The position numbers and the translations under genes are program-made. A stretch of 64,000 bases of DNA from assembly GCA_003971905.1 (NCBI GenBank), contig RSEE01000019.1, positions 124,001 to 188,000 on the forward strand, read 5' to 3'. Below are positions 1 through 64,000 of the stretch, in pieces (within the stretch, counting starts at the first letter, position 1; each line of letters begins with the position of its first letter). This DNA comes from Moniliella sp. 'wahieum' (taxonomy: Eukaryota). The notes under the pieces were generated by a model. It saw nothing but the letters and a program-made list of their open reading frames with translations, was not told the origin of the DNA and made no database searches.

Positions 1-350
<350 letters not shown>

Positions 351-888
351 TCACGTTGGTAGGATATGTGCCGAGGCAGCATAAATGCAATACATCACAT
401 CAATGCCCATAAGATGTTTATCGATGGAAAGGAACAAATTTCTTCGTCTGGAAGCTGAAGGCAATGCAGGCACAAGTCCACTGAGCTTGGCGTGCCCGTT
501 TCAGTCTTTATCCGCACACTAGAATCAGGGCATTACATTGGCACACAGGCCTGCCCGGGCCGAGACCAAATCCAGTTGAATTGGAAAAAGCTGACGCAGA
601 GCATTGGTGGCCTTTTCGTGTACGTCAAGATCAGGACGCGTTAGCTCACAATTCCGTCAGAGGCGGTTGCCATGTATCTAATCATATTCACCCAAATCCG
701 CACATTTGCGACGTGAGGATCCGCCTTGGGATCAAAACATGAGTCTCACAGTCGGTCCTTGACACCTACGGTACAGACGCGCGCTTCCGGAATTGGATTG
801 GTTCTTCAACGCATTTTTTCCCACCACGTGCAGTGGAGTAAAGTAACACCATTTGAGTTGAGCAGGATTGTGGTTTGGGGCTGGAAGG

Positions 889-1774
889 TCAGCCGATCAG
901 GGGGAGCGTGCGCAGACGTTCCGAGAATTGCACCATGTCCCAAGGCAAGAATTCAGAGATGGTCAAGCCAACCAGATCATTGGTCAGCCACTGCATTGAG
1001 CAGTTCCGACACAGCTCAAACCGGAGAACACCACGAGCCACACTTGGGTGTGCGGGAACGTAGGGGTTGGCATACCAAAGGTGGGGGAAGAAGACGGGGT
1101 CCAAGCAGTCCAGATCAAAGTGGACCACCACTTTTTCTTCCGGCCTTGGCCAGCCAAGTGAGAACGGGTTGGATCGAGACGGCTAGTTCGGCGGGTCGCA
1201 CGACCCGAGGCCCTTTTCGGAAAGATAGTGTGTTTCGTACGCAGTCATAGGATCGTTCAGCCCGACGTACAGAACGTCCTGGGGCTTGTACGGGTTCTTC
1301 ACCTTGGTCTCGGGCGTGGTGCTACCCTCTCCCAGGAGGTAGCGCATGACATGAGCATGAGCATGATCATACACCTCTGGCGAAAGGATGTCCGGGTGGT
1401 GTCAACCCAGAGAATTGCTACGTCATCCGGGTACCGTTCTTGCAAATACGAAAACGGAACGAGGCTCACGAAGCAATCCCCGCCCAACGTGACAATCGCT
1501 TCGGGCTCGTGCCGGCGGATTGCACCCCAAGCGCTCTCGACAGACTGCGCAAGAGCAGAGAAACTCTTAAGCCCGTGCGCCGTCTCAGATGCCTCCGGTC
1601 AGCACCAGGTTCGACGCCCTCGGGCGGTGCGGGGACATAGACTTGCTCAACCGGCCCCTTGGCACGGGGAGCGACAGCATCCAGCACTCGGCCGCCAATA
1701 TGATATGCGGGCATCTGGCCTCCCTGCCATAGAGGGAAGTTGAGACGAAGGGTCTTGCTGGGGTTTACAGGCAT
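889..1774 (-). CDS. arginase/ureohydrolase-family protein, bacterial type; apparently intronless, with indels
   Basis: Fragments join to KTLRLNFPLWQGG..., GGDCFVSLVPFSYL, LWVDT[H]PD (DxHxD after restoring one base near 1395), VLYVGL, VHFDLDCLDP (DxD) and LVGLTISEFLPWD...LPLIG*. Confidence 0.85.
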
Positions 1775-2656
1775 TTTGCTCGGCGAACGCGGGGCGTAAT
1801 TTCGAGGTTCTTGGAGTGGTGGGGTTTTGAGATGGAACAAAGCCCTGTTGATGCTCCACAGGATGGTAAGACGGTTATATAGGCCAGGGCTCTTTCGAAA
1901 CGATGGGATGGACTTGTCGGAAGAAGGCAGAAACGAGAGTTGCTGTGAGGGCGAAGAGAGCGACCGAATCGATTCAAACTTGAACCCGTATTACCCACGT
2001 TCACTGTGCCCTCGGCACCTTAACAGCCAGTGCCCCCGCAAACTCGGCCCCACAGCGCAAGACCGGCGGTAGTGGCCTTTAGCGGCGATACAGCTAAAGT
2101 CCGTCGACGTCCTACTGAACCAGGCTCTGCTTCGCATCATATGAGATGCGAATGATACATGATGCATGAATGCATGAACCTCCACCACCGAGATGTACAA
2201 CGAAGTGTCCATGGCGCGGATGTCACACATCTCAGTACTCTGTAGGGTATATCGTCCATGGAGCCGGGGCCACTGCTCTACACGCCCGGTTCCGACCCTT
2301 TCGTCTTGTGTGGGATTCGGGACGCTCGAGAACGTGGGAGTGACTTCAATGTTGCATCCATATCATTGACAGAGCTTAAGGCTGGAGGGACAGAGGGAGA
2401 CACAGCTCTGTCACTGACGATATGGATGCAGTATAGCCAGAGATCAAAAGAGCGTATGATATGCAACAGTGGAGAAACGCATGGAAAGAGTAGATCAGTT
2501 TGAATGTGTGTTGAACGAGATCGGTTACACACGGAGGATGAAGAGTATACAAAGCATGAACGTAAAGAGAGAAACTAGACGAAGAGAGTGCTTTGATAAA
2601 AGTTTGATGCAGGAGGAAGACTTTCTCCAAGCCAGTCTGTGTTGATGCATTGCGGG

Positions 2657-4702
2657 TCAGATGGTAAACTGACGACTCTCAGCCTCGATAAAGTGGGAGC
2701 AGGCCAGTTGGGGCGTTTTGACCGTGCTTGCCAACGAGCTGTTCACGAAGGTCGGGTGAGCAGATGGTAAAAGTCGGGGAAGGGTTCTCTTCCAGCGCTT
2801 GAATCAAGCAATGGGTAAGTGCGCCGAAACGGCGACACCCTGCGAGGGACGATGATCCTTAGCCTTGCCCATCTTGCTTGCGGAAAGCACGGTCTGGGAA
2901 ATAGGCGGCATGGAACATGGCAAAACGTACCGGATTGCTCACTGGTCAGCCCAAACAGTATCAAATGGGACGGGTTCCGGGAAGGTGTGTGTGCACGTAC
3001 CACCATGGCCTTGGGGCATCGGTTGCGGATGAGGAGCGCACGAGATTGTTGCATGCTAGCTTGTGGAATGATCCTCCACATGTCGCGTGCAACCCCTCGG
3101 CATCCTTTTCTCATACGCCCTCAGTACTGGGGCCAACTGTTCGTTGCCGAACGAAGCGAACAACTTTGGTTCCTTGAGATTGCCCACACTATTGTACACG
3201 CACGGCAAGGCCAGCATGTTGCCCGAATGGCAACAGTCAAACACGGTGACCAACTTGCACTTTGCTGGTAAGGGTGCCACGAGACGTTGATACAGGTCCT
3301 CATCTGAGATTTGTCCGTCCGTCGCATAATCCACAGGCAAAATGCTTGGGTGTTGCATTTTCATCCCTTTCTTGAGATTGATGGAAGTATGGCTTCCATG
3401 ACCACAGTAGTAGAAGAAGAAGGTGTCGCCGGCTGAGCGTCCCGTACGAGCCAGTCCATGGCAGCTTCCATGTTCGCCCGCGTGGGCTGAACATCCAGAC
3501 TTAAACTTGGGTCTTGAGCACCACCACACTATCACGGCTGTACCGTTGCGACTTGGGCGATTGGTACACGACCCATTGCATGATCCGTTCCAAGTCGTTC
3601 CATGGCCCTTTTAGCTCCCGGTTCGGATGCCCCACATAATTGATTCCCACCAGCAAGGCTCGCTTTCGGGTACGACGTGGGGCGGTATCCCCAATTACCG
3701 GTTGCGGGTGGAAACTTGATGAGAGTGCACGTTTCGGTAGAGTAGTCCCGTGCTTCTGCGCCTGTTGCATCAGCGGCTTGAACTGCCCTTGAGACTGTGG
3801 CGGTTGGCGCTTCGGAAGTGTTGCTTGAGCCTGGATCGTGGCCGGTTCTTGATTTGCGAGTGTGGGATTGTATGCGGGGGCTGGAGTGTTGGACTTGGAC
3901 AAGGGCAGGGCGGGGCTGGGTCCATGGCTGATGAAACTGGTGCTGAACCTTGGGCTTACCAACTTGGACCTGGGATTGAAGCTGAGCGTGGTTGGAAACC
4001 GGTGCGATGGCAGATGCTGTAAAGCGGACGGGTTGGGAAGGGCGAGTGGGGATCTCTCCCGTACTGTGGAAAGCGAGAGATGAGTCAGCAAACGGTCTCA
4101 TATATACACTACCATGAGTGGGAGGTAGGAAGTGGTACGAACTGTGGATAAACCGGCGAAACAGGATAATATGCTGCGTGACGTTGCCCAGCGGGAGTCC
4201 GACGGGGAATATCGGCAGGGGCACGGGCATAAGCCTGATGGGGATGGGGATGAACGGGGTAGTGATGTGTGGCATAGTCGATTGTTTGAATCTGTGGACG
4301 GATACCAGTCACACCTCCGGAGACCAGCGGCAGATGAATGGCGGATGGACCTGGTGCTGCCATCGAAGCATCATTAGAAGTAGAGGGCTCATCAGTGAAA
4401 TCGTGGGTGTGCAAGGGGGGGGAAGGAGGGTAAGAGCCGGGCATGAAGCAAGATCCAGTGTCATAATACGTCTTTTGCTGGGGCGCATACGCAGGGGGCG
4501 CAGGGCGCAGGGCCGGGGTTATATGAGTCAGACGCGGAAGTTCGGACCGTAGAATAAGCAGGAGGAACTTGTTGTGTGGAGCGTGAAATTGGGTAACACG
4601 TATTGGTAATGTTGTTGTGGACGTAAGAGTCTGAAGGGTACGAGGATGACTTGAGCGTCGAGTCAACTCGCATGGGCAACCGGTGGGGATGCTCACCGCC
4701 AT
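2657..4702 (-). CDS. type I metacaspase (peptidase C14) with long Pro/Gln/Ser-rich prodomain; start uncertain
   Basis: RKRALLVGINY...ELKGPWND, FFYYCGHG (catalytic His), VFDCCHSG (catalytic Cys), C-terminus KTPQLACSHFIEAESRQFTI* resembling the Mca1 QKPQLSSSH tail. Confidence 0.85.
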
Positions 4703-4861
4703 GATAATTGTTGTGTGCCTGCTTTGCGACCACTGGGAGGCTTGAACCCCGAGCATGGGACATCGTTCGTGCTCTCGGACGCGGTTGAAGAGGGTTGACA
4801 GCAATTGACGCGCTCGAGTGACGCAAGTGCTCTGGAAGCATTGGCTTGGACAAGAGCCCTG

Positions 4862-4863
<2 letters not shown>

Positions 4864-4926
<63 letters not shown>

Positions 4927-5036
4927 CACACACCAAACACACACACACACACCCACACACACACACACACACACACACCACACAGAGGTGTGTGTGTGAG
5001 AGAGAGAGAGAGAGAGAAACAGAGAGAAACAGAGAG
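4864..5036. repeat. compound microsatellite: interrupted (CA)n, then short (GT)n and (GA)n
   Basis: About 120 bp of CACACA followed by GTGTGT and GAGAGA, read directly. Confidence 0.95.
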
Positions 5037-7272
5037 TGAGTAAAGTGTTAGGGACAGTTACGCGCCAGCCAAAACCTGGATAGGATGCTTGTGACATACC
5101 GATCGTCGTTATGCTGCGCTGGGGCGGATGGGACGCCGCAGTGGAGCGATAGGGACGATGGTTTCCGTTCCAGGGAAGGGGGAAGTTCATGGACGGCATG
5201 CTGGACGCTGGACGCACTGAAGGTGAGTGATATGGGTGGCTTGCTCAAACAGATTGAAAAGAGGGTAGGGGTAAAGGAGGCAAATGTGGAGGCTGGGGCA
5301 CCACTTATATATGCGGGACTGAGGTGAGATGCTACAGTACATCGCTGACGTATACCCCACGCTGAGTTTGACCTGTCAGAGCCTGCTCGAAGGCGCAAGA
5401 CACATGATGTTGAACGCTAAACTTCAACATGAGGAGTGAGAAAGAGAGATCAGAGACAAAAGAGAGACAGAGCGGCAAGCGAATAATAGGAGAAATCGGC
5501 GGATGAGATATCACAGTAATTTAGGGGGTGGCGCGGTTACAGACAATGTGGTGATGTGCGATGCTCCACGGGAGATATAGAAACACGAAAGATGATACCA
5601 TGCGGATGACGAAGGGGATCGAGATCCGGCATGTGTGGATCTCTACATGGCCAAAGTAGCTGTTGCTCATGACATCACTTGTATCATTAGAGGGTGCACG
5701 CTGCAATAAAAGACTCCTACCGTCTACTATACTTTATCGTTTTTACCGCGTTTACCCCATACAATATGACAGAAGCGAGGATCTGTGATTTTGGAGCTCG
5801 GCCGCTATACACCCCTTATCTCCTTCCCGGCAACAACCGCTCGGCGCATTGCTCTATCGGAAGCCATGTCGGAGTCGGATACCGGGTAGGGCGGGGGTAG
5901 ATCGGGGTTGTCATGTGCAGATCAAAAAGTTCTAATATACACAGCACTGGTATATGATACGTCTCTAACCTGGCCCGAGGGTGACCTCACGGCCTCTTAC
6001 TAGTAGAACTTACTCTACCTTGTCGTCTCATTTGATATTCACCCGACATGCACCTCGACCTTTCAAGCCTCTCCAGGCACAGTACCAAAAAGTAGGGCCG
6101 ATTACTCCAATATCGTATTTTGCTACTAATTATAGCCCTGCTGTGGTCTCGGCAGATGATTGAAGAGATGAGAGTTACGCCGCCGTCAGTTGGCCAAAGC
6201 CACACAGGGGCATTGTGGACAGCGACGGGCGCAGCAAGGTGAGTCTGTGTGGAGCAGAGAGCGGGAGACGCGTTGAAAAGAAAAGGGAGGGCGCTCTGCC
6301 AGCGACGCACTTCCCACACCGCCCTATATAGTACAGTGGGAATGCGATTTGATGCTGAGCGGCTGAGCCCACATCTTGTTTCTCCCAAAAGTATACACAT
6401 GCCTGCGCTCGACAGGTTTCAGCCTGTCGGCAGGGCGCGCAGGCTGGTGTAGTACCCTGCCCCGCTTCCTACCCCTTTTTGTCCAGCCCAGTGATGATCA
6501 CCGCACACATTAACCATGCGCATCCTACAGTATTGAGAGGAGCCGTGGCAAAGAGGATGTAATGCCGCAGGGGATGGAGATGCTTGATGCATGATAGCTT
6601 AATAGGCTGTGGGCTGGGCTGGGCAAGGCTGGGCACTGGCGTTGGCGTGTGGTGGTGTTGGAAGTATTGTGGTGCAGACGACGCGGGGCTGTGCCACACG
6701 TTCAGCTTCAAGCTTTAAGCTTCAAGCTTCACAGCCGTATAAGCGAGAAATCACGTCTCAAATCCGAGGGACGTGCATTAGAGGTAACCAGTAACCGGTG
6801 ACCAGTAATAGGGTACCTGTCGAATTGAAAAAACCTCGTGATGGATGAAGCTGATGAAGACTACCCCACTAGTATTATATCTGCAGACAGCCACGGGAGT
6901 GCACCTACAGGATAGCGGAGCGTCACCTCTCAGCTATACTCCTTTGTGCATCAACATGTAGAGTCGGAGTCGGGCGATGGCGAGAGGGCGTATTATCCAC
7001 CTTGTCGGGTTTCGTGGGCGGGCGGGCTGGGGCCAGTGACAGGAGAAGATGAACACGAGATTCAAGGTGGCCATGTTCAGTGGTGGGATCGTCGTTTTGC
7101 CTTCCTGGCCCAGCAGAATGCCTGTTGGGGTGCTCAAGGCAGTGGCAAAGACAGGTACTACCGCAGGACTCTCGCCGCCTTGCCCTGTCATGCCATTTTG
7201 TGTCGTCCACACCCGATCCACCATCCTCCACCGCGTCCCGCCTCTCGGCGCGGCTTCATCGATCATCCACAG

Positions 7273-7308
7273 ACGCAACACGCAACACGCAACACGCAAC
7301 ACGCAACG
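7273..7308. repeat. (ACGCAAC)n 7-bp tandem repeat
   Basis: acgcaacacgcaacacgcaacacgcaacacgcaac, 5 copies. Confidence 0.9.
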
Positions 7309-7644
7309 CCCCCCCACCATGCCCACACGGACGGGCGGGTTACGAGATCCATACCACCATACGACAGCTATTGGAGTAGGACAGGGGAGGGGGGGCAAAG
7401 GGTGTGGATATATAATTTTGCTTTGCGTCTCTTCCCCTCCGTGTTGCAAGTGGCGCCGTTTGGCCGACGGTTGGCGCGTGGCTAGTCACTAGTTACTGTG
7501 GTCATTAAAGAGTGTCCCCACGCCGTATGTTCAGTACTCAACTCAGTACTCAGTACTCACTCGGCCCCCAGTCCCGAGCCCAAGTGCACTCTACGTGGGC
7601 TGGGACAAATGGGGGCTCAAGTTACCGCTGCCGTGGGCGGTCCT

Positions 7645-9680
7645 CTAGCCTGGGCCCCCACATGCGCCCCCACTGCCGCAAACACACATCCCACAACACC
7701 ATCGCAATGTGTGCGCGGGCCAGGCGGGGCAGCACGCACGGTGGCCCTCGCGCGCTCGCACTGCACATTGGCCACAGCCCGTCGTGGTCGCATGGTGGGC
7801 GGGTGAGGTCCGCTCCGGCCTCCACTCCGTCCGGGCGGTGGATAGGGGATCGGTTCGATCGGTTCGATTGGTTCGATTGGTGCGGTGCGCTTCCCCCTTC
7901 TTCAGCTTCACGTTCCCGCTCACCATCTTGGACGCCTCCTGCCTCGAGGGACACTGGTCCCGCCATACCAGGTCCCGCGGAAGGGTGCAAGTAACACTCA
8001 GGCCCGTCGACGACGCTCCCAACGCTTCTGGTTCCAGGCACGCCGATAATAAACTTTCGTCCCACCCAGGCGGCTCGGAAAAGGGAGGAGGGGGAGGAGG
8101 AGGAGGCAGACCCTTCATTGTCCACTGGCAAGCAAGGCTCGTGTTCCATCTTGATCGCCGCCGGTGGGGTAGTCGTCTCGGTTTCCGATCGCTGTCAAGG
8201 GCAGGGCGAGGGGTGAGGTGCATCCCGCCACACGCGGCCTTGAAGGGGGCAGGCGTGGTAGGGCAAAACGCTCGAAAGGCTGGGCGGAGAGTTACTTGTC
8301 GTAGATACGGGCACGCCGGTCGAAGTGGTAGGTGGGGCGGCGACGCCCCACGGCGGCAAGAACGGCATGCCCATCCCCGGCCAAAAGGGCAGACCCAACG
8401 GTGGCATTGGCATGCCCGGGGGGGGAAAAGGGAGGAGGCACAGGGGGGTGGTAGTGGGGTGCTTCCCGGTGCTGGGACCGGGGCGGCTGAAGGTCCCGAT
8501 CCCGGGGCATGATGTGGTAGTGCAGCAGCAGCAGCAGCAGTAGCAGCTTCTTCCTTGGCTGCCAAGGCGGCGCGAAGACGTGCGACCTCAGCTTGAAGTG
8601 CGCTCGTTGCGTCGGGCACGGCAGGTGGCAGAGCAAAGAGTGGAGTGAGGATTTCGTGTGCGCTAGGTGGGGGGCAGGGATCCAATGTGGCAGTGCCCAC
8701 GCACGCACAGGACGTTTGCCCCCCATGATCTTCTCCGCAGGGCACTCCCTCACCACGATGTTGTACCACCTGTTGCAGTGTCGATAGCACAGGTTCCGTC
8801 TCGGCCGCCAACGCAGCCACTGTTTTTTCCCCTTGTCCCTCATCCGCCAAGATAGAGAGGAAGGTCCAGACGAGGTGACTGAGGGCACGCGCTTGCCCAT
8901 GCAGCTGCTCAAACTGTTCGCGTCTCGTTGGCGAGAGAGAGGAACGCAGCCGCACGATTTTTGACCAAGCGTGCCTCGCGCTTGGTCAGACCCGAGGTGG
9001 GGCTGGATGAAGAGCGTCGAGTGCGGCGCCGAAGTATCGATCACGGGAAACGGTTTGCCCGACGCGGTGCGTTGCCCCCCTTGCTGGGGGGGTCGTTTGG
9101 GTGCGGCTACCCGCCCTGCCGCTCCAGCAGACATATTGGGTCTGGCGCCTGTGCCAGGAGGAGGCGAGGGCGAGAGCTCAGCGGACTCGACTCTCCTCCT
9201 CTTGGGCGCTGGGCCAGGGGCGGGAAGTGGAGCGGTACGGACGGCGCTTGGACTGGGCTCGGTGGGGGGGGTGGACCCCTCGGAGGCAGAGGCAGAGGCA
9301 GAGGGAGGCAGAGGCAGAGGCAGAGGCAGAGGCAGAGACAGACGTTGAGGCTGAAGCTGCGGCCAAAGCGGCGGGGATGGCGAGGGGTGGGCCAGGGCGA
9401 GGAGGAGCAGCGAGCAGGTGGAGAAGCAGGCGTTGCGAGTCAGAGAGGGTCATGTCGCTCCCATGCGAGCGGGCCCATTGCAAATGGCTCGCTCATGCTG
9501 GGATGGGGGTGGAGGCGATGGGGGAGGCGACGGAGGAGGCGAGGGCGGAGGCGAAGAGACTCGACAAGCGTTGTGCGCAGGCAGGCGCGGGTGTGGGTTT
9601 GCTGTGGTGGGGCGCGGCGCTAAGGCCCGACGCAGGCACGTCGCCTTGGCTTGGCTGGCGTGCAACAAACTGGACATGAC
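7645..9680 (-). CDS. hypothetical low-complexity (Pro/Ala/Ser-rich) protein; boundaries uncertain
   Basis: Long overlapping minus-strand ORFs with a helical-looking segment (REQFEQLHGQARALSHLVWTFLSIL...ALQAEVARLRAALAAKEE); no family motif recognised. Confidence 0.4.
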
Positions 9681-11598
9681 ATACCCGTCGGGACCCGGTG
9701 CCGGCACGGGGGCGGTCTCCACCGGCTCCGTCCTGCCCCGTGCGCACTTTAACCGGGCCGCTCTTCTCACGGCGAAGCGGGTGAGCGCACCAGACTGCCC
9801 CGTGCCAGCGCGCGCGCGGGAGTGGAGCCGCACGCCCAGGCAGTAGGGTTTCTTTGCGTTTTCCGCTCGACGGCGGCCCGCACGGCGCCAGTGTGCAATA
9901 TACCCCACACCCGCCTTCCCGCCCTCGCTCCCACTCGATCCTCACTATTCACACCAACTCCGCCTCCACCGCGGAGGGCGCCGATCGAGCACCAGCCAGC
10001 CCTTGGTTGGTCAGGCATCCTCTCCGAACGCACTGCTCACTACTTGGTCACCGGTCACTAGTCACTACGCCTTACCCATATCAGATGGTCGATGGGGGGA
10101 GGGGATGATGCCGATCATGTCGATGATGCAAGCAAACCACCAGGTAGCCCACACGCCCCGGACTATCCGTCCCAGAGATACCGGTTACCGGTTACCGGTC
10201 TGCGCGTAACGTGCGTAACATGTAACACGGCATACCTATAGATACCGGCAGCCCTCCCAGGCCTGCGTCGACGGCCGAGACGAATTCGAAGGGTATGAAA
10301 AACGATGACTATGACGCGTGGCTGGTGTACCTATGGTGTTTGTGCTGTGATGCAAGTGATGTAGGTGTGACACATGTGACATGTGACATGCGATGATGGA
10401 TTGATTGAGCGTTTGATGCTGAGCCGCTGTGGGAGCGGATGTATTGTGCGATTGATGCAGCTGATGATATCGATGTCGATGAGATATGCGTCACGGCGTC
10501 ACTGCATCAGATAATGCGCTCGATAACGGCCGATTCTCAATCTCCCAAGACGTCAGATCTCGGACTGAGGCCCATACTCTCAGATGCCAGTATGCCAGCG
10601 TAGCATCTCCATCCCATGCACCTACTCATCTCATCAGTACGGCATCAGTGCACACCATTATCAGTCGTACTCAGTACCCCAAACTTACAGCACAAACTAT
10701 ATACTAGCGCCCCCGAGATCGGCAGACAAAACACACGCATCCACCCTGGCACTGTTTGCTGCGACAGGGGGTCGGACAGGGGGGATCCAGTGGATACGCC
10801 CTAAGCGCTGAGCGTTGGCCACCATGCCACGCTGTGAACGGTAGCCCTTTGTTTGGCAACGCAGACGCTGTGTGCATCCTCGTTCTCCAAACAGGCACGC
10901 AACTTGGGAAAGAGTAGCTTGAATAAATAGAACTGTGTCGCGGAGTCAAAAGCCTTAGGCCTGAGGGGGGATAAAAAGAGACTGAGAAAGGGACTTTGTT
11001 AGCGACGGAAAAAGCATTGCAGGTGCATAATAAACACATCCGCCTGGTCTCGCCTGCATGCACCGGTGCTAGTGGGCATTGAGAGCAACGTATAGCCGTC
11101 GGATGGCAGTGGTCGCTCCGCCAATGACGACGGCAGGGGGTGTTGGAATGGTAGTAGGCTCCCCACAATCACTAGACGCATCGAAGCGACATGGTCATCT
11201 GCCGTACTTGGAGCTGGCAACGTAAGCGCTGCACGTGCAGGGCGGGAGCAGCAGAGTTGGACGCTAGGGTTGCGAAAAGACATGTGGGTCGGGCGACAGG
11301 GTAATTGAAGATCATGCATCATGCATCATGCGCGACGCGTGGAGCGAAAGAGTAGGGTTAGCGCTGGACAGACCCAAAATTGGAACTCGGAACTCGGAAC
11401 TAGCGCGTATGGGGGGCGAACTGGGGGGCACTAGGACAGTTCGACGCGCCACGCGTCGCGCGGGCGGCCATTGGACCCGACGCGTCCGGATGACAGCATC
11501 ATCCGCCTGGGCAGAGCAGCTTTGAGAGAAACGGGGCAGTGCGTTTCTCGTGGCTGCTGCCCCCCCACCACCACTACCTCTGCTGTCAATCTCCGACA

Positions 11599-13865
<2,267 letters not shown>

Positions 13866-14737
13866 CTCGCTCGTGGCGCGGCTGTGTGCTGTCCTGGCTG
13901 TGTACTTGTATCCCCTGTTCTTCCCATGTGGTCCCGTAGTCTGTAGATGGCTTTGGCCGCGTCGCAAGAAAGATGTGATGTGTCGTCAGCGTCAGGTGTC
14001 TGGTTCTCGACACAGCACGTGATGCATGCATCACGTGATATGGGCTGCAAAGTTCCAGCTCTAACACGTAACGCGCAGAGCGGATTTCGGATCGCCACGC
14101 CCGCCGCAGCTCACAGCTCACATGCGCCCCAACAAACGCCCCGTGCTCCCCTGCCCCTGCAGCCCCGTGCAGCCCCCGCGCAGCCCGGCTCAAGCAGTGC
14201 CCCCCTGCCCAGAGCACCAGCTCAGCGCTCACCCTTGCGGGCCGGTTGGCGTCCGCCATGCAAGGATAGCAGGCGCAGCGCCGTGTGGCTGAGCGGCCAA
14301 GGGATAGTCGAGACTAGTGACTAGTGATGATGATGCGCATGACATGACGCGTGACGAGGGGCAACAAGGGCATCAGTCGGGCGAGCAGCATGCATCATGC
14401 ATCAACATCATGCTGCTGCTGCGCGGAGACGACGGCACTGAGACAGTTGGATGCGGGAGTGGGCAGGAGGGCAGTGTGCGCTCCGTTCCATCGCCCGGGT
14501 GCTACGCTGCGCGCTGGCTGGCGTGGTGCTGCGGCCGGGCGCGGTGGCGGGGGTGCGGCGTGGTGCGGGAGGGCAGTGTGGTGTGGTGTCGGGGCTGCAG
14601 CGGCACTGGGCTGCTGTGCCACGTTGGGCAGCGCCCGCCTCGGCCTCTGCGTTTGCACCACCCTCGGCCCTCGACCATCGGCCCCCGGCCACAACCATCG
14701 ACCCAACCATCTCGCTTGGGCAGTGTGGGTTTCCCAG

Positions 14738-16520
14738 CTGCGCACCTCGCCCTTGGCCGTCGCCGCGGCAGCCGCTGCGGTGCTCAGCGCGCTGTCCGCG
14801 CTGCCTGCCACCGACGCCCACACCCCCGGCTCCGACTTTGTCCGCATCCACACCCGCGGCGCGCCCCAGGGCAGTGACGGCCAGCGTGTCCCGTGCTTGC
14901 CCGCCAGGCCGCCGCCGCTCCGTTTGCCCCCAGCGATGCCGAGCAGGACCCCGTGCTTCAGGCCGGGCAGGGAAACTACGTCCAGGCGGCCCAGGCCGCC
15001 GATAACATTCCCGGCGTGCAGAGCACTGCCAATGGCAACCTCGCCAGTGTCCGGGCCAGATCGTCAGCGGCGACGGCGTGCAGTATCCCTGGTTTTCAGA
15101 CATCCCCGTCACGCCGACCCTGCAGTGAACGGCAGCGAAGACGGTGGTTGGCAAACGTTGCCTCCTATCCAGGGGTTCACCTTCAACGACACCTTCTACG
15201 TGAGCAACAAGTATAACAACGAATCCGCCATCTTCCCCTACTACATTGCTGTGGACGACCCGCAGACAGTCGAGCGCTTCGTTATTGTCTTCCCTGGAAA
15301 GGTACGTCCCAATCTCGTCTCGCTCTCCCGACCACCCTGTCTAACTTGGTCCCAGCCTCGTGACGTGTGGAACTACGCCAACCTCATGCTCAATGCCCGC
15401 AACATCCCCGTCATTCGCGGCCAACAGGGCGTTGCCCCATGGTCTACTTGGGGCATGACCAATGCTTCGGTAGGGATCGTAGCGCCGGCATTTATGAACA
15501 TGCAGGACCTACAGGCTGGCGCGTGCAAGCCTCAGTACCTATGCTTCAACAACTCGCTCTGGCAACAAGGTGGCACCAACAAGAACCCCGTTATGAAGCA
15601 TTCCATCAGCTCGTTCTTGGCGATGGACCAGCTGCTGGACCAGCTCTTCCTTAACACCACCTACCCCAACCTGAAGCAGGTCGTTGTTGCGGGCCACTCG
15701 TTGGGAGGCCAAGGCGCTCAGCGTACGCGGTTTCTCAAAAAGACCAAGGCCTACGACCCCAACGTGCGCTTTTGGATTGGCAATCCTGGTAGCTGGGCTT
15801 ACCTTACCTCGAAACGTCCCGACAGCAACAGTTCCGCCATCGACACGTACGACCAGTGGCCCTATGGCATCCACCAAAACACGTCTACTGTTCCTTCGTA
15901 TGCTCGCAAGGACGTGATTGCTCAGAACGGAACCCTCGTTGCCGAACGGTACCGCAACCGCACGGTAGGGTACTTTTTGTCTCTGATGGATGTGGGCGCG
16001 GGTGTCACCTCGGCTGCTGCCATGTGGCAGGGCTACAACCACTTGGACCGAGGGTCGAAATTTGTCATGTCCATGGGCCAAGACTTTCCCGATGGCTTCC
16101 CCCCCAACCATACCGCCGATTTTGAAGCGAATCTAACCCATGTTGATTACGGAGGTTCGTCTTCTTCCCTTTTTTTCTTCTATTACACACAGCGTCCTGA
16201 CATTTTGCTCCTTCAGCGTACACTGCCAACATGTCCCTCCAACGCCTCTTTTACGATGGCCTGCACGTCCGGAACCCTTGGTGACCAATGTGACCAATCC
16301 AGGGGACAAGCCTCCTCATATCAAACACCCACCGCACCACAATTCCACCAATGGCACCCACGCCTTTGCCACCCCCAAGCACAAAACCATGGCTCGCTCT
16401 CTGCTTGGAGGCTCCGTGGCCGCTGTGGTGCTCGCATTCTTTATCTTGCCTTGGGTGTTTACCAACAACTACGTGGGAGCATGGGAGAACGAGCCTGTGC
16501 CGATCGATCGCAAGATGTGA
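14738..16520 (+). CDS. putative secreted or membrane-anchored alpha/beta-hydrolase-fold protein; introns about 15302-15354 and 16154-16216; start uncertain
   Basis: Signal-peptide-like LAVAAAAAAVLSALSALPATDA, nucleophile elbow VVVAGHSLGGQ, many N-x-S/T sites, C-terminal hydrophobic LLGGSVAAVVLAFFILPWVF. Confidence 0.7.
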
Positions 16521-17120
16521 TGCGGCAGCCTTGTTCGTTTGAAATCGGCCTGTTTTCCCTGCTCTGCTCGGCCTTGTCACGGGTGCAAGAACCGTGGGAA
16601 CCGCCCTAGCTGCTGTTGCCCGTCTCTCCATTTTGCCATTTTGCACCTACGGGGTTTCCCGATGTGATGGTTTTCCTTCCCCCCTCCCTTGGCTTGCAGA
16701 CCTACTGTTCAGTTTGTCCTGTTATTTGATCTTCGCACAGACTTTTCTTCATTCCACGGGATTTCCATCTCCTTTTCTCTTCTCTTTCTCTTCCTCTCCC
16801 CCCCTCGCTCGTTCTGGTCGTCTCTGCACCCGCCTGCCACCTCTTTTCCACCAATGTATCCCTCTCGGCCTGCCCTTTCTTAGACACAGGGCGCACATAC
16901 GCACATAGTAGAGGCACCTTGCTGGTGCGCGACGGCAGTGGGTGCGGGGGCGGGGAAGGCGGAATCCTTACAACCAAGACGATAGTAGTGCTGTAGGTGT
17001 GCTATACCTGCCCTGTCCACTGCACGCACATTTCCCATACTCTTACACACGCTACACACGTTTCTAAGCCATCCAGACATACACAAGGACAAAAAATCCG
17101 ATAATACCCCAACCAGTAGG

Positions 17121-20100
17121 CTAGCGCCGTGGTTTCTTGGTGCCCCCGACCCCGATGTGGCGGACGCGGTACCCGACTTACGCTTTGCGCTGGCCGCCTC
17201 GCCTAGGCCCAGCGCTTGATTGATCGATTGGCGAGCGACGGCAAGTTCTTTGCGGTACTGTTTCTCGAACGTGTCCACCAAGCCCAGCACGGCTGCGTCC
17301 AGCGCATTGAACCGTCGTGCATTGGCCATCATCAGTGCCACATCGTCCGTGAAGCCCTTGACCGAAACGTACTGGTCCGTCTTGAGTTTGGTTTCGATCA
17401 AGGACAAGTCGCGTGCGTCTTGCTTGGGGATCACAGTAAAGTAATGTGGGATGCCCAGCGCCACAGGGTCGACCGGTTGGAGAAACAGGCCCGAGACGAC
17501 GACATTGTGTTTCAACCGAGAGAGTAATCCTTGCAGCGCTCGTTTTTCAGCATACTCCAACGATGGTACCAGCGCTTTGGTCCACTCTTGTAGAAACACC
17601 GCCTCGACCGCGTCGGCGTAAATGTAGGGCACCGTCGTGGGGGGGTTGAATTGGCGCGCATTGGCAAAGATCAGCAGGGCGTCCGAAGCAAACTCGCTCA
17701 TGCGTGTGTACGCGCCACTGGCCACTTTTTTCTCCATGGTACCCAAGTCCATCGGGTGTGCAATCTCCTCCAGGTAGGTGGGTGCACCATCCAAGATTGG
17801 ATCGACAGGACGGAGGAAGAAAATCGCTTCGGGAACCTTCTTTAACGCTTGAAGCACCGCACGCGCCCGCTTGGGATGGAAGGGCATCTTGCCCGCCGCA
17901 CCCACCGGATCCGTCAAGGCCAGCTCGGGTTGTGCCTCACCGTGGGAGGACTTGGACTTGGGCTTGGGCTGGCTCGATCCAGCTGGTGACGCCGAGGTGG
18001 AGTGGACAGGTGCTGCGGAGGTCGCGGGGGTGGCTTCGAAGGAGGGACAGGAGGGGGAGGCTTTTTGATGGTGGTTCAGTTGCAGGAGGGGGGGAATGGG
18101 AGACGGAAGGGGGAGGGGCACGGGGGGCAGCAGCGACTGGGGACGCCGGGGAAGGCGAAACGCGCGTGGTGCCGGCATGGATGCTCTTGGTTTGCTCAAC
18201 TTCATTTTGATTTTGGGCACGCTGACCTCCGATCCGCCTCGCAGCGGGCGGCGGCTTTGTCGGTGCCGGTGCCGATGCAACGGACGCGGGAGCGGCTGGG
18301 CCGAAGCGCGGGGTTTGAACTTGAGTTACGGGTTTCGTTTTGGGGGGTGGCGGAGGAGGCGCTGCGGGCGGTGCCGCCGTGATGGCAAGTGGAGCATCGT
18401 CGTCTTCCTCTCCATCCGATTCGGGGGGTGGGAGAGGCCGCGTGGTTTGGGCCAAGGGCTCGTCCTCATCCTCGTCCGAGGCTTGGGCTGCCTTGGCAGC
18501 TTGGGCCTTGTGCTTCTCTTCGGCTGCTTGAATGGTGCGGGTGATCCTGGTCCATGACGATCAAACACCTTGCCCAACTTGTCCGCTTCCATGTGGACAA
18601 ACGCGCGTGGGTCAGGCGTGTAGGCCTTGGCGTTGCGGACCATCAGATCAAAGTCGGCCTTGAAGGCAAAGCGATCGGGATAGAGTCCCGAATTGAGTTT
18701 GTTCTCGATCGTTGACAGGTCCATGGGCTCCGAGATGACCGAAAGGTAGTTGGGCGCATTGTCTCGTACCGGGTCGACCGGGTTCTTGAACAGCCATGCG
18801 TGCTGAGAAGCATGCAGGTTGCGCAAACAGTTGCGCGAGGCCGTGACGTCCATCGGACCCATGCCCGACACTGCTCCTTTGGCACTGGCTTGGACTTCTT
18901 GGCCTTCCCTCCGCGAAGCGTGAGTTTGGGTAGTGAGCGCTCGCGCCGCTTGGGATCAAACGCAACCCCCCGTGAGGGTGCATCGACTGGGACATGGTCA
19001 GTCAGAATCGGCACACAAGTCTCATCAAGGAGAGGGCACGTACGAGTTGAGCCAGGAGCGTCCGCGTTGATCCGCAACGTTAACGAGGCGCCGTGACGGG
19101 CATCTTGGGCATGGCCGGAAGCTCTGTTTCCGGTGCCGGTTTGAACAACAACTCCCCCAGCTTAAGCAGCGCCCAGCGCCCCATCTCATCCGCATGCGGA
19201 TCGAGCAGGGCACCCAAAAAGCCCTGACGAATGGCGGCAGATCGCCCCACCTCTCTTCGAACGATGCGGAGGACTTGACCCAAATCGGCTTGACGGGCCC
19301 GGTCCGCCTCTCTGGTCGCCCCTAGCGCATCCAGCTCTGACTCAACATAAATCGGTCGTCGTGGTTTCAGTTCGCCATGCACGTTGGTCGCAATGGCCAC
19401 CGCAAGGGACTCGACGACTAGGCGAGCGAGGGTACGCTTGACCACTTGGCTCTCATCCAAGCGGAGAATGGAAAGACGTAGCGCGCAACAATCTTGTGCT
19501 GAATGCCACCTAAGAGAAGGAGACAGTTGAACGCTGCCAGGCGAGGGGGACAAAGTTGCCGGGACGTGTAGACAAAGAACAGTTGTAGGTCCACAGGGCG
19601 CAGGCTCGCGAGCATACTAGCCAGATGGAAATCGAGCGAGGCAATGGACACCACGTTGTGGTATGCTGGCACGAGCATGTCCAACTCCCGGCAAGACTCG
19701 ACCTCGTTGACAGCCGCTTGCAGCAACTGTTCATCCTCTTCGCTTGGTGGTGGCGGAGCGCGATGAGGTTGTGTTCGGCGGGGAGAAAGGCAAGCGCGAT
19801 CGAGTTGATCAGGCCGGCAACATAATAGTCGTCTGACAATTTGTTGGTCGAGTTGTCGTTGTAGCGCAGCGCATTGACCAGGAATCGGCGTACGTGGCCA
19901 AAAGGCCGGCCATTCTGGTCGCGCACTCGCGCAATGGCATGGATGATCGTCCGGCGCAAAAAGTAGTCGGCCAGATCGCTAAAGTCGTTGGCTCGTGGTA
20001 CGATGAGAAGGTCAAGCGGATGCTTAGGCTCATACTCGGGTGGTTGTGGGTAGCAATACCGGAACTGGAAAAGTTTGTAGAGGTGAAAGAGCCCGATAAA

Positions 20101-22436
20101 GTCCAGTGACTCGATTGCGCAGTTGACCAGGGATTGGGCCGCCTCGTCCGTACACGAAAAAGTAGCGGTCCACGAGCACGGTACGCGTCAGCAACGAGCT
20201 CACCACCGTGGGCATACCTGACAAGGCCTTGATCGCACCCAGTGAGCAACAATGTCCCGATCCCGCTCCAGCTGAGACGCCCACATCCACGGCTCTTGTT
20301 GGAAGGTGAAGTCTGCGAGCCACTCAAACTCGGCATCAAGCCGGATCCACTCGTAAGGAGCATTGTTCATGTCCACTTCCTCTTGTTCCGTCCAATCTGC
20401 CACGCGCCACTCTTCGCGTGTGCCCTCATCCTCCCACTGTCCATAGATGAAGCCAAGGTCCATGAGACCCATTGCCTCACGCGCCTCTTCATCACCAGCA
20501 GCAGCAGCAGCAGCTTCTTGCGAGCTTGAAATCGCTTGGTGTTGCGGCGGACACGCTTGTACTTTGTGTTGAAAGGCACGTCCACTCGTTTGTCCAAAAC
20601 ATCAATCTCAATCACATGCTCGTACGGTGTCCGTCAGCCTCGTGGATTCGTACCGTCATTTGCCTTCAAACGTTGGATGGGATTGGAGTAGATTGCGTCC
20701 GTTGGGTTGGTCTGGGCAAAGCGATAGGCGGCGCACTCTTGTTGGATTCGCATCTCGATAATAAACTTTTTTCGGTTGAAGCTGGCAGTGACTGTGAAGC
20801 GCGGACACCCCGACCCGTGAATCCACTGTTCAGTAAAGGTGGAAAGATCCACACCTTGAAGTTTGCGACACAAGCGGAGAAATGGGAGGTACTGAGCACA
20901 TTGCTGTCCAAGCTCCCCGTCAGTGCCTCCATAAAGATCCGGTTCAACGCCCGATTCAACCCAAAGGACGAGCCCACCTTGGCCAATTTGCGGTCGAGAA
21001 TGTGCAAGACCAGGGGCTTTGAGGTTGATGAAGGACAAGAAGGTGCTATCGGGTGGCTCGGTCAGTCCCGGTTGGAACAAAGGCGGCATGCCCACATCCA
21101 TGTTGATGAGCCGATCCACATCCTTGCGTAACCGGAACCGATACTCGTTGTTGCCCCAAACCCGACGGAGGAACATCCCGCCATGTGTAGGCTCACACCA
21201 TGAATCAACCACGTGTCGGCCCACGAGCGCTGGATCACGTTAATCCCGATCCACTGCCATGCAATGGCATGAGCCACGATCTGATGCGTTTCATAAGCTT
21301 GGTCAATGATGGCGGGTGGGTGCAAAAGGTCTGAAGAGCAAATAGCAAGGGTCGAGCCAATGTGGCAATCTACCATTGGCTCCTCGACAAAGACGACAGC
21401 AAACGAGTCGAACGGATAGGAACCATAGTCGCGCGCGAAAAAGTCGAGTGCGGTACGGGTAAACCCGATGGAATGTACCATCATTTCCTCCTGTCCTGGG
21501 AGGGCGTGCCCCAGGACTTGGGGCTCCTTGGCTGGAGCGGCAGCAATAGGCGGGGCGGCGGCGGCCCCTGCATCCTTGTCGCCTGGAGCGGTAGGTGCAA
21601 GTGGTTGGCCTGGACGCACTGAAGGCGCAAAGCTGTGTTGCTCAAACGGTCCTACAGCAAATGCAATGTGCTGGACCGTGGTGGGTGCGGCATGCTCAAA
21701 GGACCAGAGCACCTTAGTGGGATCGTGGGGGGGGCGACCGTCTCGAGCAAGGTGCCAGAGCAGACAACCGCCACCTCGGCCACCTCGGCAGGGCCAGCAG
21801 CAGGAAGAGCGAGGTGGCGGGGGACTACAAAGTCCAAGCGCCACGTGCATCGATCCCACAGGTTGTCGAGGCATGGCACCCAACACCGTGCCCAGTCAGG
21901 GCAACTAGGGAGGTGTAGAGATGAGGGAGGCGGTGGGGCTGTCCGGGGTAGGGCGGACAAGGCGTAAGCCTGCGACATCTCGTCCAGTACATATTCGATC
22001 CGCACCTGCAGAGGCTCTCCCTCCCCGTCCTCCCCCATAGACACGTCGACGTCATCGGGAAGGCGGATGGACAGCTCGCCTGCGCGCCGTCGCTGGCCGC
22101 AGCAAAAAGGCGGCGCTTCAGAGCCGGGTAGCTGTGCACGTCGGGGGGAGGCTGCGGGGGCTGGGGCTGGGTGTGAGGGTACGCCTGCTGCTGGGGCTGG
22201 TTGGACGACTGGGAAGGGGCAGCAGAAAGGTCGTTGTGAGCATAGGCGGCTGGGGTGCCGTTGACGCGCACGGCGAGCACGCGTGCACAGCGCAGATGGA
22301 GGTGGACGGAGCGCAGGCCGGCGGCGGTGGGGACGAGGGTGAGCTCGGTGTACCCGGCCGCAGCGGGAGCGCCGTCCAGAGAGAGTTCAAGGGCGACGTG
22401 CTGGTGGAGCAGCGCCACGCCGCGCCCAGCTGGCAT
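17121..22436 (-). CDS. TAF2: TFIID subunit TAF2 (M1-aminopeptidase-like fold) with three C-terminal bromodomains
   Basis: ARCWVPCLDNLWDRCTW, IAFAVGPFE, FFARDYGSYPF, AHAIAWQWIG, YEWIRLDAEFEW, MWASQLERDRD, LRYNDNSTN...DDYY; bromodomains at about 18570-18850, 17590-17870 and 17250-17540 (F..PVDP...Y...I..PMDL). Confidence 0.92.
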
Positions 22437-22639
22437 TGGAGTGTGGCGACGCCAAAGGGGACGGCGGTGGTGGAGATGCCCGTCGCGCACGCGGCCATAA
22501 GGCACGGCTGCCGGCAGGCGGAATGGGCGCGCGCCCAATTCCGCCGGGCGCTCCTGTGGCGCTGGCTCTCGGCCTCCTGCGGCGAATTCCGGGCTGCTGC
22601 CGCCACCACACGCCGACTCCCCCCCGCCCCACCACCAGC

Positions 22640-23574
22640 ATGGGATTCGATCTGGACGCGTGCATCAGCAGCCTGCTCAACAAGCAGCTCCTCGGCGAGG
22701 CGCTGCTCAAGGAGATCTGCGAAAAGACCAAGGAGCTGCTCATGCGGGAGAGCAACGTGGTCCACATTGCTGCCCCTGTTACTGTTGTGGGCGACATCCA
22801 CGGCCAATTTTACGACTGATCGAGATCTTCCGCATCGGCGGCTTCTGTCCCAACACCAACTATCTCTTCTTGGGAGACTATGTGGACCGTGGCTGTTCTC
22901 CGTTGAGACCATCTCCTTGCTCACCTGTCTCAAGCTGCGCTACCCCGATCGCGTCCAACTCATCCGCGGCAACCACGAGTCGCGAGCCGTAACGCAGACC
23001 TATGGGTTTTATACCGAGTGCACACGCAAGTATGGATCGGCCAACGTGTGGCAATACTTTACCGACATGTTTGACTTTCTCACTCTCAGTGTCGTATTGA
23101 CGACCGGATCTTTTGTGTCCATGGCGGCCTGTCGCCCAGTGTGCACTACATTGATCAGATCAAAATCATTGACCGCTTCCGCGAAATCCCGCACGATGGC
23201 CCGATGGCCGACCTGGTTTGGTCCGACCCCGACCCGACAAGGAGGAGTTTGCACTGAGCCCGCGCGGAGCTGGCTATACATTGGGGCGTCGGTGGTCAAG
23301 CATTTCCTCGAGTTGAACGACATGAGCCATATTTTGCGCGCTCACCAACTCTGCATGGCCGGGTACAGTGTGCAGTACGACGACCGCTCTCCACCGTCTG
23401 GTCCGCGCCCAACTACTGTTACCGATGCGGCAACTTGGCCTCCATTCTCGAAGTTGGGCCAGGCGGGACACGACACTTCAAACCTTTGAAGCGGCGCCAG
23501 AGAACGATATAGATGGCCCCCAGCAGGTGACGGAGAATAGTGCGCAGTATGACTGTGTTAACTACTTCCTCTAG
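22640..23574 (+). CDS. PPG1: PP2A-like Ser/Thr phosphatase catalytic subunit, Ppg1 type
   Basis: MGFDLDACI...[56 protein letters not shown]-terminal YFL*. Confidence 0.9.
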
Positions 23575-23770
23575 TCGCCTGCCTGATACCCCCTCCTGCT
23601 CGCTGGCTTGTCCTTCGCCTGTACGAAAAGAAAAGGCCTGGTGCCCCTGCCCCCTGCCTACTGTATGCATACTGCCTGAGCCCAAAGCATCATGAGATCG
23701 ATTCAATGTGATTCTTAGGGCAATCCCCTCCGTTCCTCAACAGGCTAACAATAGCATCCTTGTCAGTCCC

Positions 23771-25750
23771 TTACTGGCCAGGCAAAGTGGTGAGACGGTA
23801 AATCTTGGTCAAGCCATCGGCACCGGCCGAGGCGATGTGCTGTTCGTCCAAAAAGACGGTAGCCGTCACGCCACCCGCATGAGCATCCTTGATGGCCAGG
23901 CGCTTCATAGGCTTGGCGACCGACCAAACATAGACATGCGTGTCCAAACTGCCCGACACGGCAAACTGAGAATCGGGCGACCAGGCAATCGACTCGACCC
24001 GCGCCGTATGGAAGACCCAGTGAACAATCTTGGGCGTCACCTCCTCCCCGCCCTTGCCCGCCAAGAGGCTAGTCGTATCATACACCACAATTTTCCCGCT
24101 TGACTCTCCCACGGCGAGAAGTTTGCCATCGGGACTGAACGAGACGGCCGTCACAGCGGACCGGTTGGCGCTCAGGGGAGCCAAGGGCTTGATGCTGCCT
24201 GCTACCAGGTAGAGGTTGACCTTGGACGATTCCAACCCCACAGCCACGACGGTGCCCGAGGCCGTCGCGTACGCCGAGATGGCCGTCGCACCCTCGAGGG
24301 CAATTTGCTGTGAGGCTGAGCCCACCACATCCACCCCACTCGTGGTCACCACAAACACCCCACCTTTGCCGTCCAAGGCCACACCATGAGTGCGTGGTTG
24401 GCCATGCAGGCTCTCCTTCTTGCTCTCCGCCAGAAGAAGGGGTTGACCTTCTCACCCTTGGGTACCTCGGCAGCAGGAACAAACGTCTGTAGAGTATCGT
24501 CCAGAGTCGCACCAATCAATTTGCCGTCCTTGGTGCTTCAAGAGCCACAACGGCCGCCGAGGCCGTACCAGAGGCGCCCTTATCAAACGTCACCGCTGCA
24601 CAGGGCGGCCGCCTCCCTGGCCAAAGTCCAAGAGAGAGAGGTCGTAGGTATACACCTCCCATCGTAGCTGCTGCCGAAAGCTGCAGATTTTGACCTGCGA
24701 CCGAGCCCGTCACCGCCAGGTCGGTCACCCCCTTGGTGGGGCCCAGGAGAGGGGTGAGCTCTGCACCTGAAGTAAAGCCCGAGGGGAAGCCACCTCCGTC
24801 AACACCCCGCGCACGCTCTGTGCCACAAGCGAAGTGGCGAGGTGAAGGTAAGAGCAACCAGTTGGTCACCGCCTTGTGTGCTGCCAGAACCCAGGTCCAC
24901 TTCGGAGCAGTTTCCCTTCCACCTTATCTCCCTGGCGCTCAGTTCATACACTTTCACCTTGCCATCGGCGCCCGCCGACGCCAACACGTCCTCCTTACCA
25001 GGGAAAAAGCCCAAGGCATAGATGGTACCTTGGCCTTGGCCGACCTGGCCCACGGGGGTGCCGTCCTTGCCGTGCAAGATAGCAATGGACCCATCCGAAC
25101 CAGCGGCCGCGGCATACGTGCCTCCGGGGCTGAACGCGGCAGCATGAACAAACTTGGACAAGGGCGCACCGTTTGGGCGAGTTTGTAGGGCACACCAGTG
25201 TACCAGCCCAGCTGGGTGTCGTCCGATGCAGTCAGGGCGCGGTAGGGACGCTGCCGGTTGATGGCCACGGCATTGATCGGTTTGGAGTGGCCCTCGATGG
25301 TGCCTACACTGCTGCCGAATCAAGGAGGAAGGCGGTGCCGAACTTCTCGCGGCCATCACCGACAGCGATGAGACGCTTGCTTTCGGCGTCCCAGCAATGT
25401 CCTTGACGGGGCCCGTGAGAGCCTTGTGCTCCAGCTTGAGCACCTTATCGCCGGCAACCAGGTCCCACACGCGGACGGTGCCACTTGCGTCGCCTGTGGC
25501 GGCGTAGAAGCCAGTGGGGCTTACCTGGACGGCGGTGATGGGCTGGGTATGCTCCACGTACGTCGATGTGCCGGGGGAGGCAAACGTGATGGGGCCGGCC
25601 GGCGGGAGGGCTGCCGAGGGAGCGAAGGACGAGGGAGCGGCCGCGGGGGTAGAGCAGCTGGCGGGTCTGCGGGTGGAAGGCGAGCTTGGCTGCGCTCCCG
25701 CGCTCGCCCGACGGGTTGGCGGCGAGCACACTGAGCAGCTGAGATGCCAT
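23771..25750 (-). CDS. AIP1: WD40 actin-interacting protein 1 (AIP1/WDR1)
   Basis: LAANPSGERG N-terminus, YVEHTQPITAVQVSPTGFYAATGDASGTVRVWD, RQRPYRALTASDD, WVFHTARVESIAWSPD...SGSLDTHVYVWSV, IKDAHAGGV. Confidence 0.9.
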
Positions 25751-26088
25751 GGACAGAGGTGTTAGCCGAGGCAGCGGGGTGTGGTGGTGGGGGGGGCGCG
25801 CAGCGCACTTGTTGTGCTGTGCTGTGCGCTGCGCGTGGGCGGCCGCCGCTCACGTAACCAGCCGCGCCACGTTGGCACCCCTCGCTCGGGCCATCGTGGC
25901 TGGCTCTGATCTGTGATCTCGGATCTTCAATCTCTGATCTCTGGTCCCAGGGCGGGGCAAATGGGTCGTGTCACCAAGCAGGTTAGCCACTAGCGCCTCG
26001 CTTCTACCTATCCGCACCCCCACCCACCTCTATCGCAACACAAGTGCAATCACACCAACATGCGTCCCCACACACAACCAGAAACACG

Positions 26089-27912
26089 CTATTTCTTGAT
26101 CAACACTCGGCCTTGCGGATCTGCTCCTGCGTCTCGTGGTGGAGAATCGCCTTGTAGTCCTCAATCGTAATGTCCTGTTTGGTCAGGTTGACAATCGACT
26201 CGTCCCGCACCTCCCAGATTTCGTTGGCCACCTGCTTCAGCAGGCGAAATCATGCGACACAATCACCACTCCTCCTTCAAACTCCTTGATGGCCGCCGCC
26301 AGTGCGTCAATCGAGGCCATGTCCAGGTGGTTAGTTGGTTCATCCAAAGGATGATGTGCGGGGCCTCCATGGCCAACTGGGAAAAAACCACCCGGTTCCT
26401 CAGTCCATCCGACAGAGTCCGAATGGGCGACGTTTGGTGCGCTCCCGTCAGACCAAACCGGCCCAGCTGCCCGCGCCAAAACTGCACCTCCTTGTTAGGG
26501 AAGCGCGAGGCATATTTGGACTCAAAGTATTGCAACGGACTCAAATGGTACGGGAGTTGGTCCGCCGAGTGTTGCGAGTACTTGGCGAGCTTGATGCCCG
26601 GGTGACGAGTCACTGTCCCCTCCACGGGCATCAGATCCCCCATCATCAAGTTCAACAACGTCGATTTCCCTGTCCCATTGGCCCCGACAATCGCCACACG
26701 CGAATCCATGTCAACGGCAAGGTCCAGCCCCCGGTACAGATAATCCTCCTTCAACCCCGAGTAGGAAAAGGCTACATTGGCAAACGCGAGGTTGGGTGGA
26801 GGCAATTTGGGCACATCCTCAAAATGAAAGCGCAGCTTCTTTGGTTCCCGAACCGGCTGTACCAAGCCTGCCGCGACCATCTTGTCGAGAATTTTTTGCT
26901 TGGACTGGGCTTGTCGGACTAGGTTGGCGTAGGTTCCTGCGGAGGCAATAAAGCGCTTGATCTTGGCCATCTCCTCTTGCTGCTTGTAATACGCTTTCAT
27001 TTGGTTCACCTCATTTCCTTCTTGACCCGTACATAGGTCGAGTAGTTACCTCCGTAGTAGACCAGTGTCTTATCCATCGTCAGCTCCACCATGTTGGTAC
27101 ATACTTCGTCCATAAAGTCGGCCGAGTGGGAGTGATGACGAGGATGTTGGGGTATTTGGACAGATAGGCTTCCAGCCATACCACTGCCCAAGTCGAGGTG
27201 GTTTGTGGGCTCGTCCAAGAGCAACATGTGGGGCTTGATGAACAAGGCGCGAGCTAGGGCAACGCGCATACGCCACCCCCCGAAAGATCTTTCGTAGGTT
27301 TCTTCATGCTCTGTGGGCTGAACCCCAGGCCATGAAGGATGGAGGAAGCCTTGGCCTCAAACGTGGCCGGATCCAGGGCATCCAATTCTTCATACATTGT
27401 CTCGATCAATAACTCGTCCACCTCGTCCGCCACCGATAGCTCTTCAATGTGTGCCTCGAGCTTCTCCACCTTCGCCTTGGCCGAATCAATGCAGTACTGC
27501 AGTGCATTCATCTCCGACGGATCCACTTCCCCCTCCACCAGATGAATGTCGATGAATTCAGGAATCTCCACGTCCCGTTCGGCTATCGATTGCAGCAACG
27601 TTGTCTTGCCCGACCCATTCTCTCCTAGGAGGCCATAGCGTTGCCCAAAGTTGAGCGTGATGGAGCTTGCGTCGAGCAAAAGGCGGCCATGGAAGGACAT
27701 GGTAAAATTGTCAATGTGTACATCGCGAGACAGGGGGTCCGAGGACAAGACCCGGACGCATTGCGCTCCGTGTCGAGCGCCAGCTGGCGCATGGTGGTTG
27801 TTGGTGGAGACACAGTGTCGGGCTGACTCGAGCGCGACGAACGGCTGGACCGTGACTTGGGGGCTTTCTTGGACGCCTTGTCCTGGCGCTTCGCCTTGGC
27901 AGCCGAAACCAT
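26089..27912 (-). CDS. ARB1: ABC-F family ATPase Arb1/ABCF2
   Basis: [22 protein letters not shown] and [11 protein letters not shown]alker A motifs; LSGG and LSDGLRNR signatures; [31 protein letters not shown]; no TM domain. Confidence 0.93.
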
Positions 27913-28630
27913 GGCGGTGGAAGTGGTGGTGGTGGTGGTGGTGATGGGGATGGCGGTGGCGGAGGGCCAATAACGGCGATCGTGTGGGCTAATGGGGCCA
28001 CCACGACAGCAACCGTCCAACGCGGGAGCTCCGAGTGCGGGGGGTGTTGTGGCGCAGGGGCCTCCCCACAAGCGGGGGCACGGGGGCAGTAGGCGGGGCA
28101 CGCCGCCGACGGAGACTACTCTTGTGCAGGCAGGCTGCTATTCGTAGGAGTCACTGTCATGAGTTGTGTGGGGACTGTGCCTGCGCTTGGGTGGCCAGCA
28201 CGGGATGGGTTCCGCCATTAGATGGGACAGACTGGGGCTGATGGCATGCTTCACCATGTCGGTGGTACGCTGGTACCAGCGCAGGCACGCGCAGCCCAGA
28301 CGACGGCACGCCGTCGTCTGGGCACTGCGGTATACGAGTTAGCACCAGTGCTTTGCCAAGGCCCAGGTTGAACATTGGCTGAAGTCTGAGAGAGCCAAGG
28401 AGAGAACCCCGAGCACCCCAATGAGTGCGGGGACATTCCGCACTTCCCATTCCGCCCCGCCCTGTCAAACAATTTGGCGGCCTGGTTGCCCAGTTACGTC
28501 CATCGAGGTTTGGACTCGTGTCAGTAAATTGGGACTGGAATTTGGGTACAGCGTATCGACCCCGTCCCCAGCACTCCACCCACCCACAACGGCGCAACCA
28601 ACCTTGCCAGCCCCCATCTCACCCTTCCCC

Positions 28631-29563
28631 ATGGCGCGCGACAAGTCCGACAAACCCACAAGTCTCTCCGGCTCAAGTTCAAGGGTGAATCGGACCCCCG
28701 CAAGCGCCGCAAGAAGCACCATCACTCCCGTGCGCAGGAGCACCCGGACCAGTCGGACGGCGAACAGTACGGCGGCGAGCAAGGTACGCCCTTCTCCCCC
28801 TCCTTCGCCCTTCGCCCTTCCTCTCCGAATAAGTGCTTGCCCTTTTGAACTGACTCTGTACCTAGCCTGGGTTCCCATCCACCAACCCACGGACCTGCAT
28901 GGTCCCTCGTACATCTTCACTGAGATTGAGGGCATGCGGTACGCCCTCGACCTCGACTCGCTCAAACGCGTCGCCCTGCTCCGCACCAATACCGTCGACC
29001 CAGCCGAGGCGGAGGCGCTCTTGGCTGCTACCGACCAAGCTGAGCCAGCGTTGGCAGTATTGATCCCTCGCCCGACTCGGTGTACCAAGTTTGGGTGGCC
29101 AGCCGGGTAGCAGGCTCCGAGACGTGGAACTTTCGCTCGGCCGAGGGCATGTTCCTCTCGTCTACTCCGGTGGGGGTGACTGCCAACGCTGCTTCCAGAG
29201 GAGCCCTCGAGGGCTGGACCCCCGAATCGGTCCAAGTGGGCGAACCCACTCCCGGCGCTGTAGGTATCACTCTCAAAACTCCGCAGGGGACGTACCTCTC
29301 AGCCTCGTCCGAGGGGGGCAAACCCACGCTGGTCATCGTTCCCGATATCACCCCCAACGCTCACTGGCACGTACGAGTTCAATGGAAGCACCGCCATTTC
29401 GCCCGGGCCGAGCAGGCCAAGGCGCAACGTACCCGTCTCCCCCCCCACGCAGGCGGGGACCGTACTATCCTATGGGGGTGGCGCAAGTTCAGGAAAGTAC
29501 TACTCGGCGGAGGCTGCGGTGAATGCGCGCGCCAAGGCCAAGAGCGACAAGTATGCGAAATGA
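28631..29563 (+). CDS. FRG1: FRG1-like protein; intron about 28784-28865
   Basis: N-terminal LKFKGE..RKRRKK, EP...YQVWV, ITLKTPQGTYL, WHVRVQ and C-terminal RAKAKSDKYAK*, typical of fungal FRG1-like proteins. Confidence 0.7.
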
Positions 29564-29669
29564 TGGTTGAACCGGAAGGGTATGCTCGTTGGTGGGAGCA
29601 GATATGATACCCAGCTGGACGCTTCGTAGGTTGGGTTTCAAGCTGAATGGTTGGGGTGGTGGTGTGTGT

Positions 29670-29695
29670 GGGGGGGGGGGGGGGGGGGGGGGGGG
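29670..29695. repeat. poly-G tract
   Basis: Run of about 26 G. Confidence 0.85.
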
Positions 29696-29789
29696 AGGCG
29701 AAGTAACTAAGAGGTAAAGGCAGTATCCGTCAATGCAAATAAGAACGAGGATTGTGGAAAGGTCGATGAACCATTTTCAGCAAAAAATT

Positions 29790-29877
29790 CGAATCCTGCC
29801 GGGGTCGAACCGACGACCATTACCATGACTCTCGGGCATAGCCGGAAAGTAACACTCTACCACTGAGCTAAGGATCC
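29790..29877 (-). tRNA. tRNA-Arg(CCG) with 16-nt intron, copy 1
   Basis: GGATCCT-TA-GCTCAGTGGTAGAGT-G-TTACT-TT-CCG-G[CTATGCCCGAGAGTCA]T-GGTAA-TGGTC-GTCGG-TTCGACC-CCGGC-AGGATTC-G, then an oligo-T Pol III terminator. Confidence 0.85.
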
Positions 29878-30497
29878 TGTTGCAAAAGCGTCTCAAAGTA
29901 TTCCTGCTGAGCTGGTTGGATAGCACGTACTGGCAGATTGGATTCCTACCGTAGCTCCTAACCCCAACTCGAAACACACAGGGTGGTAATGTGGCCCAGG
30001 CCAATAGGCAAGGCGTTGAATTCGACAATCACAGAAAGGCGGGGTGATGTTTCCTAAGAACAGCCTGCGGATAATCACATAGACATCCCCGTGTCACAAC
30101 AGGCCTAGCTTGCGGTGTTAGCGGTAGGCAATGGAGATGGACTCAGTGCCCAGCAAAGGAGAGCTACTAGACCTGTGGAATAAAGGCTTTGGGGGGGGGG
30201 TAGAGCCGGTGTGGATGCTGTTGGCCTATTGTGGCCCGCGTGCGACTGGCGAACGGCTTACTACTCTGTGCGGCGGATGATTAAGCTGCGGAATCCGGCG
30301 CGGGAGGTGACTTGGGCGTTTCAGCTGCAATTTATTGAAAGAAAGGCGCGTCACGCGTCACGCGTCACATGTCACTTGGCTGCGGGCGACGTGTTTTCCT
30401 TCGCGACGCGTCGAATCCTTTTTAGCTTAGCTGGGTGGCCAGCTGACTCGTCCAAGTCCGACAGCTGTCCTCGCGTCTCGGCCCCCGCCACCACCCC

Positions 30498-31950
30498 CAT
30501 GTCGCTTCCCGAAGCACGCGTCGTATGGCAACGCAGTCCTTCTCCCGACAGCGGCACAGGCGAGGACGGGGAGGATGTGCTGCGGCCACCTGACCGCGTT
30601 CTGCCTGCTGGCGACGCCGACGTCTCTCCGCCAGCACCTGATGTTGCCTTGCCCTTGCCCTTGCCCTTGCCCTTCACCTCCCCCTCTCCCCGTTCTGCCC
30701 CTTCGACTGCTCCCACCCAACCTGCCGCCATCCCTCGCCCGCGCCCCCCCTCTCCGCCGCACACGTCGTGCCCGCCGAAACAGGCCGCGGGCAGACCGAA
30801 TTGTGCTTGGCGCTCCCAAAGCCGCTCGGCCTGCACCGCCACCTGTACCTGTACCTGCGCCTGCACCTGCACCTGTACCTGCGGCTGAGCCTGCACCTCG
30901 CCTACCTCGCCCTCGCCCCGCCCCCACCCCGGCTCCTGCCTCAAGCCTCTTCCTCCCCCGCATGGTACCCACCAGTACCTGCACCCCGGCCTATGCGCGT
31001 GCGCATGTGGGCCAGCAAGCCCAACCTGAGTCCATCCCAGGCACACGGGAGGGACCCACGTCGTACCCCCGCCCCGCTACGCCTCCTATGCGCTCGCCGC
31101 TGAAGCGGGCCATGCGCGGGTTTGCCGTTCCGGTAGCGTGTCCCTCCTCGCCCCTGGGGCACGAGGAGGATGCGCATGCGGACGAGAGGGAGAAGGAGAA
31201 GGAGCCACCGAGCGAGGAGGACCGGGGGGCAGCGAACGCCAAAGAGGCTGCACCAGCTCACGCTCCGTCGTCTCAGTCTCGGTCTCTGTCTCCCCCGCGC
31301 GACACGGCGAGCTTCATAGCCTATGTCAATGCGCACCTGTTTGATGGTCTGGACTTGGACCCGGACCTGGACCTAGGGCCGCGCGGAGGCATTACGCGCT
31401 GCACGACCGATCCCAGCGTTCGCTTTTCGCCGCGCCCGAGTCCGGCCCGCGGCGCTACGCCGCCCTCGAGCCTTCCGAGTGAAGCGCGCGCCAGCTCGGT
31501 GCCCACGTCGCCCGTCGCTCTGAGCGTGTCCTGGACCAGCCCCAAACGGGACCCCAACGTATCCGCACCCGCAGCTTCTTGTACCAGTTTGCTGCCCCCG
31601 CCTCCGCTCCGTGCCCAGTCCAGAATCTCGAGGGGGCGCGCCCCGAGCCGCGCCAGGGATCCAACGCGCTGTCGCTTTCGCATTCGCAGTCGCATTCGTT
31701 TTCGCTTTCCTCGCCCGTGCGCTCGGTGCGTCCGTTGGGGGCGTGTCCAGCACGCAGCAGGGCACTGGACGGCGCACTGTGGCTTCCTCGTAAGCGTCGT
31801 CGTAGTAGTCCTCCCCTGCCGGCTCGGCGCGCTCCCCACCCCCCGCCTCTCTTCGGCCCGGGAAGCTCCCCGGGCACAGCCATCATCCTGTCGGACGACG
31901 AAGAGGTCGAGATGGTGCAGCTGATCCTGCCGGGCCAACGGGATCGGTGA
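30498..31950 (+). CDS. hypothetical Pro/Ser-rich low-complexity protein
   Basis: MSLPEARVVWQRSPSP start, long open frames with indels, ends ...IILSDDEEVEMVQLILPGQRDR*; no family motif recognised. Confidence 0.45.
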
Positions 31951-32390
31951 GTAGGACTCGCGTCTTGCCGTTGTGGCGAGCCACAACGGGCGGGGCACTC
32001 TTCCTCCTCCCTCTCCCCTCCTCCTCCTCATGACACATTCATTCGTCCAGCTGCATGTGGCCTTGCATGCATTCGCGTCAATCGATCCGTCCGCCTCTGG
32101 CTTCCAAATCCCAAACCACTCTTGTCGTGCGCGCTGCTCCTACTGCTCTTTGTCCTTTTGACCCTTTCTTTGACCCCCCCCCCCCGCCCCCGCGCGCGCC
32201 TACGGGCTACTGCATCCTACTTTATGTCCCAGTCATGCGCCCTCTGAATCCAAATCATCATTCGCAACGCATCTTTCTCCTCAATACGCACGCTGAGGGG
32301 TCCCACCGGTCACCAGACTTGGTTCCGCCCAAAAACGGATGTAGAGACCGAGACAGAGACAGAGACAGAGATAGAACCAAAGAGCCACAC

Positions 32391-33934
32391 TTACAGGGCC
32401 GGGTCGGCCGGGCGACGCATGCTCGGGTCATGGTGACCAGTTCCTCTGCGCCCGAGGGGTGAACGGCGACGGTATTGTCAAAGTCCTTCTTGGTGGCGCC
32501 CATCTTGACCGTCACGCCAAGGGCTTGGATCAGTTCGTCTGAGCCGAGACCAATGACATGGATGCCGACGATTTTCTCCTCCTTGTCACCAACGACAATC
32601 ATCTTGTACACCGTTGGCTGTTTGTGGTCCAGCACGCCAAAGTAGAGGTTGGTAAACCGGGTCTGGTACACAAACACGTTCTCCCGTCCATAGTGCTCGA
32701 TCGCCGCGGCCTCCGACAAGCCCACGCTCCCGGCAGCCGGGTGGGCAAAGATGGCAGTAGGAATGTCCGAGTAGTTGAGGTGGTCGTGCGCTAGCTCCGC
32801 AGGGCCAAATAGACGGTTGGACAGCCTGCGTCCGGCGGCGATCGCAACGGGCGTCAGCAGTGCGTGCCCCCACGTCGCCCACCGCATACACGCCCGGGAC
32901 ATTGGTGTTTTGGTACTTGTCCACGGGGATGATGCCGTCGGGCGCTGGGTCACGCCCGCCTTGTCCAATCCCAAGTTGTTCACGGCAGGGTGGCGTCCAA
33001 TGGCCCAGACCAGTGCGTCGACCTCGATTGACTTGCCCGTGTTGAAGTGCACGGTCAACGGGCCGCCCTTCTCGCCCTCGACCTTGGTCACCTGGGTCTT
33101 GGTGTGCACCGAGAGACCTTCTTGGGTCATGTACTCCTGCAGCGTCTGGCCAATCACGTGGTCAAACGAGCGAAGGAAATGGTCGTGGCGAATGACAAGG
33201 TGCGTCTCGCTGCCCAGTCCATGGAATTGACCAGCGAGTTCGACGGCAATGTAACCTGCGCCCACCACGGCCACCCGACGCGGTTGCTCCCGCAGAGCAA
33301 AGTAGCCGTCCGAGTCGATGCCCAGCGACGCACCGGGCACCTGCTCCTCGGTGGGCCAGGCGGGATAGCCACCAGTCGAGATGACAATGTGGTCGGCACT
33401 GATGGTGTGGGTGCCGGCATCAAACTTGCCCGTTGCAGCGTTGCGGAGATCAATGTGGATCTGCTTGGGGCCAGCAAACTTGGCAAAGCCAGAGATGTAC
33501 TCGACGCCGTCCTTGGCAAGGTTGCGATCGTAAATGCCGTTGAGGCGCTCAATGTACTTGTCGCGCCGCTCGGCAAAGAAGCGCCAGTCAAACGCCGGCT
33601 GCTTGCCGTACTCGCTGAGCGGGCCAAAGCCGTACTCGGGCGCGGCCTTGATCGTGGACGCAATGTCGGACGCATGCCACATGAGCTTCTTGGGCACACA
33701 GCCCACGTTGACACAGGTGCCGCCCAGGTACCCGTCCTTCTCGATCAGAGCGACCTTCTTGCCGTAGGCGGCGGCGCGGCGGCCGGTGCCCATCGCACCC
33801 GACCCACCGCCAATGACGATGAGGTCGTAGTGGGAGCGTGTGGGGGGGACAGGCGGCATGGCGACACGGGCAGAGGTGGAGAGGCGGGCGGAGGAGGGGC
33901 CGATGCGCGGGACAAGACGGGGCGCAAGAAGCAT
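32391..33934 (-). CDS. GLR1: glutathione reductase with putative mitochondrial presequence
   Basis: YDLIVIGGGSG, GGTCVNVGCVPKK redox disulfide, VVGAGYIAVE, LTPVAIAAGRRL, VAVHPSGAEELVTM. Confidence 0.96.
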
Positions 33935-34536
33935 CGTGGGCACAGCAACCGGGCGGCCGGCTTCTTTTCTACCACGGCGTTAACACCCGCGAGGCCAATC
34001 GGGACGGTATGCAGGGGCGGCTGATGGCGTCATCGATGCGCTTACCTCAGCGGCCATGCCGCGGCCGCGTCTGACGGGCAGGCGGCGTGGCTGGGGCAAG
34101 CGCGTGCGGGTGCGGACACAGCAGGCGCGGCCCAGCGGCGACCCCCCCCCCGTTCCCTCCGCCCTCCCGCCGGCCGACAGCCTTCACGCGTCCAGCGTCC
34201 AGCGCCCCTCGCCCCCTGGCCTCGTCCGCACATCCATCCAGAACATCCCGCCAGCAGCCACCCCAGCCCATCTGGACAGCAAGCTCATCTCAACGATGGA
34301 TAGCCATGCAATGTTCAACGTTCTGCACTGAACGTTCACTTCACACTGCCACTCGTGCAGGCGAGCGCTCGGTGGGCCGAGGCCAACAGGCACTGGTCAC
34401 GTGGTGGGCACCTGCCTCCCGCTGACGTCAGCAGCCGCGTTGGCACCCCAGTACCCCCCCCCTCCCGCCTGTCGGGGGCTGCAACTGTCGTGTCGCATCC
34501 GAGCCAGGGCAGGTGGGCTGCTGCGTCCTTGCCATC

Positions 34537-35483
34537 ATGTCCTCCATTATCGAGACGCTGTTTGGGCGGACCAAGACGCCGGCCGAGCGGCTGCGGGAGA
34601 ACCAGCGCGCGCTCCAGCGCGCCCAGCGCGAACTCGACCGCGAACGCACCAAGCTCGAGCAACAGGAAAAGAAGCTGATTGTCGATATCAAGAAGAGCGC
34701 CAAGGACGGTCAGATGGTACGTCGTTTGCAGTCTGTGTGGTGTGGGTTGTGGGTGGAGGCATAGGGTGTGCTCAGGAGGGGGGGTGGCCCTCATTGCGCA
34801 TGCGAGAGCAGGGCAGAACTAACGCCGCCCCGTTCGTTCCAGGCGGCATGCAAGATTATGGCGCGGGACCTGGTGCGCACGCGCAAGCACATTCAAAATT
34901 CTATCAGATGCGCACGCAGCTGCAGGCCGTATCGCTGCGGATTCAAGGGCTGCGGAGTAACCAGGCTATGGGCGAGGCCATGCGCGGGGCTACCAAGGTA
35001 CGTTGTTTGCTTCCGCCCTCATTGCCTTCATTGCTTTCATTGCCTTCATTTCCCTCATTGCGCTCGTCTTGAGCCTTGCCAGGTCGGTACTGACGCGCAG
35101 GTGGTTGCCAGGCGATGGGCATGATGAACCGGCAAATGAACCTGCCGCAAATCCAGCGTATCATGCGCGAGTTTGAGCAGCAAGCCGAAGTGATGGACCT
35201 GAAGGAGAGATGATGAACGATGCGGTGGACGAGGCGATGGAGTCGGACGAAGGTGTGGGCGAGGAAGAGGCAGGCGATGCGATTCTGCAAGAAGTGTTGG
35301 ATGAGATTGGTGTGACCACGGCACAGCAGTTGAAAGATGCGCCGATGGGCGCGTTGGCCGAGGCCCAAGCCGCCCCGCCGACCAAAGTGGCTATTGGCGA
35401 GGGCGCCGAGGCCCACGCCCCGATCGCAGGCGGTCAGAAGAGATGAGTTGCAGGCTCGCTTGGACAGCCTACGACGCGATTGA
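34537..35483 (+). CDS. DID4: ESCRT-III subunit Vps2/Did4; introns about 34717-34842 and 34998-35111
   Basis: LFGRTKTPAERLRENQRAL..AQRELDRERTKLE, MRTQLQAVSLRIQ, C-terminal MIM1-like ELQARLDSLRRD*. Confidence 0.93.
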
Positions 35484-35761
35484 GTTCCTGCTTCGGCACT
35501 GGTTCCACTGGGATCCCCCCCCCCGCCCCTGTGCCATGTCTTGTGGTTGTTGATCTTCCCTCTGCGTTCCCCCCGGGGGTTTCTCTTATCTGGCGTGGCT
35601 TGTTTGCACTCCCTCCCTGCCATGAACCCTTAGATCGATTCCCATTTTACCAAACAGACGGGCGTAACCATGTGTGCAACGAGAAGGACGACAGACCTGC
35701 GGGAAAGGAGAGTAGGTCGATAAGGAGAAACGGGATGGGGACGCGCTGGGTCCGAAAAAAA

Positions 35762-35849
35762 CGAATCCTGCCGGGGTCGAACCGACGACCATTACCATGA
35801 CTTTCGGGCAAAGCCGGAAAGTAACACTCTACCACTGAGCTAAGGATCC
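35762..35849 (-). tRNA. tRNA-Arg(CCG) with 16-nt intron, copy 2
   Basis: Exons identical to 29790-29877; intron CTTTGCCCGAAAGTCA; oligo-T terminator. Confidence 0.85.
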
Positions 35850-36923
35850 TTGAGGAATTGACTGAATCAAACTCAATACATTCCAGCTGGTCAAAAGACC
35901 GACATTTGCACATCCCATTGGCTCTCTGCTGCTCGTACAATCACCAACCTCGGCGCATGTGTAAGAATATGACAACAGCGCATATACTCAGGGCTGACCG
36001 CGAGCGTTGGGCCCAGAATCGAACTCCCCTGCATCATCAGAAGGCAGCGTTGCGATAGACGTCACCGTCGAAGCGCGTCCGGTACGGCGGGAAGGGTTAG
36101 TGCGGTATATGTTCCCCCGCATATGTCGTGTGCGAGAGGTTTCCAGCAAAGTTGCTGCTTGAATTCGCCATCAGAATGGAAATGTGTACTGAGAGTCTTT
36201 CGGGCTATTAATCGGGAGGAACGGACGACTGCCACTGAATACGCCCACTATAGGAAGTGCATGGTGTATATTGCGGTGGTGGGACGCTGATTTACAGACG
36301 GCCCCGATTGTAGTTTTGATATTCGGAGACCATGATATAGTTCAGACCCGACGAGAGCACCTTGCTTTGCTTAATCTGTCCGCCCCTGACGAAGGGATGG
36401 TAGGATTGGCGTGCGCGTGGTGCACAAACTTTGGTGATATATGCAGGCGAAAAGCGCTTTCGGGAGCAACGCCGGATAGTAACAGTCTCTGGTTTGGTAG
36501 CGACAGGCAGAAGAAGGGTGAAAGACCCCAGCTGTTCATCTCCGGTGGCCGTGATACCAGAGAAGGTCATCATTCACGTTTTACGCCATGCTGACTTGTT
36601 GGGTTCTTGTGTTGGTCCGATGTTGAGGAGCTTCTCCACATCGGTGGCGTCGTAACTCACGCGTTGAGGTCGGAAGCGATCGTATGGCCGGTTCGCTTCC
36701 TGTGTGTGTCCTTTCCCTCCCGACCGCGCCGGCCCTTCCAAGGATGGGGTGTGAGGAGCTTGAGGGGATGCATGTTGATGTTGGGTGCGAGTGCATCCGA
36801 GGGGGCTGCATAGGGCGATGGGCGAGGCGTGCGGAAGAATGGCGAGGAAATTGCCACGAAGTACAGGACGGACCCATGAGGAGGAGGTTCTCTGAGGTGG
36901 ATTGCTCGCAGAAGAAAAAAGAT

Positions 36924-37022
36924 GGGGCTCAGCGGGAATTGAACCCACGACCACCTCTATTCGAACTGGAACCAGCTCGGGAACGACCCGAAAGAGGCAT
37001 GATACCACTACACCATGAGCCC
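36924..37022 (-). tRNA. tRNA-Pro(CGG) with intron
   Basis: GGGCTCA-TG-GTGTAGTGGTATCAT-G-CCTCT-TT-CGG-G[intron]T-AGAGG-TGGTC-GTGGG-TTCAATT-CCCGC-TGAGCCC-C; oligo-T downstream. Confidence 0.9.
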
Positions 37023-37690
37023 GGATGCGGGTGGTTGCACTCGTATCATGGGCTCTTGGCAGGATTCGGTTGAGGACGGGTAAGATCGACAGTGAGAGCT
37101 GAGCTAAGCAGCGCTGTCACATGCTGTCAGCGCTGACACATGAATGGGTAATGGGGACCCCAGAGGGCAGGGTTGCGCATGTCTGTGCGTGGGCGATGTG
37201 CCCGGGGGCGGCGGGTGCGTGCGGTGCGGTGGCCGGCAGTGTGCGTGTGCGTGCTGACATGTGACATGCGACAGCGCAGTAGGGTTGCCATCGGTGCAGG
37301 CGGGCAGCGGGCGAGTGTGGGGCGGCAAACGAGGGGGCAGCACGCCAGGGCGGCAAGCGGCGGAGATGGCCATGGCTTGGGCGCGGCTTGCGGGCTTGCC
37401 GCTGGCTGGCTGGCTGGGTGCAGGGCAGGCGATGCAGGGGGGCGTGCCGGGTGCTGCGGCGCGATGCCAGCGTCGGATATCGCCGCCGGCTGGCACGGTG
37501 CAGTGCCCGGGCGTGCGGGGCCCGCGACGCATGACGTGCTGCATGGGGCGCCGCAGCACGCCGCTGTGCCTGCGGCCCGCATCACGCATCGCCCGGGCGC
37601 TGCGTTGGGCCGCCTGCATGCTGCCCGCCAGCGCATCCGCAGAAAAAAAGCGCCCCCCCCCGCGCTTTTCTTCCTTCCCCCCACCTGTGC

Positions 37691-37705
37691 ATGGCCGTTC
37701 CCTAA
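37691..37705 (+). promoter_or_regulatory. candidate uORF (MAVP*) upstream of SAM decarboxylase
   Basis: ATG GCC GTT CCC TAA ends 117 nt before the SPE2 ATG; unknown whether it lies inside the transcript. Confidence 0.3.
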
Positions 37706-37822
37706 GCCGTACACACCCCCCCCACCCCCTCGACCGGGCTAGGACTGGACGGACCACGTCGACGCGACCTCGCCCCCCTACCCGCTGGACCACTTGGACC
37801 CCCCCGCACCCCACCCATCATC

Positions 37823-39863
37823 ATGGCTGTCACCGTCACCAACCAGGCCCACACCCGCTCGGGCCTCGCCATCAATAATAGTCTCTACCATGAGCGCTAC
37901 GATGATCCCCGCGCTGCCCTCGCCCCCCCCACTGCCCCCGCCGTCGACGCACGCGGCCCGGGCGTGCCGGCCGTGGACGAGGGCAGCGCGCCTGCCCATC
38001 CGCACCTCCAAGTGGCCCCAGTCGCGGCCGACACTCCGTCCATTCCCTCTGCGCTCTCTGCGCCTGCCTCTGGGGCGTGCGCTGGAGCACGCGGAGGGTG
38101 CGCGCCCCGCGTTCGCCGCGGGGTGGGTTCCCTCTCTTCTTCGGGCCCCACCGCCGCTGGCGCCTTTGATTCCTCCTTGCCTGCTTCCGTCCCGGCGCCC
38201 CCGCACACGCAGGAGGATGCGTCGCTGGCCCAGCAGCTCATTGCTCAGCTCGTCGCCGCCGTAAGCGAGACGAAGCAAGTGGGCGCGATGCTGCTGGACC
38301 CGCCGGTGCCGGAGCAGGCTCCACTCTCTGACGCTGAGCCGGCCTACAGCCCCTCGGCCAAGCTGGACGACGAAGCCAAGTTGCCCGACAAGTACCACGA
38401 CCGTGACAACCCACTCACTGCCCAGACGACCGGCACGGCCAGCCAATCTGACGCGGCTACGTTGGATGGCGTCTGGGGCGAGGCCCAGGGCCCGTTTGAA
38501 GGCCCCGAGAAGCTGCTCGAGCTCTGGTTTGCCAATAGCCCTGATGCGCTGCTTCTGCCCGGTGGGCAGGGGGGGCAGCATGGACTCAAGGCTGTGCCGC
38601 GTGCCGTGTGGGAGCAGATGCTGGACTTGGTCCACTGCAAAGTCCTCTCTGTCATTCCTAGCGCCGAGGTGGACGCCTACCTCTTGTCGGAGAGCTCGAT
38701 GTTTGTCTTTCCCCACAAACTCATTCTCAAACCTGTGGCACCACCACACTCCTCCTGGGCCTGGAACGCCTGCTGGAAATCGCAGCGGCGGCACTTGCGC
38801 CCCACTTTGTTGCCACCAAGATGCACACGCCGCTCTCGGTGGCTGCCTTGGCTGCGGGCAGTGTGCTGAAAGCGGACCAGGCTCCCACGTCCGAAGACGC
38901 TGCGACGATGGGTGGCGTTGACGCCAAGGACCGGTCGGAGGAGGAGGAACACAAGCGTGCGCTCGGGCGGTTGGTGCAGCGCTGCTTTTACTCGCGCAAG
39001 TCGTTCATGTTCCCAGAGCGGCAGAAGGGCCCGCACAAGGACTGGATGACCGAAGTGAGCACGCTAGACAGTTTCTTTGGACCCAAGGGCGGTGCTGCCT
39101 ACACGGTAGGCAAGATGAATGGGGACCATTGGTTGCTGTATACGTCCCAGTCGCCCGAATCGGCCGCGGCGGACGAGAAGGTGCGTTTGGCGTTGGCCAG
39201 TGCTGGGGCTGGTGCGGGTGCGGAGCCGGTGGTGGGCCCGCAAGACCAAACGTTGGAGATGCTCATGACCCACCTGAGTCCCAAGGCATGCTCCAACTTT
39301 TTCTATGACGAGGACAGCTCGCTTCCCGAGGGAGGCGACGATGCGCACCGTGGCCATGCGCTGGGGGGCAAGACGGCACAGAAGTTGGGGCTGGACGCGC
39401 TGTACCCTGCGACGTACTTGGACGCGTATGCGTTTGACCCGTGTGGGTTTAGTGCCAATGCGGTGGTTGCGCGTCCGTGCTCGGAAGCGAATGCGGAGGC
39501 GGAGGCGGAGGCGGTGCGGGACGGGTACTGGACCATCCACGTCACGCCCGAAGAAGACTTTAGCTACGCGAGCTTTGAGACGAACGTGGTGCCGTCGTGT
39601 GCGGCGGGGTCGGGGGCGCGGGGGTGCCGGGTGGCCAGCCGTCGGACGCCAAGGCGCTCATCCAACGTGTTGTCGAGATCTTTGAGCCGGGCCGCATGAC
39701 CATCACGCTCTTTGCTTCGGCCGACCTGGATGGCGGACAAGGCGAGGTGCTGCAGCGTCTCCAGCTGGCCGGGTACCGTCGCACCGACCGCATCCTCTAC
39801 GAGTTTGGTCACTACGACTTGTACTTTGTCCAGTTCGAGCGCCTCGACCGCCTGACCGCCTAA
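37823..39863 (+). CDS. SPE2: S-adenosylmethionine decarboxylase proenzyme
   Basis: [24 protein letters not shown] (pyruvoyl-forming E/S cleavage), [53 protein letters not shown]. Confidence 0.95.
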
Positions 39864-40049
39864 CCTAGTCGTACTCTGGCGGCCCAATAAAACTTCAAAG
39901 GGGACTCATCTCCCCCCCCTCCCCCTTCTCCCTTCTCCTCTTCCTCCCTGTACCCCTCTGCTACCCGGTATCTCTCTCGCGCAACGTGAGAGAAGGTGAC
40001 GGGACAGCAAGCTGCGGTGCTGGTTCTACTTCCCTGCTCATCGCTCCTG

Positions 40050-40098
40050 CGTGAATCTCCGTGACTCTACGTGACTCTGCGTGAATCTGCGTGACTCG
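40050..40098. repeat. 10-bp tandem repeat (CGTGA[A/C]TCTN), about 5 copies
   Basis: cgtgaatctc cgtgactcta cgtgactctg cgtgaatctg cgtgactcg. Confidence 0.85.
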
Positions 40099-41319
40099 TT
40101 TGGGTGGAGCCTGTCCACGTTCCTCCCCCCCCCCCCCCCTAATGCCCCAGTGCGATCTCCATCTTGGACAGCCAACGACCGGCGCTTGGACCGAGCAGGA
40201 TGGGTCGAGCGGTTGGCTCGTGTCACTGCGGGCGGACACGATGTTGTTTTGAGAGAATGTGATCGCGCGGCTTGTGACGTTCATGGAGCTTGAGCTTGAG
40301 CTTGAGCTCAAGGTTTATCTTGAGGCTTGAGGCCTTGAGGGTTTAGCGTTTAGCTTGAAGCTGGAAGATTTGTAGGTTTAGGTTGTGTGGCAGGGCACTG
40401 TCGTGCTGCTAGGATCTAGGACGTCGGGACGGGATCGTGGACCAACGCGGCGAAGTAAGGAAACTTTTCTTGACACGACAGAGCGTCCATGCATCATGTA
40501 TAGGCAACCAAGCACCCACTCCTCGCCCGGGTCCAAGAATCATGTTCATAGTACTATAGTAGCCCGACCGTGGGCGGTACTATATACAGAGTCCTACATT
40601 CTTGTTTGATCTTACATCTTAGATCTTCCCTCTCCCTCTTGAAGGTCAAGCTTCATGAAGGGTGCATTTACTCCGGGCAGCCGCTATTTTTTGGTGGGGC
40701 AGACCAACAAATGTCAGCGTTCTCTCGCTCTCGGATGGACCTGGGTCGGCTGTCCAAAACGAGACTTAAGAGAGGACTAAGGAACATCAGCCATCCGCAG
40801 CGATCTCTCCTGCTCTGACAAGCGACATCGGATTCGAGCCATATATATTGTTTCTTTCTTTCCCTCAGGGGGGGTCTCCCACTTGTTCCCCCCCCCACCC
40901 ACCCATCCCGCCTCCCACCCTACAGCTTGCAGCCTGAAGCCTAGGTGGGAGCCACCACGCCGCCCACGCCTCAACCTGGGGAGCGCGAGACGGGGTTTGG
41001 GGTCCCTTTCCCCTCTCCCGAGACGAGTCTCATCCCTGGGCCAGGAGATGCAGGGAGGCACTACAAGCCTGGGCGGAGGATGCCAATGAACCAGACGGAG
41101 GAGTGCACGGCACCAAAGTCACTCCTGTGTGGGCCCCCTCGCAAACTTCGAGCTTGGAGCTTAGAGTGGGGAGCTGGGAGCTTGGAACATTGTGCGCGCC
41201 AAGCAACTCCCGCACGAAGAGTACGTGGTCGATCGTGGGTTCCCTAAAACGCGTACGACCCAGCTGCCTAGGAGACTGCGTGGGCCGTGCGAAGCACCGA
41301 CGGGAATGCAAAATCCAAG

Positions 41320-42430
41320 TTAGAGCAGGCCCTTGAGCCCTTTCTTGGGCTTTTTGCCCACCGGTCGAGGAGAGGCAGAGGCGAGCTTGGCAGTTGGTTG
41401 GAGGGTATGCGATGGGGGGTTCGATCCGCGCAGTGTCGGTGTCTGTGTCGGAGCAGCGGGAAGGACCGAGGGCTGCGCGGCGTGTTTAGATTTCGAGGTG
41501 GAGGCCTTCGAAGTGGAGGCCCTCGAAGTGGAGGCCGACGCAGACGTGGACGTGGACGTGTGGTAGCAGGGACAGTGGCAGGGACAATGGCAGTGGCAAT
41601 GGAAGCAACCTGTGTCGAGCTTCGATTCTTACGTCGTCGGGCTTTGCGTGCGTCCCGCGCGGCCTTTTTAGCCTGCTTGAGTTTGGCCGGTCCAGCGGGG
41701 CGACCGAGCGCAGATGTTTGATGCGCACGGGCAAAGCCGGGCCGGCGCGGTCACCTTCGCTCCCTGGCAGGGGAGAAGCCAGTGCCTGGTCCAGCAAAGG
41801 AGACGGACAATGGACCCGGGGCAGTGAGGCGGTGCAAGTAGGATGAGAACAGCTGCTGCTCGTCGCACGCCCAACGCACGCGCTACCACCGGCTCACTCC
41901 CGCGGGGTAAGGGCGCAAGACGAAGGGTGTACCCGGCCGCATGGGCCGCAGCACACGCCAATGGGATGGGCGCGACAAGCGATACAGGCGAAACATCTTG
42001 TTTGCACACCAGCAGCACAGCCTCCCCGTTCAGGGAAGAGGGGTTGTGCGCGTGGGCGGGCCTGGGCTCGGACGTGCGCCCAGGGCGACTTTCTCCTCGA
42101 GGAACTTGAGCACGGCCGTGATGCCTGCCACAAGCGGGGGGCAGGATGGAGGGTGGGACGAAGCTGATGCAGGGTCGAGCGCACCCGTCTGGTCCACCTC
42201 CATTGCTTCTTCTGGGTTAGGACCGGGGGGAGGGCGGCTACGTGGGAAGAAGAGAAGCGCGGCGCCGGCGACGAGGGCAGGGCAGCGAGGGCACATGCGT
42301 GTCGAGCCACGTGGCAACCTGGACGGAGGGCAAACGCATCGGGTGGCCAGTCGATGTTGAAAGGGCTGGAGAGGACGGTGCGCCAGACGGTGCGTGTTGC
42401 GGCGCGTGCGGACGATGGGGCAGCAGCCAT
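41320..42430 (-). CDS. POP3: RNase P/MRP subunit Pop3/Rpp38-like (L7Ae-like)
   Basis: RTVWRTVLSSPFNIDWP, LVAGITAVLKFLE, LLVCKQDVSP..LVAPIP, LAPLPRGSE..VARALGVRRAAAV, basic C-terminal tail. Confidence 0.7.
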
Positions 42431-42642
42431 TGGTCCGCACGCCGAAGGTGGCCTCCCGGCTGGCCAAGCACCCGCAACAAAAATTGGCCTGGGTCTGGCG
42501 CTCGGAATTCGCCCGTTTCACACTGGTTCCGCCCGCCCGCCTGCCCGCCAGACCAGGCCATACCCGATGCCACTTCGCGACGGATCCATTCCATTCAGCC
42601 CTCCCACGAGCCCGTTGAGCGTTCCCCTTCCCCGAACAGCCC

Positions 42643-42713
42643 GAACAGAACAGAACAGAACAAACAGAACAGAACAAACAGAACAGAACAAACAGAACAG
42701 AACAAACAGAACA
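42643..42713. repeat. (GAACA)n/(AAACA) pentanucleotide-type repeat
   Basis: gaacagaacagaacagaacaaacagaacagaac... Confidence 0.9.
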
Positions 42714-43903
42714 GATACACCGTCCCCTGTGTCCGAGCATTGTCCATTTCTCCACACCATACAGGAAAATATTCGCCACGCGTTCCGTCTCTCAGGGCGG
42801 ACTACCCGTAGTGCCCACTGTAGTTGGCGCTTTGTCCCTCTGCCGTGCTGCAGAACTATTGATTTGCCCTTCTTCTTCTAACTACTAGGCACACCATTAA
42901 AAGCGGAGAACGACTTTGGCAAGACCTTCTGGTTCTCGCGTCTTCCTCTCTGTTCATCACGGTCCCACGGAACAGACAGGTTTTATATCGCAGCTGAGAG
43001 TGTTCCCCAACGGAAATGGACATGTACCCCCACGGGTCCACTGCACTGCAGGGTGGCTCAGTGCGAATAGTGGTAATGGATTCACACCTGCCTTGACATC
43101 CCCTCTTCGTCTTCCCAACAACGATCCTTTTTGACGAGCCTTACCAACACCCCCCCCCCCCTCTCTCTCTCTGCCAAAGCGACCGGTTCTGTGCTGTACG
43201 TACGGGACGCAGAGACGGAGCGGTCGTCTGGGCGGACCTAGGCCGGTCTCCTATACAACGCCTGCATGATCGGTTACACACAGGTAGATGTCTGCCACTA
43301 AAAGCAGCCTGTGTCGAGCAGCACTCCCAACAGGGCCCGGCCACCACAACGTAACACAGCACCCCAATCCTTTCTGGGAATCGTGTAATTGACACATTTC
43401 TTTCCTTGTCAACAAGCCTTGACGAGGTCGTAGATGAGCTGTTGGTAAGCAGGCCGTGACGACAAGGAAAGCCTCATCTGCACGGAATGGGGCCAACTTC
43501 AAGACGTTTCAATCGCGCGCGGACAGCATCAAGCTCCGTGGCTCCATACTCAGTACTCAGTGACGGCCAGCTGGGCCATTGGGCTCAAAACGAAAAAAGG
43601 GGAGGGGGAGTACAATGAAAGGAAGGAGGGGACCTAGCAACACTAGGGAAGCTGGGTCACGGTCAACGGTCAACAAACAAGGCGGGATGGTGCGACAGCG
43701 AGAACCGGCCCAGCAAGAATCAGCCAGCCGGGCCCGAAACAAAAAAAAAATGATAAACAGGGGGTTTTGGTAGCGCGAAGCCGGGGCAGTTCGCTATTAC
43801 AGAAGGATGATTGAGTCAACGTGACGCGCGACGCCGTGGGAAAGGGAACACCACACCACCCCGAGTCCACTCTCTCTGGAGAAAGAGAAGGCGATCGAGA
43901 AGC

Positions 43904-45054
<1,151 letters not shown>

Positions 45055-45557
45055 CGGGAGGGGGAGTGGAGGTGGCGGGGGCAGAACGAGCGCAAGGAGG
45101 CAGACGGCGAGGACGGGGAGGAGGCCAGCTTGAGCCTAGGCTTTTGGGGGACGAATCGAGGAGGCTTGGGATGCTGGAGAAGGAGGGCGGACTCACTCAT
45201 TAATCACGCCTCCCGCCGCGCTTCTCGGCCGATGACGTCGGCAGCTCCTGCACAGGGGCAGTGTTCTACGGACCTGTCCTCAGCCAGCGCCCAGCAGCCT
45301 TGATCTCAAATCTCTAATCGCACACGCCGCCGAACGTTTCAACTCCCCCTTCCACGTGGACTGCATGCCGGCGCATTCGGTGCAAGCGACGAGGATGGCC
45401 TCGGATTGGGCGGCAATTTCAAGCCCCATTCCGCCGGACGCAGCCGCCGGCGCATCCCGCATCCCAGCGCCACTCCCGTCGCCCAGCGGTCGAGCAACTC
45501 GGCCGGCGCTCCGCCCCCACCGCCTCCTCTCGGCGTGCTCCTTCGTCTGGCGCTGCG

Positions 45558-48500
45558 ATGGGCAACCCCTCCGACGCGCTTCGTCGCGCCTCGCATGCGT
45601 CCCACGCGTCCCACGCGTCCCACTCGTCCCATGCCAGCAGCGCCCCGCCTCTGCCTCTGCCTCTGCCTCTGCCTCCGCCTCCGCCCCGCCCCCCCGCCTC
45701 CCACCTCGAATCGACCGTCACGCGCCTCCTCATCGCCACCCCTGCTCCTCGACAGTCTCACCAAGTGGTCCAAGCGCGAGTGTGACGATGCATACGTCTC
45801 CGACGTGTTTGTCCGTCTCGTCAACAACCTCAACGCCGCCCGTGTTGCTTTTGGTGCCTACCGCATCTCTCTCGCTGACCTCGACTCGGTCCCTGACGAC
45901 CTGCGCGCCTGTCTTGAGACGTGCCTGTCGGAAGAAGCGAGCGAGGCAAGCTACGAGCGCCATTCTCCCCAAGTGCGCAGCATTGTCGTCCGTCTTCTGG
46001 AAGGCATCAAGCGCAAACAGGCCCTTACAAGCAGCACCTCGTTGCCACCCCGCCAGCCAGCAGTCCTCCCGCTTCCCCGGCCCCTGGACGGGCTGTGGGT
46101 GTGCCTTCTGCGTCTACTGGCCCTGTAGCCACCGACAGGACGACTTCTGGTCGCTCCTATCGTGTCCATGGACCAAACACCCTTCCCACACCCGGTCCCG
46201 GACCCAGTCCCGCCCCTGCTCCCTCAAGCGCCCATACCGACCCGGCCGCCCCACCACCGCCATACCCTTCCCGCTCTCGTTCCGGCTCCGATCATCCTAG
46301 CGCCCATTCCCCCCCCCCCCCCATCCTGCGTATACCCGTCCTTCGTTCCGCTCCACCCCAGCGCCACCGCCTCTGCCGCTTCCAAAGCAGGTACGCAGGA
46401 CGGGGACCAGTGCAATGCCGCCGCTGCCGCAACCCCCCATGTGGGCAGGTACCGGTCAGGCGCTATGCGCCCGTCTCCGCCTCCCCCACCGCCTCCGCCT
46501 CCGCCACTCCCCCACCCCCACCACCTGAGGTAGTACCAGCCCCAGCCCCCCCCCAGCGCTGCCAAGGAACGCCTCTGTTCCCATGCCTTCCCGCCCCGAG
46601 CCGACGCTTGTTGCCACGCCACGCAACCGTCTGTTGACCCGGCCGAGCCATCGATGCGCGCGTTGAAATCGCGCGACATGCTGGAACGAAGGGCATCCAA
46701 ACGGTTTAGTACCTACACGCTCAGCAAGATGGGGCTGTCCAATGCATTAGCCGAACCGGCCGTGCATGTGCATGCTCCCAGTACCCCTTCCCCGCGCTCG
46801 TTCCCCCCGCACGTCGAGGCCGCCCGGCCTGGCCGGCTCGACAAACAAGTACCCGATTTCCCCTTCTCGTCTCCCACTTTCTCCCCTCGTGGAAACAGAT
46901 ACCGCGCCTGCACCCGCGCCCGTGCCTGTACCCCAACCCAGGTGGGCCGAGCCACGATGCCCACTCACCGTCCCGAGCAGTCAACCTCACTTGCCTTGCC
47001 GACCGCTGCCTCTGCCGCCGTCGCTGCGTCCGTGGCTTCCCACCCTGCGATGCCTGTCCCAGAGGAACAGCCAGGAGCCACAAGTGCGGGCGGAGGCGCG
47101 CTGCTCACCCCTGACCCGGCCTCTGCATCTGCTCTGCCTCTGCCTCTGCCTCTGCCTCTGCCTCTGCCTCTGCCTGCCTGCCTCTGCCTCTGCCTCTGCC
47201 TTCAGTCGGAGCGGCCCGGCTACGCAAGGCAAGATGGAGTGTACGTGCAACTGGGCCGACTGACCAAAAAGGCCGTGCTGGACCTATCCTCCGACCCGGT
47301 GCTCACAGTGGCCCGACTGAGAATGGTGTTTGTCGATAAATTTGCCTACTCGCCTGGCCAAACCGACTTCCCACCCATCTACATTCGGTCGCCAGGCGCC
47401 GAGGTGAGTATGAGTTGGAAGAGGTGGCCGATGTGCAACAAGGAACGATCTTGTCGTTGCATGTGGACCGTAAGTACTGGGAAGAAGAATTGTGCCGTAG
47501 GTTCGTGAGTGAGGCGGGAACACTGACTTTTCTCCTCTTATTCTTTCTTCTTCTTTCTTTTGATCTTCTTATCCCCCTTCGTCCTTCGACCTTCGTGCCA
47601 CAATGGCCAGCAATGGACCAGGTCAACAGTTTCTCGATACCCCTCCCTTGGCTCGCTTACGAGAGAACTACGGGAGCTCAAGACGGCGTTCCACCAACGA
47701 TCGGCCCAGCCGCCCTCCACGCCCAGCGTTCCCCTGGAACAATCAAGGCCGTCGTGGCTGAACTGCTGCAAGCGGGGGGAGCGGCAGGATCCCAGTCGCT
47801 TCGGCCAGTTCGCTTGTGGCTCCCACTCCAGCGCCTGCTCGTGATACCGTTCCTGCTCCCAATTTTTCTGCTTCTGCTTCTGCCTCTGCTTCCTCTGCTG
47901 CTACTGGCGAATCAGTGCACCGAACTTGGTCGGATCTAGCCCACATGTTCCTGGTGCTAGTGAAGAGCTTCAGCGGCAATACTGGGCCGTGCAGCAGCTA
48001 CGCAAGGAGATGGCCATCATGAAGCAAGTTCATGATCAGGCCGCAGCGGAGACGGCGCGCATCCTGAGTGGGTTGCGGGACCAGAATGGACGAGTGAAGA
48101 AGCTGTGACGGAGGGCGGGTCGGTCCCGCGCAGCCTGCTGGAAGCGGGCAAAGCACAAGTGGATACTCAGTCGCAGCACGTGTTGACGCTAGTAGAGGAC
48201 TTGCAAGATACGGTGGACGAGTTGCGTGCAGACGTGATCCAGCGGAAGGTGCATCCCAAGCCGCGTTGCTGGCCAAGGTGCGTAAAGATGTGGAGTTGGC
48301 CCGAACGGGGCTGGACCAGCTGGACACGTACCTCAGTACGGTCAAGCCGTCGTGGAAGAAAACGTGGGAGGAAGAGTTGAGTTTGATTTTGGATGAGCAA
48401 AAGTTTTTGCATCACCAAGAAGGTCTGTTGAGCGACCTGCGCAAGGACCACAAGGAAGTGAGTGGGCTCTTTCCCAGATCCAACAAGTGCTGCGTCTTGC

Positions 48501-49080
48501 TTCGCGCGGCGGGGAGGAGGAGGCACCGGTGGGGGGGGAATGGGGCTCGGTGGGCCGCGGCGGATTGCGCACAGTGGCCTATGTCCCGCCTCCGCCAGAC
48601 AAGGAGCACCAAGGATTGTCGACGGTGATGCTGGAAGTGCAAGCACAAGCGGTGGACCATGCGCGGCGTGTGCGTGCGCTGGAGCATGCGGAAAAGGACT
48701 GGGCCCAGGCGCGCACCCAGCTCGCCCAGCGCCCGGGCCGGTTCGCCCAGCAGCTCGCTGGGTTTGTGGGGCAGGGCCAGCTGCGGCAGACGGGCGGGTG
48801 GCAGAGACGGAGCGAGTGCGGCAGCAGCGGGACGAGGCCACGCGGTTGGCCATGTTGTCGGGCGATGCGCATCAGGTGGGCGGGCACCGGTAGGAGGCGG
48901 GCCGGTTGTGAAGCCCAAGCGGCTCATCTGGGGCGGCGTGCCGGGCGAGGGCGAGAGGAGGAGGAGGAGGAGGAAGGGGTGGAGGTGGAGCAGAGCCAGG
49001 TGCCTGAAGCAGTCGGTGCCTGGGCGACTGGGTACATACTACAAGACAAGATTGCCATACTGAAGATCGATGATCGATAA
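45558..49080 (+). CDS. BUD6: actin-interacting protein Bud6/Aip3; intron about 47470-47610; end approximate
   Basis: LESTVTRLLIAT..LLDSLTKW, VSDVFVRL, VPDDLRACLETCLSEEAS, LERRASKRFS, VYVQLGR.TKK, LRMVFVDKFAY, WKKTWEEEL..I.DEQ. Confidence 0.88.
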
Positions 49081-49438
49081 GTGATAGCTCGGCTGACCTG
49101 GGGGAGGACGAGGGTGACCGGTGGTCGATGAGCGATGATAAATATTAAATGATTGATGAATCGATGAGCGAATGGTCCCCCACATGGCGCGGTGCGTGAC
49201 CGGTGACCGGTGGGGCCGGGGACTGAGGGCGGTCTGGGCAGGCGAGGCGAGGGAAGTGGGCGAGTGACGCGTGACGAGTGAGTGATCAGGTGACCATCGA
49301 TCAGTGGCGTGAGTACTGAGTACTGAGTATAGTGCTGGGCGAGGGCGCCATGGCCACGTGCGAGCGCTGTCCCGGCAGTGGGTATATATATATCCAGGCA
49401 GTCATATTCATACCGTCCACGGCCAGCTAGTATACCCG

Positions 49439-52400
49439 ATGCGGCCGACGTCACCATCACCGACAGCCACTCAGGCTTCCGCCCTCAGCTCCAGGCGCGT
49501 GCGCCGGCCGCATCACATCCGCTGGCTCGACCCGCCCCACCACCATCCAGCCACCCGTGCCCGTCTCCTGCCTCCACTCCGCCACCTCCGCCTCGCTGCC
49601 CCCGCCGTGTCGTTGCCCTTGTGCGCCTGCGCTGGCCGTTGCCTTGCTGTTGCCGTGCACGGTCCCCCGCACGATGGCAGGCAACACCTCCAGCACCCCC
49701 GGTGGCGACTCCTTGCCCCCCACCTCTACGCTGGGCCGTCACAGCCGAACGAGCCTCAGCCTCCACCTCAGCCCCAACCCCACCCCCACCCCCACCCCCA
49801 ACCGCAGCCCCAACACCCGCCTCGCGCCTCCTGTCTGAACCCACGCCCCCCGCAGCTCCGATCTGCCCGAGCCCCGCCCCCAGCGCAGCACCTCTTTCTT
49901 CGCCCAGACCCACCCACGTCGCTCCTTTCCCCGTCTCGCAATCCTCCAGCACGGTCCACCTCGTTCGTCAGCCCATGCAAGCCGTGTCCAAAGCCATCGC
50001 CACCACTGCGGCCATTGGCACGGTTCGCCACCTGTGCATTCCCGGCACATGGGGTGGCAACCTTACCGACCTCCTCGACCACGTCCTACCTTCCCTTGCA
50101 ACCCACTTGATCTCCTTGGATCTCAGCCAATGTGCACTGTCCCACTTGCCACAGGCACTGCGGCTCTGTACCTCCTTGGAGGAGTTGGTCTTATCGGGCA
50201 ACCCACTCCGTAACCCCCCCAGCTGGCTTGGTAGTCTCACCAAGCTCCGCAGCCTGACTCTCGACCACGTCGGTTTAACTTCTTTGCCAGACGAATGCGC
50301 ACAGCTCGTGCACTTACCTCGCTCAGCGTGGCCCACAATTCCATGACGCAACCCCCCACTGGCTCTACCGTCTTCCGCACTTGGCCCACCTGCACCTAGA
50401 TGGCAATCCGTTTGCACCCCCCTGGGACGTCACTATCCATCTTCTCCTGTTCTCATATCCCCGCGCCTCGATTTCCTCCAGTACTGATGCGTCCCTATGC
50501 GATTCACCAATGGGGCTTTCGCCGCGCCTTCCCTCATCCTCCACACCCTTCCTCACCTCGGCCTCAACAGTTGCCACGACGTCCACGTCCTACATCCCCC
50601 TCTCGCCCTCCCAGCCTTCAAGGAGGTCAGCCGACAGTCCGATGCATCCCAAGACGCCTACCAAGGCATCCAAAGTCAGTCTCAGATCGCCAAGCAAGAT
50701 GCTCTCGACCCTGAGCATTTCTCCTACCTCTCAAAGCTGGACAGCCAAACTGAAGCGCACGCCCAAGGCTGGATCACGTACTGTATCCAACCCCGTACGA
50801 CCATTGTCCTTCTCCCCCGATGGGCTCGCTCCACTCCCTGTGGCAGGAACGACCTTGTTCCCTAGCTCCTCCCGCAGCCGCGCTGTCTCGGGGCCGGGCC
50901 TCCCGCTCCGACCTGAATCATCTTTTCAGGTCGGTTGAGCGGATCAGTCCCGTCAGCGCGGCACGGCAGTCAAGTAGATCCAAAATCCCCCGAGTCTTCC
51001 TGGCTGCCGTTCCCTTCGCATCCGCTGTTGGGCGACAGAAGGGATCACCAGAATGAGGAGGAGACGGACACATCAGATGGTGTTAAGGCCTTGCAACAGT
51101 ACCTGCAGGACTTGGACGCTCTCCATCCTTTTGTTTTGACTCCGTCTTCGGCCAAATTGAAGACAACCCCCTTGCCCGCCATCCCAAACATGTCCTCGGC
51201 CACGCCCGGAAACGGGATGACACGCCTACTTCATCCGCAAGCTCGGTTGCTACCCCTTCTGCCTCCTCCTTCTCGCCCCTTTCGAAGCATCTGTCCACCC
51301 CGTCCCAATCGACGGCTACGATTCCTAGTCTGGGATCGGGCATAGCAAGCGACAAGGACACCGAGGTCGTTAAGCATGTCGAGCACCTACTTACCACTGC
51401 TCGGGATGACCCCGGGAGGAGGTACAAGGTGCTGGAGGAACTGGTGGGATCAGAAACATATGTCCAAGAACTCCAAGCCTTGGTTGACGTTTATGTGGCC
51501 CCTTGTCGGAGTGTCAAAGAGAAAGCGCCCCTCACTCCAGCCCAGCAGAAAGCGGTGTTTAGCAATGTAGAAGCACTGCTTCTCTTTCACAAGTCCACCT
51601 TCCTCCCAGCGCTGCAGGCGGCCGCCAATCCTATCTTGGCGACTCGGAGCAGATGCTCAAGCAGTGAGGCACAGGATCGATCCTTACTAGCTACTCACCA
51701 GGTTGCTCAGGTGTTTGTTGACCACGCCCCGTTTTCTCCGCATGTACACAACCTACATCAACAATTGCGACCTGGCACAGCAGATCGTGATTGGCTGGGG
51801 TGTGCCGATCCAAGCGAGCACCCCTTCTCCCTTGGGCGGGCGAAAGCGCTCAACGATTCTAGACCCGTCCATGTGGAATCACGTCCATGCGCCACCCGGC
51901 CCGAGTGGCAACGACACCTCGGAGACGCTGCCAGCGCAAGAACGTAAGCGGATCCACAAGTACCTCAAGAAAGCTGCTACGGACCCGCGATCGTCCGCGC
52001 TGGGTTTGGAGAGCTACCTCTTACTACCCGTCCAGCGTATCCCACGCTACCGTTTGATGCTGGAGGATCTGGCACGTTGCATGGCCCATACGTCTCTTCC
52101 ATCCGGTGAAGTGGGTCTGCCAGCTTGGCAGACCCTAGCTTCGGCTTTGGTTTCGGTCTTGACGGTGGCCAAGGGGATGAACGAGGCAAAACGACGAGCT
52201 GAGCAGGAACGACGGTTGTGGGCTTGGCACAACTACTTTCTCCATCATGGGCTGTACCTCCACAGTGTCCGCCTACCCTGGTTCAGCCCCGCCGCAGGCT
52301 GCTCAAAGAAGGCACGGTGACCTTGCAGCGGATTGTGACCGCTAGCGTTGCTCGTCTGCCGTCCGGAGCTACAGATGGTGGCTGGTGCGCTCCGCCGGGC

Positions 52401-52988
52401 ACATCTGACCTGATCCGATCCACAGGTGGACCCGTTGGTGCGGCAGCGCGCGTGCCTGCTGCAGCAAGAGTGGGTCGAAGACCAAAGGGGTATGCTGTTG
52501 CTGTGCAACGATGTGATCCTGCTGCTGCTGGAACAGGAAAAGGCGGGGAGAGTCGGAGCATGCGGAAAAGCTCTCTGCCACAACGCTTTGGGCGTCGCTC
52601 GTCCACGTTGGGAGCGCCTACCTCCGCATCTGTATCTACTCTACCTCTGCATCTGCTTCTGCATCTCCCTCGCATCCCCCACCGTCGTTGAGCCAGCTTC
52701 GGATCCCGCCCGCGTTGGTGGGGGGGAAAGGGGGGTGCGGCTGGGTGGTCAAAGCCTCAATTGACCTCGTTCCTGCTCGTACAGAGTTGGAGGCCGAGCA
52801 GGCCACCGTTACTGGATCGACGGTACGTCTGTGTGCGCCACATGCCATTTACTACCGCCTGCCCCTCGGCCATCGCGGCAATCGAATGGGCCAAGCTCGT
52901 TGGCTCGGCCCAACGGGAGCGGGCTGAGGCGCTGAGGGCGCTGAGGCCTGAGGGCCTGAGTCCGGGAAGCCTGAGGCCTGGGGCCTGA
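49439..52988 (+). CDS. LRR-containing Rho guanine nucleotide exchange factor (LRR-DH-PH-like); start uncertain (alternative ATG near 49674)
   Basis: LRRs (LISLDLSQCALSHLP, LEELVLSGNPL, LHLDGNPF); DH motifs LEELVGSETYVQEL, VFSNVEALL, FLRMYTTYINN, LESYLLLPVQRIPRYRLML, MNEAKR; PH-like RRLLKEG and LLCND. Confidence 0.82.
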
Positions 52989-53823
52989 AGTTCAGCATGA
53001 TGCATGAGGGTTCACACTTTCACAGTTCACATGATGTATGAACGTTGAGCACGTTGAGCCCCGCTTCCCATCCCCCTTCCCCGATGCCCCTCTCTCATTC
53101 TCTATTAGTTTTTTTTTTTTTTTTCGTATTATCTTCGGCGTACCTGCCCCTCCCCTTGTTTTTATCGTCGTTGTCATCACCATCTCTTCGTCGTCTTATT
53201 TCGTTCTCTGTCTTGTTTATGTGTTGGGCTAGTCGTTCCCACATTCAATGTACCATCGTTCAACTGAGTCTTCTCTACTAGTCTCTAATAAGTACAAAGT
53301 AGTCTCAGGTATCTCGCTGGGCAGGTCATTGAACTCGGGACTCAACGTTGATCAGTCGGCCTTGAAGAGCTTGAAGCTTGAAGCTTGAGGTTTGAAGCCC
53401 AGGGTTGGGCGAAGTAGCAGTACTAGTACAAAGTATCCGGAAGGTTTATACACCTCTCAGCCCTTCTGCACAGAACCCACCGCACTGTCCTGCTCGTGCC
53501 CACGTGTCTCGCTCGCTCCCGATGATCGATGATCAGATCGATCGTATACCAATCCCAGCCCGTGGCGGGCTGTGCTGGGCCACTCTACTATAGTTACTTG
53601 GTTCGGTCCGAACCCTTGGTCTCGAGTTGGCTGGTCGCATTGGTCGCATGCATGATATATGATACCCGATACTCGATATCGATAACCTTAGGTCCGTTGA
53701 TGTCACATGTCAGAAAAGATCTCGGATCTAACGTTGCATATATGTATTCGCGGGAAGGAGCTTCTGTGGGGCTTAAATTCATTATTGCGGCGAGCTGTAG
53801 GTACAGAGAGTACTGACTGTGCG

Positions 53824-54026
53824 CTTGAAGCTTGAAGCTTGAAGCTTGAAGCTTGGAGTTTGAACCCATCTGACACCGGTGGCGCTCAGGCTAAGCGCTT
53901 AGCTCCGTCTCTGACACAGGAAAGCACCCGGAACGGGGCAGGGAAATGCGCTGGAGGGTCCAACATCACCAAAATCTATTAATCCCTCATACCAGACTTG
54001 AAGCTTCAAAAGCTTCAAGCTTCAAG
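53824..54026. repeat. (TGAAGCT)4 array and an oppositely oriented (AGCTTCA)n array forming an inverted repeat
   Basis: cttgaagcttgaagctt at 53824 is the reverse complement of aagcttcaagcttcaag ending at 54026. Confidence 0.85.
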
Positions 54027-54579
54027 TCGAGCCGAGCTACTATTGTAACCAAGTCGCGCCCCTTTGGCTAAAGGCCGGGCACGGACATAGGGAAAATAAT
54101 GGGCCTTTGACATCAACGTTCAACAACGCGAGAGAGTGTGGGAGTTGTGGAGGGGGGCGGGTAATACGCACACATATGGTAACGCCATGGCCACAGCTCC
54201 ACCCTGGCTGCAATGGTGTCGAGTGGAGCAACACTGGCCCCGTGCAGCAAGTGAAGGAAGCCCGAGCTGCGGTGCGCGGCTGTGGTGCTCGATAAAAAAA
54301 GGGTGCTACTGTCAGATCAAGTGGTGAATGGAGGATTGGCAAAATCGATAATGGACTGTCTTCTGTGTCCCCTCTGGATCATGCGATGTCGATGGTGTGT
54401 GTACACAGTGTACACACACGTATATATATTTGGGAGGAGAGGCACAGCAGATAGCCCATCAGAACGACTTCTCTTTCCTTCAATAATCCAGCACACTCAC
54501 GTTCCCTTCCAACCTTCTCCTTCTTCCCTTATTCTTCTTCAACCCGGGTCGCTTTTCCTAATCCATACACCAGCGGCAC

Positions 54580-57434
54580 CAGCATCACCTTTCGTCCACC
54601 TTTCACTCTCTCCCTGTCATCCGCCATTGCTGGAGTCGGCCTCACTCTGAAAAAGCATACGCCAGATGAAGGTGCCGCGTCCCTGGACCTATCCCCGAAA
54701 GACTTGGCCAGCATTGCCCAAGCGCCACCATCCCAGCGCCCACGTCTCATCCGCCAGCTCACCCAGCCAACCATAACTTCTTCCTCGTCCCATTCCAAGC
54801 TGCGTGCGTCTTGCACTCCCCCTCCCCCCTCCTCTCTCCCTCTCATACTCCTTACTCCACCGCTGTTGAGGCAATCGCATGCGCATATGCACGTTACTTA
54901 CCTCCCGTACTCTCCACGCAGATATACAATTCTAGTTGTAGCCCTCTTTTGGTCATCACCTTTCTCGTTCGCTTGATCACCTTTGTCGCGCGGCCTTGGC
55001 GCCTGCGCCAACGTCGACCCCCATTAGCGCAAATGCATTGTCACGGTGGTACCTCAACCAGCTGCTGGAGGCACCCCTGTTCAAAACGCGCCGTGCGACC
55101 CCACTGGAACTGATTCATCGTACCGTTGTGGTCCGTGTGCCTGGCCGACTCCATGCACTTGCGCTCTTGGCTCTCATCGTGACCAATTTGGTTGCTCTTT
55201 TTGCCTTTGCGAACCCTGTGGTGGATGCGCCATCAGAACTGTGAGTGGCCAACAAATATCCCCAGACTGTGGTAGGATACATTGTGGTGCCTGTGGATGG
55301 AAAAAATCTGACCAATTCTGGGAACTCTTTTCGGTCCTATGTCCTTCTGTACCCCTGTATCGGTGTGTGGGGGGGGGGAGCAGAGGATCGTCCAGGCAGC
55401 AATATGGGAGAATGTTGCAGTTGCGCTCGGTGGCGCTGTTAATGGCACAGCTGCCACTGGTATTTGCCCTGGCGGGACGCAACTCGCCCATCGCGTTGAT
55501 CACAGGCGTAAGTTTCAACACCTCGATGCTGTACCACCGTTGGTTTGCTCGTCTTATCGTTTTCCACGCGATCGTTCATGGCTCCTCCACGACCTGGCTC
55601 AAGCTCCAGACTGGACGGGCTAGTCTGCAAGAACTGTATGCGTACCCATTTGCCCGTTGGGGAATTACCCCGCCTCTGCCTCTTTTGTCTCATTTGCTTC
55701 ATGGCTTATATTCCGATACGGAGGTATTCGTATGAGGTGCGTCAACTCATTCTCCACATTCGCTCCCCCCCCCCCCCCCCCTTTTGTCAACAGAGATGCC
55801 CACTAAAAGGGAGAAAACGAAACAAAAGTGAGGAAACACATATATATTGTGGTCTAACTCTCTTCTGTCCTATTCATGTGCAGTTTTTTCTCGTGTTCCA
55901 TATTGTCATGGTTGTCCTCACCCTCGTCGCTCTCTGGAAACACATGGACCTGCAAGGTGTCTCGCGCTACTCGGACTTTTTCTACTACCTTTACACGGCG
56001 GTGGCGCTATGGTCGGTGGAGCGGGTGTGGCGCACGGCACGAGTGGTGGGGATGAACCTGGGACGGAACGAGTGGTATGCATGGCAGGACGAGAGCGAAC
56101 GAACCAAGAAGCAATGGTACGAAGGGTGGACTTCGCAGGCTGTCTGTCGCACCCTGCCCGACGGTGCAGTGCACGTCGGATCTACCTGGCTGGCTGGTTG
56201 GCGCGCCATTCGCCTTTGCTCACCGTCAAGGCGGGGCAACACGTGTACCTCAACCTGCCCCTTGTTCAACTGGGCAGCATGCACCCTTTCTCTGTCATCG
56301 CCAGTGGACACCAGTCGGTCCCCGACAGCCTGCCCATCTCGTCCCCCGACCCAACTCTTTCCCCAGTACCTCAACGAACCGCCCAACCGTACCTTGACCT
56401 GGCCATCATGCCTCAATCTGGGTTCACGCGGCGGCTCACAACCGAGGTCCGTGGCCGTCACCCCGGCGCGTTTGCCACGCCGGCGTTTGTGGAAGGTCCG
56501 TACGGGAGGCCCGTTGATGCCTCTGGGCACCGCACGCTTGTTCTGCTCGCTGGAGGATAGGGATCACGCATTGTCTCGCAGTCCTGGTCCACACTCTTAC
56601 TGGGGTGTGTACTGCCCCACCGTGGAGGAACGCAAAAAAATTGTATTGGTGTGGAGCGTGCGGGATCCGCGGTCATTTGCCCTTCTTCTCCCTACCTCGT
56701 CCTCCTTGGACAGCATCGCGGACCACGGAAAGTTGTCCGGCCCTGCCCGACTTACGATCAAAGTGTTCCTCACCAGCCCTGGTCCCCCTCCACGTCCAGC
56801 ATTCACCACGATCGCAAGAGCATGTCAAATGACGAGATTGGCGTGGCTACTGGACGTACCGAGTACCTCCTGGACCAAGTGCGCGACGCAAAGAAAGAAG
56901 GAGATTCAGGGCCAAGAAGGCGTTGAAGTGGTGGTCGATCTCGGCTCACGGGGAAGAGACGTACGCCGGCACGGTGACGCCAAAGACAAGAATCTGTCGG
57001 TACAACCGCCAGGCACGCCCGTTCCACCTCCCTCGTGCACGCACCTTCTGCGTCCGACGCTACACTTTCTTCCGTCCTTTCCCATCGGCTTGGATGGTCG
57101 GATGCACGCTCTGCAGCTCCAACTGAAGACAAAAAGGACGAGGCAACCAAAATGGGGATCCCACCTGCTTTACTCGAGGTGTTGATAGAAGAGTCCCATG
57201 TGTCGAAAAACGACTTGGCACTGCTGGAGGCGCATTCTGCCTTGTTTTTTGAGCTGGGAAAAGGCCTGATTTTGTGCAAGAGATGGCGACGGCCATCCCT
57301 GCTGGTGAAAGGAACGTCTTGGTTACCGCTGTGGTGCACCGGCCTTTTCAGATTCTGTCCGTAACGCCGTTCGGCAAGTACGCTCAATAAGCCATTGTAC
57401 CATTGATTTTCACGAAGAGTGTTTCTCATGGTAA
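54580..57434 (+). CDS. ferric/cupric reductase (FRE family); intron about 55737-55883; start uncertain
   Basis: LAGRNSP..ITG.SF..SMLYHRWFAR...HAIVH and FH...LWKH heme histidines; GQHVYL, HPFS (FAD), VEGPYG, LLAGG.GIT, LVWSVR (NADPH); ends DFHEECFSW*. Confidence 0.88.
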
Positions 57435-58229
57435 ATCACTGCTCTCGAGTCCATCTGCCCTACCCCGTTCCAGCAGAAACTCAGTTATCCTCATCAGAGG
57501 CATCTCACCTAGCATATGCCCCCCTTCCTCTTCCCTCATCCTGCCTCTTTCTCTATCGCCTGCCCTGGTGGCAGACTCGATTTTTTGCTCCCTTTTCGCC
57601 GTATATGTATCCCTCACATCCGAACAAGGTGCCGGCACTTCTGTATTCAATTTCCCTCAAACACTTACGTGGTGGAACGCTCCGTTGCACTGTTCTCATC
57701 GTCTCAATGCTGCGTCTCGCTCGCAGGGTGTTATGTCTCGATTCTACTGTGGCATTCTTTTGCTATACATGTTCTATGCTATACCCCCTCTCGGTGGCCT
57801 GGAGAACTGGGCCCTCTCTCTGTCTATAGGGTGCTTGACCGGCCTGACCGCGGCAACATCAGTATGGTCGGGGACGGGAACGAAGGAGGTCAACCCCTGA
57901 AGCACACATATACTATCGTAGCGAGATTCTGTTGTGGCCTCTTTGCATGTTATAAGGAAAATCAGAGTGTACTATATACTTACGGCATACTATACACCCC
58001 CAACCCACCGTTGTACCACCCATCAACCACAATAAGAAAGACAAGAGAAGATTGTAATACGCTATTAGTATAAATATACTCCAAGCAAAACGACCGCATC
58101 TCGAGAAAGATCCATCTGCTTGCTCGGCCCTTGCAAAGAAGGACAAGACGCCTTGTCTGTGCTACCGGGAACCGAACCGAGACCCACACGCATCAAGGGG
58201 ATGATCGAGGATGAAGGACAAACGATTCG

Positions 58230-60600
58230 TTACCAAGTACAAATACATAGATATGCGCACCACCCACATACTGTCACACCCCCACCAACACCATCGCCGC
58301 CGAGACAATGGAGGTGGCCCAAATCCATTGTGCGGTAGCCGTTGGTGGGAGGAAGACTGCTGCCAAAGCACCTCCATCCCTCGGGATAAAGTTCCACCGA
58401 CCCCGTCCCCCTCGCCACACCAAGAACAATCGGGAAACTCATCCCTTCTTCGCGCGCAGTGATACGAAAGGCGACCCGCTCAGGCGCTTGTCCTGCCAAC
58501 CGACGATCGGGCTGGTCAAACGGACTAAAGCTCACCTCGACCGCTTTGCCGTCCCCCTTAGGAGAAGGGAGGGTCAGACGGAACGGCGCGTCGGGTACGG
58601 GGGAAGCGCCGACGCTCACGTCGACGCCCACACCCGAACTTGAACCAGCTCCGATGGGAAGGTCACGAGACCCATCGCGAGACAAGGAAGCTCTGGTGGC
58701 TGCCCCGCCCGATGCCCGCCCGATGCCGACGAGGCCGATGCCGCACCGTGCTCCGACCCAAACAAGAGAGAGGAACTGCTCTCGGACCCAAGCCAGGGGA
58801 ACGACGGCGACGCGCCGGCCGTGGAGCTGGGGAGGAACTACCGGTACCTTCGACGGGCGACGGCGAGGCAGGCAGCTCGGTTGCCTCGGGGCGAGCGTAA
58901 TGCGATCGGAGCTCGTGCGCGCTTCGCGTGGTGGAGGCAGGTGCAGGGCACGTGCGGTGGAAGCAGTGAGAGAGTGGGTCAGCCCCCGACCTGGCCAGGG
59001 TGCTTGTGCTTCAGGCCAAGTGAGAGCGCCGCGCATGGCAGGGGTGCGCGGAACCGAGTCAAGGCCGCCGGATGCGGCGAGGCCAGCGGGTTTAGGAGAT
59101 CGCTGTTGGGTCGGACCATGGGAGACAGAGGTGGTAGAAAGCGAATTGGGACCGAGGGGCGGTCGACGGAGACTGAAGCGCGACTTGAGTTTTTCCCTTC
59201 GTGGTTTGGGGTCTTCTTGCACAGGAGACGAGGTGGTAGTGTAGCAGGGGAGCTAGGGAAGAACCATGCGACCGATGGACTTTCCGAGGTGGAGGAAGTG
59301 GAGGACCGTTGGTTCCGTGCATCAGCCGTGTTGGAAGCACTGACAGTGGGGGTAAGTGTACGGGAAGAAAGGGAGGCACTGACAGTGGTCAACAAACGTA
59401 GTGCCCGTTTGCTGCCCATATGTGTAGCCGTTCCTCCTCCTGGAGCGGGTGGGGGGGTGCACTAGCAGGCGCACCAGCGTTGGTCAGGAGACGATTTGAC
59501 GGCCTTGTTGTGCTCCGAGCTGGTGTAGGGTGGCCATGTGAGGCGAAGAAAAGGGATGAGCAGGCCGTGCCCAGGGGGTGTGGACGAGGACGACGTGTTC
59601 GACAGCCAAATGGGTAAGGCTTGCGAGGGGGAAACAGAGTGTCCAGGCCGAGGAGCCAGCGGTATGGGCTACCGCCCAGGCTGGCAGGCCCGACCCCAGG
59701 TACAAGGGGCCGACGTGCCATTCCGACGGATTGAGGGGTAAACTCAGGCGTACCAGAGCGTCGGTATGAGCCGTGAGGACAGGGAGAAGGGACGTGTCTG
59801 CCTCTTGTACGGGGGTGTCCGTCGGGCAGAGGGAGAGGCGCAGACTACCCTGCTCTGAATCCCACGGACAGGCACATTCCTCATCCTTGCTCTCGGACAG
59901 TGGCGGGGGGGGGTCGCAGGCAACGGTGGCAGGAGGGACGGAAGGGTCGTGGGTGACCTGGCGCAAGGTAGCGTCGAGCATGTTCGCGTCGAGCATTGCA
60001 ATGTCGCGGTCGGGAACGAGGCAGAGGCTGGCAAAGCCACCGAGGAGGGGAGGCGAGTCGCTGTGGGGGTGAGTGATGGGCAGGGACGGGCAGGGCAGCA
60101 GGATCGGAGGTGAGCAGCAAAACTGTCCTCTTCGTCCGTACCGTCAGGAGGCGGGGCTGCGGGGAAGAGGCGGGGTTGGGCAGAAGGGTCCCATGCGCCG
60201 GCGACGGCCTGGGCACGCGGAGCGGTTTGGGTGAGGGGGCAGCGAGGGTGGCAAGGACGCGGGAACGGGCGTGGGAGGAGAGGAGGCCGATGGTGATGGA
60301 GGAGCGGTGGCGCAGCCGCGGATATGGCTTGGGGCCCAGGCCCTGGGGGGTGGGGGTGGGGGGCTCGAGGGGCGGCGCGGCGGCGCTGCCTGCGGGCGGG
60401 GAGGGCATGAGGAGGTGGGGGATGGGGGGGGGATGGGAGGGAGCGAGGAGAGACAGAGGCGGCGGTGGGCGGGCTGGGCTTGCTGGGACAGACTGGGACG
60501 CCCGTCAGCACCAGGCAGAGGCAGGCAAGAAATATGAATCGGGGCGAAAAGACGTCGGGTGGGGAAGAAGAGGTCAGGAGCGATCAGCGGTCGCTGCGAT
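58230..60600 (-). CDS. hypothetical Pro/Ser-rich protein; boundaries uncertain
   Basis: Chain of long minus-strand ORFs with indels; no family motif recognised. Confidence 0.35.
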
Positions 60601-62347
60601 GACGGCTGCGTCCAGCTGGGCCTGTGGGCTGGTGCGGGGGAGGCGAGGGGCACTACGCCGCAGGGTGCATGCAGTACTTACTCCTCCAATAGAGCGCAGC
60701 AGGTGCACCCGTTGGGCGTCTGCCAGTCTGCCGCTGTAGGGAGGGCATGGCGTGCGGCATGCTGGCGCATCAACGACTAAGCTCTAAGCGCTGCGCTGCC
60801 AGCTGCTGAAGCCTATCGATGGTTAGCACGTTCAGCGTACGTTTAGCGCGCTGAGCACTTCCAGCGTCGCGCAGCGCCCTGCCCAGCAGCAGGGGGGCAC
60901 GGCTAGCGGGATGCGATCGATGCGTGGGCATGGGACCGGTGACGCGTGACGTAGCCAGCGACTTGACTGTGGTGACTAGATGATCGATGACTACCGATAC
61001 TGAGTACTGACTACTGACCGGTGATAGAGGACAAGTAATGCATGATGCACGCAACAAGCACATGTGTGTGTTTCTTATTTTCGGAGCTCTCCGATCTCCG
61101 CCACCGCTTGACCCAGAGGCTGATGCGCTGAAGCTTCAAGCTGACCCTCCCCCCAAGACCAGGGCGTGAGGTCCTGAGGCCTGAGGCTGAAGGCCTAAGG
61201 TTCACCGGGCAGGGCACTGTCCATGCCAGCACGGGTGGCCGATGATCGATGATCGATGATCGATGACCGTCACAGGTTGAGTAGAATGTGGCTTGCTGGG
61301 ACGCAGAGCAGGCGGCACGCGCTGGCACAGCGCCAGAGGGAGCCTCAGACCCTCGCTTGGCCGTGCAGGGTGCAGGCGGTGTGTGACATGCCATGGAGGG
61401 TGTGTGATCGATGTGATCAGGAGCATGCCTCCGGGGTGTCTGTGGCGGACAGGCGCCGTGGCGTTGCGGTGGCAGTGTCTGCTTGTCTCTACCTGTCTCT
61501 GGCGTATCTGCCCGCCCTCCGCCCTCCGGCGCTGCCTGCCCCCGCAGTGCCCCGGCGTGCCCAGCCTGCCTAGTCCCTGTCCTCTGGATCGTGGGTTGCG
61601 CACTTTAGACGTATTACGTACCAGGTGCGTTATTCCCGCACTGCAGGTTTTGTCACGTGACTGGAGTGCGCCGCAGTGCTGGCCAGTGGCCGCCAGCTCA
61701 GATATGGTCCTGTTGGCCCCACTCGACCCCTGCGCCCTATACAACAGTGGGTGACGCCATCGCGCCCACTCTTGCCTGCAAGCACTACCTCCTCCTACTC
61801 CTCCGCCCCTGGCGGCCAATAACGTTTAACGTACTCTTCATTCCCAGACCTCCCCTCCCTTTCCGTTGCTCGTGCCTGCCCCATCCCACCCATCCCATCC
61901 CAACACAATAACCATTCCCTCATCAGGCCTCGGCCGCGTGGTGCCCCCGGTAAAAACATACCCTACTAACAACCTCTCTTTTCTCTTCTTCTTCCGCGCA
62001 GTTTTGCTTTGCTTTTTTCATTCGCCTAACCTTCTTCACCTTATTCACCCCGCCTACTCAGTATATCATGTCGCCATGATGCATGACGACAGCTGTTGCA
62101 AATGGTTAGGCTGACGTAAATGGTCCGTGCTTCCTCCAGGCCGTCGAGCCTCACGCCGGCCTCACGCCGGTCTCACGCTCACGCCTCACGCGCCATCGTC
62201 GACCCCAAATCGCAATCTGCAGTCCCTAGTCACTATCACTAGTCCATCACTAGCCACCTTACTCAGTACACAGACACTGCCCCAACACACCCCTGATGAC
62301 CGATGACCACCCCAGTAGAATTCTTCTACCAAATTGGACGCGGGCCC

Positions 62348-63255
62348 TCACGAGCTTGTTCGTGGCTTGCGGAAAACGACAGTCGACGTCGCCGAGCCCG
62401 ACTTTCCTCCCTGCCAATGGAAAACACCAAGGTAGTCAGCACCTACTTTCCCAATCCAGGTCCACACCCTTAGCCCGACATGCCCAAGCATCACGTACAC
62501 AACGAAACGTTGGTGCTGGCACGACTGTCCCACGCACTCCAAGCCCGCCGGGGAGGAGGTGAAGCGAGCGCGGAGCTCGGGGGCGGTAAAGTTGCAAAGC
62601 ATCAATACCAGCAGTCCCTCGTCGGCCAACAGGGTGGGTACCAGCTGCTCGTACCGCTGCACGGGCGTTTGGCCGTCGGCATTGGCCTGGGACTAGAGCG
62701 CGATGGCATCGTGGTGCCCTTGTCCAGACCAGGTCCCCATCCTTCGTCTGGCTTGGCAGGATTGGCTTGGCCCCGCAGCGCCGTGATTGACGCCGTATCA
62801 AGCACGTCGGCGGTGGCAACCGGACTTGCTGCTCGGCCACGCCTCGCTTTTTCCGCCACGGCACGGGCGAGGGTGACCTGTCCTGGCAATAGTCCACCCA
62901 ACATCCGGGTTGGCGATGGGGCGTGCTCGGTCTCGGCCTGGACCAGGCCAAAGAGAACATTGCCGTTGCCCGTACCTAGGTCCAGAATGCTGAGCTGGTC
63001 AGGGGCACGGGCAAAGGATGAACCTTGGTATCCCCCCGTCGTCGTGTCATCCCTCCTCGTCCTCGTCCTCGTCCTCGTCGATATTGGCAGCGCGCTCAAC
63101 AACCTACCCCAGCCGGTCGACCGCCTCGTCGCCAAACCACACTTCGCCTCGTCACCATGATCAAAGAAGTTGGCCGTTTCGCGCGCATAGACGCTGTCCC
63201 AGTGGGCCTTGGTGCCGAGACGCGATTCGGGGAGTGGGCTGCCGGGCCGCGACAT
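62348..63255 (-). CDS. EFM4: EF1A lysine methyltransferase Efm4/See1 (METTL10-like)
   Basis: SRLGTKAHWDSVYARE..NF.DHGDE.EVWFG, ILDLGTGNG motif I, LDKGT, LCNFT..EL. Confidence 0.88.
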
Positions 63256-64000
63256 TAGAGGGCGAGAGACGGACGCACAAGAAAAAAAGAAAAATGCGGC
63301 ACATGATACGCCAAAAATGAAATGCCGACTCGCCATGCCTTCAGCGACGGAATGTGCTGGATCTGATGTGCGGCTTACGTCAGCTATTCCTGCTTCCTTG
63401 CTCCAACAGTTCGGGCGCGCTTTGGAGGAAGTACTGAAAAGATGCTATCAGGTAGGGCCCTGTACACAAGAAGAAAAGAAGGCGGAAAACCCGCTCCCTT
63501 TCTGCCCTCCCTCAAACTCCCCCTCCCTACCTGCACCACGAATACCAACCAGCATCAACACCATCGCCAAATCCACCCTCACGGTCAGAGGTCACCTCCA
63601 CGGTTCACAAACTATATAATGGGCCCTTACTATATTGATGCTCATGCTGCCACGGTGTCATCTCCATCATCTACCGTTCCTCTTTCCTTTCCGCCCTAAG
63701 CCCGACCCCAGGTCACAACAACAACCCCTCTGGCTCTTGACACTCTATGAGATTAATATATCGATTAATAGGACACAGACTTTATTGAGTTTGACATTTG
63801 ATGGCTTCTTTTTCCTGGCCATCTCACACGCGAAAATGCGCAACGCCAAGTCTTCTAATATGCATTTTTGCGAAGAAGAGGCTACTGTACTCCTTGCTAT
63901 AACACACCCCCAGAGGATGACGGTGAAAGATCCAGAGAGATTTCCGATAGAGTCTGGCAAAAGGAGGAGATGATAAATCTATTTCAAACGGAGGGCAGGA

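Follow-up and report, generated by a model that had tools for sequence, protein, structure and literature searches.

The 7-base palindromic repeats described in an earlier note from between the genes of Moniliella sp. 'wahieum', a smut-related fungus, are real, and their palindromic cores do not amount to a code: each takes half of its sequence, in inverted form, from the two bases that lie beyond one of the T-N-A triplets flanking it. The arrays are probably the excision scars of an unseen transposon that would turn the DNA on either side of it into hairpins, each of which is opened about 2 nt off its tip before one strand is ligated. All counts given here are confined to a window of 64 kb, which is the whole stretch of DNA that was analysed. 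No description of such arrays was found in the literature searched, most subscription journals being outside its reach.

Pairs of T-N-A triplets that carry the same N and are separated by four bases (TNA-N4-TNA) occur 91 times in the window, against 32.0 in 30 dinucleotide shuffles, and those in which the N4 is palindromic occur 52 times against 1.8. TGA recurs at a lag of 7 bases 47 times (15.0 in the shuffles) and TCA 34 times (13.1). Both enrichments bear out the palindromic cores and the 7-bp phase of TGA and TCA that the earlier note had described. Between the other 60 triplets, cores are palindromic in 102 of 1836 cases (5.6%; 6.25% is expected by chance). Exact period-7 runs of at least 14 nt number 44, and in 20 of them the unit is a 6-bp palindrome plus one spacer base; the palindrome is A-N4-T in all 20, while 19 have a C or G as spacer and one has a T. 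By our own tally of the pair list there are 14 distinct 4-bp palindromic cores, none of them preferred; five arrays contain two cores and four contain three. Every array that had been named as an example was recovered, at or within a few bases of its place, as were the core switches that keep the 7-bp phase (10048-10064 and 30351-30374). The scars and arrays are as follows, where +7 and +9 give the net gain in bases, p is the number of bases added and d the number lost (so that p = d = 1 is one inverted base added and one base lost):

6708-6731: three-core array TCA-AGCT-TTA-AGCT-TCA-AGCT-TCA (AAGCTT)
6844-6859: +9 scar GATGAAG + CT + GATGAAG (7-bp copy, two inverted bases, 7-bp copy)
7256-7267: single +7 scar TCATC GA TCATC
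7531-7559: AGTACT array of TCA-GTAC units
10048-10066: two adjoining scars with different cores (TCA-CCGG-TCA-CTAG-TCA)
10179-10227: ACCGGT array with a TTA junction (10179-10199), and a single TAA-CATG-TAA scar
10366-10390: contains, on the minus strand, a +9 scar TGTCACA TG TGTCACA, which overlaps an ACATGT array (10372-10390)
11311-11331: ATGCAT array upstream of the MCM gene
14222-14404: cluster of four scars between the MCM gene and the next gene, with cores GCGC, CTAG, CGCG and TGCA; the ACTAGT example (14312-14327) lies inside it
30347-30374: ACGCGT array that turns to a CATG core
37255-37268: ACATGT scar upstream of the SAM decarboxylase gene
40319-40354: non-palindromic +7 scars, CTTGAGG twice and GTTTAGC twice, which fit p = d = 1
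43547-43561: AGTACT scar
49065-49329: five scars or arrays with cores TCGA, ATAT, CCGG, CGCG and GTAC, all within the spacer of ~250 bp that separates the Bud6/Aip3 and LRR-RhoGEF genes; ATCGAT at 49065-49080, ACCGGT at 49196-49212 and AGTACT at 49310-49329
52931-54124: densest cluster, bordered by the RhoGEF and ferric reductase genes, with 13 palindromic TNA pairs; +9 scars at 52931-52946, 53044-53059 and 53361-53376; AGGCCT example at 52942-52951; AAGCTT arrays at 53368-53388, 53823-53855 and 54010-54026; 14-nt perfect palindrome at 53890-53903
60940-61266: cluster with single scars at 60940, 60981, 61001, 61015 and 61129, an AGGCCT scar at 61173-61187 and an ATCGAT array at 61240-61266
61403-61418: +9 scar TGTGATC GA TGTGATC
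62077-62086: single TGA-TGCA-TGA scar of the left-flank type

None of the 52 palindromic events lies inside an ORF with Pfam support (binomial p = 1.5e-8), in agreement with the absence from coding sequence that had been claimed. Non-coding DNA was defined by means of these Pfam-supported ORFs, which amount to 23,388 bp and contain 634 of the 2115 TNA sites of the window; an ORF-coverage proxy was discarded as too crude. The events are clustered (variance/mean 1.94/0.82 per kb bin), and many intergenic spacers of the window have no event at all. In non-coding DNA there is about one scar for every few hundred bases. By our reading of the gene map the events sit in spacers that contain promoters, in what is an underpowered comparison of promoters and terminators; the two convergent (3'-3') spacers have no events, but they are only about 560 bp long together. 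The scars are of mixed age, in that 35 loci are perfect and 38 more meet eight of the nine constraints (the latter class, counted as hits, gives 94, with 7.2 in the shuffles). That these patterns come from an artefact of assembly or sequencing is extremely improbable: it would not avoid coding DNA (0/52), would not show single-base decay, and would not invert two flanking bases only at T-N-A (below).

What sets the sequence of the core? In 45 of the 52 palindromic pairs the half-core is the inverted form of the two bases outside a flanking TNA, and in the adjoining pair at 10048-10066 the left core mirrors the GG outside it and the right core the CT outside it. An unbiased scan of both strands for any five bases, the reverse complement of the last two of them, and the same five bases again gave 101 matches, with 8.6 expected, and the repeated five bases are TNAnn in 60 of the 101 (0.2 expected). 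Sorted by their centres, these inverted-copy pairs number 45 at TNA, with 0.2 expected, while each of the other 15 XNY centres has from 1 to 8 (36 in total, with about 9 expected). An unbiased 4+3 scan gave 79 matches against 7.4; the outer base of the palindrome is A in 74 of the 79, and the base before the N is T in 60 of those 74. The 91 TNA-N4-TNA pairs include 15 with a palindrome and a left-flank match (0.1 expected), 14 with a palindrome and a right-flank match (0.1) and 16 with a palindrome that matches both flanks (0.0), whereas those with neither palindrome nor flank match number 22, with 23.9 expected; the whole excess thus falls in the classes that the scar model predicts. When pairs are joined into 43 arrays, 29 match on one side, seven on both sides and seven on neither, so the one-sided minimal event of 12 nt is the commonest form.

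These measurements bear directly on the proposal that the arrays arose as cis-regulatory or chromatin elements, maintained by selection because a factor reads phased TGA and TCA half-sites. The location of the arrays in non-coding spacers, promoters included, and the strong lag-7 recurrence of TGA and TCA are what such elements would give. However, the core copies the local flank in inverted form and is therefore the mark of a mutational process and not a conserved binding motif; in addition, none of the 14 cores is preferred, many intergenic spacers are empty and many copies have decayed. A scan of metagenomes with the GLR1 protein gave no close relative, but its best three loci (59% identity) could be used as controls: compared with named proteins they are Malassezia-like, with identities of 90% (M. 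nana) and 80% (M. japonica), and the pattern is absent from all three. We consider a regulatory origin very improbable, and the code which the earlier note had offered as one of two explanations is thus not upheld; a regulatory reading could describe a later use of the arrays, not their origin.

In 52 pairs the second N repeats the first, in six it is complementary and in eight it is something else, and therefore the junction arose by direct duplication and not by fold-back. All the palindromes have an even number of bases (z w | w' z'); the sole odd centre is the N, which keeps its identity as just given. When the repeated bases are TNAzw, the numbers of hits with 0, 1, 2, 3 and 4 inverted nt are 10, 12, 61, 3 and 1, with 4.9, 0.9, 0.2, 0.05 and 0.05 expected, respectively; since T pairs with A, inversions of 2 nt and of 3 nt are here indistinguishable. 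In 13 of 18 single events the opposite flank matches at one of its two bases (about seven expected, by hand count), so some of the 'single' events may be decayed longer arrays, or the target may be weakly palindromic.

Could these be ordinary microsatellites, in which near-palindromic 7-mers expand through slippage favored by hairpins, or are first created by quasi-palindrome template switching? Multi-unit arrays do exist (five with two cores, four with three), A-N4-T-S units can pair with one another, and by our own grouping the ends of arrays run at least 3 nt past the minimal pattern more often than one time in four. We nevertheless regard this as improbable. The minimal 12-nt event, found in 29 of the 43 arrays, offers no prior unit on which to slip and no microhomology; slippage leaves whole-unit copies of a unit that is independent of its flank, and here the inverted half equals the flank in 45 of 52 pairs, which it leaves unexplained along with the strict T-N-A centre and the +9, +8 and +6 variants (below). 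Palindromes closed by G...C would pair better, yet they are absent (A is the outer base in 74 of 79). The earlier argument against simple slippage is borne out. The second explanation of the earlier note, a palindrome-generating process such as hairpin template switching, holds in kind, since a DNA hairpin is the simplest source of inverted bases; template switching itself finds no support, since the one-sided events have no microhomology at which a switched strand could re-prime.

The length of the duplication can be read from the +9 variants, in which two complete nnTNAnn copies are separated by two inverted nt. There are six such loci, with 0.0 expected, and they make up six of about 12 period-9 loci of that form (our own grouping of 19 hits), although only about 4% of random 7-mers are TNA-centred. 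The six point to a 7-bp target-site duplication, nnTNAnn. A spectrum in which p (bases added) and d (bases lost) are counted as loci is dominated by its diagonal: (1,1) has 25 loci, (2,2) has 34, (3,3) has 34 and (4,4) has three, where 0.2-0.3 are expected. Thus as many bases are added to one copy as are lost from the other, for a net gain of +7. Smaller classes exceed expectation as well, namely (2,0) with six (0.0 expected), (1,0) with three (0.1), (2,1) with three (0.1) and (1,2) with 10 (0.8), so that +7 is dominant and +9, +8 and +6 each exceed the shuffles. Some period-6 arrays are compatible with a +6 variant. Non-palindromic 7-bp duplications at TNA number five, four of which fit p = d = 1; plain 7-bp duplications are not specific to TNA (five there, one to 20 at other centres). 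No scar that keeps both overhangs (+11) occurs in the window.

From what can be counted, namely which bases are duplicated and which inverted, the centring on TNA, the complete 7-bp copies of the +9 scars, the equality of p and d and the absence from coding DNA, we infer a transposon, a hairpin chemistry and an order of repair steps as follows. An element with a 7-bp stagger centred on T-N-A would integrate and create the target-site duplication nnTNAnn. At excision its transposase would cut flush with the element ends and seal each flank as a covalent hairpin, and a host nuclease would nick both hairpins about 2 nt from the tip. The opened flanks would then have self-complementary 4-nt 3' overhangs, z w w' z' and y' x' x y, one of which would be ligated straight to the opposite flank, at its recessed 5' end, while the other overhang is discarded. 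One copy of the duplication would in this way acquire p inverted bases and the other would lose p, always for a net gain of +7, and the product would be x y TNA z w w' z' TNA z w or its mirror image. Because each scar recreates the target twice, repeated hits, possibly with slippage, could lengthen arrays, and core switching would reflect hits at one TNA that used different flanks.

Several other ways of making the core were considered and rejected. A core derived from the element end (Tc1/mariner-like, with a 3-bp TNA duplication) is ruled out by the match of cores to flank; if the flank ended in TNA, its P nucleotides would make the core T-N'-N'-A, and this is no palindrome; under fold-back copying the second N should be complementary (six seen, 52 the same); duplication of an already near-palindromic 7-mer predicts that both flanks match, as they do in only seven of 43 arrays; and a parse of the hAT type, offset by 1 nt, calls for the complement and cannot yield even palindromes with the N preserved.

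Neither element nor transposase was seen in the window, which counts against an excised transposon: Pfam (E <= 1e-4) gave no transposase domain in any of the 275 ORFs that are 110 aa or longer, and no inverted-end element lies between matching nnTNAnn copies there, since only two of 937 candidate pairs passed and both were the arrays themselves. This is what would be seen if an endogenous enzyme did the cutting with no mobile element, for example a domesticated flank-hairpin transposase or nuclease that makes 7-nt staggered cuts at nnTNAnn and is still active in open intergenic DNA, and the extreme uniformity, density and mixed age of the scars and their concentration in a few gene-upstream spacers fit such an enzyme as well. 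If so, the lineage would have a built-in, site-directed generator of promoter microsatellites and hence of regulatory variation. However, a staggered cut followed by fill-in gives plain direct duplications with no inverted bases; a 7-bp duplication together with inverted bases needs strand transfer and then a hairpin cut, which are the two visits of a transposon, and no candidate gene for the enzyme was seen in the window. We judge this explanation unlikely, although less so than the microsatellite and regulatory ones.

For excision of a transposon there are published precedents. Flank hairpins followed by end joining are described for hAT, Transib, MULE and RAG (PMC5499845), palindromic P-nucleotide scars of Ac/Ds have been observed in a fungus (PMC5873905), and basidiomycete transposons with 7-bp duplications include hAT7 in rusts and Kyakuja in Agaricomycotina (PMC12730594). 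In rice, only eight of 94 excisions were 'perfect', and most came with filler DNA or deletions (PMC4423477). Published footprints vary far more than the present scars do, which counts against the excision model. As in other flank-hairpin footprints, the duplication copies are wholly or mostly retained (TNAzw repeats and six full 7-nt copies), the inserted bases are the inverted end of the flank (P nucleotides), and one footprint is dominant with minor variants of a few bases; a matching element with its transposase is what the window lacks.

RAG cuts flush at the element border, so its flank hairpins are symmetric and its P nucleotides form even palindromes, a feature that V(D)J coding joints and Transib/RAG-like elements share with the scars. 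Transib and RAG transposition duplicates 5 bp. The dominant scar could be read as 5 + 2, but the six +9 scars and the equality of p and d fit 7 bp better, and no RAG-like or Transib gene was seen in the window. The hAT duplication is 8 bp long with the consensus nTnnnnAn, whereas that of the +9 scars is 7 bp long, T being its third base and A its fifth. Ac/Ds excision in plants, budding yeast and Candida albicans (PMC5873905) resembles the present case in that the empty site retains its target-site duplication, short palindromic stretches of P nucleotides are copied from the flank and a few footprint types predominate; off-centre opening of flank hairpins and end joining explains those P nucleotides. 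The Ac/Ds palindromes are centred on the complement of the element-adjacent base (PMC5873905), whereas those here are even and centred between two bases, and the scars here are far more uniform and naturally dense.

The basidiomycete elements hAT7 and Kyakuja are also cut-and-paste transposons with 7-bp duplications, but the text passages and supplement of PMC12730594 that we used give no target consensus and no footprints for them. The hAT7 group belongs to a superfamily known for flank hairpins, and Kyakuja elements lack inverted ends; neither hAT7 nor Kyakuja is reported from Ustilaginomycotina, and no such element or transposase was found in the window. Tc4 of Caenorhabditis elegans shares a T-N-A at the centre of an interrupted palindrome, but in the parts of bioRxiv 10.1101/2023.11.06.565293 consulted it duplicates only 3 bp, the TNA within CTNAG, while the duplicated stretch here exceeds TNA. 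The C and G of the Tc4 site are not required here, and in the 18 single events they do not border the TNA; unlike those of Tc4 the scar bases derive from the flank and not from the element. Rice footprints share the property of being excision scars that are a measurable source of small insertions near genes; in the sections of PMC4423477 used, they are heterogeneous (deletions averaging 18 bp, filler DNA averaging 13 bp) and tied to identifiable elements, whereas here the element is unseen and the scars are uniform, very dense and seed tandem arrays.

If the scars are indeed those of an excised transposon, they alone would reveal the target of an absent element (T-N-A), its 7-bp duplication, its flush cut and its flank hairpins, as well as the host's hairpin-opening offset and joining habit. 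The set, with its dozens of events in 64 kb, is comparable in size to laboratory footprint collections, and its uniformity contrasts with the heterogeneity of plant footprints; it would document how a basidiomycete repairs hairpins in nature. Excision scars could then account for much of the origin of new short tandem repeats upstream of genes.

The palindromic arrays are real. Each array named in the earlier note was found at the coordinates given there or a few bases off, and the window holds 44 exact runs of period 7 that reach 14 nt or more. The unit of 20 of these runs consists of a 6-bp palindrome and a single spacer base, and each of the 20 palindromes has the form A-N4-T. Pairs of the form TNA-N4-TNA (T-any base-A on each side of a 4-nt core, with the same N) number 91 against 32.0 expected from 30 dinucleotide shuffles, and the perceived excess of palindromic cores holds against the same shuffles (52 pairs versus 1.8). 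In the control with the other 60 triplets palindromic cores make up 102/1836 = 5.6% (chance 6.25%). The by-eye impression that coding DNA is free of arrays was borne out as well: none of the 52 events (pairs with a palindromic core) lies in a Pfam-supported ORF, despite the presence there of 634 of the 2115 TNA sites (p = 1.5e-8). The events are clustered (variance/mean 1.94/0.82 per kb bin): the 1.7-kb spacer at 52757–54454 carries 13 and the ~250-bp spacer at 49065–49330 several, and many other spacers of the window carry none. A literature search, reaching few subscription journals, found no description of such arrays. The central base of TNA is G or C in 49/52 events, versus 75% (1111/1481) of TNA sites outside Pfam ORFs, and this excess suggests that TSA is favoured over TWA, with the reservation that events within an array are not independent.

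The window is gene-dense eukaryotic DNA of ~60% G+C with numerous short tandem repeats. A rough gene map, made by searching every ORF of 110 aa or longer (275 in total) against Pfam, contains MCM, a bromodomain protein, TAF2, a PP2A-type phosphatase, a WD40 protein, an ABCF protein, glutathione reductase (GLR1), Snf7, SAM decarboxylase, Pop3, SURF4, Bud6/Aip3, an LRR-RhoGEF and a ferric reductase. The best named match of the GLR1 ORF is from Tilletiaria anomala (67% identity), its other matches are spread over Ustilaginomycotina, and two other relatives stand at 85% and 77%; judged from these matches, the source organism is therefore a smut-related basidiomycete.

Individual genes and other repeats in the window
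4865–5040: long (AC)61 microsatellite followed directly by (GA)21
14348–16606, plus strand: open frame of 753 codons that matches nothing in Pfam at E ≤ 1e-4; its GHSLGG stretch resembles a serine-hydrolase nucleophile elbow
29670–29695: G26 run
32261–33979, minus strand: GLR1 ORF
40125–40139: C15 run
42643–42715: GAACA / 14-mer (GAACAAACAGAACA) array, ~5 copies, 98% match
53109–53124: T16 run
55765–55781: C17 run

What sets the sequence of the cores? In the array list, most palindromic cores have one half that is an inverted copy of the two bases beyond one of the flanking TNAs. A scan of both strands that makes no reference to TNA looked for 5-mers X that recur after a 2-base spacer, where the spacer is the reverse complement of X's two final bases; it gave 101 matches versus 8.6 expected, and X begins with T-N-A in 60 of them (0.2 expected). 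Sorted by X-N-Y centre, TNA accounts for 45 pairs versus 0.2 expected, and the other 15 centres for 1–8 apiece. The equivalent 4+3 scan gave 79 matches versus 7.4; in 74 of these the palindrome has A as its outer base, and T precedes N in 60 of the 74. When the 91 TNA-N4-TNA pairs are classed, the entire excess consists of pairs that combine a palindrome with a flank match (15 on the left, 14 on the right, 16 on both sides), and pairs with neither palindrome nor flank match number 22 versus 23.9 expected. Among 43 arrays 29 match on one side, 7 on both and 7 on neither, and the second N is identical to the first in 52 cases and complementary in 6. Because the cores are copied from the flank, mostly on one side, and N is kept, the elementary event is a direct duplication with two inverted bases: x y TNA z w becomes x y TNA z w w' z' TNA z w (primes mark complementary bases), or its mirror image on the other strand. 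The non-matching flank agrees at one of two bases in 13 of 18 listed single events (hand count) versus ~7 expected, which could mean that some single events are decayed arrays or that the target is itself weakly palindromic. At non-TNA centres, 5 + 2 + 5 events number 41 versus ~8.4 expected (for example 4502, 9203, 38595, 43823 and 45284); part of them are TNA arrays in a rotated phase, and the ~20 that seem independent and GC-rich could reflect off-target activity or base composition.

These observations bear directly on the two readings in the earlier note. A palindrome-generating mechanism was right in kind, but the example offered, hairpin template switching, is improbable, as is hairpin-assisted slippage, both being contradicted by the one-sided 12-nt events, the flank-determined cores and the strict A...T closure. 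The other reading, a cis-regulatory or chromatin code, is not supported as the origin since the flanks determine the cores, and we consider it highly improbable.

The scars probably are excision footprints of a cut-and-paste transposon, and their spectrum bears on the length of its target duplication. The form nnTNAnn + 2 inverted bases + nnTNAnn (net +9) occurs at six loci versus 0.0 expected; period-9 matches of this form number 19, in ~12 loci by manual grouping, and six of these ~12 are TNA-centred versus ~4% of random 7-mers. A duplication of 7 bp is more likely than one of 5 bp, which would be oddly asymmetric, with TNA at one end and the inverted bases always at the other. In a table of p (how many inverted bases one copy gained) against d (how many bases the other copy lacks), scars on the diagonal p = d predominate: (1,1) has 25 loci, (2,2) 34, (3,3) 34 and (4,4) 3, each versus 0.2–0.3 expected, where (2,2) and (3,3) are the same strings counted under both labels, indistinguishable because T pairs with A. 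Off-diagonal scars are rarer yet enriched (observed/expected: (2,0) 6/0.0, (1,0) 3/0.1, (2,1) 3/0.1, (1,2) 10/0.8). Four of five non-palindromic 7-bp duplications at TNA agree with p = d = 1, and a p of at least 4 fits three or four loci, with palindromes there of up to 14 nt. Plain 7-bp duplications have no specificity for TNA centres. In two period-6 arrays the unit reads TNA z w w': the +6 scar (one inverted base, two lost) grown into a hexamer microsatellite.

Putative +9 scars and short-period arrays
Starts 6844, 10366, 52931, 53044, 53361, 61403: +9 scars
1344–1370: period-6 array (GCATGA)n
40286–40331: period-6 array (GAGCTT)n
7848–7881: 9-bp tandem array GATCGGTTC, 3.8 copies, with a TCGA palindrome inside and no TNA, which nonetheless scores in the period-9 scar scan

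We infer a symmetric excision-repair model, which would account for the flank copying, the +9 scars and the p = d spectrum, as follows: the element would insert at staggered cuts 7 bp apart with T-N-A at their centre; excision would cut flush with the element ends, and hairpins would seal both flanks; both hairpins would be opened equally near the tip, usually 2 nt from it, leaving a self-complementary 3' overhang on each flank; and one overhang would be joined directly to the other flank, at its recessed 5' end, the second overhang being discarded. The gain of one copy would be the loss of the other, hence the net +7. The choice of ligated strand would set which flank, left or right, the core mirrors, and unequal opening of the two hairpins would give the +6, +8 and +9 variants. 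Each scar would make the target anew twice, and repeat visits would extend the arrays; the switching of cores noticed previously at 10048 and 30351 would be visits using different flanks of one TNA. No transposon element was found in the window, nor any transposase by Pfam among the 275 ORFs. Action of a host enzyme with no mobile element agrees with this absence, but would require a strand-transfer step plus a hairpin step and is unlikely.

The arrays behave as the excision footprint of a flank-hairpin transposon, but of which kind? RAG and Transib cut flush, giving even palindromes, and duplicate 5 bp; the window palindromes are likewise even, and the duplication is more likely one of 7 bp. 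The C. elegans element Tc4 duplicates only 3 bp, the TNA of a CTNAG site, whose flanking C and G are dispensable at the window scars. Flank hairpins, host opening and then end joining are the route described for hAT, Transib, MULE and RAG (PMC5499845), and palindromic P-nucleotide scars of Ac/Ds are known in Candida albicans, budding yeast and plants (PMC5873905). The window scars are unlike those of Ac/Ds-type hAT elements in two defining points, duplication length and palindrome parity. The hAT duplication has 8 bp, that of the window scars 7 bp, of which the third is T and the fifth A. A palindrome of Ac/Ds has at its centre the complement of the base beside the element (PMC5873905), whereas the window palindromes are even, and the only odd centre in the window scars is N, whose identity is preserved. 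They are also far more uniform than rice footprints, 8/94 of which are perfect (PMC4423477). In duplication length they resemble two 7-bp-duplicating basidiomycete elements described in December 2025, hAT7 of rust fungi and Kyakuja of Agaricomycotina (PMC12730594); the available portions of that text and supplement give no target consensus or footprints for either.

Perfect loci number 35, and a further 38 satisfy 8 of 9 sequence constraints (94 matches versus 7.2 in shuffles). Their coexistence points to scars of mixed age rather than a single recent burst, as a rough guide only, because the 8-of-9 class includes variant footprints as well. Such single-base decay, together with the flank logic and the avoidance of coding DNA, makes an artefact very unlikely, close to negligible. 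Palindromic cores were found in 0/11 TNA-N4-TNA pairs of three Malassezia-like metagenome loci (54.6 kb together; two so labelled by GLR1 identity, 90% and 80%, to named Malassezia proteins) and in 43/1038 = 4.1% of pairs in 77 other loci (1.12 Mb, taken irrespective of source organism), all retrieved with the GLR1 protein, versus 52/91 in the window. At this sampling the pattern is therefore specific to the lineage.
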